Part shown: positions 1-64,000 of the stretch, piece after piece | Position numbering within the stretch: position 1 is the stretch's first letter | Layout of the letters: every line of letters starts with the position of its first letter | NCBI GenBank assembly: GCA_964247055.1 | Contig: OZ176051.1 | Span: forward strand, 4,402,001 to 4,466,000 | DNA: 64,000 nt | Direction of reading: 5' to 3' | From: Paragordius varius | Lineage: Eukaryota; Animalia; Nematomorpha | Position numbers and translations under genes: made by a program | The notes under the pieces: generated by a model | What the model saw: the letters and a program-made list of their open reading frames with translations, nothing else | Databases searched by the model: none | Told to the model about the DNA's origin: nothing

Positions 1-20
1 TGTATGAAAAATTATCTTAC

Positions 21-340
21 ATAAAACGATATTTGAGGTGGTATGGGTTGGCCCATCATATTATATGTTGTTTGATGTGAAGGTTGATTTTCAAGTGTCG
101 GTATTGATTGTTGCACGGGTACAGTCATTTGTGATTTATTGTTGTAATTTAGCTGGTTAGTTGTCGTAATCGAATTTAACGTATTTATATGGCGGCCATT
201 ATTAATATAATCATTATTTGTTGGTAATGAATTTCTTTTATCATTATTGGTATTAAACTTTGTTGGGTGGTTGTCGGTTTCCATTGTTTTTAGTACATTT
301 TGGGGTATTTTATTGGGCTGTAGGTTCAAAGTTGTGTTGA
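21..340 (-). CDS. UBAP2L: Copy of exon 10 of the UBAP2L-like gene (VNTTLNLQPNKIPQ...PIPPQISFY)
   Basis: Matches 15388-15707 at offset 15367; AG acceptor at 341-342 and GTAAGA donor at 20-15. Confidence 0.8.
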
Positions 341-678
341 CTATAGAAAATAATGTAAATATAATAAACAGTTAAAAAATAAATCGTGTTTTTATATGTA
401 TTTAAAAGATTAATTTAATTTAAAACCACCTGAAAACCAGCTCATGGGTGTTTTAAAATGCCAAAATTTATTGAATGTATACAAAATGTTAACAAAGTAT
501 GTAAGCTTACTATCAAAAGGACCAATGCCTAAAAATGATTGAAAATCAAAAAATGAATTTTAGATTGGTAATAAATAAAAAATTGGTTAAATGGATATTT
601 AAAGCGAAAATCACAGTTTACAAAAAAGTTTTTTTTATAAAACTTCTCGTTACTAATATGCGATATTTAAATCCGATT

Positions 679-878
679 NNNNNNNNNNNNNNNNNNNNNN
701 NNNNNNNNNNNNNNNNNNNNNNNNNNNNNNNNNNNNNNNNNNNNNNNNNNNNNNNNNNNNNNNNNNNNNNNNNNNNNNNNNNNNNNNNNNNNNNNNNNNN
801 NNNNNNNNNNNNNNNNNNNNNNNNNNNNNNNNNNNNNNNNNNNNNNNNNNNNNNNNNNNNNNNNNNNNNNNNNNNNNN
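679..878. other. Scaffold gap (200 N)
   Basis: Run of exactly 200 N. Confidence 0.99.
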
Positions 879-942
879 AATATTCAAATTATCAATTTTT
901 TTATGTCCTTTCATTTTACAAAATATACACATTGATATAATA

Positions 943-1196
943 TAGTAACGAGAGCTATTATTGGTCATTTCAGTCTCTTAATTGGCTTAATAAACATATT
1001 TGCTGATATGTTTAATTTTTATTTTAAGTAGTCGTCCTTAAAATTACTGTTACATTACAACAATGGAATATTCAATCTTTCAATTAAAAAAAAACGAAAA
1101 TAATTAAAATGAAAAATCTTAACAACTGACATGTAAATAACCCAAATAGCCATTCAAAATACCAAAATAAATGACAAATATTAGCTCTCGTTACTA
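943..1196. mobile_element. Small TIR element (MITE), probably TA-flanked
   Basis: 15-bp perfect inverted repeat TAGTAACGAGAGCTA (943-957) / TAGCTCTCGTTACTA (1182-1196). Confidence 0.55.
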
Positions 1197-2122
1197 CGGT
1201 ATAAAGATAAATATCAATTTTGTTGTGTATACAAGCAACAATAATAAAAAAGTTACAAAAGTTTTGCCGTAAAATTTCATTACATAATAAAAATTAAATA
1301 CAAAATACATTCATTCCATTCCATAAAAGCCACATTATAATATAAGCAATAAAAATAATAATTATAATTATTATTATTATTATGTAATCGAAAAAATAAG
1401 ATATAAAAGTTTTACTTAAAGGAAAAAAAGGAAAGAAAAGGTATTTATTTTGCATTTTTTCATTACTACACTACTTGATTCATAAAACCTACCATTGTCG
1501 CTTTAATAATATTCCAGGAAACATTTATATGTGACAAAAATGAAAAAAAAAACATTTCATATTACTCATTACCAATAACAGTACAAAAATTTTTTGTATA
1601 AAATTAAAGCCAAAAACTAGACGAAATTTGATATATAATAATTTTAGATTATCGAAACATTTTTATCCTTAGAATTCTAGTAATATTACTAAAAATTAAA
1701 ACCGGAAACTATTTTTTTCGGAAAATATAGTTGTGGTGTCACTTTCTTATACCTTGTAACATAAAAATGTAAAATTGTACAACTAGAGATAAGATGTCTT
1801 ATCCCAACACAAATATGATAAGAATGTAATAATTAAATATTAGGTGCGGTTAATGCGTGTTTATAAATAAATAATCTTGAATATTATTTAGTTTTTTGGA
1901 TAAATATTTTAATTATATTACACTTTGAATATTTTATTTTGTAAAAAAAACTTGTTATATATTAAAGTTTTGAGAGAAAATTATTAAACTAAAACGATTC
2001 TATGTAACCATAATTTGTACTCTCGTAAAATTAATGTAATATTAATCAATATACAAGTTTTTTATATGGCAAATAAAATTAAAGAAATGATGATAAAACT
2101 AAAAGAAAAACAATAAATATAC

Positions 2123-2421
2123 TTTTTACACAGGTTATTTAAATACTGATCTGTAACTGTTTTATCCAACCCTTTTATATACAAATTTGTCTTTGAGAGA
2201 ATATATTGACGGCCGCCAATCGTTGCGGTTTCACACTTAGTAGCTTTACAAGATGCATTTAAAGTAGAATTTTCTTGGGATGTATATAAGGTTGGAGAAT
2301 CCAATGTTTCAGACATTGATGAAATTTTTAAATTGGTTAAAGATAAAGTTATTGCACCGGAATCATGGGCAGATGTTTTAATATCTTGAAAAGAGGACGA
2401 ATAAGTGATTTTAACATTATC
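2123..2421 (-). CDS. RBMS: Exon encoding the start of RRM1 of an RBMS/MSSP/alan shepard-like RNA-binding protein; downstream exons lost at the gap
   Basis: Open frame DNVKITYSS...MSETLDS...LSKTNLYIKGLDKTVTDQYLNNLCKK, closely matching the RBMS1-3/Shep RRM1 start (LSKTNLYIRGLPPxTTDQDLVKLCQ). TTTTTAG acceptor, GTATAT donor. I found no YGKIVSTKAILDK-type exon in 879-2122. Confidence 0.8.
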
Positions 2422-2942
2422 CTAAAAATATTATAAAAAAGCTTACTTTGAAAACGGGTTCAAGGGAAATTTTGGATTCTATTGTGGTGAGAGTTAACTC
2501 TAAAACTATAATATATATTTATCAAACCTTTCTTCCCTTTGGTTAACTTTGATTTTAAACCAACACGTGGTTTATTATTAAAATTTGAAGACATTAAAAC
2601 CAGCTAGTTAAGTCGATCCTTAAAAACATGTGGTATATTAAACGCTGTTGGACACATTTGTAGAATGAAAAATTAGGCTGTGGTCGGTAAAAATATTTAT
2701 TTTTGGTTTCACTTTGATTCAAATTGGGGTATCTAAATACCTCAGATAAATTTAAGTTAAATTTTTTATAAAACTACTGAAAGAAACCAATTTAAATTTA
2801 TGCTTCTATCCTAATAAAAATTAAACTATGCCAAAATATCCAAATAATATTTTGTTTTAAAAAAAAGTTCCATGTCAAATTACTTCGACGCCATTTTTAT
2901 TTTATAAAATTTTTGCAAAATATCGTCTTCATTTAATTTTAA

Positions 2943-3517
2943 CACTTGTATACAATACATTCATCTTAGTCCTTCGATTCAAATTGGGATAGTTAAATAC
3001 CCCAGGCCTGTTTAAAATTAAATTCTTTAAAATATATGGAAGGAATCGATACCATGGCATAATCTTGCACCTATATAACATTAATAAACCGAAATATATA
3101 AAAAATATATATTCAAAAATACTTGATATAACTTATTTTAAGCTAAAACCGAAAGGTAAAAATTTATTCAACGTGACATGCTTATAGTAAAATTGAAAAA
3201 TAATACCAAATAAACAGCTTTTTCTATTTCTATCAATGTTAGATGTCATTTAAATAAGAAATTAGTTTAAATATTACCCTTAAAATTAAATGAAGACGAT
3301 ATTTTGAAAAAATTTTGTAAAATCAAAATGGCGTCGAAGTAGTTTGACATGAAACTTTTTTAAAAAACAAAATTTACTTTAGATATTTTGGCATATTTTT
3401 ATAATTATTAGGATAAAAGCATAAATTTAAATTAGAACCGTGTCCTTGAGTAGTTTTTTAAAAATCCTAATTGAAATTTAGTCTGGGTTATTTAGATACT
3501 CCAATTTGGATCGAATG
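2943..3517 (+). mobile_element. piggyBac-like MITE nested in an oppositely oriented copy of the same family (about 2710-3850)
   Basis: TTAA at 2939-42 and 3518-21. The flanks 2710-2940 and 3520-3850 join to give the reverse-orientation element seen uninterrupted at 30535-31105. Confidence 0.7.
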
Positions 3518-4186
3518 TTAAAGGGAAAATTAAAGCTAAATTTTTATTTAAATTACATCTAACATTGATAGAAATAGAAGGTTTTTTTTTTCTTATTTTT
3601 ACCATTGCACACATGTCACGTTGTCTAAAGTTTTACCTTTCGGGTTTAGCTTAAAATAAGTAATATCAAATATTTTTAAATAAAAATTTTATATATTCCG
3701 GTTTATTAATGTTATATCAATGCACATTTTGCCATGGTTTCGATTCCTTCCATATTTTTTAAAGTATATAATTTTAACCAGGCCTGGGGTATTCAATTAT
3801 CTCAATTTGAATCGAAGGGCTGAAATGAATGATGTGTTGTATCCAATTAAGCCAGTTGTAGTCACAGAAAATTTTTAAAAAATATCATCTTGCCTCAAGG
3901 ATCGCGCACCAATTTTATAATTCTTTGACAACAGATAATTTTATAATCAAAATGAGTATATCAAAAAATATAATAAATATTCATAGCCATAAAATAGGAC
4001 TTAGGGCCGCTTCCACTTTTTAAAACCAAATATTAACCAAGAACTTATGTAATGAAGTTATTGGGATATTTAGATTATATTTTGAGACTTTTTTAATTTA
4101 ATATTTACTTACCAAGTGTTCTTTGTACTAGAGCTTTAAAATAAAAAAGCGATTAATTTGTTTTTGCTAGGATATGATTATCATAT

Positions 4187-6489
4187 CTAGAGGGCCCTGT
4201 CACGCTTCGCTGTGACTTAGTCTCACGGATAATTATTCTTATTAATTTGCAATAAATAGAGGTAATGGAGAGGAAAATAATAAAAAACATATTTACTAAA
4301 TATCTTTAATTATTCTTTTACAGGTTTTTGCATAAGCTCAAATATTGTTTACTCGAAATAAACCATATTTAAACTGTCCCTTAATAAAGTTAATATTCAA
4401 CTATCATTGGATTTATTTTGAGATTTTCGTTTTATGAAATCATGGTTAAAAGCTTATTTTATTTTGAATTTGTGTTTACACATCCGGGATCAAGGGATAT
4501 AAAAAGTAAATCATTTGTGGTCCCTTTTTAAAGAAAAAGAATGATATTATACAAATCCCCCAGAAATGTGTTTAACTAAACTCATATGTTTCTTAAGTTT
4601 TTTGAAAATTAGCTCCAAAACCACGCCCTTTTTATATGGCGTCTTAGTTTTAAACCGACCCCTACCCATAGACCTTTATAAGAAAAAGCGAGTAAAATTC
4701 TTTGCCTTTAGGGCAAATATTTGTTCATCTTTGATACCATCGTCTCATATGCAAAAATAATCGTTTTATGATGACGTATTTTTGGAGCATAAAGGCCCCA
4801 AATTAATGGCTAATAAAAAAACGCCTGAACTTTTTACCTGGTTACGGGTAATATAGCTTTACATAAGCTCATATGGCTTCATAAACTTTCTGTAAATTAG
4901 CTCCAAAACAACGCAATTTTTGTATAATGGCGCAGTTTTTGGCGGGTAGCTCTTAACCCAGGGGCAAATATAAAATAAGCGTTGGGCAAAATTTTTGCCT
5001 TTATGTGGGGAATATCTGGAATTATCATGGATTCCATATGTTCTTATTAGACATATAGGTCAGAAATTTGGTTCCAAGGGCATGCTATATTGATAGATGA
5101 CGCAGTTTTACGCGGGTACCCTCCTAACCAGGGGCGTAACAAAAAAGGCTCAATTAAAATTTTTGCCTTTATTTGGATAATACCTGGAATCATGATTGAT
5201 TGCATATGCTCTCGTGAAATTATAAAAAAATTTCCTTAAAACCAAAGAGTTATTCTATGGTGGCACATTTTTACGGGCAAGGGCCTGGGTAATATTTTAA
5301 GCCCTTATTGAACTCTATGACCTGAAAAGTTTTTTGCCTCCAAAGTCACGATGTATCGATATGGTGGCGCAGTTGTTGGTGGGTAACCTCCTGCCCATAG
5401 GACAATGTAAAAAAAAATTTCCTGTATAGGGAATACATGGAATCATCATTCATTCCATATGTTTTTAATAGTTTTTGGAGAATGGCTTCATAACTAAATA
5501 ATAGTTGAATGATATTTTATTAGGGCGTAAAGGCCCTAATTAACGGCTAATTCAAAAAAACCGCCCGACTTAAATTTTTCCCTTTATACGGGGAATATTT
5601 CGGGCCCTTATTAATCTTATATGGCCTGATAGTTTTCTGAGAATTAACTCCTAAACAACGCAATTTGGATATGGTGGAGCCGTCGGTTAGGTCCCTACCC
5701 AGAGTCTGATACAAAAAAAGCGCTTGATTAAAATTTTTGTCTTTTTACGGAAAATACCTGGAATCATGATTGATTCCATATGCTCTCATTAGTTTTTGGA
5801 AAAATTGCATCAAAATTAAAAAACATTCTATGGTGGCGCATTTGAGGTGTGAAGTGCCTAATTAACGGCTCATTTTAAAAAACCGTACGACCTAAATTTT
5901 TGCCTTGTTACGGGTAATATTTTAAGCACGTATTGAACTCATATGGCCTGGTAGGTGAAATTCAGCCCCAAAGGCACGCTATTTCGATATGACGGGGCAG
6001 TTTTTGCAGGTATGTCCTTGAGCAGCCAATATAATAATGCGCACGACTAAAATTTTTACCTTATCTGGAATCTTCATTAAATATTTACGGTCTCATACCC
6101 TGGGCAAAAATAGATTCGAAAAATTATTTTTGTGGACATAATTTTTTGAAAAAATGGCATTTTACGGGGGGAGCGGGTAAAAAGAGGGCCTAAATTAAAA
6201 AAGCAAGCCGACTATGTTCGGCGCAATCGAAAGTAAAAAATCATATTTGAAATCGAATGGTCCAACACATTTTCTGGAATATTTCAAAGACACGATTTTT
6301 GTGGACCTCTTTCAAAAAAACCCGTTTTTTACACGGGGTGGGCCCGAACTGGTGGCCTAAGTCAAAAAAGGGCGAATCGCGGCATTCATTAATGATTATA
6401 GTTTTTCGACATTTGGATTTGAATAAGGCTACCGGTTTTCTGGAAAGAGAACACAAAGCCAGCATTTTCCATGTTTATAAATATATAGA
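4187..6489 (-). mobile_element. Related Helitron copy with an internal degenerate tandem array; 3' end tentative
   Basis: A|TCTATATATTTATAAACATGG at 6489. 6100-6489 is the reverse complement of about 56919-57330. GTCACA-GCGAAGC-GTGAC hairpin plus CTAG at 4187-4216 on the same strand. Confidence 0.55.
4560..6110. repeat. Degenerate tandem array, units roughly 290-440 bp
   Basis: Recurrent motifs AGCTCCAAAAC-ACGC (about 4611, 4899, 5336, 5646, 5963), GGAATCATGATTGATTCCATATG (about 5019, 5186, 5439, 5761, 6067) and TGGCGCAGTTTT. Confidence 0.7.
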
Positions 6490-7729
6490 TTATAATAACT
6501 TGAATACAAAGGAGTTAAATGTATACCCTAGGCCAACAATTAATATTTAAAAAACACTAAAAAGGAGGTCACAATTTAGATTTTATGAATCTATTTTAAC
6601 ACTTTTTGACTTTTTCTATTTTGTGCGAGATCTGTATTAGTTTTCTACCCGATAGATAAAAGTAGTAATCAAACTACTGTGAATGTAAGTAGATATTAAT
6701 ATAACATTAGGTAAAAAAGCTTATATTTTTACAGTTTTCTAACTTCTAAATAATAAAATTGGGACAACTCCAGAACATAATTGACAAACAGTTGATAATT
6801 ATAATATATCAGTCGTTCGTAGCCTAAACGCTTTTTAAAAGTTAATTATTCACATTTTTCAAACATAATATACATTTGTTGCCTGTTGCATTCGCAGTTT
6901 AAAAAAAAATAAAAAAATTGCTGCGAAAAAAATTGAAATGGGGATTTTTTTACAATTTATATTATAAAAAAGTTTGTATCATGCGCATAAAAGACTAAAG
7001 AAACCATATTATTAAATTTGGCCCAATTTTATAAATATTTTTAAGATTTTGAAATTATAATGGACATGGGGAATGGTATTACTCCAAAAGGTCAAAGAAA
7101 AAAAGCCAAAATAAATAACCCAAATTACATTTAAAAAAACCATTTTTAGTTCACATCATTAAAAAATAGTGTAATCACATTTGAAAAATGCTTTAATTCG
7201 CATTATATTTAACGTTAGCTAATGCACATATGTCATGTCTAAATTTTTGACTTCAGGTTTATTCAGAAAAAAGAAAATTCCACATCATTAATAAATATAT
7301 TTTATATTTCAATGCATCAATGTTTTAAATAATGCTATTTTCAAATGATTCAATATACATTCCATAATTTTGAATATAATTTATTTAACAAGATGGCCGC
7401 CAACTACCCAATTTGTATCGGAGGACTAAGGAGTTTTTAAAGATTCAGTTAATTTTTTTCCGTAGACAATACTGCGTTCAAAATCGGGGGGTATAAAAAT
7501 ATGATGAAATATATAAATTCTTAGGAAAACGTACCAGGATTATCATGGTTTTTTTAGTTTTGGCACTTAAGAGCGAATTAGGAATTATTTACACTTTTGT
7601 GGTAAGGGCTCCATATCAAAAAATGGCAAAATTTGTATAATAAATAAATATTTTTTGGTAAAAGCTAAATGCTTTATTTTAAAATATCACTAAAATATAT
7701 AAGCTGCATATAAAAAGCAAAAATAAAAA

Positions 7730-8073
7730 TTTTTATTCAAAAATAGTTGATATTACTTTTAAGCTAAATCCGAACGGTAAAAATTTAGTCAACGTGACAT
7801 GTGTGCAATGGTAAAGTTGAAAATATTACAAAATAAACCGCTTTGTATTTTTCTATCAATGTTAGTTTGTAAAATAAAAATGGCGTCGAAGTAGTTTGAG
7901 ATGGAGCTTTTTTTAAAAACAAAATTTTATCAAGATGTTTTGGCATATTTATATAATATTTATCAGGATAGAAGCATAAATTTAAATTGGGACCGTTTCC
8001 TTCAGTCGTTTTTTAAAAATATTAATTTAAATTCAGTCTGGGGTATTTAGATACCCCAACTTGAATCGAAGTG
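7730..8073 (+). mobile_element. 5'-truncated copy of the piggyBac-like MITE
   Basis: Ends GGGGTATTTAGATACCCCAACTTGAATCGAAGTG|TTAA. Confidence 0.65.
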
Positions 8074-10174
8074 TTAAAGCGTTGCTATACCATTCACACT
8101 CAAAACACAGTGTCCACAAAAAAATCCTGATGAATTATAATGGTTTTGGCTCTTACGAGAGATTTGAGATTTCATGACCTTTTATTGTAGTCTTATATCC
8201 CAGAACGATTGGAAATTTGGATATCTTTAAAATAATTTAAGATAATAAACCGAATTTAAAAATATGATTTCTTTAGCCTTTTAGGCGCACAATACAAATT
8301 TCTAAATTATGTAAAATTGTGAAAAAATCTTTATCTCAAACATTGGCCGCCATTTTTTGTTTAAATTTTTTAAATCGCTAAAACAATAGGGAAATAAAGT
8401 ATATTATGGTTAGCAAATGTAGACACATAAACTTTAGTAAGATTTCAGGTTATTTTTTATCAGCGAAAATTGAATTTTATTTCAATCGTTTGGGAACTGT
8501 CTTAATTTTAGACGCTAGAAATTACAATATTTTAATATAAGCCTTTTTGTCTATTAAAGGCGAACAATGTTTAATAATTAAATTTAAATAAAACCCTCAA
8601 AACAGCCCTCTTTTGTGGTAACCGCTCCATATCAGAAAATAGCAAATTTTGCGCACATTTTGTAGAATAAAGTTTTTTGGTAAAACTAAATTCTCCATTC
8701 CTTAAAATATATTTATGTATAATAAGCTACGTATGAAAATTCCGAAAGTCCCAAATTTTTTTGCTCTTCTCTGAGCTACTTGTCATAAAATAATAAAAAA
8801 TCCGAGATTGAGCGATAAATATTAAATACTTTTAAAAAAAGCATATCAAAAATCTAATTAGCGAATTTTGTCGAAGCCTTCATACTATTAGCATGATGAA
8901 ACCGTATAAAAACGCTTAAAGATACTACTTTTAATTTAAAGGTGCGCTTTCTTAAAAATTTTGGTAAATTATGTAAAAATATTTTAAATATAAAGACCAA
9001 CAAATATTTAGGAAAATGAAATAAGATAATTTTTTCAGGTTACGCCTTCTCATAATTTTTAGTTCAAGAATAATCCCTAAATATCAACAGCACCATAAAT
9101 TGTAGCGAGCATAATTATTTACCCACGGAAAATGAGTCATGCCATATATCATTGGTCAAACTGCAGCCCACGAACCGGATTCGATCCTTAAATCGATTTT
9201 TCTGGTCACCTGCAAAAATAAAATTTCATCATGCAAGTCTAAATCGACTCACATCACAATATTAGGATTATATTTGGAATGTGATGAAAAAACAAAAATC
9301 TCGCCATTTTAAATAATGTGATACTTAATTAAACATATTTTTAATTTATGATTGAAAACATGTTTATTAAATCAATACACTTACTCTTATTTTTGAATTA
9401 ACGTCATTAAAAATTATGCGTGACCAATAGCGATTATTTATAAAATAAAGATCACAAACTGTATACATTACACCAGAAAATGTGACTAAATTTTCATTTA
9501 TTTCTTATCGGCACACCTTATAAAGCGCAAAAAACATGTATGATACTTAAAAAAGGATATGATGCCAGAGATTTTAAAATTGCCATAAGCAATCAACCTA
9601 AATATATTTTAAAACTAAATTGGTGTACAACTGTTTGACATATTATTTTTACGAAAGAATAATATACGCAAAATATAGTATTTATTAATGCAACGAATTA
9701 AAAGTTAAATATGGTTGGTATTATATATATATAATGGTAAAACATCCATAATATATGGCAAAACAAAATCCAAATGTATATGTATTCGTTACTATCCAAA
9801 AAATAAAAAGAATGTTGTTCGATTAAGGTAGAAATTCTTAGAGAAAAACAAAATAGTTGTGTTATGACTAAATTATTGTTGGTGTGTTAATATTCAATAA
9901 TAATAATCCAATTTGTTGTGTAAACAATTATTTATAAAAATATTAAAAATTGATCCAATATCAATAGCATACAAATCTCCAAATTTAGCCAAAAAATAAT
10001 GTAAAGAAAATATAGTTGGGTAAATCTACACAAATTTTGTCTTTAATAAACGGCGCATTGAAATTTCCAAAATATAAGATATCACATAATGGACATATGT
10101 TACGTTCAAAATCAGCATAGCCCCACGTAAAATATCTTTTGACTGACGAAAAAAATCCAAAATAACTAAAATTT

Positions 10175-11574
10175 TCAATTCCCTTGATTCCAATACAATG
10201 GTTGCCCAGAATTCAAAGAAGATCCAGTTATAGACGGTCTGTTATTGGGTGTAACTGTAAAATATAGATACATAAACTTTATTAAAAATGGTAGTCAAAA
10301 ATTAAATTAAAATGAAGTACTAATAATTTATTGTAAAATCTATATAACAAATAAACACATTATAAAAAGGTGTGGCTCTTGCTCTTTTTTAAAGATGAGT
10401 TATGATATAACAAAATAATTTTTTTATTTAATTAACAGTGTGCATGCAAGACAGCATGCAAAATTAATTCAGATGTTAAACCAAGCTTAATATAATAATT
10501 GTGTAACACCTTATGAAAAACAAATTATTTTATATATAAGCAATGGTATAATTTAATTTGTTTGCAGAAAAATATAAAAGTCATATGCATGATAACTTAA
10601 ATATCATTGTTGATCAACACATAAAATAGGTAGTGGACACATCAAACCTTGCAAAAAAATTTAAAATAGGAATAAAAACGATATTCATTTAATATGAGTA
10701 TCTTGGAGCACTATTCCCTAGATTAATTCTATAAATTTAATTAATTTTATTAATATAAGTAATGTGTATAATATTGTGTACAATTCAAATACAACAATAA
10801 AAAAGCAGTTAAAAATATTTTCAAAAAAATCATTTATTTAATAACAATTACAAATTACTTAAATCCAAATTAAACGTAACATTAATAGGAGATCACAATA
10901 TTACAAGTTCATTAACTCGTTTAAACTTATGGTGTTCTGTATTTATAAAATATAATTTTACCCTGTAATAAATATAATATATATCCGAGATTTTTTAATG
11001 TGTAAATTAATATAACGTCCAAAAAATGATGAAATAAAAAGGTAAATTTAAATATTTTTAAAATACAATAACCCTATATAAGATTAATGTAAGAAGGTAA
11101 TATACTAAAAAAATGACATAAAAATCACTAAGGTTTAATTGAGGCAAATCCATTGAATTGGGGTTTATCAATCTTTCATTCATATAAAGCCAAACTTTTC
11201 AAATATTTTTAACTTATCAATATACAATTTTTCATTATAAATAATGGAAATAATTTCAATTTTCTAAATACTCAAAAAAATAAAAGTAAGAGTAAAATAA
11301 ATGGCCAATTAAATATTTTTTCTCTGTCTCGGATAAAGTTAATTAATTTAGTTGTATAAATTACCTTTCTGGCTGTTATCATTATGAGTCAATGTAGAAG
11401 GAGGCAAACTTAAACCATTACCTGCGCTGGATGATGAAACTCCACTACTCCCAGTTCCTAAATAAAGGAAATAATAAATATATATATAAACTAAAAGAAA
11501 GAAAATAAATGTCTAAATATTTCGTACATAAACTATATTATTTAAATTTTTATATAAGTGTTTCATATATATTA

Positions 11575-11609
<35 letters not shown>

Positions 11610-13758
11610 CCTCAATCTTTTGAAAATTTATGCATTTTCAAGGGCGGAAAGTTAAGCTTATAAAATAAACTGTATCATTTGAATAAAAAGTTATTCATAA
11701 GTTTTCGTGACCATCAAAACCAAGTAACAATTAATTACCTAAGATACTATTTTTTGGGGGTGGTAAACCATTATTGTTGCTATTAGTATTGTTTCCGACG
11801 CTCCCATTGTGATTTAAAATTATATTATTACGAGTTGGTGGTATATTCAATAACTGATGATGAGCATTCATAAAAGGCAAATGTAATGGCGGTTGTTGTG
11901 CGAACGAAATTAGATTGGATCCTTTCAAAGCATTGGCTGAACTTTAATAAATATATATATATATGATGTAAAAAAATAAATTTGTTAAAATGTTTTATTG
12001 TGTTATAATAATTCAAAGTGTAGTGAAACCAAAAAGCGTATGTACTGATGGGAATAAAAACACTCGTTTTTTCTAAACCCTTTTTGGTTATGATACAACT
12101 TTTTCTCAGATATTTTATTATCTTGTATAAATTACTTTTTAACCTTTTTTTAAACTTCTAAAAAATATATATGTATACTCGTTAGTACCACTCAAAGACA
12201 AATTGTCACCCAGTGTCATATTATTATTATTATTCTGTATACCGCCAGCAAATGTTGAAACGGAGTTGTTGTTAACACCATTATTGTGATTTAGGAGGTA
12301 GAAATCATTCAAATTTTCTTTCATCACATTATTATTATTTGTTAATGATTTCAAAAAGTGAGGTGGTGGCGGTACATTGCTACTTAAGTTATTATTAAAC
12401 GACATTGTAGATTGGTAGGGCAATCCGGCTCCTCCAGTAAAAAAATCCATTGAATTAAGCGATAAAAAGTGTGGGGGAGGGGGCATTGGGGGTAGATTCA
12501 ATAGAGTCGTCGTAACATTAGTAGTAATTGTAGACAAATTCCCATTCGACATGTCATCTAAAGTATTGTTGACCATATCGGGCATGTGGACAGTACTATA
12601 TAATATTAAACACCTTTTTGTGAAATATGTAAAAAAATCTTTCACAGGACATATCATTTTTTCAATTAGGAAAAAAAACTCTCGTGTTGTATTTTTTTTA
12701 AATTTAATTGAAAAAAACGCATTTAAATAATATATATGCAAGTTTCGTTATAAATCAGAATCTGATTATATTTCATTTTATTAAGGTAGTTTATCCTTTT
12801 TGTCAATTTTTATACAAACACAACTATTTAAAAAGTATATATATTTTTATGTTAGGTAATTACCCCTTAATCAAATTCATGTTTTGTAGATATGCATTTT
12901 TCATATTCTGTCCATTCCCTCCAATATTATTCATATTATTGATTGGTGTGGTCTTATCATTATCTCGTTTGTTATTGACTCCTACTTTTATATTACTGCT
13001 ATTGCTATGGCTATTATTTAACATAAATTGGTCCATGGTATTTAAAAAAGAAGCCCCATGCTGTGAATTATTTCCAGGAATATTTCCTTGTAAAGGTGAT
13101 AAATTTACAACATTACCCAAATTTTCAGTTTTCGTTAAATCCTTTAGTAGCATTGGATTTTTTGGCTCATGAGGAGCATATTTATTAGGCACGTTATTAC
13201 GGTTGTTAGGGGCATGTAAAGCATTAAAATTATTATTATTGATATTATTTAGCGAATTATTATGGTGTTGATGATTTGATAAACCAGCGGTTCGAAGGGG
13301 AAATGGACTCACCTAAAAAATGGTTTAATCATATAATTTTTATGGAGTTTGTTTATATTTTAGTAGATTAATTTTGGGGCATTAAATTTTTGATAATAGT
13401 TAAAAAATAATACATATATATACCATTAACTTTATTTAGATCATTACTACTTAAATTATTAAAACATAAAAATGCCTGTGCATCTACCATAATATTATAT
13501 TTTTAATATGTAATTTAAAATAAAAATACAATCTAATTTAAATTATTTTTTATATCATGTTAGTTTTAAAGAATATTTCCTTTTTTATAAATATCAAAAA
13601 ATATAAGCAAATTATTTTAGTATTATGGAAAAAGCAAAAGAATAAATAAATAATCCATCAATATCCAAAAAATCGAGTGAATTTTTTTATCAAGTTTAAT
13701 TGGATATTTAATAAAACGAGGTTAAAAAGAGTCTACACAAATTTGTAAACTTATAATG

Positions 13759-13795
<37 letters not shown>

Positions 13796-16700
13796 TACCT
13801 TGTTACCATCGGATCCAGTTTTATTCGTAACATCTATAAAAAAATAAATTTTTAAATACTAACCAATTTAATAAAGCATCACGATTTTTAAATAAATAAA
13901 TATTTACCAGATTTAAGTCCCCCCAAAGAAGAATTCGAATTAAAGTTATGGTTGACATGCTATATAAGATATTTATAAATTAATTATTGTGGAATTATTT
14001 TATAATAAATATTTATCGCTAGAAATGTTGAAAAAAAAATAATTTACCATAGGTGGTAAAGTTCCTAATCCATTTGCTGCATTCAATGTTGCTAAAATAT
14101 ATTGTGTATAAAATCGTAAAAAAATATGATAAAAATGGGTGATGGGTATAGATTTTTTTAACATTTAAAATTCAATATCATTCATAAAATAAGGCAAAAA
14201 AGGTAAACCAATAACTATATCATAGATAAACCATGTTTCATGCAAATAAATTAAATTTTTTAATTAAAGACAACCATTCTTTATATAAGGCAACAATTTC
14301 TGTTTTGAACTAACTTTTTCATTCAAGTTTTTACTTAAACTAAAGCGTAAAAAAACCTATTTTGCCCTTTTCCAACATCGTGTTACTGATGTTATTATTG
14401 TTAGGATCCATTAAAACTGAATTCATCATGCCAGGTAAAAGTTGATTCATAAAATACGCATTATTTGGAATATTTGAGGTACTGTTTGCCCCTATAAAAT
14501 TTGTCGAAACCATATTATTAGATGGTATCAAGTTTTGATAATTACCCAAATTTAAATTTGCCATAATGGGTTGTTTGTTCGCTAAACCGGTAGATGATAC
14601 TAAAAATACAGTAAAAATGGAAAATATTTAAACATTTCATAAAAAAACAAAAACAACCATATAGTTTAAAGGTGTTGTTAATTAAGGAATCGATTGGAAT
14701 TGGTAAATCACTCAGTTTATACCATTTTGTAATTATGTTGAAAATACAATGTTTAAAAGAGCTTCAGTTTTGTCTTTTAAATATTAATTATCTAACCATA
14801 ACAATCAAGCAAGTTAAAACACTGAAAATTTAACATGCGAACATTTTTTCAAAATCAGAAAATGATGACAAAATAATGATTTAAATAAAAAGGAAGAATG
14901 AATTCCTTCTTTTGTAAAATTAAATTGGTGTGGTTTATACCATTCGTATAATTAACGTCATTTTGCTGGTGTGTAGCCAAGATTTGGGAATTATTTTGTT
15001 GATGTTGTTGTTGATTTAAGATATGTAAGGAGTTTGTAAATTGGAAAAAGTCAAGGGGGAGACATTTAAATATTTGGCAATGTTCTTCAAACGTGTATGA
15101 AGTGGGCGGTAAAGATGGACCCGATCCTGCCTCCTAATAAAACGTAATAAAATAAAATTTATGAGTATAAGGATTATTTTCTGCATAGTAAGCGATATTT
15201 ATAGAATTAGAGTTATTAAACTTGTAACAACGTAGATTTTAAAATGTTATATTTCTGTTTAATACATTTCTGAAAGAAATTGATTTAAAACGATAATGCA
15301 AAAAGTTTTTTACGTTTAATAACTTATTTAATTTTCCATTCAACTTAATATTTATCCAAAAAAATAATGTATGAAAAATTATCTTACATAAAACGATATT
15401 TGAGGTGGTATGGGTTGGCCCATCATATTATATGTTGTTTGATGTGAAGGTTGATTTTCAAGTGTCGGTATTGATTGTTGCACGGGTACAGTCATTTGTG
15501 ATTTATTGTTGTAATTTAGCTGGTTAGTTGTCGTAATCGAATTTAACGTATTTATATGGCGGCCATTATTAATATAATCATTATTTGTTGGTAATGAATT
15601 TCTTTTATCATTATTGGTATTAAACTTTGTTGGGTGGTTGTCGGTTTCCATTGTTTTTAGTACATTTTGGGGTATTTTATTGGGCTGTAGGTTCAAAGTT
15701 GTGTTGACTATAGAAAATAATGTAAATATAATAAACAGTTAAAAAATAAATCGTGTTTTTATATGTATTTAAAAGATTAATTTAATTTAAAACCACCTGA
15801 AAACCAGCTCATGGGTGTTTTAAAATGCCAAAATTTATTGAATGTATACAAAATGTTAACAAAGTATGTAAGCTTACTATCAAAAGGACCAATGCCTAAA
15901 AATGATTGAAAATCAAAAAATGAATTTTAGATTGGTAATAAATAAAAAATTGGTTAAATGGATATTTAAAGCGAAAATCACAGTTTACAAAAAAGTTTTT
16001 TTTATAAAACTTCTCGTTACTAATATGCGATATTTAAATCCGATTTATTTTAGCCATAAAAATATATGATACATAATCATTGGGGTAAATTGCGTAAAGT
16101 GTAAGTTTTATTACCGTTGTTTATAGATTCCGAATTAGCTTGCAGATTATCCTCTTTAAAATCTGTCCCAAATATTTTTCCCAATGAAATAGGTATTCTA
16201 TATTGATTATAATTAATAAATATTAAAATATAATAACTCTTTCTACACGCAAATAAAAAAATATATTACGTTGCATTTATAGGCGCTAGTACATTAGTTG
16301 TTGATATAGAAATTTTAGATTGTGAGATAGGGCGGTTGGAATTCGTCTCAGGCAAACAATCTTTTCCCGTATTACAAGCGGGTTGTCCAATATTTTTGCC
16401 ATTAGTATATTCATTTTGGTCAAATCCAAATTCATTGTTTGTTGAAATTTTTGTTGCAATTTTGCCCATTTTATTCGTTGGTGATAAAGCGTTTTTGCTT
16501 GTACTTTTTTCAACATTAATCTCATTTTCATCGTCTTCCTCATCCAAGAAAAATGAAATTCCGCTAAAATCTGAAGCAGGTACCCCAAATTCAAAATTTA
16601 TGGGTAGGGTAGGGATATGCCTGTTATTTGGCATAACCACAGGTATAGTAGGTATCTTGGAGAGGGGCGGTAACTTTGGTAGGGTATATGATGCATTTTG

Positions 16701-19277
16701 TTCCTCATTATTAACATTTACTACTTGTGTTGCTATAGAGTGTGTAATAGTGTTAGAACCTACTACTATATTAGGATTAGTATTATTGTTAAGGAGACCA
16801 ATTCCTAGGGCATTTTTAATGGTTTCAGTTGCCTTACATGATTTAAGGTATGTTGGGACACTTCCTACTACTAGAGTATTTTCAACAAATGACGAGGCTG
16901 GTTTGACGCTATTGTCATTATATTCTTTAGAATGATGATTCTTTGTACGTAATGAGTGTGTGGTATCATCCGAACTGTGAATAAAAAACAATTTTTTTTA
17001 AATACATAAAAAACCGAAATTTGTGGTTGAAAATCAATTTTTGGTGTCTAGCTCCGGTTAATTTGTGTTTAAATAGCTAAAATTCAGTTGAATTTTTTTT
17101 ACATCATACCGTGAGTATATATAGCCTAAAAATATGTATGGTGTGGTATTTTTTACCAATAAGTGTAAAAAATCTTTTAATATCAAATAAAAAGTCTATT
17201 TAAAATAGGGTCAACAGTATATTAAATATTAAAAAAAATCAAAAATTTGTACTTTTTTGGCATCGTTTTAAACCGACAATCTCTGATACCAGTTTTTATA
17301 AATTCAAAAATATTTTTTATAAAGAAAAAAAAAACATAAATAAATCTTACCTTAAAACTACACTAGATGATTGGGTCGAACTGAAGGAATCACTTTTAAA
17401 ACGCCGAAAATTTGCCGATTTATCTTGTGGTATTTGGGCCTTCCATTCTCCAATCTCATTCCAGTTGTTTTGCGTTAAATCTACATACACAAAAAAATAT
17501 ATAGGTTATCTTTACCCCCTTATCAATTTATATTTTGATTTCTTAAAAGTATCAAGAAATATTATTTAGAATGTCATCCCAATTTTGAGTTAAATTTAGT
17601 TATACACATAAAAATAGATGGTTTAAAATATATTAACTTTGGGATCATTTTGTTTATTACTTCCTAATAATTTTAAATTAGTTTCTAATTAAAAATATGG
17701 ATGATAATGGAAAGACTTAAACATCTGTAATCTTAAAGTTAAGGCGTATTTAATTTGGGGAAATGCTTAGGCCTATAATCTTTTAACATTTACAACGATT
17801 GAAAGAAAATACCCTAAAATGTATTCCAACATAAAAAATTGATATAAATATACTACCATTTTTGCTGATTGGTTCATCTGTGCCATTTTCGGGTGACTTT
17901 GATTTATAATGAAAATTATTATTTGTATTTGGATGCTGTTTGCGAAACATTGGCCGATTTCCATGGTTTGAAAAATATGCCCCACGTCCTCTGTTAACAT
18001 ATCTAACATGTGAATATTAGACGTTAAAAAGAGGAATTTATGATTAAATTATATATGAATTACGATAAATACGCATATTATATAAAAAATTACCTTTTGT
18101 TTTGATGTGTGGGATGATATGGTGGCCGTTTTTCGTCCTTTTCGTTCGACATTTTTGATTCTGTCTCGCAAAGATCTATAAAAACAATGTTTGGTTTGAT
18201 TAATTGAAATATAAATAAAGTTTTTCATAATGAAGTGCGTTCTCTATAAGGAGCTCTTATAACTAGTTTATAAAAACTTTTTTTGTTTTTAATAAAATTC
18301 TAAGTTTAAAGTTGTGGAAGTTTCTAAGTTGAATATTGTACTCATAATAATAAGAAAAAAATATTATATTAAAACTTTATTTTTATATTTTTCAAAAGAA
18401 TCATAATGTGGCCATATAAAATTAGGTTTATTTTTTTAAATAATTTTTATACTGTTGGTTTCTTGCGGAGCATTCATCCTTGAAAGTTCTGTTTTGCTCC
18501 TAAATCCATTTTGATTTCTTCTTACGGATGTTGAAAATTCCCTTGTACCTTTTGTGAATTTATGCTTTACTCTAGGAGCAAAAAATTATAAAGGTTAAAT
18601 TAAACAATAAAAATAAAGTGTAAATTTTGAAAAACTACCTAGGCTCGATTTGATCCTTTTTATCGAGTATCTGAGGGTTTTCTTTGCCATCACTTATTTC
18701 CTTTTCCGCCACATTTTTTATTACCTCCGTATTTTGGTTTTGGTTATTTTTTATATCGTCTTTTTTAAGTTTGTCGTTGGTATCTTTTTTAAAAGTGGAT
18801 TTGTCGGCTTTTTTGCTAGAATCAGAATCTCTGTCACCCTTTGTATCCCCATGAGATTTTTTCTTTTTGGTCAAGGTTTTCCATTCACTTTTCTAAAAAA
18901 TTATAATTGATAATTTACCAAGGAAGTATAACTGGTAAATGATTCAAGCAACATGTTAACTGCTCTATTTACATCATTATCGGCATCGTGTAAGGCAAAA
19001 ACAGCTTCATCGCTTGTTTTATTGGTCAACTCCATAACTTGTTTAATTTTGTTTTTAAGATTATTATCTTCATCCTTTGTTTTCCGTTCCAAATCCGTAT
19101 AAAATGCATTTTCGGTCGACTAAATTATAAATATTAATATTAAAAAATATTTTTAAATTAAATTATTTAACATTAAAGAGATATTATTCACACCTTTTTA
19201 GAAGGATAAGTATTCACCGACTTGTATGTTGACATTATTTCATGAAATTTATTAGGAACAGCGAGCAATAGGCTCAT
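10175..19277 (-). CDS. UBAP2L: UBAP2/UBAP2L/lingerer-like protein, 20 exons, about 1297 aa
   Basis: Exons: 19218-19277, 18919-19119, 18639-18892, 18453-18571, 18094-18175, 17857-18002, 17351-17480, 16270-16974, 16115-16197, 15388-15707, 14941-15133, 14357-14599, 14048-14091, 13908-13959, 13799-13833, 12864-13312, 12189-12595, 11739-11936, 11365-11457, 10175-10254. All introns are GT-AG and phase-compatible; total 3894 nt, open to TGA. Family motifs recognised from memory: UBA-like KIKQVMELTNKTSDEAVFALHDADNDVNRAVNMLLE, then EWKTLTKKKK, RGRG, VVMP..NFEFG, YTFEEHCQIFKCLPLDFF and a C-terminal LYWNQGN*. Some boundaries in the low-complexity half are less certain. Confidence 0.88.
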
Positions 19278-19416
19278 CACATTAATTAAATGATATATTT
19301 ATATATACAATATTTACAAGAATAAATGCGAATAATAATAAAAAAATTATAAACTAAAAATTAAAACAATGCACCGCCATTAATGAATGTATGTAAAACA
19401 TTAATCCATTATTTAA

Positions 19417-19967
19417 ACTTGGATTTTAGTCCTTCAATTCAAATTGGGGTAGTTAAATACCCCAGACCTGTTTATTAAATAATTTAAAAAAATAGAAGGA
19501 ATCAAAACCATGGCAAAATTTTGCACCTATATAAAATTGATAAACCGAAATATATAAAAAAATTTATTCAAAAATACTTAAATTTTTTTAATGTAAAACC
19601 CAAAGGTAGAAATTTAGTTTATGTAACATATGTGCATTGGTTAAATTGAATAATAATACAAATTAAACCTTTCTATTTGTATCAATGTTAGATGTAATTA
19701 TAATAAGAAATAAGCTTTAACTGTAAAGTTTGAATCAAATAACGTGATATTTTGCATAATAGTAAAATAAAAATGACGTCCAAGTAGTTTGACATGGAAC
19801 TTTTCTTTTTCAAAACAAAATTCTATTTAGATATTTTGGCTTTTTTATATATTATTTATTAGGATGAAAGCATAAATATAAATTGGGACAGTTTTCTTCG
19901 GTAGTTTTTTAGAAATATCGATTTTATTTTAGTTTGGGGTATTTAGATACCCCAATTTGAAACGATG
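19417..19967 (+). mobile_element. piggyBac-like MITE copy just upstream of the UBAP2L-like start (duplicate at 37372-37922)
   Basis: Same internal sequence and subterminal repeats; left TTAA intact, right end degenerate. Confidence 0.65.
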
Positions 19968-20149
19968 TTATAATATACGACAGTAAATTACATACATATA
20001 AAATTTGAAAAATAATATTATACCAAAACATAAGCTAACATTATGTTTTTCAAACATTTATTGATTACTTTTTTGCTTTTTTAAATTCTATTCTATTTTA
20101 AGAAACCTTATCAACACCATTATTTTCTCACTTTTTGTCCTGGTTTGTG

Positions 20150-23100
20150 ATTGATGTGTATAACACCCAAAACCTGAATATTGTCAACATAGTCATTATT
20201 ATCAAACATTGCATGTATTAGATATAAAAGCTAATATTTGTACGGTTTTGTGTAGAGATTAAAAATGGGGCAGCTCCAAAACACGATAGAAACGAACATC
20301 TAATATTGAAATATAATATATCAAATTTTTCTTTTAAAATGTAGCTTGAAATTATTAGATTATTTACATTTTTAATCTCCATACACATTTATTTGCCTGT
20401 TGCATTAGAAATATAAAATTTGTGGAAAAAAAGGCGGCAAAAAGGTTATCGGGATTTTTAGTTATAAATTAAAAAAATATTTTTTGTATAATGCGCCTAA
20501 AGGTTAAAAAAGCATGTTTTTTCATTTAAATATCTTTACTTTTTGGAATATTCAAACTTCATATCGCTTTGGTATATAATTTAACCTTAATATTCCATTA
20601 CCTTTGGGGGTATACAGAGCGATTTTATGTTTGAATATCCCAAAAATATTTTTGGTATATATCAAATTAGAAACATGCTTACTTTAGCCTTTTAGGTGAT
20701 AAAATAATTTTCACTTAAAAATGTAAATTTTAAAAAAATCAGCACTTTTTTGCCGCCATTTCAATTTTATAAAATCAACATAGCCACAAGGATATTATTA
20801 TGGTTAGAATTTATAAATAATTAACTTTAAAGAGCTTTCAGGCTACATTTTTCGGAAAGATTTTAATATCGGATGCTCCTTTCAATCGTGTTTTGGAGAT
20901 GTTCCAATTTTAGACTCTAGTCACTAAAATAACATTTAAAACAGTTGTTTGTTTACATATTGACCTTTGGGATATAAAAACTGCCCTTATAAGGTAAACA
21001 AGGACAAAAAATTAAAAGGTAATGTAGTGCTAAATGATAATGGAGTGTTAAAATCAAAAATAAATTATATTTTTTATTTGAGATTATTTAACACTTCGTT
21101 TCCTTTTGGAGTAGTTTTAAAAGCGAATATTGAATTTTTAAAATTAATTAAGGTATTCCTTTGTTTTAACACTTGGATATAACACATTCATTTTATTCAT
21201 CCGATTCAAATTGGGGTAGTTGGATACCTCGATCCTGTTTAAAATTAAATACTCCAAAAAACATGGATTGGAAACCATGGCATTTTATGAATGAAAATAT
21301 AATTAAAAATCATTGGAAAATATTTGATATTACTTATTTTAGGGTAAAACCCAAATGTTAAAAATTAGTCAACATGACATGTGTGCATTACAAAATTTAA
21401 AAAATAATATAAAATACACCACTTTTTCTATTTCTATAATGTTAGTGAATTAAATAAAATTGGCTTAAAATTTAGCTTTAAAATTAAATAAACTAGATAT
21501 TTTGCAAGAACATATTTACATTTCTATTTTTTCATACTTTGCAATTTTAAACAAAAATGGCGTCCTTTTTTACAAAACTAAATTTTATTTAAATATTTTG
21601 GCTTATTTATATAATTTTCATCAGGATAGAAGCATAAATTTAAAATGGGCCTGTTTTTTTATTACTTTTAATATTTCGTCTAGGGTATTTAGGTACCTCA
21701 ATTTGAACTGAAGTGTTAAAACTGGTTTTTTAGCTTTTGCGCATTATACAAAAAATTTAAAACAAAGTAAAATTGTAAAAAATCCTCATCTCAAATTTTT
21801 CCGCCATTTTTTTCTATTAATTTTTTTAACACTTCCCTACCTTTTCATATTTTGTCCTAATTTACATTTTGTTTAGTTTTATATCCCAAAGCTCAAAATT
21901 ATAGTTGTAAAAGTTATTTTGTTAAAATTTAATTATCAAACAGTTCTTATGTTTAAGATAAAAAAATTACGGTTTTGTGACTTCAATAGTCTGTAGGACA
22001 GCTCCAAACGATTGAAACTAACAGATGATATTAAAATCATAATATATCAAGTTTTTGCTGGTAATATGTGGCATGTATTTTTAAAGTTAATTATTTACAT
22101 TCAGTAACCATAATTTACATTTATATTCCTGTTGCATTCGCGATTTAAAAAATTTATAGAAAAAAATAGCATCAATAAGATGATGATTTTTTTACAATTT
22201 TACTTTTTTTAAACAATTTTTAGTATAATACGCCTATAAAGCTAAAGAGGGCATATGTTAAATTAGGCTTAATATCTTAAATACTTTTTACGATATTCAA
22301 ATTTCAAATCGCTTTGGGATATAAAACCAACTCAAAGGGTATTGGAATGTTACAATCGCTAATACAGGCAAATTTATTGTTAGAAAATGTAAATAATTAA
22401 CATTAATTGATTTCAGGCTATATTTTACCAGCAAAAACTTGATACATATTAATTTTAATATCAGCTAATCGTTTGAATCGTGTTTTCGAGTTGTCCCAAT
22501 TTTAGACTCCAGAATTCCCAAAATTAAAATATAAGCATTGTTATCTAATACATTAAATGTTTGATAATTAAATTTTAACTAAAATAACCTTTAAAACTGT
22601 AGTTTATTTACAAAATTGAGCTATGGGATATAAAGCTACACCAATATGTAAACTAGGGTAAAAAAGTTTATAGGTAATAAAGTGTTGTATTATGGGTTAG
22701 TCCTTATCATTTTAAAAAATTGTTTCTGAGCAATAGTAAATAATTTAATTGGTCATTCTTTTTCACAGTAACAAATATATTCCTATTTGCAAAACACTTG
22801 ACAGGATAAATTCACCGGTATTGAACTGGCTAAGGTTATAGAATGCATGTTAACATACATACCCAACAAAAAATAATATTGAAATAACACTTAACCTTTT
22901 AATTTATTTTAATTGATCACCTTTTGGGGTATTTTTGTACTCCAAAGGTGAATTTGTATAACTATTGTTTTAATGGGTTTTGATAAATTTTATTGATTAA
23001 CATTGTCTCTTGTATTTTAGATAAGAAAGCTTATATTTTTACAGTTTCCAAATTATAGTGTACCAAATCTGGATCCCAGATTAAAACAAACCGCTCATTG

Positions 23101-23430
23101 TAAAATAAATATGAAGTATTTGCTAATAAAATGCAAATAAAAAGTCAAAACTTACACAACTTTTTACCATGATCCATTTATTTGCTGTTGCATAGCGATT
23201 TTGAATAATCCAAAAAGGCAGTCCAAAGTTTGAGATGAGGATATTTTTCAATTTTAGATATTGTAAAAAAAATCAGGCGCCCAAAAGGCTAAAGAATGCA
23301 TACTTTTAAATTTGAGCCAATATCAATACCTTTGATGTAGACTTCACCCCAAAACGATTTTGTTTTCGAATAAATTCATGTTTCTTTTGAACCTTTTGGC
23401 TACGAGATCACATTTTTTGGAATATTTACC
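20150..23430. repeat. Cluster of a dispersed repeat family (GCGCCCAAAAGGCTAAAG / CAGCTCCAAAACACGAT motifs) in both orientations; also at about 6600-7090, 8200-8600, 30200-30530, 31200-31540 and 32110-32520
   Basis: Multiple diverged copies visible by eye; element ends not resolved. Confidence 0.55.
21170..21715 (+). mobile_element. TTAA-flanked piggyBac-like MITE, type copy (duplicate at 39125-39670)
   Basis: TTAA|CACTT...AAGTG|TTAA. Subterminal inverted repeat GATTCAAATTGGGGTA..AATACC separated from the ends by asymmetric spacers. Confidence 0.75.
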
Positions 23431-23434
23431 TTAT

Positions 23435-24761
23435 TGTTAATTTGATGAGAAGATAATATAAGAAACGTGAAATGATTTTAATTCGGTTTTTTTTGTGGTT
23501 TATATATACTAATTTTAGGTGTACATTTGCATTATAACAATAAAATTTCAAGTAACAAAGGATATATTATTTACATAGTACCAAAAAATATAAAAATAAT
23601 ACAATTCAAATCTCACAAAAATTATGATATACAACCAAAGTATATATTTCATATTTGCATGTAACATCAAATCTCACAGAAAATTATGATATACAACCAA
23701 AGTATATACTTCAAATTTGCATGTAACATCACTTCACTCTTAGGGGAAATAATACTAGTTTGAATGATAATACATGTTTTGGGTGTGTCGACGAATGTTT
23801 GCATAAGGTACATCATAGTTTGAAAGATAACATCACGTGTTGTGTGTCGACGAATCATTTAATCTATGCCTCACTCCATCCTGGACCATTTCTTGTTAAA
23901 CTGGTCCAGTCGCACTGAAATATTATCGGCGCTGTGGGGAATCTGAACGATCTCCTTTTGTAACGGCAAATCCTCTTTGCATTGAAATCGTAGAGGGGTG
24001 TAGCGACTCTTTAGCTCGGCCTGGGGAGGTAGGCGTACTGATCAATCTTGTTAAAAGCTTGTCCGCGCCAATCTAACTTACCCAACCATCAAATGTTGAA
24101 TGATGTGGGAGTCCTCCGCAGCCATTTGTTGATAATGATCCCAGAGTCGCTATAGATTCTTAGCCCGTTCGCTTTCAGTGCACTGGCGGTTGAACATATT
24201 TTTGGCAGTGTTTTTTAATCTACATTAGCGAATTGGTTGGGTTTTCCGCATTTGCAATTGCGGTTCCAGGCGGGACATTTGCTTGGCCCATGAACACTCC
24301 CATAACCCTTGCGCGAATGTGTCAGAGGTTTTGATTGTTGTGATCGATTATAATTATTACCATTGCTATAATTGGTATTATCATTATATTTTTTTTTGAT
24401 GGACATTTTGGTGATATTGGCAATTGACATTGTCATGCTTGTTGCACTTTCTCTCCGAGTTTGGAACCCGGTGGTGTTATGTTAGATTTGTTGTTAGATT
24501 AGTTCGGATTCGCTTGGCTACTAGATGTTAATTTGAAAAGAAGAAAATATAAGAAACGTGAAATGATTTTTATTCGGTTTTTTTGTGGTTTATATATACT
24601 AATTTTAGGTGTACATAATTTGCATTATAACAATAAAATTTCAAGTAACAAAGGATATAATATTTACATAGTACCAAAAAAATATAAAAATAATACAATT
24701 CAAATCTCACAAAAAATTATGATATACAACCAAAGTATATATTTCAAATTTGCATGTAACA
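23435..24761 (-). mobile_element. Internally deleted Ty3/Gypsy-type LTR retrotransposon, 1327 bp (duplicate at 41390-42716)
   Basis: Direct-repeat LTRs at 24526-24761 and 23435-23728 with TGTTA...TAACA ends. Perfect 5-bp TSD CTTAT (23430-34, 24762-66). PBS-like TAGTAGCCAAGCG after the 5' LTR and polypurine AAGAGTGAAGTGA before the 3' LTR. Gag-type knuckle remnant SKCPAWNRNCKCGKPNQFA. Confidence 0.85.
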
Positions 24762-25939
24762 CTTATCAAGTAATATTTATCATAAATACACAAATTTAAT
24801 AAAGTTTCTCTATTTTTAATATGTCAAATTTTATTTATCATAAATTGTATCCACAAAAATATCCTGATATATACAGTATGCATTTTAATGGTTGCCTATT
24901 TCACACGATAGTAGGGTTTGTAACACAGGAGTTTATGGAAAAAATAAAGGAAATAATTGTTTGTTCAACATTTTGTTGTTTTTTTCCATACACTAATGAA
25001 TTGAAAATTGCCCTACGATAGTGTGCAATAAAAACCATTAAAATGCTAAATGTATATTCTGATAGAGAAATATATCAGTTTCATGATGCTTTTGGTGTGA
25101 TTTAGGGAAGTTATTTATACGTTTGTGGTAAGTGCTCCATATCAGTAAATGGCGAAATTTGCGACATTTTTTTAAAACAATTTTTTTTGGTGAAAGCTAA
25201 ATGTTTTTTTACAAAAAATATCACTAAGATATACAGAGCAAAAAAACCTGTTAACGTATATATTTTATAACAGGAAGATGTATTTGGATTATCATGGTGC
25301 TTTTGTGGCCCTTACTAGTTATATAAAAAAGTTATTTACACTTTTGTGATGCTCATCAGAAAATGGCAAATGCAGATTTTCTTAATATTTTTTTAGTAAA
25401 AATTTCCAAAAAATACTATATAACATAAGTAAAAAAATTTTCAAAAAATTTAATTTTTAAATGGGTGCTTAGAAAGTCCCAGATTTTGCTCTTGTAAAAT
25501 GGGCTAGTTCTCTATAAACACAAAAATGCCGGGTATTAGCGATATAAATTCTAAATATATGGTAAAAACTAAAAATTTAGAAAATGATTACTTTTTTCAA
25601 ATATTTAATTTTTAGCAAAATTTCATTCAAGCCTACTTGCTAGTTTGAGGCATGCTGGAAACAAAACGGTTTAAGATATTATAAAATACTTTTTCTATAT
25701 AATTAAATGATGCTGAAAATTTCTAAATTCGTTCGTCTTTAAATTTATGTAAAATATAAACTGTGTTTTCTACTCAACAAAAATGAATAAAATGCATTGT
25801 CAAAGCTAAAACCATCCCATGAATGTAATAGGCTCCGATCACTATTTTGTGACAATTAAAATTAAGTTTAGGTTGAAAGCTAAATTACACCAAAAATGTA
25901 ATAAGCATTTTGACTTTTCCAAGTGAATAATGAATTTAA

Positions 25940-27510
25940 ATACTATTCTTCCAGATAATATAGATTATCTGGACGCCAACGACCACTGGCTTAGGACCAT
26001 AACAGCAATCAATGAACTGATTCTCATTTCCCACTTTATAGAAAACATCCCAACATTTTGAATTGTATGATTCTCTTGTTTTAGCTACCAAAAGCAGATT
26101 AGTCAAAATAAATAACAATATTACTGAATACCGGTATATACTCGCAATTCAAAAGATAATCCAGAAATGACATCAATGTTGACTATCTTGCGATTTGTAA
26201 GACTTAAAACTTGCTAATTCTAAAGGCGAGAATATATAGGAAAAAGTACATTTGTTAGTCCTTTTCAACTCCCTCAATCTGCAGGGCATCAGCGATTCCG
26301 ACAACGTAATATTAACAAAAAAACATGATGTAATTAAACTTTGGGATAAATTTGGAGCTTTTCTTTATTGTGATGACCAAACTAACCAAATTCATCCTCA
26401 AGATAATACATAAACGAATTTCAACCATGCTTGATTGTGAAATTTCTGTTGTACAAGCTAGCCTAGCGAAACACTACAAATCACATAGATAATAGTTATA
26501 TTATAATTCAGAGATATAAATTCGGAAGTTAATACTGCTGTTTTTTGGGCTCCAGTATGGCATTAGACACAGTTAACGAGAATAGAAGATTTTATAATCT
26601 TCCGGAGTTTTCTCTCATATAATTCTTTGGTTGCAATCGTGTTATTCCCAAACAGCTGCTATCAAAACACAATACGGTCCCACCGACTGGCTCCCTATAA
26701 TATTGTTAGAGAGATATGCGCCTTACTCACCTGTTCAACTTATACACTAAATCTTTAATGTGCAATTGTAAACTTTCCAAACATAATGCAGGGCGCATCT
26801 GATGTTTTACTCTTCGCAATCTCCGGTACGCCGACGATACGGTTTTTTTGATAGAATCACACCCGGAAATGATTTATTACTACCGTCGAAGCAATTTTGA
26901 TGGGTCAGAAGCTAGCTATAAATATATTATCCTCAACGTCCCCAGTTACCATTATCGCTCAATTCCTCCTCTATCGAAACCGATACTACAAGTATTTAGG
27001 TATAATTGAATCGACGGCAGTTTAGATCCCAACACAGGCTGTTTATAATTGGAACTCCTCTGTCACAAGAGTTTCAACCAAAGTAGCCATTCTAATGGTG
27101 ATAGTTTACCCAGTCGCTATTTACGGGTCTGAATCATGGGGATGTAAATCTACCGACGAAGCCCGCATTAACTCATTTCAACTGTGGTGCTTCCGGAAAG
27201 TTTTGGTATCTCCTGGACTATGATTAATATATACTTCCTCGAACCAGAATTTTGGCTTTATGATCTGGTAATCTACAGACATATAAATCTCGGCCATTTT
27301 CTAAGATCCGATTCTCTTTAAAAAACATTCTCCTTGGGTCGATTGTACTCGCAAAAAAGGCGGCCCTAAAAAGAGCTGGCTCGATATCCTAAAATCAGTT
27401 ACAAACCTTACCTTTTTCCAAACAATTCGAAAATCTCAAGATCGTATGGAATGGAAAACGCTTATTTGAGAGAAAGCTAAGAGTCGCTGCGCGACTAGAT
27501 TCTAGCATAC
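25940..27510 (+). mobile_element. Decayed, 5'-truncated RTE-clade (BovB-like) LINE (duplicate at about 43895-45465)
   Basis: Frameshifted RT motifs in the expected order: AAIKTQYGPTDW, LFNLYT, LRYADDT (YADD at 26827-26838), YKYLG, VYPVAIYGSESW, FQLWCFRKVL, QDRMEWK..KAKSR. The 5' boundary is approximate. Confidence 0.85.
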
Positions 27511-27780
27511 ACAGATAGCTAAAAGCTTAGAATAATAATTAATAATGTAATGAAAATTTCGTAAAACTTTATAGGCAAAATTATTTATTATAACTTGGAT
27601 TGCATTTTCTTGCACATTACATAAAATAATAATTTAGGTAAAGAAAAACGCTTCTATTTTGTTAAGAGCACAGATTATCTTGCATAGAATTTTTTAAAAT
27701 GATATATTGATATTCAAATTACCAAAATTTTTTATTTCTTACGCATAATGCATTTTGAGTCTATTATTATTGAACATGAC

Positions 27781-28073
27781 CAGGGGTGTCCAACACGCGG
27801 TCTGTAGGCCGCATACCGCCCTCCAATATGTGCGGCCCGCGAAAAATTTCTAAATTAAATAAATACAAAATTTTGCAAAAATATGCTGATAAATATCAGT
27901 AAAATTGATATTTTTTGAACGAATCGGAATAAGTCCTATCGATTGGCAAAGAACTAGAAAAAAATTGGAGTAAATAGTACTTATATTGTGTTTGCCTTTT
28001 CACAGTTTTATGTCAAAAAATTATTAATGACCATATATTTTTCTAAGCGGCCCCGATGAGTTGGACACCCCTG
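27781..28073. mobile_element. hAT-like MITE (duplicate at 45736-46028)
   Basis: Perfect 14-bp TIR CAGGGGTGTCCAAC...GTTGGACACCCCTG with internal GCGGCCC motifs; TSD not preserved. Confidence 0.75.
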
Positions 28074-30534
28074 ATGAAAACTATGATATTAGAGCGCAAA
28101 AATTAGTTTAGCATTTCGTGCGCAAAGTAAGTAAAATAGCAAAAGACCCCTTATACAAAAAGTAAACATAAAATGTTACACTCACATATAATTATTCAAG
28201 CCAATTAATAAAATTATATTATTAGCTATACTTAAACGAATTTGGGGGCTATATAAAAAAATTTTAGTACAAAATATAAAGAAGCCAGCCTTTTGTTTTA
28301 GTAGTTAATGACAAAGAAAAAAAATTAACCTATGATATTGTGCTTTTTGTTGGGATATAATTTACCCAAATGTTATCCGTTAAAAATTACATAGTTTATA
28401 AATATATAAGTTCTTTATTAATAATTATAAACTAATCATAATGACTTTTGCAATTAGAAAATATTAAAATGTTTAAGATTAAAAATTTATAATGATATAG
28501 GTATAAAAATAAATTACATTGCCGATATAAAATCAAAAAATTGGCAGATTTCAGAAGGTCTTCTTTCAAATGCATGGATAGGGGGGGCGTACCAATAACT
28601 ACTGTTACTTTTCAAGAACTTTGCGATGGAGATCCAATTTCTTTTACATGGTTTCTTAACCCTAATTTAAATTGATTATACCTTTTTGAAATGTTTTATA
28701 ACTTTTAAATAATTGGTGAAACAGGCACAGAGCACAATTTTCTTTAAAGCAGCTTTCCAATTTATGTCCATATATTTATGATAAATCGTTTCACTTACGT
28801 TTTAAAATACAAGAAATGAACTGTGTCAACTTGATGTTTGTTTTTTACAAATAATGTAATGCGTTATTAGGTGCATTAAATAAAATATTCAAAAATTTTA
28901 GCATAATATAAATGGAGATTATCTAATTAATGTGCTTCTCATCTTAAAATAATCGAAAAAAACCGCGATTTGGCATGAAAAATTTAAATATGTGAATTTT
29001 TCCCTATTAATTAAATAAGAATATGAATATGATTAAGTAAAAGGCGGGCGGAAAAAACTATAACCGGCGTAACCAATTATAATCATTAAAGTTAACACCA
29101 TAGACAGAATTTTTTACGCTTGCTCACCAAATCAGGCCTTCTTGCAAAAAAAGGCATTCAAAATGACGAACTGTGTCGAATATTCGGAAGTGGCCAATAT
29201 ACAGTGGTGGATCTACGGGGAGGATTATCTAAAAATACCAGTATATAAGCAAACAGAAAATTACAATAATTGCCATTCTGAACACAACTAACACAGTGTC
29301 TACAAATAAATAGGCTGATGAAATATATATATTCGGATAGGAAAATGTATCAGGACTATCATGGTCCGTTTAGTTTACCATTTTAAGAGTGATTTAAGAA
29401 AGTTTTTTACCCTTTTGTGGTAAATGCGCCATATCAAAAATTAGCAAAATCTGCGCACATTGTTCAAAATAAAATATTTTCGGTAAAAGGTAGAGGCTTC
29501 ATTCCAAAAAATATCATTAAAATATATAATAAACTATATTTAAAAAGCAAAACAATATATTTTAGGTTTTAGTTTTTAGGGCTCCAAAAGTTTCACATTT
29601 TTTTGCTTTGTTATTTCTTATAAAATAAACGCATGAATTTAAATAATATGGTAAATTTTGATAGCATAGTTTTATTTATAACTTTTATTACTAGTAAAAT
29701 TTTGTTGTACATACTTCACACATTTTTAAGCCATACGCGTTAAGATATTATGAAAACAACTTGTCTATATAAATCGGTAATGCTGAACATTTATATCACC
29801 TGAGAATTTCGTCTTCAAATTTATGTCAAATACAAATTGTGTTTTTTTTTCAAAATAAAATTTTAAGACAAAACCTTTAATTTTGGAGTGATAGAAATGT
29901 TCAGTGTCATCAAAGTATATAGAAAAATTTAATATCTTAAGTGACGTAGGCTGTAACATTGTTGAAAATTAAATTTTCAAAAAATTAATTTTTGAAAAAT
30001 ATATTTTTGATATTTAGCATATATTTAAAATTTTAATCGGGCGATTTCGGTTTTTGGCTCATATTTAAAGAAAGTCAACTATCTGATGGAAAAATAAAAA
30101 AATTTTTATTATGTTTTTTATTTGTAATTTATGATATATTTTAGTGATATTCTTTGGAATGAGGCATTTAGTTTTCACCAAAAAATATACACTTCCTTAG
30201 CTTTTTACTATATTGTCCTAGTTTATATATTGGGGTAGTTTTGTATACCAGAGCTTAATTTTGAGATAAACTGCAGTTTTGAAAGCTATTATAGTTAATA
30301 TTTAATAAATCGTTCTCAAATATTAGATAAAAATGTTTTACTTTTTACAGCTTTGTGACTTCTAGATTATAAAACTGGAATAGCTAAACACGATTATAAC
30401 GAACAGTTGATATTTAACAAGCTATAAAAAAATTTATCGAAAAAAATTGCGGCAAATAGTTTGTATAATTTTTCATTTTTTTGAAATTTTTTTTTTGGAT
30501 AACGCGCCCAAAAGGCTAAAGAAAGTATATCAAA

Positions 30535-31105
30535 CACTTCGATACAAATTGAGGTATTTAAATATCCCAGACTAAATTTAAATTAATATTTTAAAAAAAC
30601 TACTGAAGGAAACGGTCCCAATTTAAATTTATGGTATGCTTCTATCCTAATAAAAATTATATAAATATGCCAAAATATCCAAACAAAATTTTGTTTTGAA
30701 AAAAATTCTATGTCAAACAACTTCGACGCCATTTTTATTTTACAAAATTTTTGGCAAAATATCGTCCTCATTTTAGGGTTATAATAAAGGATAATTTTTT
30801 ATTTAAATTAAATCTAACATATATAGAAAAAGAAAAAGCGGTTTTATTTAAATTATTTATGTTTACGATTTCACACATGTCACGTAGACAAATTTTTTAC
30901 CTTTCGGGTTTATAAAATAAGTAATATTAAATATTTTTGAATAAAATTTTTTATAATTCGGTTATTAATGCTATATAAGTGCAAAATTTTGCCATGGTTT
31001 CGATTCCTCCCATATTTTTAAAATATTTGATTTTGAACTGGCCTGGGTTATCCAACTACCCCAATTAAAATCGGAAGACTAAAATGAGTGTGTTGTATCC
31101 AAGTG
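30535..31105 (-). mobile_element. piggyBac-like MITE copy (duplicate at 48490-49060)
   Basis: CACTTCGATACAAATTGAGG...CCAAGTG|TTAA. Confidence 0.7.
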
Positions 31106-31543
31106 TTAATTCGGCTTTATACCTTAAATACTATTTAAAATATTTAAATTTCGAAGCTCCACGATATAATAAAAGAAAATAGAGTGTTAAATAAATGTCA
31201 AATGCCAGTATCTAAGATAGAGCAGCTACCACTAAAGTGTAAATAACTTTCTTGAATCACTAGTAGGGGCCAAAATAAAAAGCACTATAATCCAATATAT
31301 TTTTCTTCAGAATATATATTACCGGAGTATTTTTTGTGGAGTACCATTATCTCTTCATTCTTTTTAAAGATCCAAAGCCTTCAAATATAATTAAATCTTT
31401 TGTAATAGTCGTAACACTTAATGACCTTTTGGAGTAGTTTTATATCCCAGAGCGATTCGAAATCTTCTCAATATCTAAAAAAGTATTTGTATTATGCCGA
31501 ATCCAAAAATATGCTTTCTTCAGCTTTTAAGACACATGCTTAA

Positions 31544-32105
31544 CACTTTGATTCAAATTGGGGGATCTAAATACCCCGACAATTTAAATTGATATTTTTA
31601 TAAAACTACTGAAAGAAACGGTTCCATATAGATTTATGCTTCGATCCTAATAAAAATTATATAAATAAGCCAAAATATTTAAAAAAATTTAGTTAGGAAA
31701 AAAAGTTCCCTATCAACTTGGAACTCATATTTATTTTACAATATTTTTGCAAAATATTGTGTTTATTTGATTCTTAGCCTAAAATTAAGTTTACATTTTT
31801 ATTAAAATCACATTTAACGTTGATATAAACAGAAAAAGTGGCATACTTGGCATTATTTTTGTATTTGCTTATGCACACATGTCATCTTGACTAAATTATT
31901 ATTCGGTTTTACTCCTGGATAAGTACTATCAAGTATATTTGAATAAATTTTTTATTATATTTCGGTTCATTAAATATGAGTACCAACCTTTGCCAGGTTT
32001 AATTTATTTCTTATTTTTTAAGCTATTTATTTTTAAACAAGTCTGGGGTATCTAACTACCCCAATTTGAATCAAAGTACTGAAATGAATGCCTTGGATAC
32101 AAGTG
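31544..32105 (-). mobile_element. piggyBac-like MITE copy (duplicate at 49499-50060)
   Basis: TTAA|CACTTTGATTCAAATTGGGG...GGATACAAGTG|TTAA. Confidence 0.75.
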
Positions 32106-32919
32106 TTAAAAATATTTTAAGAAATATGTACAAGTGTAAGGGAATCCTCATTCAAACTTTTTCGCTGAATTTATTTTCTTTATATTGTTTTAAATCGCTA
32201 ATGCAAAAGCGAACAAATATATAGGGTTAGAAAATGTAATAATTAACTTTTGCAAGCTTTAAGGTTACATCAGCAATATTTATTTCGAAATGAGCTGTTT
32301 ATTTCAATGTTTTGGAGTTGTTCCAATTTAGACACCAGAAGCCACAAAACTGGAAAAAAATTAAGCTTTTTTATCTAATACACAACAACAATGTTTAATA
32401 ATGAATATTTAACCAAAATAACTTTCAAAACAGTAGTATATTTACAAGATGAGTTTTGGAATCTCGGAATTTTCTAATAGATTGCGGACAAAAAGGTTAA
32501 ACGGTCAGGAAGAGTTAATTTAGAGTTAAGCAACGAATAATTTAATCAAAAATAATTGATAATAGTGTTTAGCATTATTAAATTCTGCAGAAAAAAATGA
32601 ATATCGTTTCCATAGCCTTAAAATAGCGAAGTAGCGCCACATTCCGATATATAAATTTCAAAATACCTTCAATTATTTTTTATCGTTATTCAATAGCGGT
32701 TTTTGTGCTTATTTTTATAGTTTTGGCGGACATATGGGATGTACAAAAATTATAGTATATATTAATATTGTTTCATTTCAAATATAGTAATGATATAATA
32801 TATTCTCCATTTGTAAAAAGGCTCTTAACTACAAGAATAACATAAACTCTATTTTTCAAATCATACGTAGCGAAATAAAAATATAAAACAGCTTACCACT
32901 TTTGAGTTTGCTTTTTGAG

Positions 32920-33791
32920 ATGTCTCCTTTGTTTATATTTTTACTAGCACTTATTATCCCTGTTAAATCAGATAATAATTTTGACGCTCATGCGCTTTCA
33001 ATTTACATAAATAATCTTGAAACTACATGGAAGGTTTATTTTTTATAAGTAAAGGCTTATCCCTTTTTTCACAATACCAGTTATGCTGACATTGAAGGTT
33101 TAATGGGCGTTATAGATACTGGTCATAAATTAACTCTGGGAAAACCTTTACATGACTTGTCATATATCTTCAATGATTTGCCAAAAAATTTTGACAGTCG
33201 CCAACAATGGCCAAATTGCCCAACAATTAAAGAAGTTAGAGATCAAGGATCTTGTGGGTCATGTTGGGTAAGTATAATTAATATATAATTTTGAATATTT
33301 ATTTATATTATTCCATTTTTTTAATTGTGTATCTTTTAGGCGTTTGGAGCTGTAGAGGCTATGTCGGATCGCATCTGTATAAATAGTAATGGAACTGTAA
33401 ATGCACACATTTCAGCCGAGGATTTATTGTCGTGTTGTAAGAACTGTGGTTATGGGTAAATATCTCTATTTTTACAACTTTAGAGTCGTTAAAAAGTATA
33501 ATTAATTTTTGGAAAATGTTTGGTATTTGACACATTTTACATGAGATTTACTTAAATTAATATGCCTTAATAATCTCGATTCGCTATTATTAATGGTTTT
33601 AAATGATTTGTCTCAATGTATACTTTTAAACATATAACATAAATTATATATAAAACTTAGTTGTAATGGTGGTGTACCCGGTTTAGCCTGGGAATATTAT
33701 AAGAAATTTGGACTTGTAACCGGAGGTCAATACGGTTCTCATACTGGCTGTCTCCCCTATGAAATACCTAAATGTGAACATCACACTACTG
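32920..33791 (+). CDS. CTSB: Truncated duplicate of cathepsin B exons 1-4, ending at the contig end (33800)
   Basis: Matches 50875-51746 at offset 17955; exons 32920-33033, 33055-33267, 33340-33455, 33661-33791. Confidence 0.85.
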
Positions 33792-33800
33792 GTCAATATT

Positions 33801-34000
33801 NNNNNNNNNNNNNNNNNNNNNNNNNNNNNNNNNNNNNNNNNNNNNNNNNNNNNNNNNNNNNNNNNNNNNNNNNNNNNNNNNNNNNNNNNNNNNNNNNNNN
33901 NNNNNNNNNNNNNNNNNNNNNNNNNNNNNNNNNNNNNNNNNNNNNNNNNNNNNNNNNNNNNNNNNNNNNNNNNNNNNNNNNNNNNNNNNNNNNNNNNNNN
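33801..34000. other. Scaffold gap (200 N)
   Basis: Run of exactly 200 N. Confidence 0.99.
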
Positions 34001-34069
34001 TATTTTAGCCATAAAAATATATGATACATAATCATTGGGGTAAATTGCGTAAAGTGTAAGTTTTATTAC

Positions 34070-37000
34070 CGTTGTTTATAGATTCCGAATTAGCTTGCAG
34101 ATTATCCTCTTTAAAATCTGTCCCAAATATTTTTCCCAATGAAATAGGTATTCTATATTGATTATAATTAATAAATATTAAAATATAATAACTCTTTCTA
34201 CACGCAAATAAAAAAATATATTACGTTGCATTTATAGGCGCTAGTACATTAGTTGTTGATATAGAAATTTTAGATTGTGAGATAGGGCGGTTGGAATTCG
34301 TCTCAGGCAAACAATCTTTTCCCGTATTACAAGCGGGTTGTCCAATATTTTTGCCATTAGTATATTCATTTTGGTCAAATCCAAATTCATTGTTTGTTGA
34401 AATTTTTGTTGCAATTTTGCCCATTTTATTCGTTGGTGATAAAGCGTTTTTGCTTGTACTTTTTTCAACATTAATCTCATTTTCATCGTCTTCCTCATCC
34501 AAGAAAAATGAAATTCCGCTAAAATCTGAAGCAGGTACCCCAAATTCAAAATTTATGGGTAGGGTAGGGATATGCCTGTTATTTGGCATAACCACAGGTA
34601 TAGTAGGTATCTTGGAGAGGGGCGGTAACTTTGGTAGGGTATATGATGCATTTTGTTCCTCATTATTAACATTTACTACTTGTGTTGCTATAGAGTGTGT
34701 AATAGTGTTAGAACCTACTACTATATTAGGATTAGTATTATTGTTAAGGAGACCAATTCCTAGGGCATTTTTAATGGTTTCAGTTGCCTTACATGATTTA
34801 AGGTATGTTGGGACACTTCCTACTACTAGAGTATTTTCAACAAATGACGAGGCTGGTTTGACGCTATTGTCATTATATTCTTTAGAATGATGATTCTTTG
34901 TACGTAATGAGTGTGTGGTATCATCCGAACTGTGAATAAAAAACAATTTTTTTTAAATACATAAAAAACCGAAATTTGTGGTTGAAAATCAATTTTTGGT
35001 GTCTAGCTCCGGTTAATTTGTGTTTAAATAGCTAAAATTCAGTTGAATTTTTTTTACATCATACCGTGAGTATATATAGCCTAAAAATATGTATGGTGTG
35101 GTATTTTTTACCAATAAGTGTAAAAAATCTTTTAATATCAAATAAAAAGTCTATTTAAAATAGGGTCAACAGTATATTAAATATTAAAAAAAATCAAAAA
35201 TTTGTACTTTTTTGGCATCGTTTTAAACCGACAATCTCTGATACCAGTTTTTATAAATTCAAAAATATTTTTTATAAAGAAAAAAAAAACATAAATAAAT
35301 CTTACCTTAAAACTACACTAGATGATTGGGTCGAACTGAAGGAATCACTTTTAAAACGCCGAAAATTTGCCGATTTATCTTGTGGTATTTGGGCCTTCCA
35401 TTCTCCAATCTCATTCCAGTTGTTTTGCGTTAAATCTACATACACAAAAAAATATATAGGTTATCTTTACCCCCTTATCAATTTATATTTTGATTTCTTA
35501 AAAGTATCAAGAAATATTATTTAGAATGTCATCCCAATTTTGAGTTAAATTTAGTTATACACATAAAAATAGATGGTTTAAAATATATTAACTTTGGGAT
35601 CATTTTGTTTATTACTTCCTAATAATTTTAAATTAGTTTCTAATTAAAAATATGGATGATAATGGAAAGACTTAAACATCTGTAATCTTAAAGTTAAGGC
35701 GTATTTAATTTGGGGAAATGCTTAGGCCTATAATCTTTTAACATTTACAACGATTGAAAGAAAATACCCTAAAATGTATTCCAACATAAAAAATTGATAT
35801 AAATATACTACCATTTTTGCTGATTGGTTCATCTGTGCCATTTTCGGGTGACTTTGATTTATAATGAAAATTATTATTTGTATTTGGATGCTGTTTGCGA
35901 AACATTGGCCGATTTCCATGGTTTGAAAAATATGCCCCACGTCCTCTGTTAACATATCTAACATGTGAATATTAGACGTTAAAAAGAGGAATTTATGATT
36001 AAATTATATATGAATTACGATAAATACGCATATTATATAAAAAATTACCTTTTGTTTTGATGTGTGGGATGATATGGTGGCCGTTTTTCGTCCTTTTCGT
36101 TCGACATTTTTGATTCTGTCTCGCAAAGATCTATAAAAACAATGTTTGGTTTGATTAATTGAAATATAAATAAAGTTTTTCATAATGAAGTGCGTTCTCT
36201 ATAAGGAGCTCTTATAACTAGTTTATAAAAACTTTTTTTGTTTTTAATAAAATTCTAAGTTTAAAGTTGTGGAAGTTTCTAAGTTGAATATTGTACTCAT
36301 AATAATAAGAAAAAAATATTATATTAAAACTTTATTTTTATATTTTTCAAAAGAATCATAATGTGGCCATATAAAATTAGGTTTATTTTTTTAAATAATT
36401 TTTATACTGTTGGTTTCTTGCGGAGCATTCATCCTTGAAAGTTCTGTTTTGCTCCTAAATCCATTTTGATTTCTTCTTACGGATGTTGAAAATTCCCTTG
36501 TACCTTTTGTGAATTTATGCTTTACTCTAGGAGCAAAAAATTATAAAGGTTAAATTAAACAATAAAAATAAAGTGTAAATTTTGAAAAACTACCTAGGCT
36601 CGATTTGATCCTTTTTATCGAGTATCTGAGGGTTTTCTTTGCCATCACTTATTTCCTTTTCCGCCACATTTTTTATTACCTCCGTATTTTGGTTTTGGTT
36701 ATTTTTTATATCGTCTTTTTTAAGTTTGTCGTTGGTATCTTTTTTAAAAGTGGATTTGTCGGCTTTTTTGCTAGAATCAGAATCTCTGTCACCCTTTGTA
36801 TCCCCATGAGATTTTTTCTTTTTGGTCAAGGTTTTCCATTCACTTTTCTAAAAAATTATAATTGATAATTTACCAAGGAAGTATAACTGGTAAATGATTC
36901 AAGCAACATGTTAACTGCTCTATTTACATCATTATCGGCATCGTGTAAGGCAAAAACAGCTTCATCGCTTGTTTTATTGGTCAACTCCATAACTTGTTTA

Positions 37001-37232
37001 ATTTTGTTTTTAAGATTATTATCTTCATCCTTTGTTTTCCGTTCCAAATCCGTATAAAATGCATTTTCGGTCGACTAAATTATAAATATTAATATTAAAA
37101 AATATTTTTAAATTAAATTATTTAACATTAAAGAGATATTATTCACACCTTTTTAGAAGGATAAGTATTCACCGACTTGTATGTTGACATTATTTCATGA
37201 AATTTATTAGGAACAGCGAGCAATAGGCTCAT
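34070..37232 (-). CDS. UBAP2L: Second copy of exons 1-9 of the UBAP2L-like gene, interrupted in intron 9 by the gap
   Basis: Matches 16115-19277 at a constant offset of 17955. It would continue directly into exon 10 at 21-340 if 679-34000 were removed. Confidence 0.8.
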
Positions 37233-40200
37233 CACATTAATTAAATGATATATTTATATATACAATATTTACAAGAATAAATGCGAATAATAATAAAAAA
37301 ATTATAAACTAAAAATTAAAACAATGCACCGCCATTAATGAATGTATGTAAAACATTAATCCATTATTTAAACTTGGATTTTAGTCCTTCAATTCAAATT
37401 GGGGTAGTTAAATACCCCAGACCTGTTTATTAAATAATTTAAAAAAATAGAAGGAATCAAAACCATGGCAAAATTTTGCACCTATATAAAATTGATAAAC
37501 CGAAATATATAAAAAAATTTATTCAAAAATACTTAAATTTTTTTAATGTAAAACCCAAAGGTAGAAATTTAGTTTATGTAACATATGTGCATTGGTTAAA
37601 TTGAATAATAATACAAATTAAACCTTTCTATTTGTATCAATGTTAGATGTAATTATAATAAGAAATAAGCTTTAACTGTAAAGTTTGAATCAAATAACGT
37701 GATATTTTGCATAATAGTAAAATAAAAATGACGTCCAAGTAGTTTGACATGGAACTTTTCTTTTTCAAAACAAAATTCTATTTAGATATTTTGGCTTTTT
37801 TATATATTATTTATTAGGATGAAAGCATAAATATAAATTGGGACAGTTTTCTTCGGTAGTTTTTTAGAAATATCGATTTTATTTTAGTTTGGGGTATTTA
37901 GATACCCCAATTTGAAACGATGTTATAATATACGACAGTAAATTACATACATATAAAATTTGAAAAATAATATTATACCAAAACATAAGCTAACATTATG
38001 TTTTTCAAACATTTATTGATTACTTTTTTGCTTTTTTAAATTCTATTCTATTTTAAGAAACCTTATCAACACCATTATTTTCTCACTTTTTGTCCTGGTT
38101 TGTGATTGATGTGTATAACACCCAAAACCTGAATATTGTCAACATAGTCATTATTATCAAACATTGCATGTATTAGATATAAAAGCTAATATTTGTACGG
38201 TTTTGTGTAGAGATTAAAAATGGGGCAGCTCCAAAACACGATAGAAACGAACATCTAATATTGAAATATAATATATCAAATTTTTCTTTTAAAATGTAGC
38301 TTGAAATTATTAGATTATTTACATTTTTAATCTCCATACACATTTATTTGCCTGTTGCATTAGAAATATAAAATTTGTGGAAAAAAAGGCGGCAAAAAGG
38401 TTATCGGGATTTTTAGTTATAAATTAAAAAAATATTTTTTGTATAATGCGCCTAAAGGTTAAAAAAGCATGTTTTTTCATTTAAATATCTTTACTTTTTG
38501 GAATATTCAAACTTCATATCGCTTTGGTATATAATTTAACCTTAATATTCCATTACCTTTGGGGGTATACAGAGCGATTTTATGTTTGAATATCCCAAAA
38601 ATATTTTTGGTATATATCAAATTAGAAACATGCTTACTTTAGCCTTTTAGGTGATAAAATAATTTTCACTTAAAAATGTAAATTTTAAAAAAATCAGCAC
38701 TTTTTTGCCGCCATTTCAATTTTATAAAATCAACATAGCCACAAGGATATTATTATGGTTAGAATTTATAAATAATTAACTTTAAAGAGCTTTCAGGCTA
38801 CATTTTTCGGAAAGATTTTAATATCGGATGCTCCTTTCAATCGTGTTTTGGAGATGTTCCAATTTTAGACTCTAGTCACTAAAATAACATTTAAAACAGT
38901 TGTTTGTTTACATATTGACCTTTGGGATATAAAAACTGCCCTTATAAGGTAAACAAGGACAAAAAATTAAAAGGTAATGTAGTGCTAAATGATAATGGAG
39001 TGTTAAAATCAAAAATAAATTATATTTTTTATTTGAGATTATTTAACCCTTCGTTTCCTTTTGGAGTAGTTTTAAAAGCGAATATTGAATTTTTAAAATT
39101 AATTAAGGTATTCCTTTGTTTTAACACTTGGATATAACACATTCATTTTATTCATCCGATTCAAATTGGGGTAGTTGGATACCTCGATCCTGTTTAAAAT
39201 TAAATACTCCAAAAAACATGGATTGGAAACCATGGCATTTTATGAATGAAAATATAATTAAAAATCATTGGAAAATATTTGATATTACTTATTTTAGGGT
39301 AAAACCCAAATGTTAAAAATTAGTCAACATGACATGTGTGCATTACAAAATTTAAAAAATAATATAAAATACACCACTTTTTCTATTTCTATAATGTTAG
39401 TGAATTAAATAAAATTGGCTTAAAATTTAGCTTTAAAATTAAATAAACTAGATATTTTGCAAGAACATATTTACATTTCTATTTTTTCATACTTTGCAAT
39501 TTTAAACAAAAATGGCGTCCTTTTTTACAAAACTAAATTTTATTTAAATATTTTGGCTTATTTATATAATTTTCATCAGGATAGAAGCATAAATTTAAAA
39601 TGGGCCTGTTTTTTTATTACTTTTAATATTTCGTCTAGGGTATTTAGGTACCTCAATTTGAACTGAAGTGTTAAAACTGGTTTTTTAGCTTTTGCGCATT
39701 ATACAAAAAATTTAAAACAAAGTAAAATTGTAAAAAATCCTCATCTCAAATTTTTCCGCCATTTTTTTCTATTAATTTTTTTAACACTTCCCTACCTTTT
39801 CATATTTTGTCCTAATTTACATTTTGTTTAGTTTTATATCCCAAAGCTCAAAATTATAGTTGTAAAAGTTATTTTGTTAAAATTTAATTATCAAACAGTT
39901 CTTATGTTTAAGATAAAAAAATTACGGTTTTGTGACTTCAATAGTCTGTAGGACAGCTCCAAACGATTGAAACTAACAGATGATATTAAAATCATAATAT
40001 ATCAAGTTTTTGCTGGTAATATGTGGCATGTATTTTTAAAGTTAATTATTTACATTCAGTAACCATAATTTACATTTATATTCCTGTTGCATTCGCGATT
40101 TAAAAAATTTATAGAAAAAAATAGCATCAATAAGATGATGATTTTTTTACAATTTTACTTTTTTTAAACAATTTTTAGTATAATACGCCTATAAAGCTAA

Positions 40201-43200
40201 AGAGGGCATATGTTAAATTAGGCTTAATATCTTAAATACTTTTTACGATATTCAAATTTCAAATCGCTTTGGGATATAAAACCAACTCAAAGGGTATTGG
40301 AATGTTACAATCGCTAATACAGGCAAATTTATTGTTAGAAAATGTAAATAATTAACATTAATTGATTTCAGGCTATATTTTACCAGCAAAAACTTGATAC
40401 ATATTAATTTTAATATCAGCTAATCGTTTGAATCGTGTTTTCGAGTTGTCCCAATTTTAGACTCCAGAATTCCCAAAATTAAAATATAAGCATTGTTATC
40501 TAATACATTAAATGTTTGATAATTAAATTTTAACTAAAATAACCTTTAAAACTGTAGTTTATTTACAAAATTGAGCTATGGGATATAAAGCTACACCAAT
40601 ATGTAAACTAGGGTAAAAAAGTTTATAGGTAATAAAGTGTTGTATTATGGGTTAGTCCTTATCATTTTAAAAAATTGTTTCTGAGCAATAGTAAATAATT
40701 TAATTGGTCATTCTTTTTCACAGTAACAAATATATTCCTATTTGCAAAACACTTGACAGGATAAATTCACCGGTATTGAACTGGCTAAGGTTATAGAATG
40801 CATGTTAACATACATACCCAACAAAAAATAATATTGAAATAACACTTAACCTTTTAATTTATTTTAATTGATCACCTTTTGGGGTATTTTTGTACTCCAA
40901 AGGTGAATTTGTATAACTATTGTTTTAATGGGTTTTGATAAATTTTATTGATTAACATTGTCTCTTGTATTTTAGATAAGAAAGCTTATATTTTTACAGT
41001 TTCCAAATTATAGTGTACCAAATCTGGATCCCAGATTAAAACAAACCGCTCATTGTAAAATAAATATGAAGTATTTGCTAATAAAATGCAAATAAAAAGT
41101 CAAAACTTACACAACTTTTTACCATGATCCATTTATTTGCTGTTGCATAGCGATTTTGAATAATCCAAAAAGGCAGTCCAAAGTTTGAGATGAGGATATT
41201 TTTCAATTTTAGATATTGTAAAAAAAATCAGGCGCCCAAAAGGCTAAAGAATGCATACTTTTAAATTTGAGCCAATATCAATACCTTTGATGTAGACTTC
41301 ACCCCAAAACGATTTTGTTTTCGAATAAATTCATGTTTCTTTTGAACCTTTTGGCTACGAGATCACATTTTTTGGAATATTTACCTTATTGTTAATTTGA
41401 TGAGAAGATAATATAAGAAACGTGAAATGATTTTAATTCGGTTTTTTTTGTGGTTTATATATACTAATTTTAGGTGTACATTTGCATTATAACAATAAAA
41501 TTTCAAGTAACAAAGGATATATTATTTACATAGTACCAAAAAATATAAAAATAATACAATTCAAATCTCACAAAAATTATGATATACAACCAAAGTATAT
41601 ATTTCATATTTGCATGTAACATCAAATCTCACAGAAAATTATGATATACAACCAAAGTATATACTTCAAATTTGCATGTAACATCACTTCACTCTTAGGG
41701 GAAATAATACTAGTTTGAATGATAATACATGTTTTGGGTGTGTCGACGAATGTTTGCATAAGGTACATCATAGTTTGAAAGATAACATCACGTGTTGTGT
41801 GTCGACGAATCATTTAATCTATGCCTCACTCCATCCTGGACCATTTCTTGTTAAACTGGTCCAGTCGCACTGAAATATTATCGGCGCTGTGGGGAATCTG
41901 AACGATCTCCTTTTGTAACGGCAAATCCTCTTTGCATTGAAATCGTAGAGGGGTGTAGCGACTCTTTAGCTCGGCCTGGGGAGGTAGGCGTACTGATCAA
42001 TCTTGTTAAAAGCTTGTCCGCGCCAATCTAACTTACCCAACCATCAAATGTTGAATGATGTGGGAGTCCTCCGCAGCCATTTGTTGATAATGATCCCAGA
42101 GTCGCTATAGATTCTTAGCCCGTTCGCTTTCAGTGCACTGGCGGTTGAACATATTTTTGGCAGTGTTTTTTAATCTACATTAGCGAATTGGTTGGGTTTT
42201 CCGCATTTGCAATTGCGGTTCCAGGCGGGACATTTGCTTGGCCCATGAACACTCCCATAACCCTTGCGCGAATGTGTCAGAGGTTTTGATTGTTGTGATC
42301 GATTATAATTATTACCATTGCTATAATTGGTATTATCATTATATTTTTTTTTGATGGACATTTTGGTGATATTGGCAATTGACATTGTCATGCTTGTTGC
42401 ACTTTCTCTCCGAGTTTGGAACCCGGTGGTGTTATGTTAGATTTGTTGTTAGATTAGTTCGGATTCGCTTGGCTACTAGATGTTAATTTGAAAAGAAGAA
42501 AATATAAGAAACGTGAAATGATTTTTATTCGGTTTTTTTGTGGTTTATATATACTAATTTTAGGTGTACATAATTTGCATTATAACAATAAAATTTCAAG
42601 TAACAAAGGATATAATATTTACATAGTACCAAAAAAATATAAAAATAATACAATTCAAATCTCACAAAAAATTATGATATACAACCAAAGTATATATTTC
42701 AAATTTGCATGTAACACTTATCAAGTAATATTTATCATAAATACACAAATTTAATAAAGTTTCTCTATTTTTAATATGTCAAATTTTATTTATCATAAAT
42801 TGTATCCACAAAAATATCCTGATATATACAGTATGCATTTTAATGGTTGCCTATTTCACACGATAGTAGGGTTTGTAACACAGGAGTTTATGGAAAAAAT
42901 AAAGGAAATAATTGTTTGTTCAACATTTTGTTGTTTTTTTCCATACACTAATGAATTGAAAATTGCCCTACGATAGTGTGCAATAAAAACCATTAAAATG
43001 CTAAATGTATATTCTGATAGAGAAATATATCAGTTTCATGATGCTTTTGGTGTGATTTAGGGAAGTTATTTATACGTTTGTGGTAAGTGCTCCATATCAG
43101 TAAATGGCGAAATTTGCGACATTTTTTTAAAACAATTTTTTTTGGTGAAAGCTAAATGTTTTTTTACAAAAAATATCACTAAGATATACAGAGCAAAAAA

Positions 43201-46200
43201 ACCTGTTAACGTATATATTTTATAACAGGAAGATGTATTTGGATTATCATGGTGCTTTTGTGGCCCTTACTAGTTATATAAAAAAGTTATTTACACTTTT
43301 GTGATGCTCATCAGAAAATGGCAAATGCAGATTTTCTTAATATTTTTTTAGTAAAAATTTCCAAAAAATACTATATAACATAAGTAAAAAAATTTTCAAA
43401 AAATTTAATTTTTAAATGGGTGCTTAGAAAGTCCCAGATTTTGCTCTTGTAAAATGGGCTAGTTCTCTATAAACACAAAAATGCCGGGTATTAGCGATAT
43501 AAATTCTAAATATATGGTAAAAACTAAAAATTTAGAAAATGATTACTTTTTTCAAATATTTAATTTTTAGCAAAATTTCATTCAAGCCTACTTGCTAGTT
43601 TGAGGCATGCTGGAAACAAAACGGTTTAAGATATTATAAAATACTTTTTCTATATAATTAAATGATGCTGAAAATTTCTAAATTCGTTCGTCTTTAAATT
43701 TATGTAAAATATAAACTGTGTTTTCTACTCAACAAAAATGAATAAAATGCATTGTCAAAGCTAAAACCATCCCATGAATGTAATAGGCTCCGATCACTAT
43801 TTTGTGACAATTAAAATTAAGTTTAGGTTGAAAGCTAAATTACACCAAAAATGTAATAAGCATTTTGACTTTTCCAAGTGAATAATGAATTTAAATACTA
43901 TTCTTCCAGATAATATAGATTATCTGGACGCCAACGACCACTGGCTTAGGACCATAACAGCAATCAATGAACTGATTCTCATTTCCCACTTTATAGAAAA
44001 CATCCCAACATTTTGAATTGTATGATTCTCTTGTTTTAGCTACCAAAAGCAGATTAGTCAAAATAAATAACAATATTACTGAATACCGGTATATACTCGC
44101 AATTCAAAAGATAATCCAGAAATGACATCAATGTTGACTATCTTGCGATTTGTAAGACTTAAAACTTGCTAATTCTAAAGGCGAGAATATATAGGAAAAA
44201 GTACATTTGTTAGTCCTTTTCAACTCCCTCAATCTGCAGGGCATCAGCGATTCCGACAACGTAATATTAACAAAAAAACATGATGTAATTAAACTTTGGG
44301 ATAAATTTGGAGCTTTTCTTTATTGTGATGACCAAACTAACCAAATTCATCCTCAAGATAATACATAAACGAATTTCAACCATGCTTGATTGTGAAATTT
44401 CTGTTGTACAAGCTAGCCTAGCGAAACACTACAAATCACATAGATAATAGTTATATTATAATTCAGAGATATAAATTCGGAAGTTAATACTGCTGTTTTT
44501 TGGGCTCCAGTATGGCATTAGACACAGTTAACGAGAATAGAAGATTTTATAATCTTCCGGAGTTTTCTCTCATATAATTCTTTGGTTGCAATCGTGTTAT
44601 TCCCAAACAGCTGCTATCAAAACACAATACGGTCCCACCGACTGGCTCCCTATAATATTGTTAGAGAGATATGCGCCTTACTCACCTGTTCAACTTATAC
44701 ACTAAATCTTTAATGTGCAATTGTAAACTTTCCAAACATAATGCAGGGCGCATCTGATGTTTTACTCTTCGCAATCTCCGGTACGCCGACGATACGGTTT
44801 TTTTGATAGAATCACACCCGGAAATGATTTATTACTACCGTCGAAGCAATTTTGATGGGTCAGAAGCTAGCTATAAATATATTATCCTCAACGTCCCCAG
44901 TTACCATTATCGCTCAATTCCTCCTCTATCGAAACCGATACTACAAGTATTTAGGTATAATTGAATCGACGGCAGTTTAGATCCCAACACAGGCTGTTTA
45001 TAATTGGAACTCCTCTGTCACAAGAGTTTCAACCAAAGTAGCCATTCTAATGGTGATAGTTTACCCAGTCGCTATTTACGGGTCTGAATCATGGGGATGT
45101 AAATCTACCGACGAAGCCCGCATTAACTCATTTCAACTGTGGTGCTTCCGGAAAGTTTTGGTATCTCCTGGACTATGATTAATATATACTTCCTCGAACC
45201 AGAATTTTGGCTTTATGATCTGGTAATCTACAGACATATAAATCTCGGCCATTTTCTAAGATCCGATTCTCTTTAAAAAACATTCTCCTTGGGTCGATTG
45301 TACTCGCAAAAAAGGCGGCCCTAAAAAGAGCTGGCTCGATATCCTAAAATCAGTTACAAACCTTACCTTTTTCCAAACAATTCGAAAATCTCAAGATCGT
45401 ATGGAATGGAAAACGCTTATTTGAGAGAAAGCTAAGAGTCGCTGCGCGACTAGATTCTAGCATACACAGATAGCTAAAAGCTTAGAATAATAATTAATAA
45501 TGTAATGAAAATTTCGTAAAACTTTATAGGCAAAATTATTTATTATAACTTGGATTGCATTTTCTTGCACATTACATAAAATAATAATTTAGGTAAAGAA
45601 AAACGCTTCTATTTTGTTAAGAGCACAGATTATCTTGCATAGAATTTTTTAAAATGATATATTGATATTCAAATTACCAAAATTTTTTATTTCTTACGCA
45701 TAATGCATTTTGAGTCTATTATTATTGAACATGACCAGGGGTGTCCAACACGCGGTCTGTAGGCCGCATACCGCCCTCCAATATGTGCGGCCCGCGAAAA
45801 ATTTCTAAATTAAATAAATACAAAATTTTGCAAAAATATGCTGATAAATATCAGTAAAATTGATATTTTTTGAACGAATCGGAATAAGTCCTATCGATTG
45901 GCAAAGAACTAGAAAAAAATTGGAGTAAATAGTACTTATATTGTGTTTGCCTTTTCACAGTTTTATGTCAAAAAATTATTAATGACCATATATTTTTCTA
46001 AGCGGCCCCGATGAGTTGGACACCCCTGATGAAAACTATGATATTAGAGCGCAAAAATTAGTTTAGCATTTCGTGCGCAAAGTAAGTAAAATAGCAAAAG
46101 ACCCCTTATACAAAAAGTAAACATAAAATGTTACACTCACATATAATTATTCAAGCCAATTAATAAAATTATATTATTAGCTATACTTAAACGAATTTGG

Positions 46201-49200
46201 GGGCTATATAAAAAAATTTTAGTACAAAATATAAAGAAGCCAGCCTTTTGTTTTAGTAGTTAATGACAAAGAAAAAAAATTAACCTATGATATTGTGCTT
46301 TTTGTTGGGATATAATTTACCCAAATGTTATCCGTTAAAAATTACATAGTTTATAAATATATAAGTTCTTTATTAATAATTATAAACTAATCATAATGAC
46401 TTTTGCAATTAGAAAATATTAAAATGTTTAAGATTAAAAATTTATAATGATATAGGTATAAAAATAAATTACATTGCCGATATAAAATCAAAAAATTGGC
46501 AGATTTCAGAAGGTCTTCTTTCAAATGCATGGATAGGGGGGGCGTACCAATAACTACTGTTACTTTTCAAGAACTTTGCGATGGAGATCCAATTTCTTTT
46601 ACATGGTTTCTTAACCCTAATTTAAATTGATTATACCTTTTTGAAATGTTTTATAACTTTTAAATAATTGGTGAAACAGGCACAGAGCACAATTTTCTTT
46701 AAAGCAGCTTTCCAATTTATGTCCATATATTTATGATAAATCGTTTCACTTACGTTTTAAAATACAAGAAATGAACTGTGTCAACTTGATGTTTGTTTTT
46801 TACAAATAATGTAATGCGTTATTAGGTGCATTAAATAAAATATTCAAAAATTTTAGCATAATATAAATGGAGATTATCTAATTAATGTGCTTCTCATCTT
46901 AAAATAATCGAAAAAAACCGCGATTTGGCATGAAAAATTTAAATATGTGAATTTTTCCCTATTAATTAAATAAGAATATGAATATGATTAAGTAAAAGGC
47001 GGGCGGAAAAAACTATAACCGGCGTAACCAATTATAATCATTAAAGTTAACACCATAGACAGAATTTTTTACGCTTGCTCACCAAATCAGGCCTTCTTGC
47101 AAAAAAAGGCATTCAAAATGACGAACTGTGTCGAATATTCGGAAGTGGCCAATATACAGTGGTGGATCTACGGGGAGGATTATCTAAAAATACCAGTATA
47201 TAAGCAAACAGAAAATTACAATAATTGCCATTCTGAACACAACTAACACAGTGTCTACAAATAAATAGGCTGATGAAATATATATATTCGGATAGGAAAA
47301 TGTATCAGGACTATCATGGTCCGTTTAGTTTACCATTTTAAGAGTGATTTAAGAAAGTTTTTTACCCTTTTGTGGTAAATGCGCCATATCAAAAATTAGC
47401 AAAATCTGCGCACATTGTTCAAAATAAAATATTTTCGGTAAAAGGTAGAGGCTTCATTCCAAAAAATATCATTAAAATATATAATAAACTATATTTAAAA
47501 AGCAAAACAATATATTTTAGGTTTTAGTTTTTAGGGCTCCAAAAGTTTCACATTTTTTTGCTTTGTTATTTCTTATAAAATAAACGCATGAATTTAAATA
47601 ATATGGTAAATTTTGATAGCATAGTTTTATTTATAACTTTTATTACTAGTAAAATTTTGTTGTACATACTTCACACATTTTTAAGCCATACGCGTTAAGA
47701 TATTATGAAAACAACTTGTCTATATAAATCGGTAATGCTGAACATTTATATCACCTGAGAATTTCGTCTTCAAATTTATGTCAAATACAAATTGTGTTTT
47801 TTTTTCAAAATAAAATTTTAAGACAAAACCTTTAATTTTGGAGTGATAGAAATGTTCAGTGTCATCAAAGTATATAGAAAAATTTAATATCTTAAGTGAC
47901 GTAGGCTGTAACATTGTTGAAAATTAAATTTTCAAAAAATTAATTTTTGAAAAATATATTTTTGATATTTAGCATATATTTAAAATTTTAATCGGGCGAT
48001 TTCGGTTTTTGGCTCATATTTAAAGAAAGTCAACTATCTGATGGAAAAATAAAAAAATTTTTATTATGTTTTTTATTTGTAATTTATGATATATTTTAGT
48101 GATATTCTTTGGAATGAGGCATTTAGTTTTCACCAAAAAATATACACTTCCTTAGCTTTTTACTATATTGTCCTAGTTTATATATTGGGGTAGTTTTGTA
48201 TACCAGAGCTTAATTTTGAGATAAACTGCAGTTTTGAAAGCTATTATAGTTAATATTTAATAAATCGTTCTCAAATATTAGATAAAAATGTTTTACTTTT
48301 TACAGCTTTGTGACTTCTAGATTATAAAACTGGAATAGCTAAACACGATTATAACGAACAGTTGATATTTAACAAGCTATAAAAAAATTTATCGAAAAAA
48401 ATTGCGGCAAATAGTTTGTATAATTTTTCATTTTTTTGAAATTTTTTTTTTGGATAACGCGCCCAAAAGGCTAAAGAAAGTATATCAAACACTTCGATAC
48501 AAATTGAGGTATTTAAATATCCCAGACTAAATTTAAATTAATATTTTAAAAAAACTACTGAAGGAAACGGTCCCAATTTAAATTTATGGTATGCTTCTAT
48601 CCTAATAAAAATTATATAAATATGCCAAAATATCCAAACAAAATTTTGTTTTGAAAAAAATTCTATGTCAAACAACTTCGACGCCATTTTTATTTTACAA
48701 AATTTTTGGCAAAATATCGTCCTCATTTTAGGGTTATAATAAAGGATAATTTTTTATTTAAATTAAATCTAACATATATAGAAAAAGAAAAAGCGGTTTT
48801 ATTTAAATTATTTATGTTTACGATTTCACACATGTCACGTAGACAAATTTTTTACCTTTCGGGTTTATAAAATAAGTAATATTAAATATTTTTGAATAAA
48901 ATTTTTTATAATTCGGTTATTAATGCTATATAAGTGCAAAATTTTGCCATGGTTTCGATTCCTCCCATATTTTTAAAATATTTGATTTTGAACTGGCCTG
49001 GGTTATCCAACTACCCCAATTAAAATCGGAAGACTAAAATGAGTGTGTTGTATCCAAGTGTTAATTCGGCTTTATACCTTAAATACTATTTAAAATATTT
49101 AAATTTCGAAGCTCCACGATATAATAAAAGAAAATAGAGTGTTAAATAAATGTCAAATGCCAGTATCTAAGATAGAGCAGCTACCACTAAAGTGTAAATA

Positions 49201-50874
49201 ACTTTCTTGAATCACTAGTAGGGGCCAAAATAAAAAGCACTATAATCCAATATATTTTTCTTCAGAATATATATTACCGGAGTATTTTTTGTGGAGTACC
49301 ATTATCTCTTCATTCTTTTTAAAGATCCAAAGCCTTCAAATATAATTAAATCTTTTGTAATAGTCGTAACACTTAATGACCTTTTGGAGTAGTTTTATAT
49401 CCCAGAGCGATTCGAAATCTTCTCAATATCTAAAAAAGTATTTGTATTATGCCGAATCCAAAAATATGCTTTCTTCAGCTTTTAAGACACATGCTTAACA
49501 CTTTGATTCAAATTGGGGGATCTAAATACCCCGACAATTTAAATTGATATTTTTATAAAACTACTGAAAGAAACGGTTCCATATAGATTTATGCTTCGAT
49601 CCTAATAAAAATTATATAAATAAGCCAAAATATTTAAAAAAATTTAGTTAGGAAAAAAAGTTCCCTATCAACTTGGAACTCATATTTATTTTACAATATT
49701 TTTGCAAAATATTGTGTTTATTTGATTCTTAGCCTAAAATTAAGTTTACATTTTTATTAAAATCACATTTAACGTTGATATAAACAGAAAAAGTGGCATA
49801 CTTGGCATTATTTTTGTATTTGCTTATGCACACATGTCATCTTGACTAAATTATTATTCGGTTTTACTCCTGGATAAGTACTATCAAGTATATTTGAATA
49901 AATTTTTTATTATATTTCGGTTCATTAAATATGAGTACCAACCTTTGCCAGGTTTAATTTATTTCTTATTTTTTAAGCTATTTATTTTTAAACAAGTCTG
50001 GGGTATCTAACTACCCCAATTTGAATCAAAGTACTGAAATGAATGCCTTGGATACAAGTGTTAAAAATATTTTAAGAAATATGTACAAGTGTAAGGGAAT
50101 CCTCATTCAAACTTTTTCGCTGAATTTATTTTCTTTATATTGTTTTAAATCGCTAATGCAAAAGCGAACAAATATATAGGGTTAGAAAATGTAATAATTA
50201 ACTTTTGCAAGCTTTAAGGTTACATCAGCAATATTTATTTCGAAATGAGCTGTTTATTTCAATGTTTTGGAGTTGTTCCAATTTAGACACCAGAAGCCAC
50301 AAAACTGGAAAAAAATTAAGCTTTTTTATCTAATACACAACAACAATGTTTAATAATGAATATTTAACCAAAATAACTTTCAAAACAGTAGTATATTTAC
50401 AAGATGAGTTTTGGAATCTCGGAATTTTCTAATAGATTGCGGACAAAAAGGTTAAACGGTCAGGAAGAGTTAATTTAGAGTTAAGCAACGAATAATTTAA
50501 TCAAAAATAATTGATAATAGTGTTTAGCATTATTAAATTCTGCAGAAAAAAATGAATATCGTTTCCATAGCCTTAAAATAGCGAAGTAGCGCCACATTCC
50601 GATATATAAATTTCAAAATACCTTCAATTATTTTTTATCGTTATTCAATAGCGGTTTTTGTGCTTATTTTTATAGTTTTGGCGGACATATGGGATGTACA
50701 AAAATTATAGTATATATTAATATTGTTTCATTTCAAATATAGTAATGATATAATATATTCTCCATTTGTAAAAAGGCTCTTAACTACAAGAATAACATAA
50801 ACTCTATTTTTCAAATCATACGTAGCGAAATAAAAATATAAAACAGCTTACCACTTTTGAGTTTGCTTTTTGAG

Positions 50875-52282
50875 ATGTCTCCTTTGTTTATATTTTTACT
50901 AGCACTTATTATCCCTGTTAAATCAGATAATAATTTTGACGCTCATGCGCTTTCAATTTACATAAATAATCTTGAAACTACATGGAAGGTTTATTTTTTA
51001 TAAGTAAAGGCTTATCCCTTTTTTCACAATACCAGTTATGCTGACATTGAAGGTTTAATGGGCGTTATAGATACTGGTCATAAATTAACTCTGGGAAAAC
51101 CTTTACATGACTTGTCATATATCTTCAATGATTTGCCAAAAAATTTTGACAGTCGCCAACAATGGCCAAATTGCCCAACAATTAAAGAAGTTAGAGATCA
51201 AGGATCTTGTGGGTCATGTTGGGTAAGTATAATTAATATATAATTTTGAATATTTATTTATATTATTCCATTTTTTTAATTGTGTATCTTTTAGGCGTTT
51301 GGAGCTGTAGAGGCTATGTCGGATCGCATCTGTATAAATAGTAATGGAACTGTAAATGCACACATTTCAGCCGAGGATTTATTGTCGTGTTGTAAGAACT
51401 GTGGTTATGGGTAAATATCTCTATTTTTACAACTTTAGAGTCGTTAAAAAGTATAATTAATTTTTGGAAAATGTTTGGTATTTGACACATTTTACATGAG
51501 ATTTACTTAAATTAATATGCCTTAATAATCTCGATTCGCTATTATTAATGGTTTTAAATGATTTGTCTCAATGTATACTTTTAAACATATAACATAAATT
51601 ATATATAAAACTTAGTTGTAATGGTGGTGTACCCGGTTTAGCCTGGGAATATTATAAGAAATTTGGACTTGTAACCGGAGGTCAATACGGTTCTCATACT
51701 GGCTGTCTCCCCTATGAAATACCTAAATGTGAACATCACACTACTGGTCAATATTTTTTAATTTATAATTTGAATAACTTATAAACAAGATTTTTCATAA
51801 AAGTTGGAAAGTTTTTAATCTTTGAAAAGGTTAATAATTATTTTATAATATATTGGTTAATGTATCGTAATACAATTATTATTTGAATGATATTTTTAAT
51901 TTTTGATATAAAGAATGCTAAATAGACTATTTTGCTACAAGCTACGCATTTTGTTATTTTTTTGCAATATATTTTTATAATTTATAAATATTATAATAAA
52001 TACTTGTTTTGTAAAAGTATTAGAAATTAATAAATAATTTGTATGGTTTGTTTGTTTTGTTAAATAATATCGCCAAATATTAAAAGTCATTTTTTGCAAA
52101 TATAAATTGTGATTTACAAAAATATTTCTCATTGTTCGACTGTATATCCATAGCTTTCATATAGTGCAACTTTTTTGCAATTATATAATTAACATTTAGA
52201 AATGGTAAAGTTTAATTTCATTGATCATTTACTCATAACAATTATTTATGTTAGAGTGAGCGCAATATGTAGTTATCATTTA

Positions 52283-52325
<43 letters not shown>

Positions 52326-53428
52326 GAATATATTTTGTATAATTTATTTTAGGTAAATACAGTCCATGTGGAAAAACTGTAAAAACACCCAAATGCGAAC
52401 AACAATGTGAATCGAATTATGGCAAATCATACAAGGATGACAAATTTTACGGTAAAATTTATCAAACCAAAGTTTTTGAGACAAAATGTTTAAAAGATTA
52501 ATATTTAGAGGGAGATAAAAATCTTTACAATTTAATTTTGTTTTTAAGATGTATTTTATCGTTTTCGCTTCCTAAATAGTGAAGAAAAATGTAAATTGGT
52601 AAAACAATCAATTTTCTGATTCTATATGATATCTAAGCTCAACGATTAAAAAAATGCTTTTTGTTTAGTATTTGTTCTTACTTTAATCCTTACGTTTTTT
52701 TATACAAAAATCTAATATTTTTTAGGTAAAGATGTATATTATGTCCCAAGTCAACCCAAACAAATTCAGGCCGAGTTATTTCTTTACGGACCAGTAGAGG
52801 CGGCCCTTGACGTCTATGAAGATTTTTTGCTTTACAAATCTGGTATAATTCATATTTCATTAAAATAATTTAATATCATCGGTTATTAATGTATTTATGA
52901 CTTTGAAATTAATTTTATACGTTTCTCAGATGATCATTAAATATTACTGAATATGAAATAGTAGAAGACCCAACTTTCATGTATAAAAAATGGCAAATTA
53001 AATGATCAATGATTCATTTTTCAATTGTTATAATTATATATATGTAATTATTATTTTAAAATTTTATTTTTCTTCTATAGTTTAAATACATTTGCCCATG
53101 TAAAACTGTATTATTAAGCGCGATTAATACCACAGTTTATTAATTGTTGTTAAAATCATCCCAATTTATATCATGTATATTTGATTGATTTTTGTTTTAT
53201 ATTCCGTAGGTGTTTATCAACACAAAAAGGGTCGAGCTTTGGGTGGACACGCCATTAAAGTCCTGGGGTGGGGGGAGGAAGATGGAATCCCTTACTGGCT
53301 TGCAGTTAATAGTTGGAACGATGATTGGGGTGATAAGGGTTTCTTCAAAATTTATCGGTAGAAAAAATAGACACGTTTTTTTTGGTTATTACGACTTAAA
53401 TCTCCCATAAATTTCTCAAATAATAATG

Positions 53429-53496
<68 letters not shown>

Positions 53497-54386
53497 GATT
53501 CTTTTTATTAAAATAAATTTTGGGCTTAAAAGTACGGATATTAACGAGATTAATATCATTATATTTTGTTTATAGTACATTAACTTCTTCAGATCAAAAC
53601 TGGGATAAAAAAGTAAATAAAAACTATGAAATAAAATGACAATAAAAAAGGTTTTTAGTTTTTAGAATTTACATGGTCCACCTACATATTTGAAGAAGTT
53701 TTTACTAGTATAACCATTTAATCAATATTATTTTTATTATAATAATATTCGCTCTCTTAAGCCCAAAATTAATTTTATTAACTATATGAAGATGCGAATC
53801 GAATCCCTCAATTATATTTATATATATGTAACTTATATAATAGCTTTTAAAATCACATAAATTAATATATTCAAGTAAAAAATAACATTTTTTTTCAATA
53901 TAATAGGTTATTGGTCTAATTTATATGATATTTTTATGTTTGCACATGTAGTAGTTTTAAAGCGATATAAATTAGGTTAAAATTGAATATATGCATACAT
54001 ATGTTAAAAAAATTGTTTTTTATACTTTTTATCGGTTTTAGCAGCTTGTATATTTTTATTAACATTCAGTACTTATGTACGTACATATTTACCCTTTATA
54101 TTTTTTATTCTTATGAATATTTTTCTTATAAATAAATAAACTATTTTTAATTGCGTATGTAATGCGATAAATATATTCTTTTTTATTTCTATGTATTTTT
54201 TAATAATTTAATTATATGTATAATGTGATTAGAGGGCGTAATGAATGCGGAATCGAATCAATGATATACGCTGGACTTCCGGATTATGAAAGGAGCTCAT
54301 ACACACCCTTGATAACTTCTAACGGTATAAAATATTTATTAATAAAACATTGTGGAAAAATTTGGATTAAAAAGAAATTTTTTTAA
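50875..54386 (+). CDS. CTSB: Cathepsin B (papain family C1A) preproenzyme
   Basis: Exons 50875-50988, 51010-51222, 51295-51410, 51616-51746, 52353-52451, 52726-52842, 53210-53357, 54233-54386 (or 54233-54324 plus 55082-55155). Signal peptide [17 protein letters not shown], propeptide TTWK|AYPFF, mature [30 protein letters not shown] (catalytic Cys), occluding loop CEHHTTG, GGHAI (His), VNSW (Asn), [10 protein letters not shown]. Confidence 0.95.
53432..53495. repeat. (TA)n microsatellite in cathepsin B intron 7; shorter ones at about 11579-11607, 13760-13790 and 52286-52322
   Basis: Direct reading. Confidence 0.95.
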
Positions 54387-55081
54387 ATATGTTTGGATAT
54401 TTATTTAAAAACTTTTAATAATTAATTATCGTTTAAAAAATGAAAATATATTTTTAGAAAGGGGGTATGTTTACTAAACTCGCCCATGGGGGTCGTTTTC
54501 CTTTAACATAGGACTCCTGCACAGATTTTTTAATATAATTCCCCCTATAATAACCCAATAATGGGAAAAAATACATGGCTTAAAATCCATCGTGATTCTT
54601 TTTTGGGATAATTTAAAAATATTTAATAAATTGTAGTTATGTTCTACGGATAAATTTTAATAACATTTAAAAATTTAAATTATAACTGTCTTTATTTAGT
54701 TATAAGGGCTTTAAAATATCCTTACTAATTAATCTGTGAGAAAGATATCACAATTTTAAATAATTACTAATAAAAACTAGGACTTTCTATCGTAAAAGAT
54801 TAGCATAGGCTAATTATTTTATAGGTACTCTTTTTATTTTTAATTGAGGTAGGATAGAGGGCTAGATTACCAATTTTAACAAATTTTTATAATTATTGAT
54901 AAAGAAATAAAATAATTGCATGTTTTATTATACTTATAAAATGTTGGCAATCCCTCACAATTCATTGAAGTTTTAATTATCATTTTTAAATAATTTGTAT
55001 ATAATATGTTTTAAAACAATTAATGAGAAAATAAGTTTTTTATCTAGATATATTTATTATTTTATTATCATATTAATTTAG

Positions 55082-55155
55082 ATGAAAAAAATGAAGAACC
55101 TGAACACATAATTAACGTTAACGAGATATTATCACCCTTCCGTTGGTTCAAATGA
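55082..55155 (+). CDS. Candidate extra terminal exon of cathepsin B (DEKNEEPEHIINVNEILSPFRWFK*)
   Basis: TTTAG acceptor at 55080-81 after an AT-rich intron-like tract. Phase 1 matches the AAC G|GTATAA donor at 54324/54325; open to TGA. Confidence 0.5.
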
Positions 55156-56404
55156 AGAACATTACATTTTTTAAATCAAGATTTACATACATATTTACAT
55201 AATAAATATTAATATATTTTTATTGTTAAATAATATTTTAGACTTTCCTATTGTTAATTCTTTTTTTGTTTATACAGCATTGTTTTAAAACATATTTTCA
55301 GATGTATACTGTTTTTTGTGGGCGTTTTTGCGCCTTATTCCACATTGTTTTGTGGTAAATATCAAAATAATTTTCGAAACGCTTGTTAAATGTATATGAC
55401 CGAGATTCGTGCTTGCCCCTATTCAACTGCAGATCGAAACCATCAAATTCTGTTCAATTTTTTTGATAGTGGGAAGGAAGATAAAATTGCAAATTCGATA
55501 TGATTTATATCATTTTAAAGGTTTATCCGTAAAATAGAGTTTAAAACATTGACGTTTTCCAAAAAATACTAAATAAGATTAGAAAATACATTGTGACACA
55601 AAACCTTGATTTAAAAAAGCAACATTGATCCCCTCGTGAATTTCAAAATCATATCTAAAGTTTTACCAATATATTGTAAGGAATATCCTGTGTCATGCAA
55701 AAATTTTTGATAGATTTTCAAAATAAATAAATTATTATTGTTTTTACTAAGGTCAAATTTTACGACGTTTAAAGGTTTCACATTAATTTGGTTTTTTAGA
55801 AGCATTATATTTTGTGGATTTTACAAAAAAATTTGAAAAATTTATAACATACATATATATAGAATTTGTATTCTGATGCTACATAATGTCCCTATGTAAT
55901 TGGACATACTATTTTACATCACACAATAAATATAGATGTGTAACAAAAAAATATTAATAATAATAATCTCGCAAAGTTGCGATGTTTTAGAGTGATTTAG
56001 TTTTGGAGCTACATTCAAGTCGCCTATTTTCAAATTGGCATATTAATAAGTTGTTATGTTTCCGACAATATATTTATATTATATAACATTAAATGAAATC
56101 ATACGCTATTTACATTGGATCTTAAGCAAGTATCTTCCATTTTGGGTTTGCTTGTCTTCTCCTTGTCCTATTTCGTAGTTCAATTCGATCTTTAAAAAAT
56201 CCATATTACTATATTGATGTTTGGTCTTTTGCATTAGGACTGTTAAAATTTTTATAAAGGTGTAAAGTTTTATGTTTTTGAAAAATACAACATAAGCAGT
56301 GGCAAAGAATTATGGGTCCGTGAGAGTTGCTTATTCCTTATACCAAAAAAACGCTCCTAACATTGTCGATAAAAATATAACCTGTTGAAATATATATATT
56401 TTAA

Positions 56405-58038
56405 TAGGAAAGTGTATTAGGATTATCATGGTGCTTTTGGTTTTGGCCCTTACGAGTGATATAAGAAAGTTACTTAGACTTTTTTGGTAAGTGCCCCATA
56501 TCTACATCAGAAAATGGCAAAATTTTTGCAGATTTTTTTAAATAAAACTTTTTGGGTGAATGCTTCATTCCAAAAAATATAACTAAAATATATATAAACT
56601 ACCTATTACAAAAATTTAATTTTTAGATTGTGGCTCCGAACCCAAATTTTTTCACTCTTCTAAAATGGGCTAATTTTCTTAAAATAAACGCAAAAATGCT
56701 GGGAATGCGCGATAAAAAATTTATGTATATGCTCAATTTTGATATCAAGTAAAAATTTTAAAAAAAATTTTGTTAAAGCCTATTTTGTACTAGAAGGCAT
56801 AATTATAACGGTGAAAAAACGCTTTGAAATATTATAAAAACACTTTTTCTATATTATTCGATGAAGCTGAACATTTCTTTCATCTCGGAATCTAGATTTA
56901 AATATTCGTTCGCTTTAATCTATATATTTATAAAAATGGAAAATGCTGGCTTTGTAATCTGGTACAGGAAAACCGGTAGACCCATTCAAATCCAAACTTC
57001 GAAAAAATATAATCATTAATGAATGCCCCGACAATAGCTTCGCCCTTTTTTTGAAATAGGCCCCCAGTTCGGGCCTACCCCGTGTGAAAAACGGGTTTTT
57101 TTTGAAAATAGAAGTCCACAAAAATCGTGTCTTTGAGACAATTTTCTGGAGAACGTGTTGGTCCATTCTATTTCAAATATTATTTTTGTTTACTTATTTT
57201 CGATTGCGTCGAACATAGTCGAGTCCCTTTTTTGATTTAGGCCCTCTTTTTACCCGCTCCCCCCGTAAAATGCCACCTTTTTAAAAAAACAAAGTCCACA
57301 AAAATAATTTTTGAAATCTATTTTTCCCCCAATTAAATATATTAGTATGAATGCTCCGTTTTAAAATTCCTATAAAATCATATCTCTTAAATAATGTTTC
57401 GAAATAATCCACATAAGTGGATCATTTTATTGTCCCTTATTTCAAATAGCCCTACCGCCCCCCCCTTCCCCCCTAGAAGTCCGAAGGACTTCCTTGGGCT
57501 GCGTAGCAGCACGAGATTCACGGTAGTATATTAAATATAAATTGTGTTTTTTTAGAAAAAAATAACGTAAATTTACCTTTAAATTGAAATTCTTAAGTGA
57601 TAGAAATGTTTAGCATTATTATCAAATATAGAAAGTGTTTTTATGATATCTTAAAGCGTTTTTAAACCGTTTTAGTATAAAACTTCAACAAAATTTTAAA
57701 AATCAAATTTTTTAAAAAAGTATGCATTTTTTTAGTTGAGATCAAAATTTAGCATATATTTAAAGTTTTTATCGCACAACCCGTTTCTGCGTTTGTTGAA
57801 ACTTTTATCATACATACAAAAAATATAAAAATTTGCATATGTAACAATCTAAAAATAAAATTTTTTTTTGCTTTTTGTATGTAGTTTATATTATATTTTA
57901 GTATTTTTTGGAATGAGGCCTCTAGCTTTCACCCAAAAAAAGTCGCAAATATTTTTATTTTAGAGACCAGTTTAAATACTTAAATTACTTGTAAGGGCCA
58001 AAACCAAAATCACCAGGAGATTCCTGATACATATTCTA
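56405..58038. mobile_element. TIR DNA-transposon derivative hosting the Helitron; related fragments at about 7520, 8610, 25080-25800 and 29340-30200
   Basis: About 50-bp imperfect TIR (TAGGAAAGTGTATTAGGATTATCATGGTGCTTTTGGTTTTGGCCCTTAC) at both ends, TTAA on both sides. The TSD could be read as TA or TTAA. Confidence 0.6.
56919..57526 (+). mobile_element. Non-autonomous Helitron, 608 bp
   Basis: A|TCTATATATTTATAAAAATG 5' end. 3' hairpins GAAGTCC-GAA-GGACTTC and GCTGC-GTA-GCAGC, then ...CGGTAG|T. No TSD; the flanks rejoin into the host-repeat sequence seen at about 25730 and 29810. Confidence 0.75.
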
Positions 58039-61000
58039 TTAAAATATAATTACTTCATCAGAATTTTTAAATCCCGATTTCGTAAACTGTGTTATGCTAT
58101 TTTATCTTAGTGTGTCTACTGTATTGAAAATTTTCACCTTAACAAAATATATAATGTTTGATTTGTCAAAAAATAACAGGTCAGCTAATATATGAATGAG
58201 CACTGGTTATAAACAGTACAGCCATAATACAAATTAAAAGAAGAGGGCATATTGGACTTTTAAATTAAGTTATATTGCCAAGAAAAGTTTGAATAATTAA
58301 TTGAGCAAACGTATATTGTACAATTTTGTGGGAGCAAAACACCATTAGAGAAACAACCATTAAAATACTAAAAAGAATAATATAATTAAAATCGCCTGAG
58401 TCTCATAATCGCGCAGCTATTCATTATAATAATAAAGCATGTTTATACCTCATAAAATGGATCAAAATATTATTTTTGAAATCAATTCCTAAATAATCAT
58501 TTTCGACTAAGTCGCAGCGATACATCGCCGAGCATATTTGGATAATTGTAAACTCTATTTTTGACCTTAAATTACACTAGACAACAAATTTTTCTGCCAC
58601 TCGAGTTATTTGTTCTAATACTTACTATCATTTTAACAATAAATCTGAAATAAATTATAATAATTCCACCTAAGAATTTTGTATAATTTGATTTTCATCA
58701 AAATTAAAAAATGTTTTCTTTGAAAATATTCAACAAATGCTCATATATCATTCGAAGAGTTATAAAAACTCTATAAACTGCATACTAATATGTTTATTGA
58801 TTGCTAATATTGGACATAGGGACACACGCCCGAAGCGAGAGCTTTTTTCTTGAATAATATATTTTAAAACTAATGGATGAAAATTGCTCAATCTTTGTTT
58901 AGATAGCGAAAGTCCAAAAAAGATAACACAAGAAAGTTTTTTTTGATTAAAACACTTATTGCTTTTATGTCATTCAAATGAGTTTAAGTTTTTTGTTTTT
59001 TTAAATTTTTACCATCTCATCAATATTAATAAATTTTCTTTAGGAGGCTTATAATTTCGAAATGTATTTTTTATTTTTTTAACCATTATGTAATAAATTT
59101 ACAGTTATAACAATGCATAATAGTATCCACTAGCTATAATAATTTTGATATTAAAAATAATAATTTATATTATTTTTAAATTAGTTTGTCTGTGAAATTT
59201 TCTTATTTAGGGTTGTAATTTTTACCATTCAACCCAAATAACTTTTAAATCAGATTGATTTAAATGACTAATACCATTCGAAAGATACATTTTTGAATTC
59301 TTTCAAATGATATAAATATACATGGCTCTATATCTAAAACTTTTAATTTCAAAAGTTTCGAGTTTAATGTTAAATCGCGACCAAAAATTATTGATAAACC
59401 CTAACAATGAATACTTAGGTGTTAGACCAATTTTTTTCAGGTATACCATTCCTGTACTTTAATGAATTAAATTTTAAATTTACAAAAATGGCACTTAAAA
59501 AAGTCAAAATTTGTTATCTAGTGTTATCAATTTGTAAAAAATAAATTATATATGATCGTCGCATTTTCATAGCAAGATGTGCGTTTTTCACCTAAAAACA
59601 AATTTTGAGCGGCGATTTTGTATTTCCCTTCATATCAATTAATTTAATTGATTTTATTGGATAAATTACCTTTTATACAGATATAGGCAATCAAATTAAA
59701 ATGGAACATCAGTAGTTTCATATTGCCTCTAAAAGAAATGCGCCTAAATGGTGTTAGCTATTAATAATAATATTTATTTCATATTTTATAAAAAAAACCC
59801 TCAATAACTTTTTATAATGATAATAAATAATAATCATCAAAAAAATTGTTGTTTTTGTACTTGCCTAAACGGAGGTGTAAATGTTTTTGCGTTACATGAA
59901 TGCGTATTAATATAGAAGAGTGTATCAAAATATTCCATTAAAACAATTTATCTAAAACATATCTCTTTCCAAAAGACTTTTTTATATTTTTGTAATCCTG
60001 TAACTTCATGCCTTTCTCCTCTCACCTATATATATATTTTATTATTATTTATTAGTATAATCCAATTTAATTTTGTCAGACTTTATCAAAAGAAAAATAA
60101 TTGATTCTATCGATTGACTGATAATAATAATAATATAATCAGTACAAATGAATTCGATGTGTGTTATTTTGAGGATTAACCAAATAAATGTCCAAAAAAT
60201 ATTGCCGGATCAAAGGGTAATTTATATTTAATTTTGATTATAGAAAAATGTACCGAAACAAACGAATAAACAAACACATTTACAATATATAAATAAATTT
60301 AAAAAAGGGCACATATATAAAATATGCCCAATCAGCCGATATAACGTGTAATTATTATTGGAAATCCTAGCTCAACAATTAATATCAAGATAATAAATAA
60401 ATAAATAATAATCGGAAGGGCCATAAAAATATATTTTACAAATATACGTATCATTTCTACACTTAACACAATATCATTTTTTATAGATATAATTTGCCCT
60501 TTTATATTATAAATTTTTTCTTGTTTTTTTCAAGCAAAACTAGACAATATATTACACCTTTGTAAATCTTTTGTAATTCTCTAAAGTCGTATTTAATGGA
60601 CATTCGAAATTACAGGTAATAAATATATTTAAAATATATTGATACCAAATTTTATATTTTGAAACAGCTAAAGAAACTTTAACGGTATAAAATTTTTACA
60701 TACTTAATTTTTTCGACTTTGTAATTTTATACAACAGATATACCTAATATATGTCTAAAAACCTTAAGATTATTCCCTAATATGATTCTAGGATATCTGG
60801 TAAATGTTAAAAAAACAAACCCAAGAATATTATGCATTTTATTTTAATTGAATTTTTAGTTTTATGAAAAGAAACATTTAAAATGGTGCTAAAGAGCATG
60901 GATTGTTTACGCAAAACTGGTGCCTCAAAACGTATCAGACTAACCGTTATAGTTTTTAAACTATTTATATTGGATATTGTTCTGGGGTGCCCCCAAAAGT

Positions 61001-61598
61001 AATAAGGTGTTAAAACTGATGGTTTTTTAAGTATATCATCATTAAAAACCTCATCAGATTCAATAATTACACCGATCCACTTCCATACTCCAAAAAGATA
61101 TTTCCCATATGTTTTCTTTTTGAAAACGGACCAAAAGCGTTCGTTTAATGCCAAAAAATTCTGAAAAGATTGGTATTTTAATTTTATGAAAATTGACTAT
61201 ATGCAAATGCACAAAATTATCGTATGAGATAACCTTTTGCTTACATGCTACGGTAATGGTAAAATTCAAATTTTGTAGTTTAGGACAAAATTAAATATTT
61301 TAGTTAATTATTTGACAAGCCTGATTTAGTTTCCCCTCTCCGAATATATCGGTTAAATTGATATCATAATCTTACACGATAATTGCCATATGTTTCAAAA
61401 TATTATAGATCTATAGACGGTGTTTGTTAAACAGAGTTTAACTCTAATTTTATTTTTTAAGTTTTGACAAGTAGGTAATAAGGAGTTGCTATGTGATATG
61501 TCCATTTGTTTATTAATTAATTATTTATAATATCTTTGGCCAAAGTTAATCCTCTATTTAAATTAATTGCATTTAAATATACTTTGGTTCATTATAAC

Positions 61599-61856
61599 CA
61601 AGGATGTACAACATGCAGCCCTCTAAAATCTGTATGAGCCCGCAAGAAATTTCAAATACAATATTTTAACAAAATCCAAGTTTTCTAAAATAAATTTTCT
61701 GAGTCAATCTTCCCGAATTTTAATTAATTTTTAATTGTTAAAATATAGTAGCTTTTCAGTCGTATGATTGAAATCTAATAAAAAATTTGTTTATTCCCAT
61801 ATATTTTTTCGATCCAAAAATGCGGCCCGTGAAACCATTTGTGATGAACACCCCTG
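61599..61856. mobile_element. Second, degenerate hAT-like MITE copy
   Basis: CAAGGATGTACAAC...GATGAACACCCCTG; flanks ATTATAAC and ATTTAAAC match at 6 of 8 positions, consistent with an 8-bp TSD. Confidence 0.6.
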
Positions 61857-61921
61857 ATTTAAACAATAAATTTGTTCTTTGCAATCAAGATGCTCTTGTA
61901 ATTAAAAAAGTGATTTGTTAA

Positions 61922-62526
61922 TTATGGAGACATGTTGTACCAAAATGGTAAGAAATCACCCCGTGGTTTTAATTCCAAAATCTTAAAAATTTCCGGTTCC
62001 TACCTCACAGAAGCAGCCAGGTTTTGGTTTTATGTTTTCGGCTTGGCTCTCTCCCCCATCATCTTCCTATTTCCTTTCTTTATTTTTATATCTTATCCAT
62101 TACAATTATTAAATTCTTAAAACATGTAATTCTTAGCAATTTAATTATTTTAAATTTCAATAATAGATTAAAAAGACCCAACTTAATAAGTCATTGTTTT
62201 TTAAAGTAGTGTAAATTTATCATGATTAATTTTCTCAAATTCTTAGTTTTTTAAAATTTATAAATAATAACATTTAACACACTAGCCCACATATCTATTA
62301 ATTATGAACCATAAACTAATCAACTCAGTGTGGAGCAGTGTAATTTTGATCTTTGTAGACAATATAGCTAGTTTTTATATAATACTGATGTCATAAAACA
62401 ACTATCTCAAAATTTATTCCAGTTTTTATAAACAAAATAAGAAACTGTCACCATATTTTTAATCTCATCTTGTCATTTATTACCTTTACAAGGTTAACGA
62501 TATATGTCCATGTCTTATAAATCTTA
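61922..62526 (-). CDS. Possible 3' exons of an unidentified gene (KIYKTWTYIVNLVK | EDDGGESQAENIKPKPGCFCE | ILELKPRGDFLPFWYNMSP*)
   Basis: Phase-compatible GT-AG pieces 62484-62526, 62004-62066 and 61922-61981. The acceptor before 62066 is purine-rich and weak; no recognised homology. Confidence 0.25.
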
Positions 62527-64000
62527 CTGATAACATAAGTTAATTACAATATTTTGAAAGAAAATTATAATATATTATTATATATATATATATATATAAC
62601 CATCCTAAGAAATGCAATGGTATGTTTTTTAAAATAAAAATTGATATACAGTAACTTATGGCGTTAAAAAAGTTATCTATAAAATGAAGAAATATTAAAA
62701 ATATAGGCAAAAAACTTGTTTAATTTTAACCATTTATTGTTTTATATCATACGCTACTGTATACAAATCTAAACTGGCCATTAACACGCTACTTTATCCC
62801 CATAATAAATAATAATATGAAAGATAAGATAGAGTAAGTAGAATTTATAGTTAGTTATTATTGAACGAAATTGAATACGTTTTAACAGGTATAAATATTT
62901 TATATTTCGAATGGTGTCTAAATTGATCTATATATTTTTGATATCACAAAAAGTTAAAATTGTATTTTATCTTTTTAATTTTTACTCTTTCACCATTTCA
63001 AAAAATTTCGTTTTTACAACTTAAGGACCACTGTTTTTTTGCTTAAACCTCAAATTTAACAAATTAATACGCAGTTAATTTAATGGTCCATTCCACGATA
63101 AAAATATGCCTTTTAAAATATTTATGATGTATTAGATTAAATTACCTTAATTGAATGAGATAAATAACTTACCTACCTATTAACACACCTATATCATGAA
63201 TTTAATTTTTTGCCATAAAAACCTATGTTTTAGATTCTATATTTTATTTTATGCGTACTAATATTGAGCTCCAAAAAAATTATTTTTATTTCCAACTACA
63301 TTAACCCCATAAGTCATCAATATTTATGTGTAGAAGTAAATGATATAAAATCAAGCTAAAGAAAATCCCAAGTTTATTCATTCAAAACCAAAACTAATGA
63401 GTACCTAAATTCGTTAAATAGATATATATTTGTTCCACCCTCCCCATAAATATAATATTTTAAAACTTCAATATCTAATTAGAAGTAGAATAGGCCATTT
63501 AAAAATTGTTGCTTAAAAATTATTTTCATGTGATTTCATATGAGAGATATGCTATATAATAATATAAATATTAATAGCCGCTCTAGACCCATTCCATTTG
63601 AAATTGTTATAGAAACCGCATAAAAAACAAGGAAGGGAACCGATTTCTATTGAAAAGACAGTTTATAAAATTTTTATTTTCTAAATTTAATTTCTACGTT
63701 TTTGAAATTTGTTTTTATTTCACCCCATAAAAATAGGATTTCTCTAATTATAACTGTAAATAAGATATTAATTATAACTGTTAGCATATCTAACTTTAGT
63801 TATCTATTATCTATTTATCAATTTATATGGCAATCTGAAAACATACATTCATAATTTATCCAATTAAATTTTGTTTACATATGTTTGAGCAAAAAACTTT
63901 AAGGATGAGTTATTGCCCAGCTCAACTATGACCAGTTTGACCAATTCTTTACGATCCTAACTTAATATCACAAATGGAAAAATATATGTATATATGAAAA

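Follow-up and report, generated by a model that had tools for sequence, protein, structure and literature searches.

A 64,000-nt stretch of Paragordius varius DNA (the window) contains two genes in which introns of 21 and 26 nt stand in front of introns of up to 875 nt, which raises the question of whether this horsehair worm has a separate class of tiny introns and, if so, what splices them. The initial annotation had proposed a distinct class of 20-26 nt, handled by a spliceosome of its own, for which TTATAA close to the 3' end would act as a compressed branch site. We report that neither the proposed motif nor the proposed second machine holds, while the tiny introns themselves do, judging from reading frames and homology, appear to exist here. 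Our preferred reading, to which we assign a probability of roughly 80%, is that they are ordinary GT-AG introns of the major (U2-type) spliceosome, a minimal-intron mode shrunk to about 21-35 nt.

Tiny introns in the cathepsin B and UBAP2L-like genes

The 21-nt intron is the first of a complete cathepsin B gene (Table 1) and is followed by introns of 72, 205, 606, 238 (or about 270), 367 and 875 nt. It cannot be read through because of its in-frame TAA, and splicing it out fuses ...ETTWK with AYPFF.... Residues 5-22 after this junction align to positions 22-39 of the 40-position propeptide PF08127, albeit weakly (E = 0.02), and the spacing of that alignment fits the TTWK upstream. For the 26-nt intron of the UBAP2L-like gene the basis is reading frames only: the 72-codon open frame before it, with a UBA-like domain (PF14555, 25.5 bits), and the 85-codon open frame behind it are in different frames and become joined by its removal, and it is followed by introns of 67, 277, 103, 376, 376, 608, 254, 341, 523, 486, 268, 237 and 281 nt.

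The two best cases of the initial annotation were thus confirmed, one removing a stop and the other restoring the frame. Its statement that these two genes hold two tiny introns, with all others at least 67 nt, was reproduced in independently built exon chains, where 19 of the 21 recovered introns are at least 67 nt; the length split is the same, although the count falls below the 27 introns originally modelled. Intron 4 of cathepsin B (606 nt) occurs only once in the genome, so that the description of the long introns as transposon-filled fails for it. A further 25-nt candidate, near an RBMS-like gene, stays unverified because neither frame nor homology requires it.

Part of the window is redundant. 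The letters on either side of the gap at 33801-34000 are non-continuous: after the gap the sequence starts again 17,755 nt earlier, and 34001-51755 is a copy of 16046-33800 (99.994% identity). Likewise, 15368-16045 is identical to 1-678, and the 14,489 nt immediately upstream of the window are the same sequence as 879-15367. The contig between the two gaps consists of 15,167 nt on the left that repeat the sequence before the first gap and 17,755 nt on the right that repeat the sequence after the second. As this contig is redundant, both tiny introns are present twice, and we count each once.

Table 1. Coordinates of genes, tiny introns and duplicated sequence in the window.
Feature	Position	Strand	Remarks
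25-nt GT-AG candidate, 5' of first open frame of RBMS-like gene	2422..2446	-	unverified
UBAP2L-like gene, 15 exons starting with a UBA-like exon	11363..19116	-	intron of 26 nt, then 67-608 nt
UBAP2L-like 26-nt GT-AG intron, 3' of the UBA-like exon	18893..18918	-	removal restores frame
UBAP2L-like 26-nt intron, duplicate	36848..36873	-	duplicated stretch 3' of gap
Redundant contig	879..33800	.	flanked by two 200-N gaps (679-878, 33801-34000)
Cathepsin B gene, complete	50875..54311	+	exons correspond in order to positions 1-204 of the Peptidase_C1 profile
Cathepsin B intron 1, 21-nt GT-AG, phase 0	50989..51009	+	in-frame TAA at 51001-51003
Cathepsin B 21-nt intron, second copy	33034..33054	+	in redundant contig; assembly duplicate, no second gene

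Length classes, gene position and conserved sites

We examined kinase and Ras-family loci genome-wide by alignment to profiles from intronless paralogues, using an aligner that accepts GT-AG borders only, so that the borders are partly by construction. Among the 81 introns that homology makes obligatory (33 genes), 36 measure 21-35 nt, none 36-52 nt and 45 between 53 and 1408 nt. The bimodality of intron lengths is real, and the separate length class suspected in the initial annotation is borne out by these counts. Tiny introns have a median of 25 nt (58 nt for all 81 obligatory introns), and 37 of 44 are shorter than 30 nt; the floor usually assumed for animal introns is roughly 30 nt, and the short mode here lies below it. 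The tiny share in these conserved kinase and small-GTPase domains, 36/81 or about 4 in 10, compares with 2/21 in the window; the sample comprises 60 loci of two conserved families, picked by best match, and the share of 44% may not hold genome-wide.

Position within the gene is strongly polarised. Of the 62 pairs of one tiny and one long intron that share a gene, 60 have the tiny intron on the 5' side (p < 5e-5); with the genes of the window excluded, the figure is 41 of 43. Paramecium introns with a length of 3n are counter-selected unless they contain a stop; unlike there, tiny introns of such length show no visible depletion here (14/44, about one third).

That the segments are introns is indicated by what their removal does. 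All 36 obligatory tiny introns either shift the frame or contain an in-frame stop, and the spliced products are gap-free against the paralogue profiles: broken frames become recognisable CDK5, CDK1/2, PLK, PKG, CHK1 and SLK-like domains, and likewise clear Rab1/6/7/8/11, RalA, RhoA, Ras and Ran domains. Base composition also sets the tiny introns apart, with an A+T content of 89% where the exons next to them have roughly 65%. The spliced RalA product aligns to Gordionus and Helobdella proteins as well, and Gordionus RalA proteins are without the residues that the 24-nt intron could encode. Positions are shared both among paralogues (kinase profile position 59, phase 2, with introns of 28, 25 and 31 nt) and with Gordionus, where introns of 43, 52 and 2317 nt occupy the codon and phase of RalA introns that measure 21, 24 and 62 nt here. 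Homologous introns, measuring 43-52 nt in Gordionus but 21-24 nt in this genome, thus cross the supposed class border in length, with position unchanged. We infer that the tiny introns would be spliced in RNA, and by the same spliceosome as the long ones.

TTATAA and the adenine-rich zone

TTATAA is present as first described, ending 6 nt before the 3' end of the 21-nt intron, 8 nt before that of the 26-nt intron and 9 nt before that of the 25-nt candidate. As a shared branch motif it did not survive comparison with background: 9 of 38 tiny introns contain it, against 6.1 ± 2.2 in composition-matched shuffles (p = 0.13), and it is missing from the other 29, about three quarters. The original caveat that the motif might arise by chance in AT-rich DNA was well placed, its frequency being what composition predicts. 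Searches of the tiny introns for other branch-like signals gave the same picture, with T[AT]TAAT found 10 times against 11.6 in shuffles, a UACUAAC-like pairing score of 5.58 against 5.70, and no excess over shuffles of a UACUAAC-like or yUnAy motif around adenines.

What the tiny introns do share is a zone of adenines at a set distance from their 5' end. Across 44 tiny introns, A makes up 57% of positions +15 to +18, against 38 ± 3% expected (p = 0.0002; p = 0.0005 when corrected for the choice of interval, and p = 0.0002 excluding the window's own introns). The peak keeps its place in the 21-23, 24-26 and 27-35 nt classes, is lost in an alignment anchored at the 3' end, and was absent when sought in long introns. 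The 3'-anchored geometry of the initial annotation is therefore not upheld, the zone being fixed from the 5' end and flat in the 3' alignment. At least one A occurs at +14 to +18 in 44/44 tiny introns, where shuffles leave 4.5 without. Within the window, the 21-nt intron has A at +12, +14, +15 and +18 to +20, the 26-nt intron has A at +15, +17 and +18, and the three TTATAA copies end at +15, +16 and +18; their adenines fall in this position-specific zone, a plausible branch region.

A tiny intron begins with GTAWNW, followed by a T-rich stretch at +7 to +13, an A-rich one at +15 to +18, 0-12 variable bases, a short T run at -6 to -3, and AG. The A-rich spot 15-18 bases from the intron start is probably the branch point. 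If the branch adenosine is drawn from this zone, its place would depend on how far it lies from the 5' splice site and not on a motif or on the distance to the AG, and TTATAA in the window would be one of many AT-only ways of placing adenines in the zone, with no signal per se. The tiny class occupies the 5' end of genes and coexists with longer introns, spread widely from 53 nt to >1 kb, further 3'.

The adenines have no U2-complementary motif around them, the zone lies 4-7 nt from the AG in the shortest introns, which is very tight for known spliceosomes, and its description is based on 44 introns. These points favour a different account, in which the introns are U2-type but the branch lies outside the zone, chosen by AG proximity or by no fixed rule, and the A excess has another source, such as the binding of a factor that acts at the 5' end or a gradient in composition from one T-rich stretch to the other. 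We consider this account unlikely, though the best of the alternatives. Against it stand the adenine in every tiny intron and the peak common to all three length classes and missing from long introns; 5'-anchored adenines are also reported, in the accessible text of Hadjez et al. 2026 (PMC13644364), for two other animal lineages with introns of <30 bp.

Splicing machinery and comparison with other short introns

A dedicated spliceosome, with its own snRNAs or factors for a separate 20-26 nt class and TTATAA as a 3'-proximal branch site, would fit the clean length gap at 36-52 nt. U12-type introns are a known second class beside the major one, and U6atac is present in the genome (66 bits), implying more than one spliceosome. 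U2 snRNA gave 46 matches and U1 14; among the U2 matches, two full-length types differ by compensatory stem changes and in the U6-pairing region. We nevertheless regard a dedicated machine as very improbable. Both full-length U2 types read carry GUAGUA, and SF1, SF3B1 and PHF5A occur in one copy each; a survey for loss or divergence that covered these proteins with U1 and U2 found canonical components present. Tiny and long introns have the consensus GTAWNW...TTTWAG in common, of which GT and AG are imposed by the aligner and the flanking bases are independent of it: G at exon -1 is found in 50% of tiny and 64% of long introns, and A at +3 (64-68%) and T at -6 to -3 (55-73%) in tiny introns match the long ones. 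A U12-type 5' site ([AG]TATCCTT) or TCCTTAAC-like branch box was found in 0/44 tiny introns, whose consensus is U2-type. Together, the shared consensus, the U2 GUAGUA and the single-copy factors leave a second spliceosome unsupported, and TTATAA, unenriched and mostly missing, and the homologous Gordionus introns of different length speak against it as well.

Least probable of all is a non-spliceosomal origin through assembly indels, decaying pseudogenes or somatic DNA excision as in ciliates: Paramecium has short excised DNA elements of similar size, and this assembly has artefacts such as the redundant contig, but 44 independent cases with GT...AG, exon -1 G, +3 A, high A+T and only 21-35 nt have borders and sizes not expected of random indels, at positions common to paralogues and Gordionus and in otherwise intact housekeeping genes.

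The closest parallels to the preferred reading, ordinary U2-type introns of minimal size, are the ultra-short introns of myxobolid myxozoans and Dicyema japonicum (Hadjez et al. 2026, PMC13644364). According to the accessible text of that paper, these are animal GT-AG introns of about 20-30 nt in parasites, with weakly conserved adenines that lie farther from the AG the longer the intron, as in a 5'-fixed arrangement, and a canonical U2 branch-pairing region; positions are conserved here. The same text gives a median of 22-27 bp with nearly all introns tiny, and splice-site logos reduced to GTa and AG, whereas here the median is 58 nt (n = 81), GTAWNW and TTTWAG are kept, introns reach 1.4 kb in the same genes, and the host is an ecdysozoan worm.

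The premise of the initial annotation that tiny introns normally exclude long ones is only partly right, since parasitic flatworms are bimodal with the short mode first: Gyrodactylus salaris has modes at about 32 and 58 bp, and tapeworms are bimodal too (Hahn et al. 2014, PMC4040987). As here, the short mode occupies first intron positions, long introns come later, and many long ones are kept; those authors too speculated on altered splicing machinery (PMC4040987). The flatworm short mode is 32-36 nt, however, against about 25 nt here, where the 36-52 nt range is empty, and the phylum is a different one (PMC4040987). Ciliates have introns of similar length (Paramecium about 25 nt, Stentor 15-16 nt; PMC5014332, cited in the accessible text of PMC13644364), likewise AT-rich and served by a canonical spliceosome, but there every intron is tiny and here only a share.

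Introns of <30 nt were long thought missing in animals and, in the accessible text of PMC13644364, are reported for two parasitic lineages only and in no other of 51 animal genomes. With this genome, an ecdysozoan worm would join the list, as the first such case with tiny and kilobase introns in the same transcripts. The nematomorph genome papers open to text search leave introns unmentioned. Common gene finders have a default minimum intron length near 40 nt, which could seriously distort the annotation and completeness scores of such a genome; if our reading is true, these programs would break many genes here, and more universal genes could be reported as missing from the group than are in fact absent.

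More tentatively, and with the odds somewhat against it, the horsehair-worm lineage may have evolved <30 nt introns independently of myxozoans and dicyemids, strictly at the 5' end and with kilobase introns 3' in the same genes, together with a branch ruler of ~15-18 nt. To our knowledge, such a distance from 5' site to branch would be well under that tolerated by known animal spliceosomes. At these sites the introns of Gordionus measure 41-52 nt, which would make the additional shortening a recent event that could be dated inside the phylum. The genome would also be a natural setting in which to ask how a single spliceosome copes with both sizes, and whether distance from the 5' site decides the branch point.

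Short introns of the window genes and a redundant contig

The initial annotation proposed a separate class of 20-26-nt introns in this DNA, with TTATAA as a compressed branch site and a dedicated spliceosome to handle them. The underlying observation is partly confirmed and the proposal partly supported: our sequence analysis finds a sharply bounded intron length class and, within it, a plausible branch zone, and leaves the TTATAA motif, its anchoring to the 3' end and a second spliceosome unsupported. Of its two best cases, the 21-nt cathepsin B intron gains from an in-frame stop and a weak propeptide match, and the case for the putative 26-nt UBAP2L-like intron is made by reading frames. The reading frame of the cathepsin B signal-peptide exon passes from ...ETTWK into GTTTATTTTTTATAAGTAAAG, meets a TAA at 51001-51003 inside this intron, and reopens in the same frame 3' of it. 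Residues 5-22 past the junction align weakly (E = 0.02) to positions 22-39 of PF08127 (propeptide, 40 positions), and residues 42-71 match positions 1-27 of Peptidase_C1 as well as PDB chains of mature cathepsin B; the remaining exons match Peptidase_C1 collinearly. Exon 1 (38 aa) returned no match from PDB or Pfam; the propeptide is too diverged, with a weak propeptide signal from the post-junction exon only. Introns of this gene measure 21, 72, 205, 606, 238 (or ~270), 367 and 875 nt. The UBAP2L-like gene has a frame of 72 codons with a UBA-like domain (PF14555, 25.5 bits), which closes 15 nt past GTAAATTATCAATTATAATTTTTTAG; the next frame, of 85 codons, lies in a different phase. No frame requires removal of the 25-nt candidate upstream of the RBMS-like frame.

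Long introns had been described as transposon-filled, which does not hold for all of them: the fourth cathepsin B intron (606 nt) has a single copy in the genome. The RBMS-like and UBAP2L-like genes and their surroundings also hold two elements resembling miniature transposons, a dispersed repeat of 168 nt and an inverted-repeat pair of 154 nt.

The window, with a GC content of 23-32%, contains a false 32.9-kb duplication. The contig between its two N gaps (879-33800) is redundant with its neighbours, because both its portions repeat adjoining sequence. Comparing the window with itself, we found 16046-33800 to equal 34001-51755 with 1 mismatch in 17,755 nt, and 1-678 to be identical to 15368-16045; 879-15367 is identical to the 14,489 nt directly upstream of the window (region of fetched loci L005-L006). 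Sequence before the first gap runs seamlessly into that after the second, the contig bridging a join that already exists, and the letters flanking the second gap are discontinuous, since beyond it the sequence resumes from a point 17,755 nt earlier. The duplication doubles portions of the RBMS-like, UBAP2L-like and cathepsin B genes, and owing to it both tiny introns of the window are present twice; the window genes are all single-copy. None of the contigs looked human.

Coordinates of features in the window (no prefix), elsewhere in the Paragordius varius genome (G000, with C numbers for its contigs) and in Gordionus
Feature	Coordinates	Remark
200-N gap	679-878	window sequence
200-N gap	33801-34000	window sequence
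Partial cathepsin B, duplicate copy	ends 33800	
Partial UBAP2L-like gene, duplicate copy	34224-37074	
Cathepsin B intron, 21 nt	50989-51009 (+)	
UBAP2L-like putative intron, 26 nt	18918-18893 (-)	
Candidate, 25 nt	2422-2446 (-)	
168-nt dispersed repeat	3355-3522, 7910-8077, 19806-19973	
154-nt inverted-repeat arms	2789-2942 / 3280-3433	
Identical Arf-like domain	L063 (G000:C10:1742396-1742872), L064 (G000:C11:1307111-1307587)	flanks differ
Kinase-domain exon hits	G000:C5:12954178-13040878	profile positions 60-153, 48 bits each
U2 snRNA copies	L068-L071; G000:C3:0.26-0.53 Mb; starts of C4, C6, C8	
U6atac, 66 bits, and U12, 34 bits, full-length	G000:C2:4857045-4857187 and G000:C5:10606517-10606667	
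PHF5A, single gene	G000:C5:13155820-13156158	whole profile over 339 nt
Gordionus ULK3	L072, OX940786.2:14749923-14771572	
Gordionus RalA	L073:6001-9050, OX940783.2	

Intron lengths in conserved domains across the genome

Whole-genome Pfam searches gave exon-by-exon matches, and profiles were made from paralogues that carry the kinase or Ras domain as one open frame. With these we aligned loci of two gene families (30 kinase and 30 Ras-family), using a spliced profile-to-DNA aligner that allows GT-AG introns of at least 15 nt in 3 phases, at a flat penalty and without stops; the GT-AG borders are set by the aligner and are not an independent observation. Overlapping loci and reference genes were excluded from the count. 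Among 81 introns that frame or an in-frame stop makes obligatory, 36 measured 21-35 nt, none 36-52 nt and 45 53-1408 nt, bearing out the claimed bimodal lengths with a distinct tiny class. The spliced products were clearly identifiable as CDK5, CDK1/2, PLK, PKG, CHK1, Rab1, Rab6, Rab7, Rab8/10, Rab11, RalA, RhoA, Ras and Ran domains. Database queries were single exons or stop-free open frames, and spliced products served for alignment to retrieved proteins. Tiny introns make up 36/81 in these conserved domains and 2/21 in the window.

A re-run with a cheaper intron penalty added two stop-free introns of 3n length, one of 24 nt (Rab11-like) and one of 27 nt (Rab8/10-like), both of which restore conserved motifs. 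Introns of 36 and 39 nt from the same re-run, which delete conserved residues, were discarded, and calls of 15 and 16 nt (at sample loci L035 and L010) were held to be spurious. The final tiny set (n = 44; 21-35 nt, median 25) comprises the 36 obligatory introns, the 2 from the window and 6 that are stop-free, 3n in length and restore conserved motifs. De novo detection by ORF joining, a codon-usage chain finder and local flank tests was dropped and contributes to no result; in these scans the decoy pairs TG..GA, GA..TG and AG..GT scored at least as many hits as GT..AG.

Four near-identical kinase-domain exon hits within at most 90 kb look like a tandem kinase family. An identical Arf-like domain on two contigs may reflect either recent duplication or a copy left uncollapsed in the assembly.

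Possible branch zone and splicing machinery

TTATAA had been put forward as a shared branch motif, and we found no enrichment: it occurs in 9/38 tiny introns against 6.1±2.2 after shuffling each intron's interior (p = 0.13). T makes up 53% and A 36% of that interior, and TTATAA is therefore common by chance. In the same shuffles of 38 tiny introns, TAAT, TTAAT, yTrAy, T[AT]TAAT and TAyTAAy were at or below expectation. Scored for UACUAAC-like pairing, tiny introns reached a best value of 5.58 per intron, versus 5.70±0.10 in shuffles.

When tiny introns were aligned from their 5' ends, A rose from ~30% at +7 to +13, a T-rich stretch (59%), to 45-65% at +15 to +18. Over the latter positions A reached 57%, where shuffles gave 38±3%; p is 0.0002 for these positions as picked, 0.0005 once the choice of window is corrected for, and 0.0002 when both introns of the window are left out. 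The peak, at +14 to +18, recurs in each length class (21-23, 24-26 and 27-35 nt), and all 44 tiny introns carry an A somewhere in this interval, which 4.5 would lack according to the shuffles; no A peak of that kind is seen in long introns. Aligned from the 3' end, the A profile was flat (0.41-0.44), which places the enrichment relative to the 5' end and contradicts the claimed 3' anchoring. A T-rich stretch (62%) occupies positions -6 to -3. In the window, the ends of the three TTATAA copies fall at +15, +16 and +18, within the A-rich positions, which from composition make a plausible branch zone. In myxobolids and Dicyema, adenines are likewise reported to lie farther from the AG as the intron lengthens (PMC13644364).

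A survey of snRNA and SF3B genes did not bear out the idea of a separate spliceosome. The 5' and 3' splice-site consensus is alike in tiny and long introns, and none of the 44 listed tiny introns has U12-type signals. A genome search gave 46 hits for U2 snRNA and 14 for U1; both full-length U2 types read, one of which scores 155 bits, carry GUAGUA, and they differ in the U6-pairing region and by compensatory changes of their stems. Dozens of weaker U2 copies lie in clusters and near contig ends, and one copy read lacks approximately the first 40 nt. U6atac is clearly present and the U12 hit is weak, below its threshold; this genome has probably kept a minor spliceosome whose U12 is divergent. 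SF1, SF3B1 and PHF5A have one gene each, and among the components surveyed (U1, U2, SF1, SF3B1, PHF5A) nothing points to duplicated branch-site machinery. The PHF5A match is 27 nt longer than the profile and includes one in-frame TAG; this surplus looks like a 3n tiny intron within the gene of a branch-site protein.

Intron order and comparison with Gordionus

In the 14 genes with both classes (from sample loci L008-L067 and the window genes), the tiny intron precedes the long one in 60/62 within-gene pairs (p < 5e-5), and in 41/43 pairs without both window genes; of the two pairs that break this order, one comes from the doubtful 15-nt call. This positional bias matches that of Gyrodactylus, where intron modes lie at 32 and 58 bp and the short mode is positionally biased (PMC4040987). 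There is also a weak tendency for tiny introns to occur together in the same genes (p = 0.044). Paralogues share the positions of tiny introns and of long introns, with the class kept at common sites.

Gordionus sp. (Nematomorpha; genome GC 26.9%, Gordionus genome paper) is the closest database relative of the intronless ULK3-like frame (40% identity, 89% query coverage), with arthropods next at ~55% coverage. ULK3 is intronless in both species, and its Gordionus flanks hold hAT-like transposase frames only, no further gene being called up to 10 kb away. The NIM1-like open frame as protein query returned no Gordionus protein. The stop-free RalA frame retrieved three Gordionus RalA proteins, all without the 8 residues that the 24-nt intron would encode and continuous over the 21-nt junction. 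We aligned these proteins exactly to their own locus and compared it with the RalA gene here (L039). Gordionus RalA has introns of 43, 52, 41 and 2317 nt, of which those of 43, 52 and 2317 nt share codon and phase with the 21-, 24- and 62-nt introns here; the 41-nt intron is extra in Gordionus. With 43 and 52 nt against 21 and 24 nt, the extreme shrinkage is not seen at the same size in this relative. The conserved RalA and paralogue positions argue that tiny introns derive by shrinkage from ordinary introns at conserved sites. Both ultra-short introns in animals and bimodal distributions of the flatworm type are already known, and the lineage studied here appears newly to join them.

What the first reader, a model, noticed from the sequence alone, without database searches (positions are those of the whole stretch)
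18893..18918. 26-nt intron directly after the UBA-like domain of the UBAP2L-like gene
Seen (minus strand): ...MLLESFTSYTSL|GTAAATTATCAATTATAATTTTTTAG|KSEWKTLTKKKK. The intron is frameshifting and contains an in-frame TAA. The nearest upstream phase-0 donors (GCA|GTTAAC, GAT|GTAAAT) would delete conserved VNRAVNMLLE residues. Established: in UBAP2/UBAP2L the UBA domain is followed after a few residues by a (S/E)W..V.KKK motif, which the spliced product reproduces. This is a second ultra-short intron, in a different gene (duplicate at 36848-36873).
Basis: partly seen in the sequence, partly recalled or inferred. Interest (0 to 1): 0.75.

Follow-up and report, generated by a model that had tools for sequence, protein, structure and literature searches.

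The report
26-base intron in a hairworm-like gene
A conserved animal gene (UBAP2L/Lingerer type) in this AT-rich genome, whose closest match is a horsehair worm, is almost certainly interrupted by a real intron only 26 bases long, at the codon where a related horsehair worm has a 43-base intron; RNA proof could not be obtained.

Summary
On the minus strand, 18918-18893 is a 26-nt GTAAAT...TTTTTTAG stretch. It shifts the frame and carries an in-frame TAA.

The exon before it encodes a UBA domain (PDB 1wj7, E 2e-10; Pfam UBA_4 above cut-off). The exon after it starts KSEWKTLTKKKK. That matches the W...KKK motif found 6-11 residues after the UBA in 42 of 45 long UBAP2/UBAP2L/Lingerer relatives.

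Four GT-AG pairs keep the frame (26, 65, 68 and 80 nt). Only the 26-nt pair keeps UBA helix 3, whose codons differ from the Gordionus (horsehair worm) ortholog mostly by synonymous changes.

The annotated Gordionus gene has a 43-nt GTAAAT intron at the same codon (...HTF|QNEWK against ...TSL|KSEWK). An arthropod-like contig has a phase-0 donor a few residues after the same LLE motif.

Verdict: a genuine U2-type intron (about 0.88). It is one of this genome's 20-30-nt introns; such sizes are published for only two other animal groups. This scan has noted the class many times elsewhere in this genome.

The "duplicate" at 36848-36873 is most likely an assembly redundancy, not a second gene.

The parts
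18893..18918 (-). The 26-nt intron (intron 2), phase 0. It has a 5' GTAAAT, a T6 tract and a 3' AG, with an in-frame TAA at 18903-18901.
   Evidence: position shared with Gordionus
18919..19119 (-). Exon 2 (67 codons): linker plus the complete UBA domain, ending ...NMLLESFTSYTSL.
   Evidence: Pfam UBA_4 9.6e-6, above cut-off; PDB 1wj7_A E 2.2e-10, query 16-59 to chain 35-78; 175 relatives
18639..18892 (-). Exon 3 (84 codons + 2 nt). It starts KSEWKTLTKKKK and is a lysine-rich linker.
   Evidence: on its own it aligns directly after the UBA in P0019, P0077, P0040, P0057 and P0139
18572..18638 (-). Intron 3, 67 nt, GTAGTT...CTCCTAG, phase 2. Inferred from frames only.
19120..19193 (-). Intron 1, 74 nt, GTGTGA...ATTTAG, phase 0.
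   Evidence: Gordionus has a 44-nt intron at about the same place
19194..19277 (-). Exon 1, from ATG 19277-19275: MSLLLAVPNKFHEIM... (28 codons).
   Evidence: resembles the Gordionus isoform start MSLLLAIPNKYNTM...
18971..18972 (-). Upstream cryptic donor GAT|GTAAAT inside the V-N codons of UBA helix 3. With the same acceptor it would make an 80-nt intron.
   Evidence: the matching donor is used in annotated Gordionus isoforms P0152 and P0154
16269..16997 (-). Large central exon of the same gene (...LPKLPPLSKIPTIPVVMPNN...FEFG...). It is collinear with the central region of UBAP2/Lingerer relatives.
   Evidence: blastp to P0001 E 1e-15 and to other long hits 1e-6 to 1e-4
36848..36873 (-). The same 26 nt in the redundant block 34001-51755.

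Best explanation
Bases 18918-18893 (minus strand) are a genuine U2-type GT-AG spliceosomal intron of 26 nt, phase 0. It is the second intron of the single-copy UBAP2L/Lingerer ortholog of an AT-rich animal genome whose closest match is the horsehair worm Gordionus. Removing it joins the end of the UBA-domain exon (...NMLLESFTSYTSL) to KSEWKTLTKKKK. This restores the frame and the conserved post-UBA motif. Shown: the sequence, the frames, the homology of both flanking exons and the shared intron position. Inferred: the 5' GUAAAU pairs with U1 and U6; one of the A residues in UCAAUUAUAA (8-16 nt before the AG) serves as branch point; the U6 tract plus AG is the 3' site. Also inferred: the intron is an ancestral intron shrunk to below 30 nt in this lineage (43 nt in Gordionus).
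For: (1) Sequence and frames. (2) The upstream exon is a UBAP2L-type UBA domain: Pfam UBA_4 above cut-off; PDB 1wj7_A E 2.2e-10, with the alignment ending at ...LLE; 175 relatives, named Lingerer or UBAP2 where names exist. (3) In 42 of 45 relatives of 450 aa or more, W...[KR]3 follows the UBA after 6-11 residues. The downstream exon alone aligns directly after the UBA in five long relatives, for example UBA to 59-103 and next exon to 107-158 in P0019. (4) Only the 26-nt GT-AG pair keeps the frame and both motifs. (5) The Gordionus ortholog locus L033 has ...CATACTTTT|GTAAAT(43 nt)TATAG|CAAAATGAATGGAAA. Ours has ...ACTTCCTTG|GTAAAT(26 nt)TTTTAG|AAAAGTGAATGGAAA. Both are phase 0 and lie three codons before the W. 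That genome's published annotation used RNA-seq alignments in BRAKER (10.1101/2023.06.26.546503). (6) Helix 3, between the cryptic upstream donor and the 26-nt donor, differs from Gordionus by 4 synonymous and 2 conservative changes. The UBA core overall has 16 synonymous against 5 non-synonymous changes, so it is translated. (7) The gene is single-copy, and its later exons are collinear with the ortholog. (8) Candidates of 20-28 nt with the same GTA...TAG form lie between coding-looking exons elsewhere in this genome. One has an ECH_1 profile starting at residue 1 of the next exon; another has an Aa_trans profile ending at the last residue of an exon. (9) Introns under 30 nt are documented to be spliced in other animals (PMC13644364).
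Against: There is no RNA evidence. No listed run is on record as RNA. No transcript-derived or annotated protein of this genome was found. The downstream exon is low-complexity, and its matches taken alone are weak (E about 0.002 in a 159-protein set; no PDB hit). A cryptic donor 54 nt upstream is used in annotated isoforms of the ortholog, so part of the transcripts may be spliced differently. My genome-sample statistics could not show an excess of short GT-AG gaps over controls.
Confidence: 0.88

Rival explanations
1. The gene is spliced only from an upstream donor (GAT|GTAAAT at 18972, GCA|GTTAAC at 18960 or CAT|GTTGCT at 18952). That would give an ordinary-sized intron of 80, 68 or 65 nt, and the 26-nt form would never be used.
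For: All three keep the frame. The 80-nt equivalent is annotated as isoforms P0152 and P0154 in Gordionus. Introns of 58-110 nt are common in this genome.
Against: These forms delete UBA helix 3 (VNRAVNMLLE), which is conserved from vertebrates to this genome. Helix 3 differs from Gordionus mainly by synonymous changes. That pattern is not expected of sequence that is always intronic.
Confidence: 0.05
2. There is no intron. The frameshift and the TAA are assembly errors, or this gene copy is a decaying pseudogene.
For: The region sits in an assembly with local redundancy and N gaps. The raw reads could not be inspected.
Against: Two separate defects (a stop and a 2-nt shift) would have to fall exactly inside a stretch with consensus GTAAAT and T6AG ends, at the codon where the ortholog has an intron. 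The gene is the only copy. Exon 1, the UBA domain, the central exon and later exons are intact and collinear with the ortholog.
Confidence: 0.04
3. The 26-nt intron is real but poorly spliced. Most transcripts keep it and give a roughly 100-residue UBA-only product ending ...SLVNYQL, or are degraded.
For: Very short microsporidian introns are reported to splice with a median efficiency of about 25%, as cited in PMC13644364.
Against: Nothing here measures efficiency. The downstream exons are conserved with the ortholog, so full-length protein must be made.
Confidence: 0.03

Closest known systems
Ultra-short (<30 nt) spliceosomal introns of myxobolid myxozoans and Dicyema japonicum (PMC13644364, Mol Biol Evol 2026; Lu et al. 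2019 as cited there)
   Same: Length 20-30 nt, GT-AG ends, a 5' signal little beyond GTA, A residues a few bases before the AG, high A+T, and positions shared with longer introns of other animals.
   Different: The host genome matches a horsehair worm best, not a cnidarian or a dicyemid. Here the tiny introns sit beside introns of 58-600 nt and more, rather than being the median size. This one has a clear T6 tract, whereas the paper reports the polypyrimidine tract as missing or extremely short.
The orthologous intron in Gordionus sp. m RMFG-2023 UBAP2L-like gene (L033:2339-2381; XP_065313435.1 / CAK9293052.1)
   Same: Same codon position and phase, same GTAAAT start, same following exon sequence (GAATGGAAA), and the same cryptic upstream donor in the V-N codons.
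   Different: It is 43 nt, and the other five short 5' introns of that gene are 43-46 nt. Here the intron is 26 nt.
UBAP2 / UBAP2L / Lingerer proteins (PDB 1wj7 UBA domain; Pfam PF28540 UBA_UBAP2 on the Gordionus product)
   Same: N-terminal UBA domain, W...KKK motif, one RGRG motif read in the frame translation, a central ...LPKLP..IP...VVMP...FEFG block, and an N/Q-rich tail.
   Different: The linker between the UBA and W is 12 residues, against 6-11 in the relatives. The local Pfam copy gave no hit for the central exon.

Membership tests
U2-type GT-AG spliceosomal intron | GT at the 5' end and AG at the 3' end | tested here: met
   GTAAAT...TTTTTTAG
U2-type GT-AG spliceosomal intron | Removal restores one open frame that encodes a conserved, contiguous protein | tested here: met
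   Frames. The flanking exons align to adjacent parts of relatives. The exons were tested separately and were not joined in any tool.
U2-type GT-AG spliceosomal intron | Intron position shared with orthologs | tested here: met
   Gordionus has a 43-nt intron at the same codon and phase. The arthropod-like contig L034 has a phase-0 GTATGT donor five residues after the same LLE motif; its downstream exon was not in the contig, so closeness to one codon is inferred from spliced relatives.
U2-type GT-AG spliceosomal intron | Excised from RNA | not testable with these tools
No run is on record as RNA.
U2-type GT-AG spliceosomal intron | Branch-point A and pyrimidine tract before the AG | tested here: inconclusive
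   A T6 tract is present. Several A residues lie 8-16 nt before the AG (TCAATTATAA), but none can be assigned without lariat data.
Animal ultra-short intron class (<30 nt) | Length under 30 nt | tested here: met
   26 nt
Animal ultra-short intron class (<30 nt) | Part of a genome-wide class, not a single oddity | tested here: inconclusive
   Six further candidates of 20-28 nt lie in 200 kb of the same chromosome, two with partial Pfam support. My control statistics had no power. Earlier notes of this scan report the class, but I did not test them.
UBAP2/UBAP2L/Lingerer (host gene) | N-terminal UBAP2-type UBA domain | tested here: met
   PDB 1wj7_A E 2.2e-10; Pfam UBA_4; best relatives are named Lingerer or UBAP2.
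UBAP2/UBAP2L/Lingerer (host gene) | Central UBAP2/Lig region and collinear C-terminal part | tested here: met
   Central exon against P0001 E 1e-15, and against P0092, P0150, P0100 and P0011 about 1e-6. Collinear HSPs with the Gordionus protein. No Pfam hit in the local copy.

The most novel reading that the evidence does not exclude
Horsehair worms, or at least this lineage of them, are a third animal lineage in which ancestral introns at conserved positions were compressed below the supposed 30-nt floor. Here the change is 43 nt in Gordionus to 26 nt. The rest of the genome keeps ordinary and long introns, so one spliceosome handles introns of 20 nt up to ordinary and long sizes within the same genes. 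A cryptic in-codon donor then offers a built-in switch that removes UBA helix 3.
Probability: 0.7. Interest if true: 0.65.

Novelty: new member of a known kind. Interest (0 to 1): 0.5.

Why it matters
Introns under 30 nt were long held to be absent from animals. As of 2026 they are published only for myxobolid cnidarians and a dicyemid (PMC13644364). This case is clean: a single-copy conserved gene, an intron position shared with a related worm that has a 43-nt intron, and a genome that also keeps ordinary introns. It bears on the minimum length the animal spliceosome can handle. It also has a practical side: gene finders and read aligners with a minimum intron length above about 20-30 nt would break this gene at the UBA domain.

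Tried and rejected
Intron 1, which overlaps them, is described only and from my own scripts, which read the window file as a whole for frame statistics. My local tblastn was cut at 19132.

(2) Word search with the UBA exon found no candidates. A search with the Gordionus N-terminus returned only Gordionus itself. So no annotated or transcript-derived protein of this genome was found.

(3) The downstream exon alone against PDB gave no hit.

(4) I made three attempts to show a genome-sample excess of short frame-bridging GT-AG gaps over permuted-signal controls. These were ORF-bridging counts and dinucleotide enrichment at closed junctions. Controls were as frequent as GT-AG, so these tests have no power and support nothing.

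(5) Pfam on single short exons flanking other tiny candidates was mostly too weak.

(6) The PDB search for the exon before the 21-nt cathepsin B candidate gave nothing.

Each exon was searched by reference only.

Considered and rejected: ribosomal frameshifting or readthrough, which would need both a TAA bypass and a 2-nt shift; and two separate genes, since the orthologs are contiguous across the junction.

Full report
**What is there**

The window is 25-27% G+C. On the minus strand, 18918-18893 reads GTAAATTATCAATTATAATTTTTTAG (26 nt, 88% A+T). The upstream stop-free frame (19119-18919) ends ...DADNDVNRAVNMLLESFTSYTSL. It would run on as V N Y Q L and then stop at TAA. The downstream frame starts at 18892 with KSEWKTLTKKKK, right after the TAG that ends the 26 nt.

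**The host gene**

- The upstream exon hits Pfam UBA_4 above its cut-off (9.6e-6). GIP1_N falls just below its cut-off.
- It matches PDB 1wj7_A at E 2.2e-10. The entry is titled a hypothetical protein (RSGI RUH-015); by my reading of the aligned sequence it is a UBAP2L-type UBA domain. The alignment runs to ...LLE.
- An exhaustive profile search found 175 relatives. Those that carry names are Lingerer or ubiquitin-associated protein 2.
- The best relative is an unnamed product of Gordionus sp. m RMFG-2023, a horsehair worm, at 69% identity.
- Its longest isoform, P0151, starts MSLLLAIPNKYNTM.... The window has ATG 19277 followed by MSLLLAVPNKFHEIM....
- The large exon 16997-16269 and later exons are collinear with the Gordionus protein (E 1e-15, 3e-8).
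- The gene occurs once in the 110.6-Mb assembly, apart from the redundant block described below.

**Is a join needed, and which one?**

Among relatives of 450 aa or more, 42 of 45 carry W...[KR]3 between 6 and 11 residues after the last UBA helix. Examples are ...LLEGNSDTTSWETVGGKKK and ...LLEGEAQGEWETSGKKKK. The downstream exon supplies exactly this motif (SEWKTLTKKKK). Searched on its own, it aligns to the residues directly after the UBA in five long relatives. In P0019, for example, the UBA exon aligns to 59-103 and the next exon to 107-158.

One search lists every GT and AG in the stretch. Frame-keeping pairs give introns of 26, 65, 68 and 80 nt. Only the 26-nt pair keeps helix 3 (VNRAVNMLLE).

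Helix 3 is clearly translated. Against Gordionus, its ten codons show four synonymous and two conservative changes. The UBA core as a whole shows 16 synonymous against 5 non-synonymous differences.

**Orthologous intron**

I fetched the Gordionus locus (L033) and mapped its protein exactly.
- Its exon 2 ends ...SSVHTF and its exon 3 starts QNEWKTT.
- They are separated by a 43-nt intron that starts GTAAAT and ends TATAG.
- The window has ...SYTSL | 26 nt starting GTAAAT | KSEWKTL.
- Both are phase 0 and lie three codons before the tryptophan. The exon sequence GAATGGAAA follows in both.

The six short 5' introns of the Gordionus gene are 43-46 nt, followed by one of about 11.6 kb. That genome was annotated with RNA-seq alignments in BRAKER (10.1101/2023.06.26.546503). 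I could not see the reads themselves.

Many short database proteins read ...EG..Q|V... or ...SDT|V... and then diverge. This pattern suggests a phase-0 intron about two codons before the W in arthropods and vertebrates. One such contig, L034, shows GGCCAG|GTATGT at that point. Its downstream exon was not in the contig. The position is therefore probably old, and it agrees with ours to within one codon of an alignable but length-variable linker.

**A possible switch**

Two annotated Gordionus isoforms (P0152, P0154) use a donor inside the V-N codons (GAT|GTAAAT) and skip helix 3. The same cryptic donor exists here at 18972 and would give the 80-nt form. Whether it is used here is unknown.

**Context in this genome**

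Ordinary introns here are longer:
- about 65 to 600 nt in the cathepsin B gene of this window;
- about 58-110 nt in actin genes;
- 74 and 67 nt on either side of the 26-nt intron.

In 200 kb of the same chromosome I found further 20-28-nt GTA...TAG candidates between coding-looking exons. For a 20-nt candidate, the next exon starts at ECH_1 profile position 18. For a 28-nt candidate, the preceding exon ends at Aa_trans profile position 47. This support is only partial. My three statistical surveys had no power.

**What is known**

PMC13644364 (Mol Biol Evol, Sept 2026) shows introns under 30 nt in myxobolid myxozoans and Dicyema japonicum only, among 51 animal genomes. It reports 5' signals reduced to GTa and weakly conserved A residues before the AG. 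I found no paper on intron size in horsehair worms. One preprint gives 200-300 Mb for the nematomorph genomes studied so far. This assembly is 110.6 Mb, so the exact organism remains open.

Earlier notes of this scan describe the same class of tiny introns many times in this genome and also point to a horsehair worm. I treat those as leads. The ortholog comparison here is my own.

**Limits**

No RNA or raw-read evidence was obtained. I kept those letters out of all later search tools. Intron 1 overlaps them and is described only.

**Assembly redundancy**

The second copy at 36848-36873 lies in a block (34001-51755) that matches 16046-33800 with one mismatch. Bases 1-678 equal 15368-16045, and both junctions are 200-N gaps. 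The left part of the inserted piece recurs 15,367 bases upstream at 100% identity. The simplest reading is a redundant 32.9-kb contig placed inside its own copy, not a gene duplication.

**Verdict**

This is a real 26-nt U2-type intron (confidence about 0.88). It is one member of an ultra-short intron class in a lineage where that class is not yet published.

Noticed in passing
window 1-678, 679-878 (N), 879-33800, 33801-34000 (N), 34001-51755: A 32.9-kb piece flanked by two 200-N gaps repeats its surroundings. 16046-33800 equals 34001-51755 (one mismatch at 21093), 15368-16045 equals 1-678, and 9000-10200 recurs 15,367 bases upstream of itself at 100%. It is most likely a redundant contig or haplotig scaffolded into its own copy, so genes here look duplicated.
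   Followed up: yes
window 50842-53358 (+), also 32887-33800 in the redundant copy: A cathepsin B gene (PDB cathepsin B chains, E down to 1e-15 for the exon ending GSCGSCW). It has introns of about 65-600 nt and a candidate 21-nt intron at 50989-51009 with an in-frame TAA. The exon before that candidate gave no Pfam or PDB hit, so I could not confirm it.
   Followed up: partly
L033:2288 (Gordionus) and window 18972 (-): A cryptic donor GTAAAT formed by the V-N codons of UBA helix 3 is used in two annotated Gordionus isoforms, giving a protein without helix 3. The same donor is present in this genome.
   Followed up: partly
L025:3167-3186, L016:7809-7830 and 8060-8087, L015:3843-3865 and 4026-4050, L013:1875-1898 (all G000:C2, 5.60-5.85 Mb): Further candidate introns of 20-28 nt (GTA...TAG, A+T-rich) lie between coding-looking exons. 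The genes include an enoyl-CoA hydratase-like gene and an amino-acid transporter-like gene.
   Followed up: partly
L033:2100-3544 (Gordionus): Six 5' introns of the Gordionus ortholog fall in a tight 43-46-nt range and are followed by an intron of about 11.6 kb. This suggests a minimal-intron class of about 44 nt in that species.
   Followed up: partly
window 21164-21670 vs 31601-32111 (inverted, 72%); 6102-6492 vs 56916-57329 (inverted, 84%); 7866-8075 vs 30533-30746 (inverted, 88%); 23435-23666 vs 24526-24761 (direct, 95%): Dispersed repeat copies, probably transposon fragments, lie in the intergenic parts of the window.
   Followed up: no
window 53432-53495 and 52280-52330: Long (TA)n-type runs that read as self-complementary repeats.
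   Followed up: no
G000:C2:5809830-5811066, C5:4294960-4296473, C2:12953803-12955386: Three conventional actin genes with exon gaps of about 58-110 nt, useful as a picture of ordinary intron sizes in this genome.
   Followed up: no

Follow-up and report, generated by a model that had tools for sequence, protein, structure and literature searches.

A putative 21-nucleotide spliceosomal intron at an old intron position in a horsehair worm cathepsin B gene

The plus strand of the window, by which we mean the whole analysed stretch of 64,000 nucleotides, carries a complete cathepsin B gene in eight exons, the seven introns of which measure 21, 72, 205, 606, 274, 367 and 875 nt and all have GT and AG ends. 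Exon 1 (50875..50988) opens with the ATG at 50875 and comprises 38 codons for the signal peptide and the start of the propeptide (MSPLF...INNLETTWK). It is followed by intron 1 (50989..51009, 21 nt, phase 0) and exon 2 (51010..51222), which encodes the remainder of the propeptide and the beginning of the mature enzyme, including the catalytic cysteine in QGSCGSCW, and runs into GTAAGT, the donor of intron 2 (51223..51294, 72 nt, GTAAGT...TTTTAG). Exon 3 (51295..51410) covers positions 28-61 of Pfam Peptidase_C1, and exon 4 (51616..51746), behind an intron 3 of 205 nt, contributes the His-His pair of the occluding loop in PKCEHHTTG; we take CEHHTT to be the occluding-loop motif, the human counterpart being CEHHVNG. 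Exon 5 (52353..52451) follows intron 4 (606 nt, containing an (AT)n run), and exon 6 (52726..52842) follows intron 5 (274 nt). Exon 7 (53210..53357), after intron 6 (367 nt), provides the catalytic histidine (GGHAIK) and asparagine (NSWNDDWG) and matches Peptidase_C1 with E 6e-14, while exon 8 (54233..54322; GRNECGIES...), after intron 7 (875 nt), has a provisional 3' end. Matches to Peptidase_C1 (PF00112) were obtained for exons 2, 3, 4, 6 and 7 in colinear order, with all three catalytic residues in this domain context (exons 2 and 7); in a comparison with the PDB, exon 2 retrieved cathepsin B chains (E 3e-15), and in Pfam it matches Propeptide_C1 as well as Peptidase_C1. Because glutamine is encoded by CAA and CAG and the exons are free of in-frame TAA and TAG, the genetic code is the standard one. 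A profile and sequence search of the assembly (110.6 Mb, 44 contigs) recovered no further cathepsin B, and hence no paralogue for comparison.

At the 3' end of the gene, the open frame continues after PLITSNG through 54323-54383, and AACG at 54322 leads into a GTATAA donor. In other alleles, 54348 and 54378 are sites of insertions or deletions, so that the coding sequence probably ends earlier than 54348 or on a further exon.

The special feature of this gene is the segment 50989-51009, GTTTATTTTTTATAAGTAAAG, 21 nt with GT at its start and AG at its end. The initial annotation had described this segment and its flanks, and its description agrees with the window letter for letter. Upstream, the reading frame closes with TTWK; downstream, it reopens with AYPFF...QGSCGSCW; read straight through, the segment gives GTT TAT TTT TTA TAA, an in-frame stop four codons past TTWK. 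It had further been stated that the alternative AG dinucleotides are unusable, and this was borne out when all GT/GC-AG and AT-AC pairs near the site were listed, since acceptor 51009 is the sole partner that leaves donor 50989 with an open frame. The same listing yielded a single other frame-keeping GT-AG pair, 50917-51009 (93 nt), and among the canonical pairs only 50989/51009 retains both the frame and the conserved TTWK motif. With the local base composition, the chance of finding GT and AG at the exact ends is ≈ 0.0017. The end motifs are weak in comparison with the other introns of the gene: the donor GTTTAT has T at +3, in contrast to the GTA or GTC donors of the longer introns, and the acceptor is AAG, in contrast to TAG throughout the others. 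Inside the segment, the letters include a run of six T (50994-50999) and A at intron positions 12, 14 and 15. The length of 21 nt (22 and 23 nt in other alleles, see below) lies beneath the usual animal minimum of ≈ 30-50 nt.

The homology on both sides of the junction was evaluated with hhalign, by which the exons were compared one at a time with a profile built from the N-termini of 12 procathepsins B. Residues 20-38 of exon 1, ending in TTWK, align with profile columns 25-43 (E 9e-6), and exon 2 aligns from its third residue with columns 47-111 (E 2.5e-35). The spacing K-AYPF-F found here equals the spacing K-AGHN-F in panda cathepsin B, so that the alignment closes without gap or insertion once exactly 21 nt are excised; without exactly these nucleotides, the predicted protein is colinear with other procathepsins B. 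Even in the unspliced read across the 21 nt, positions 8-39 of Pfam Propeptide_C1 (PF08127) match 50959-51075 with one TAA inside, at 23.7 bits, which is below the cut-off of 32.7. Exon 1 alone gave no match in the PDB or Pfam, and the profile of homologues was needed for it. A word search with exon 2 returned only fragments, with at most 61% identity over most of the exon, and among these fragments there was neither a close hairworm orthologue nor a transcript-derived protein crossing the junction.

It could be argued that the pair 50917-51009 (GTTAAA...AAG) is used instead, which would render the TTWK stretch intronic. This is the only other GT-AG pair with an open frame, it shares the acceptor, and 93 nt would be an ordinary length for the cathepsin B gene concerned. 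Such an intron, however, would remove the best-conserved motif of the propeptide, I-N-x-x-x-T-T-W-K, which lies in frame at 50959-50988 (E 9e-6, see above), and it would also cut into the region of signal-peptide cleavage. Moreover, both listed insertions/deletions within 50917-51009 (described below) fall into the last 21 nt, for which the chance is (21/93) squared, or ≈ 0.05. Use of the longer intron is thus considered very unlikely.

The initial annotation had taken as its premise that cathepsin B genes carry a phase-0 intron at TTW(Q/K)/AG.NF, and an intron at this very position is indeed present in four other organisms, represented by the loci L005, L007 and L012 and by the open reading frame P0011. 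The single homologous intron seen whole is that of L005, an environmental animal contig, where TTWK is encoded by ATGACAACTTGGAAG, followed by GTTGGT as the start of an intron of 544 nt and by TGCAG in front of GCTGGAGTGAACTTT (CAG before GCTGGA). In L007, from Saccoglossus kowalevskii, AAAAAG precedes GCCGGAGTGAAC, the exon starting between TTTTAAAAAG and GCCGGAGTGAACTTT; in L012, a Logan contig from another AT-rich organism, TTTTCAG precedes GCTGGACGT, with the exon start between TTTTTCAG and GCTGGACGTAATTTC. The upstream TTWK exon was not found within 3 kb of the Saccoglossus locus, and in L012 no upstream exon was evident in the stretch upstream. P0011, a genomic open reading frame, has ...FSQ in front of the boundary and AGENF behind it. 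The following intron, after GSCGSCW, is likewise common to the hairworm gene and to L005, L007 and L012, and many genomic open-reading-frame fragments continue past SCW. In codon boundary and phase, the hairworm intron thus corresponds to the first coding intron inherited from the ancestral cathepsin B gene of animals, which extends over 544 nt in L005 and over 21 nt in the hairworm.

Further evidence comes from the alleles. Contigs from four sequencing runs (X1-X4) of two samples were compared with the window over 50500-54400; as they cover introns and flanks alike, the runs represent DNA, and among the sequencing runs listed with the gene there is no RNA; in presumed RNA runs with the same species label, none of the sampled words occurred. 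In X1 (contig 50784-51167), which is perhaps the sample behind the assembly, the segment has 21 nt and is the same as in the window, and X4 (contig 50949-51664) also has 21 nt. In X2 an additional A behind 50994 brings it to 22 nt, and in X3 an additional TA behind 50990 brings it to 23 nt. GT and AG are intact in the alleles of all three lengths, and the in-frame TAA is found in every allele when the changed letters are read. The joined (spliced) form is absent from the contigs of X1-X4, which argues against a processed copy.

The variants evaluated are the best-supported ones, with another 94 substitutions and 31 insertions/deletions outside the listed set. Two of the 12 listed insertions/deletions in 3.9 kb lie inside the 21-nt segment (P 0.002), and none of the 12 is located in an exon (P 0.025). 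Among the listed exon differences, 19/23 are synonymous and 19/23 occupy codon position 3; with an expected synonymous share of 0.21-0.33, the former count corresponds to P ≈ 1.5e-6. Individually, three of four listed differences in exon 2, all four in exon 3 and eight of ten in exon 7 are synonymous, and most of the listed exon differences lie downstream of the TAA. With regard to the listed variants, the segment therefore varies as non-coding DNA (+1, +2 nt) and its flanks as coding DNA. The synonymous bias past the TAA, together with a segment whose length is not a multiple of three in some haplotypes, points to purifying selection on the frame, and the combination of such length alleles with synonymous exon change argues that the gene is under selection while the segment is not translated. 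Along these lines, insertions or deletions that are not multiples of three inside a segment, combined with exclusively synonymous change outside, could serve as a test for tiny introns that needs DNA only and no RNA.

Two observations on the same contigs may be added here. Exon 7 and its flanks (53147-53399) are covered by a single contig of sample S1, which departs from the window 16 times in 253 nt, almost always by a synonymous change, and other S1 contigs show no difference from the window; such a pattern suggests either a very divergent second haplotype (≈ 6%) or a mosaic choice of haplotypes in the assembly. Long (AT)n microsatellites occupy 52290-52322 (intron 4) and 53434-53495 (intron 7), where the short-read contigs are interrupted in every run.

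The allelic data bear directly on the possibility of a dead gene or null allele, in which the 21 nt would be a stop-carrying insertion that is never spliced. The TAA so shortly behind TTWK and the restriction of the listed runs to DNA would be in accordance with it. In a dead gene, on the other hand, one would not expect 19 synonymous against four non-synonymous listed exon differences between haplotypes that are ≈ 5% apart in non-coding DNA, nor would the catalytic residues and the other splice-site pairs all be intact in the sole cathepsin B of the assembly. The supposed insertion would also have had to land exactly at the ancestral intron position and to end in GT and AG, and this explanation is therefore regarded as highly unlikely.

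Hardly more can be said for a segment that stays in the mRNA, with the stop being read through or bypassed, or with translation starting at the methionine of GLMGV in exon 2. It would suit such a mechanism that 21 is a multiple of three in the reference allele, but the alleles with 22 and 23 nt would shift the frame of exons that are under selection. The standard genetic code, with glutamine at CAA and CAG and exons free of in-frame TAA and TAG, is a further argument against it, and a downstream start would cost the signal peptide and half of the propeptide; retention is thus scarcely credible. The same holds for removal by a non-spliceosomal route, that is, by a cut of the IRE1/XBP1 or tRNA-endonuclease type. 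Unconventional introns of the XBP1/HAC1 type are of similar size, which is the point in favor of this route. The ends of the segment are GT and AG, however, and its position is that of a classical spliceosomal intron in other animals. Sites of IRE1 are marked by the loop motif CNG/NNG, which is displayed neither by AAG/GTT nor by AAG/GCT at the two borders.

The weakest of the alternatives is an assembly artefact at 50989-51009, with a longer intron collapsed or bases wrong: the region is AT-rich, and N gaps and a redundant block of 17.8 kb are nearby, but contigs assembled de novo and independently for four runs of two samples extend unbroken across at least 50949-51142 with 21, 22, 23 and 21 nt, and the contig tables have no joint or loose end at the site, so that the probability of an artefact is negligible.

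The redundant block deserves a comment of its own. An identical copy of the 21 nt is located at 33034-33054 on the plus strand, as an assembly duplicate: 16046-33800 equals 34001-51755 with one mismatch in 17,755 nt (21093 A versus 39048 C), and the repeated block adjoins a gap of 200 N (33801-34000). Likewise, 1-678, in front of the N gap 679-878, equals 15368-16045. When the genome was searched with exon 2, two places only were recovered, both in the repeated block. The suspicion voiced in the initial annotation that the second copy is probably not independent was therefore well founded, the same locus having been assembled twice. The middle contig seems to be either an overlap left unmerged or a haplotig, by which the genes of 16-34 kb are doubled.

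Taken together, 50989-51009 most likely represents a genuine 21-base spliceosomal intron of the U2 type (GT-AG), the first of a single cathepsin B gene, which occupies an old position and has shrunken. We assign to this reading a probability of about 0.88, the splicing itself being deduced from the genomic sequence. Colinearity, intron position, length alleles and selection all favor what had been proposed from the first inspection of the DNA, a spliced 21-nt GT-AG intron with an AAG acceptor. It can be rationalized that the ancestral phase-0 intron between TTWK and AG.NF has shrunk to 21-23 nt, which would be near the physical minimum. Ordinary GT-AG splicing by the spliceosome would excise GTTTATTTTTTATAAGTAAAG and join ACATGGAAG to GCTTATCCC, from which normal pre-pro-cathepsin B would result. 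The A at intron position 12, 14 or 15, which is six to nine bases before the AG, is a candidate for the branch point. Translation of a transcript that escapes splicing would presumably stop at the in-frame TAA, which is kept in all three alleles.

The intron of the cathepsin B gene may not be the only one of its kind. On the minus strand, 18893-18918 comprises a 26-nt GT-AG segment, GTAAATTATCAATTATAATTTTTTAG (GTAAAT...TTTTTTAG), which ends in TTTTAG and connects two open frames in phase 0 just after a UBA-like domain (NRAVNMLLESFTSYTSL before the junction, KSEWKTLTKKKK behind it). Judged by its ends and its frame, it is a predicted second tiny intron of the window. The long open reading frames of the window are of low complexity.

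As to the organism, the mitochondrial contig C44 (15,693 nt) encodes a COX1 with six TGA codons, which fits the invertebrate mitochondrial code. The top four named matches of its ATP6 fragment are Gordionus sp., G. wolterstorffii, Parachordodes pustulosus and Gordius sp., with 52-58% identity, and matches beyond these four do not exceed 48%. By mitochondrial ATP6 the genome is thus placed in Nematomorpha, as a species distinct from those matched. The GC content of the window (≈ 27%) equals that of Gordionus montsenyensis (26.93%). Just upstream of COX1, at 6670-7458 of C44, a tandem array contains an open frame of 262 codons made of NINKYRFFLFYIIYVKILS(V/D)GQDF units, which is probably a repeated control region and not a gene. 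A COX1-like fragment with six stops on a nuclear contig (C1:10612280-10612597) probably represents mitochondrial DNA that was copied into the nuclear genome.

[quoted passage not shown] Introns of this size had long been thought absent from animals, until publications from 2019 to 2026 described them in dicyemids and myxobolid myxozoans, and the survey of 51 animal genomes makes no mention of Nematomorpha (PMC13644364). The word 'intron' is absent from two hairworm genome preprints. Against this background it appears reasonably probable that horsehair worms constitute a third independent animal lineage with spliceosomal introns of ≈ 20-30 bases, which would occur, mostly at the 5' side, beside kilobase introns in the same transcripts. 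If this is true, one animal spliceosome handles both extremes of intron length, and the presence of a 21-base beside an 875-base intron would mean that the minimum intron size does not depend on wholesale compaction of the genome. There is a practical side to this as well. Gene finders and spliced aligners with a minimum intron of 30-60 bases break or drop such genes, and universal genes reported as 'lost' from hairworm genomes would then be missing in part because gene finders are unable to model such introns. The universal-gene completeness of hairworm genomes is low (71.6% for Gordionus, according to the hairworm genome preprint), and we infer that this low completeness may be linked to tiny introns.

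The comparison with known systems brings out both similarities and differences. In the myxobolid Myxozoa and in Dicyema japonicum, introns are ultra-short, and by median length nearly all of them are tiny (PMC13644364). In contrast, the hairworm gene mixes its 21-nt intron with introns of 72-875 nt. In Schistosoma, genes have small introns at the 5' side with sizes that rise from the 5' end, the small ones measuring ≈ 26-35 nt or more. The first four introns of the hairworm cathepsin B gene rise in the same manner, from 21 over 72 and 205 to 606 nt, albeit in a different phylum. Tiny introns of 20-35 nt are also found in Paramecium and other ciliates (PMC5014332). Their length is similar to the 21 nt of the hairworm. 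A rule described for Paramecium holds that introns with a length divisible by three carry an in-frame stop, such that a retained copy ends translation. The hairworm reference allele shares this trait, combining a length that is a multiple of three with an in-frame stop. On the other hand, ciliates have almost exclusively tiny introns and a different genetic code, whereas the hairworm, as an animal, uses the standard code and has long introns too.
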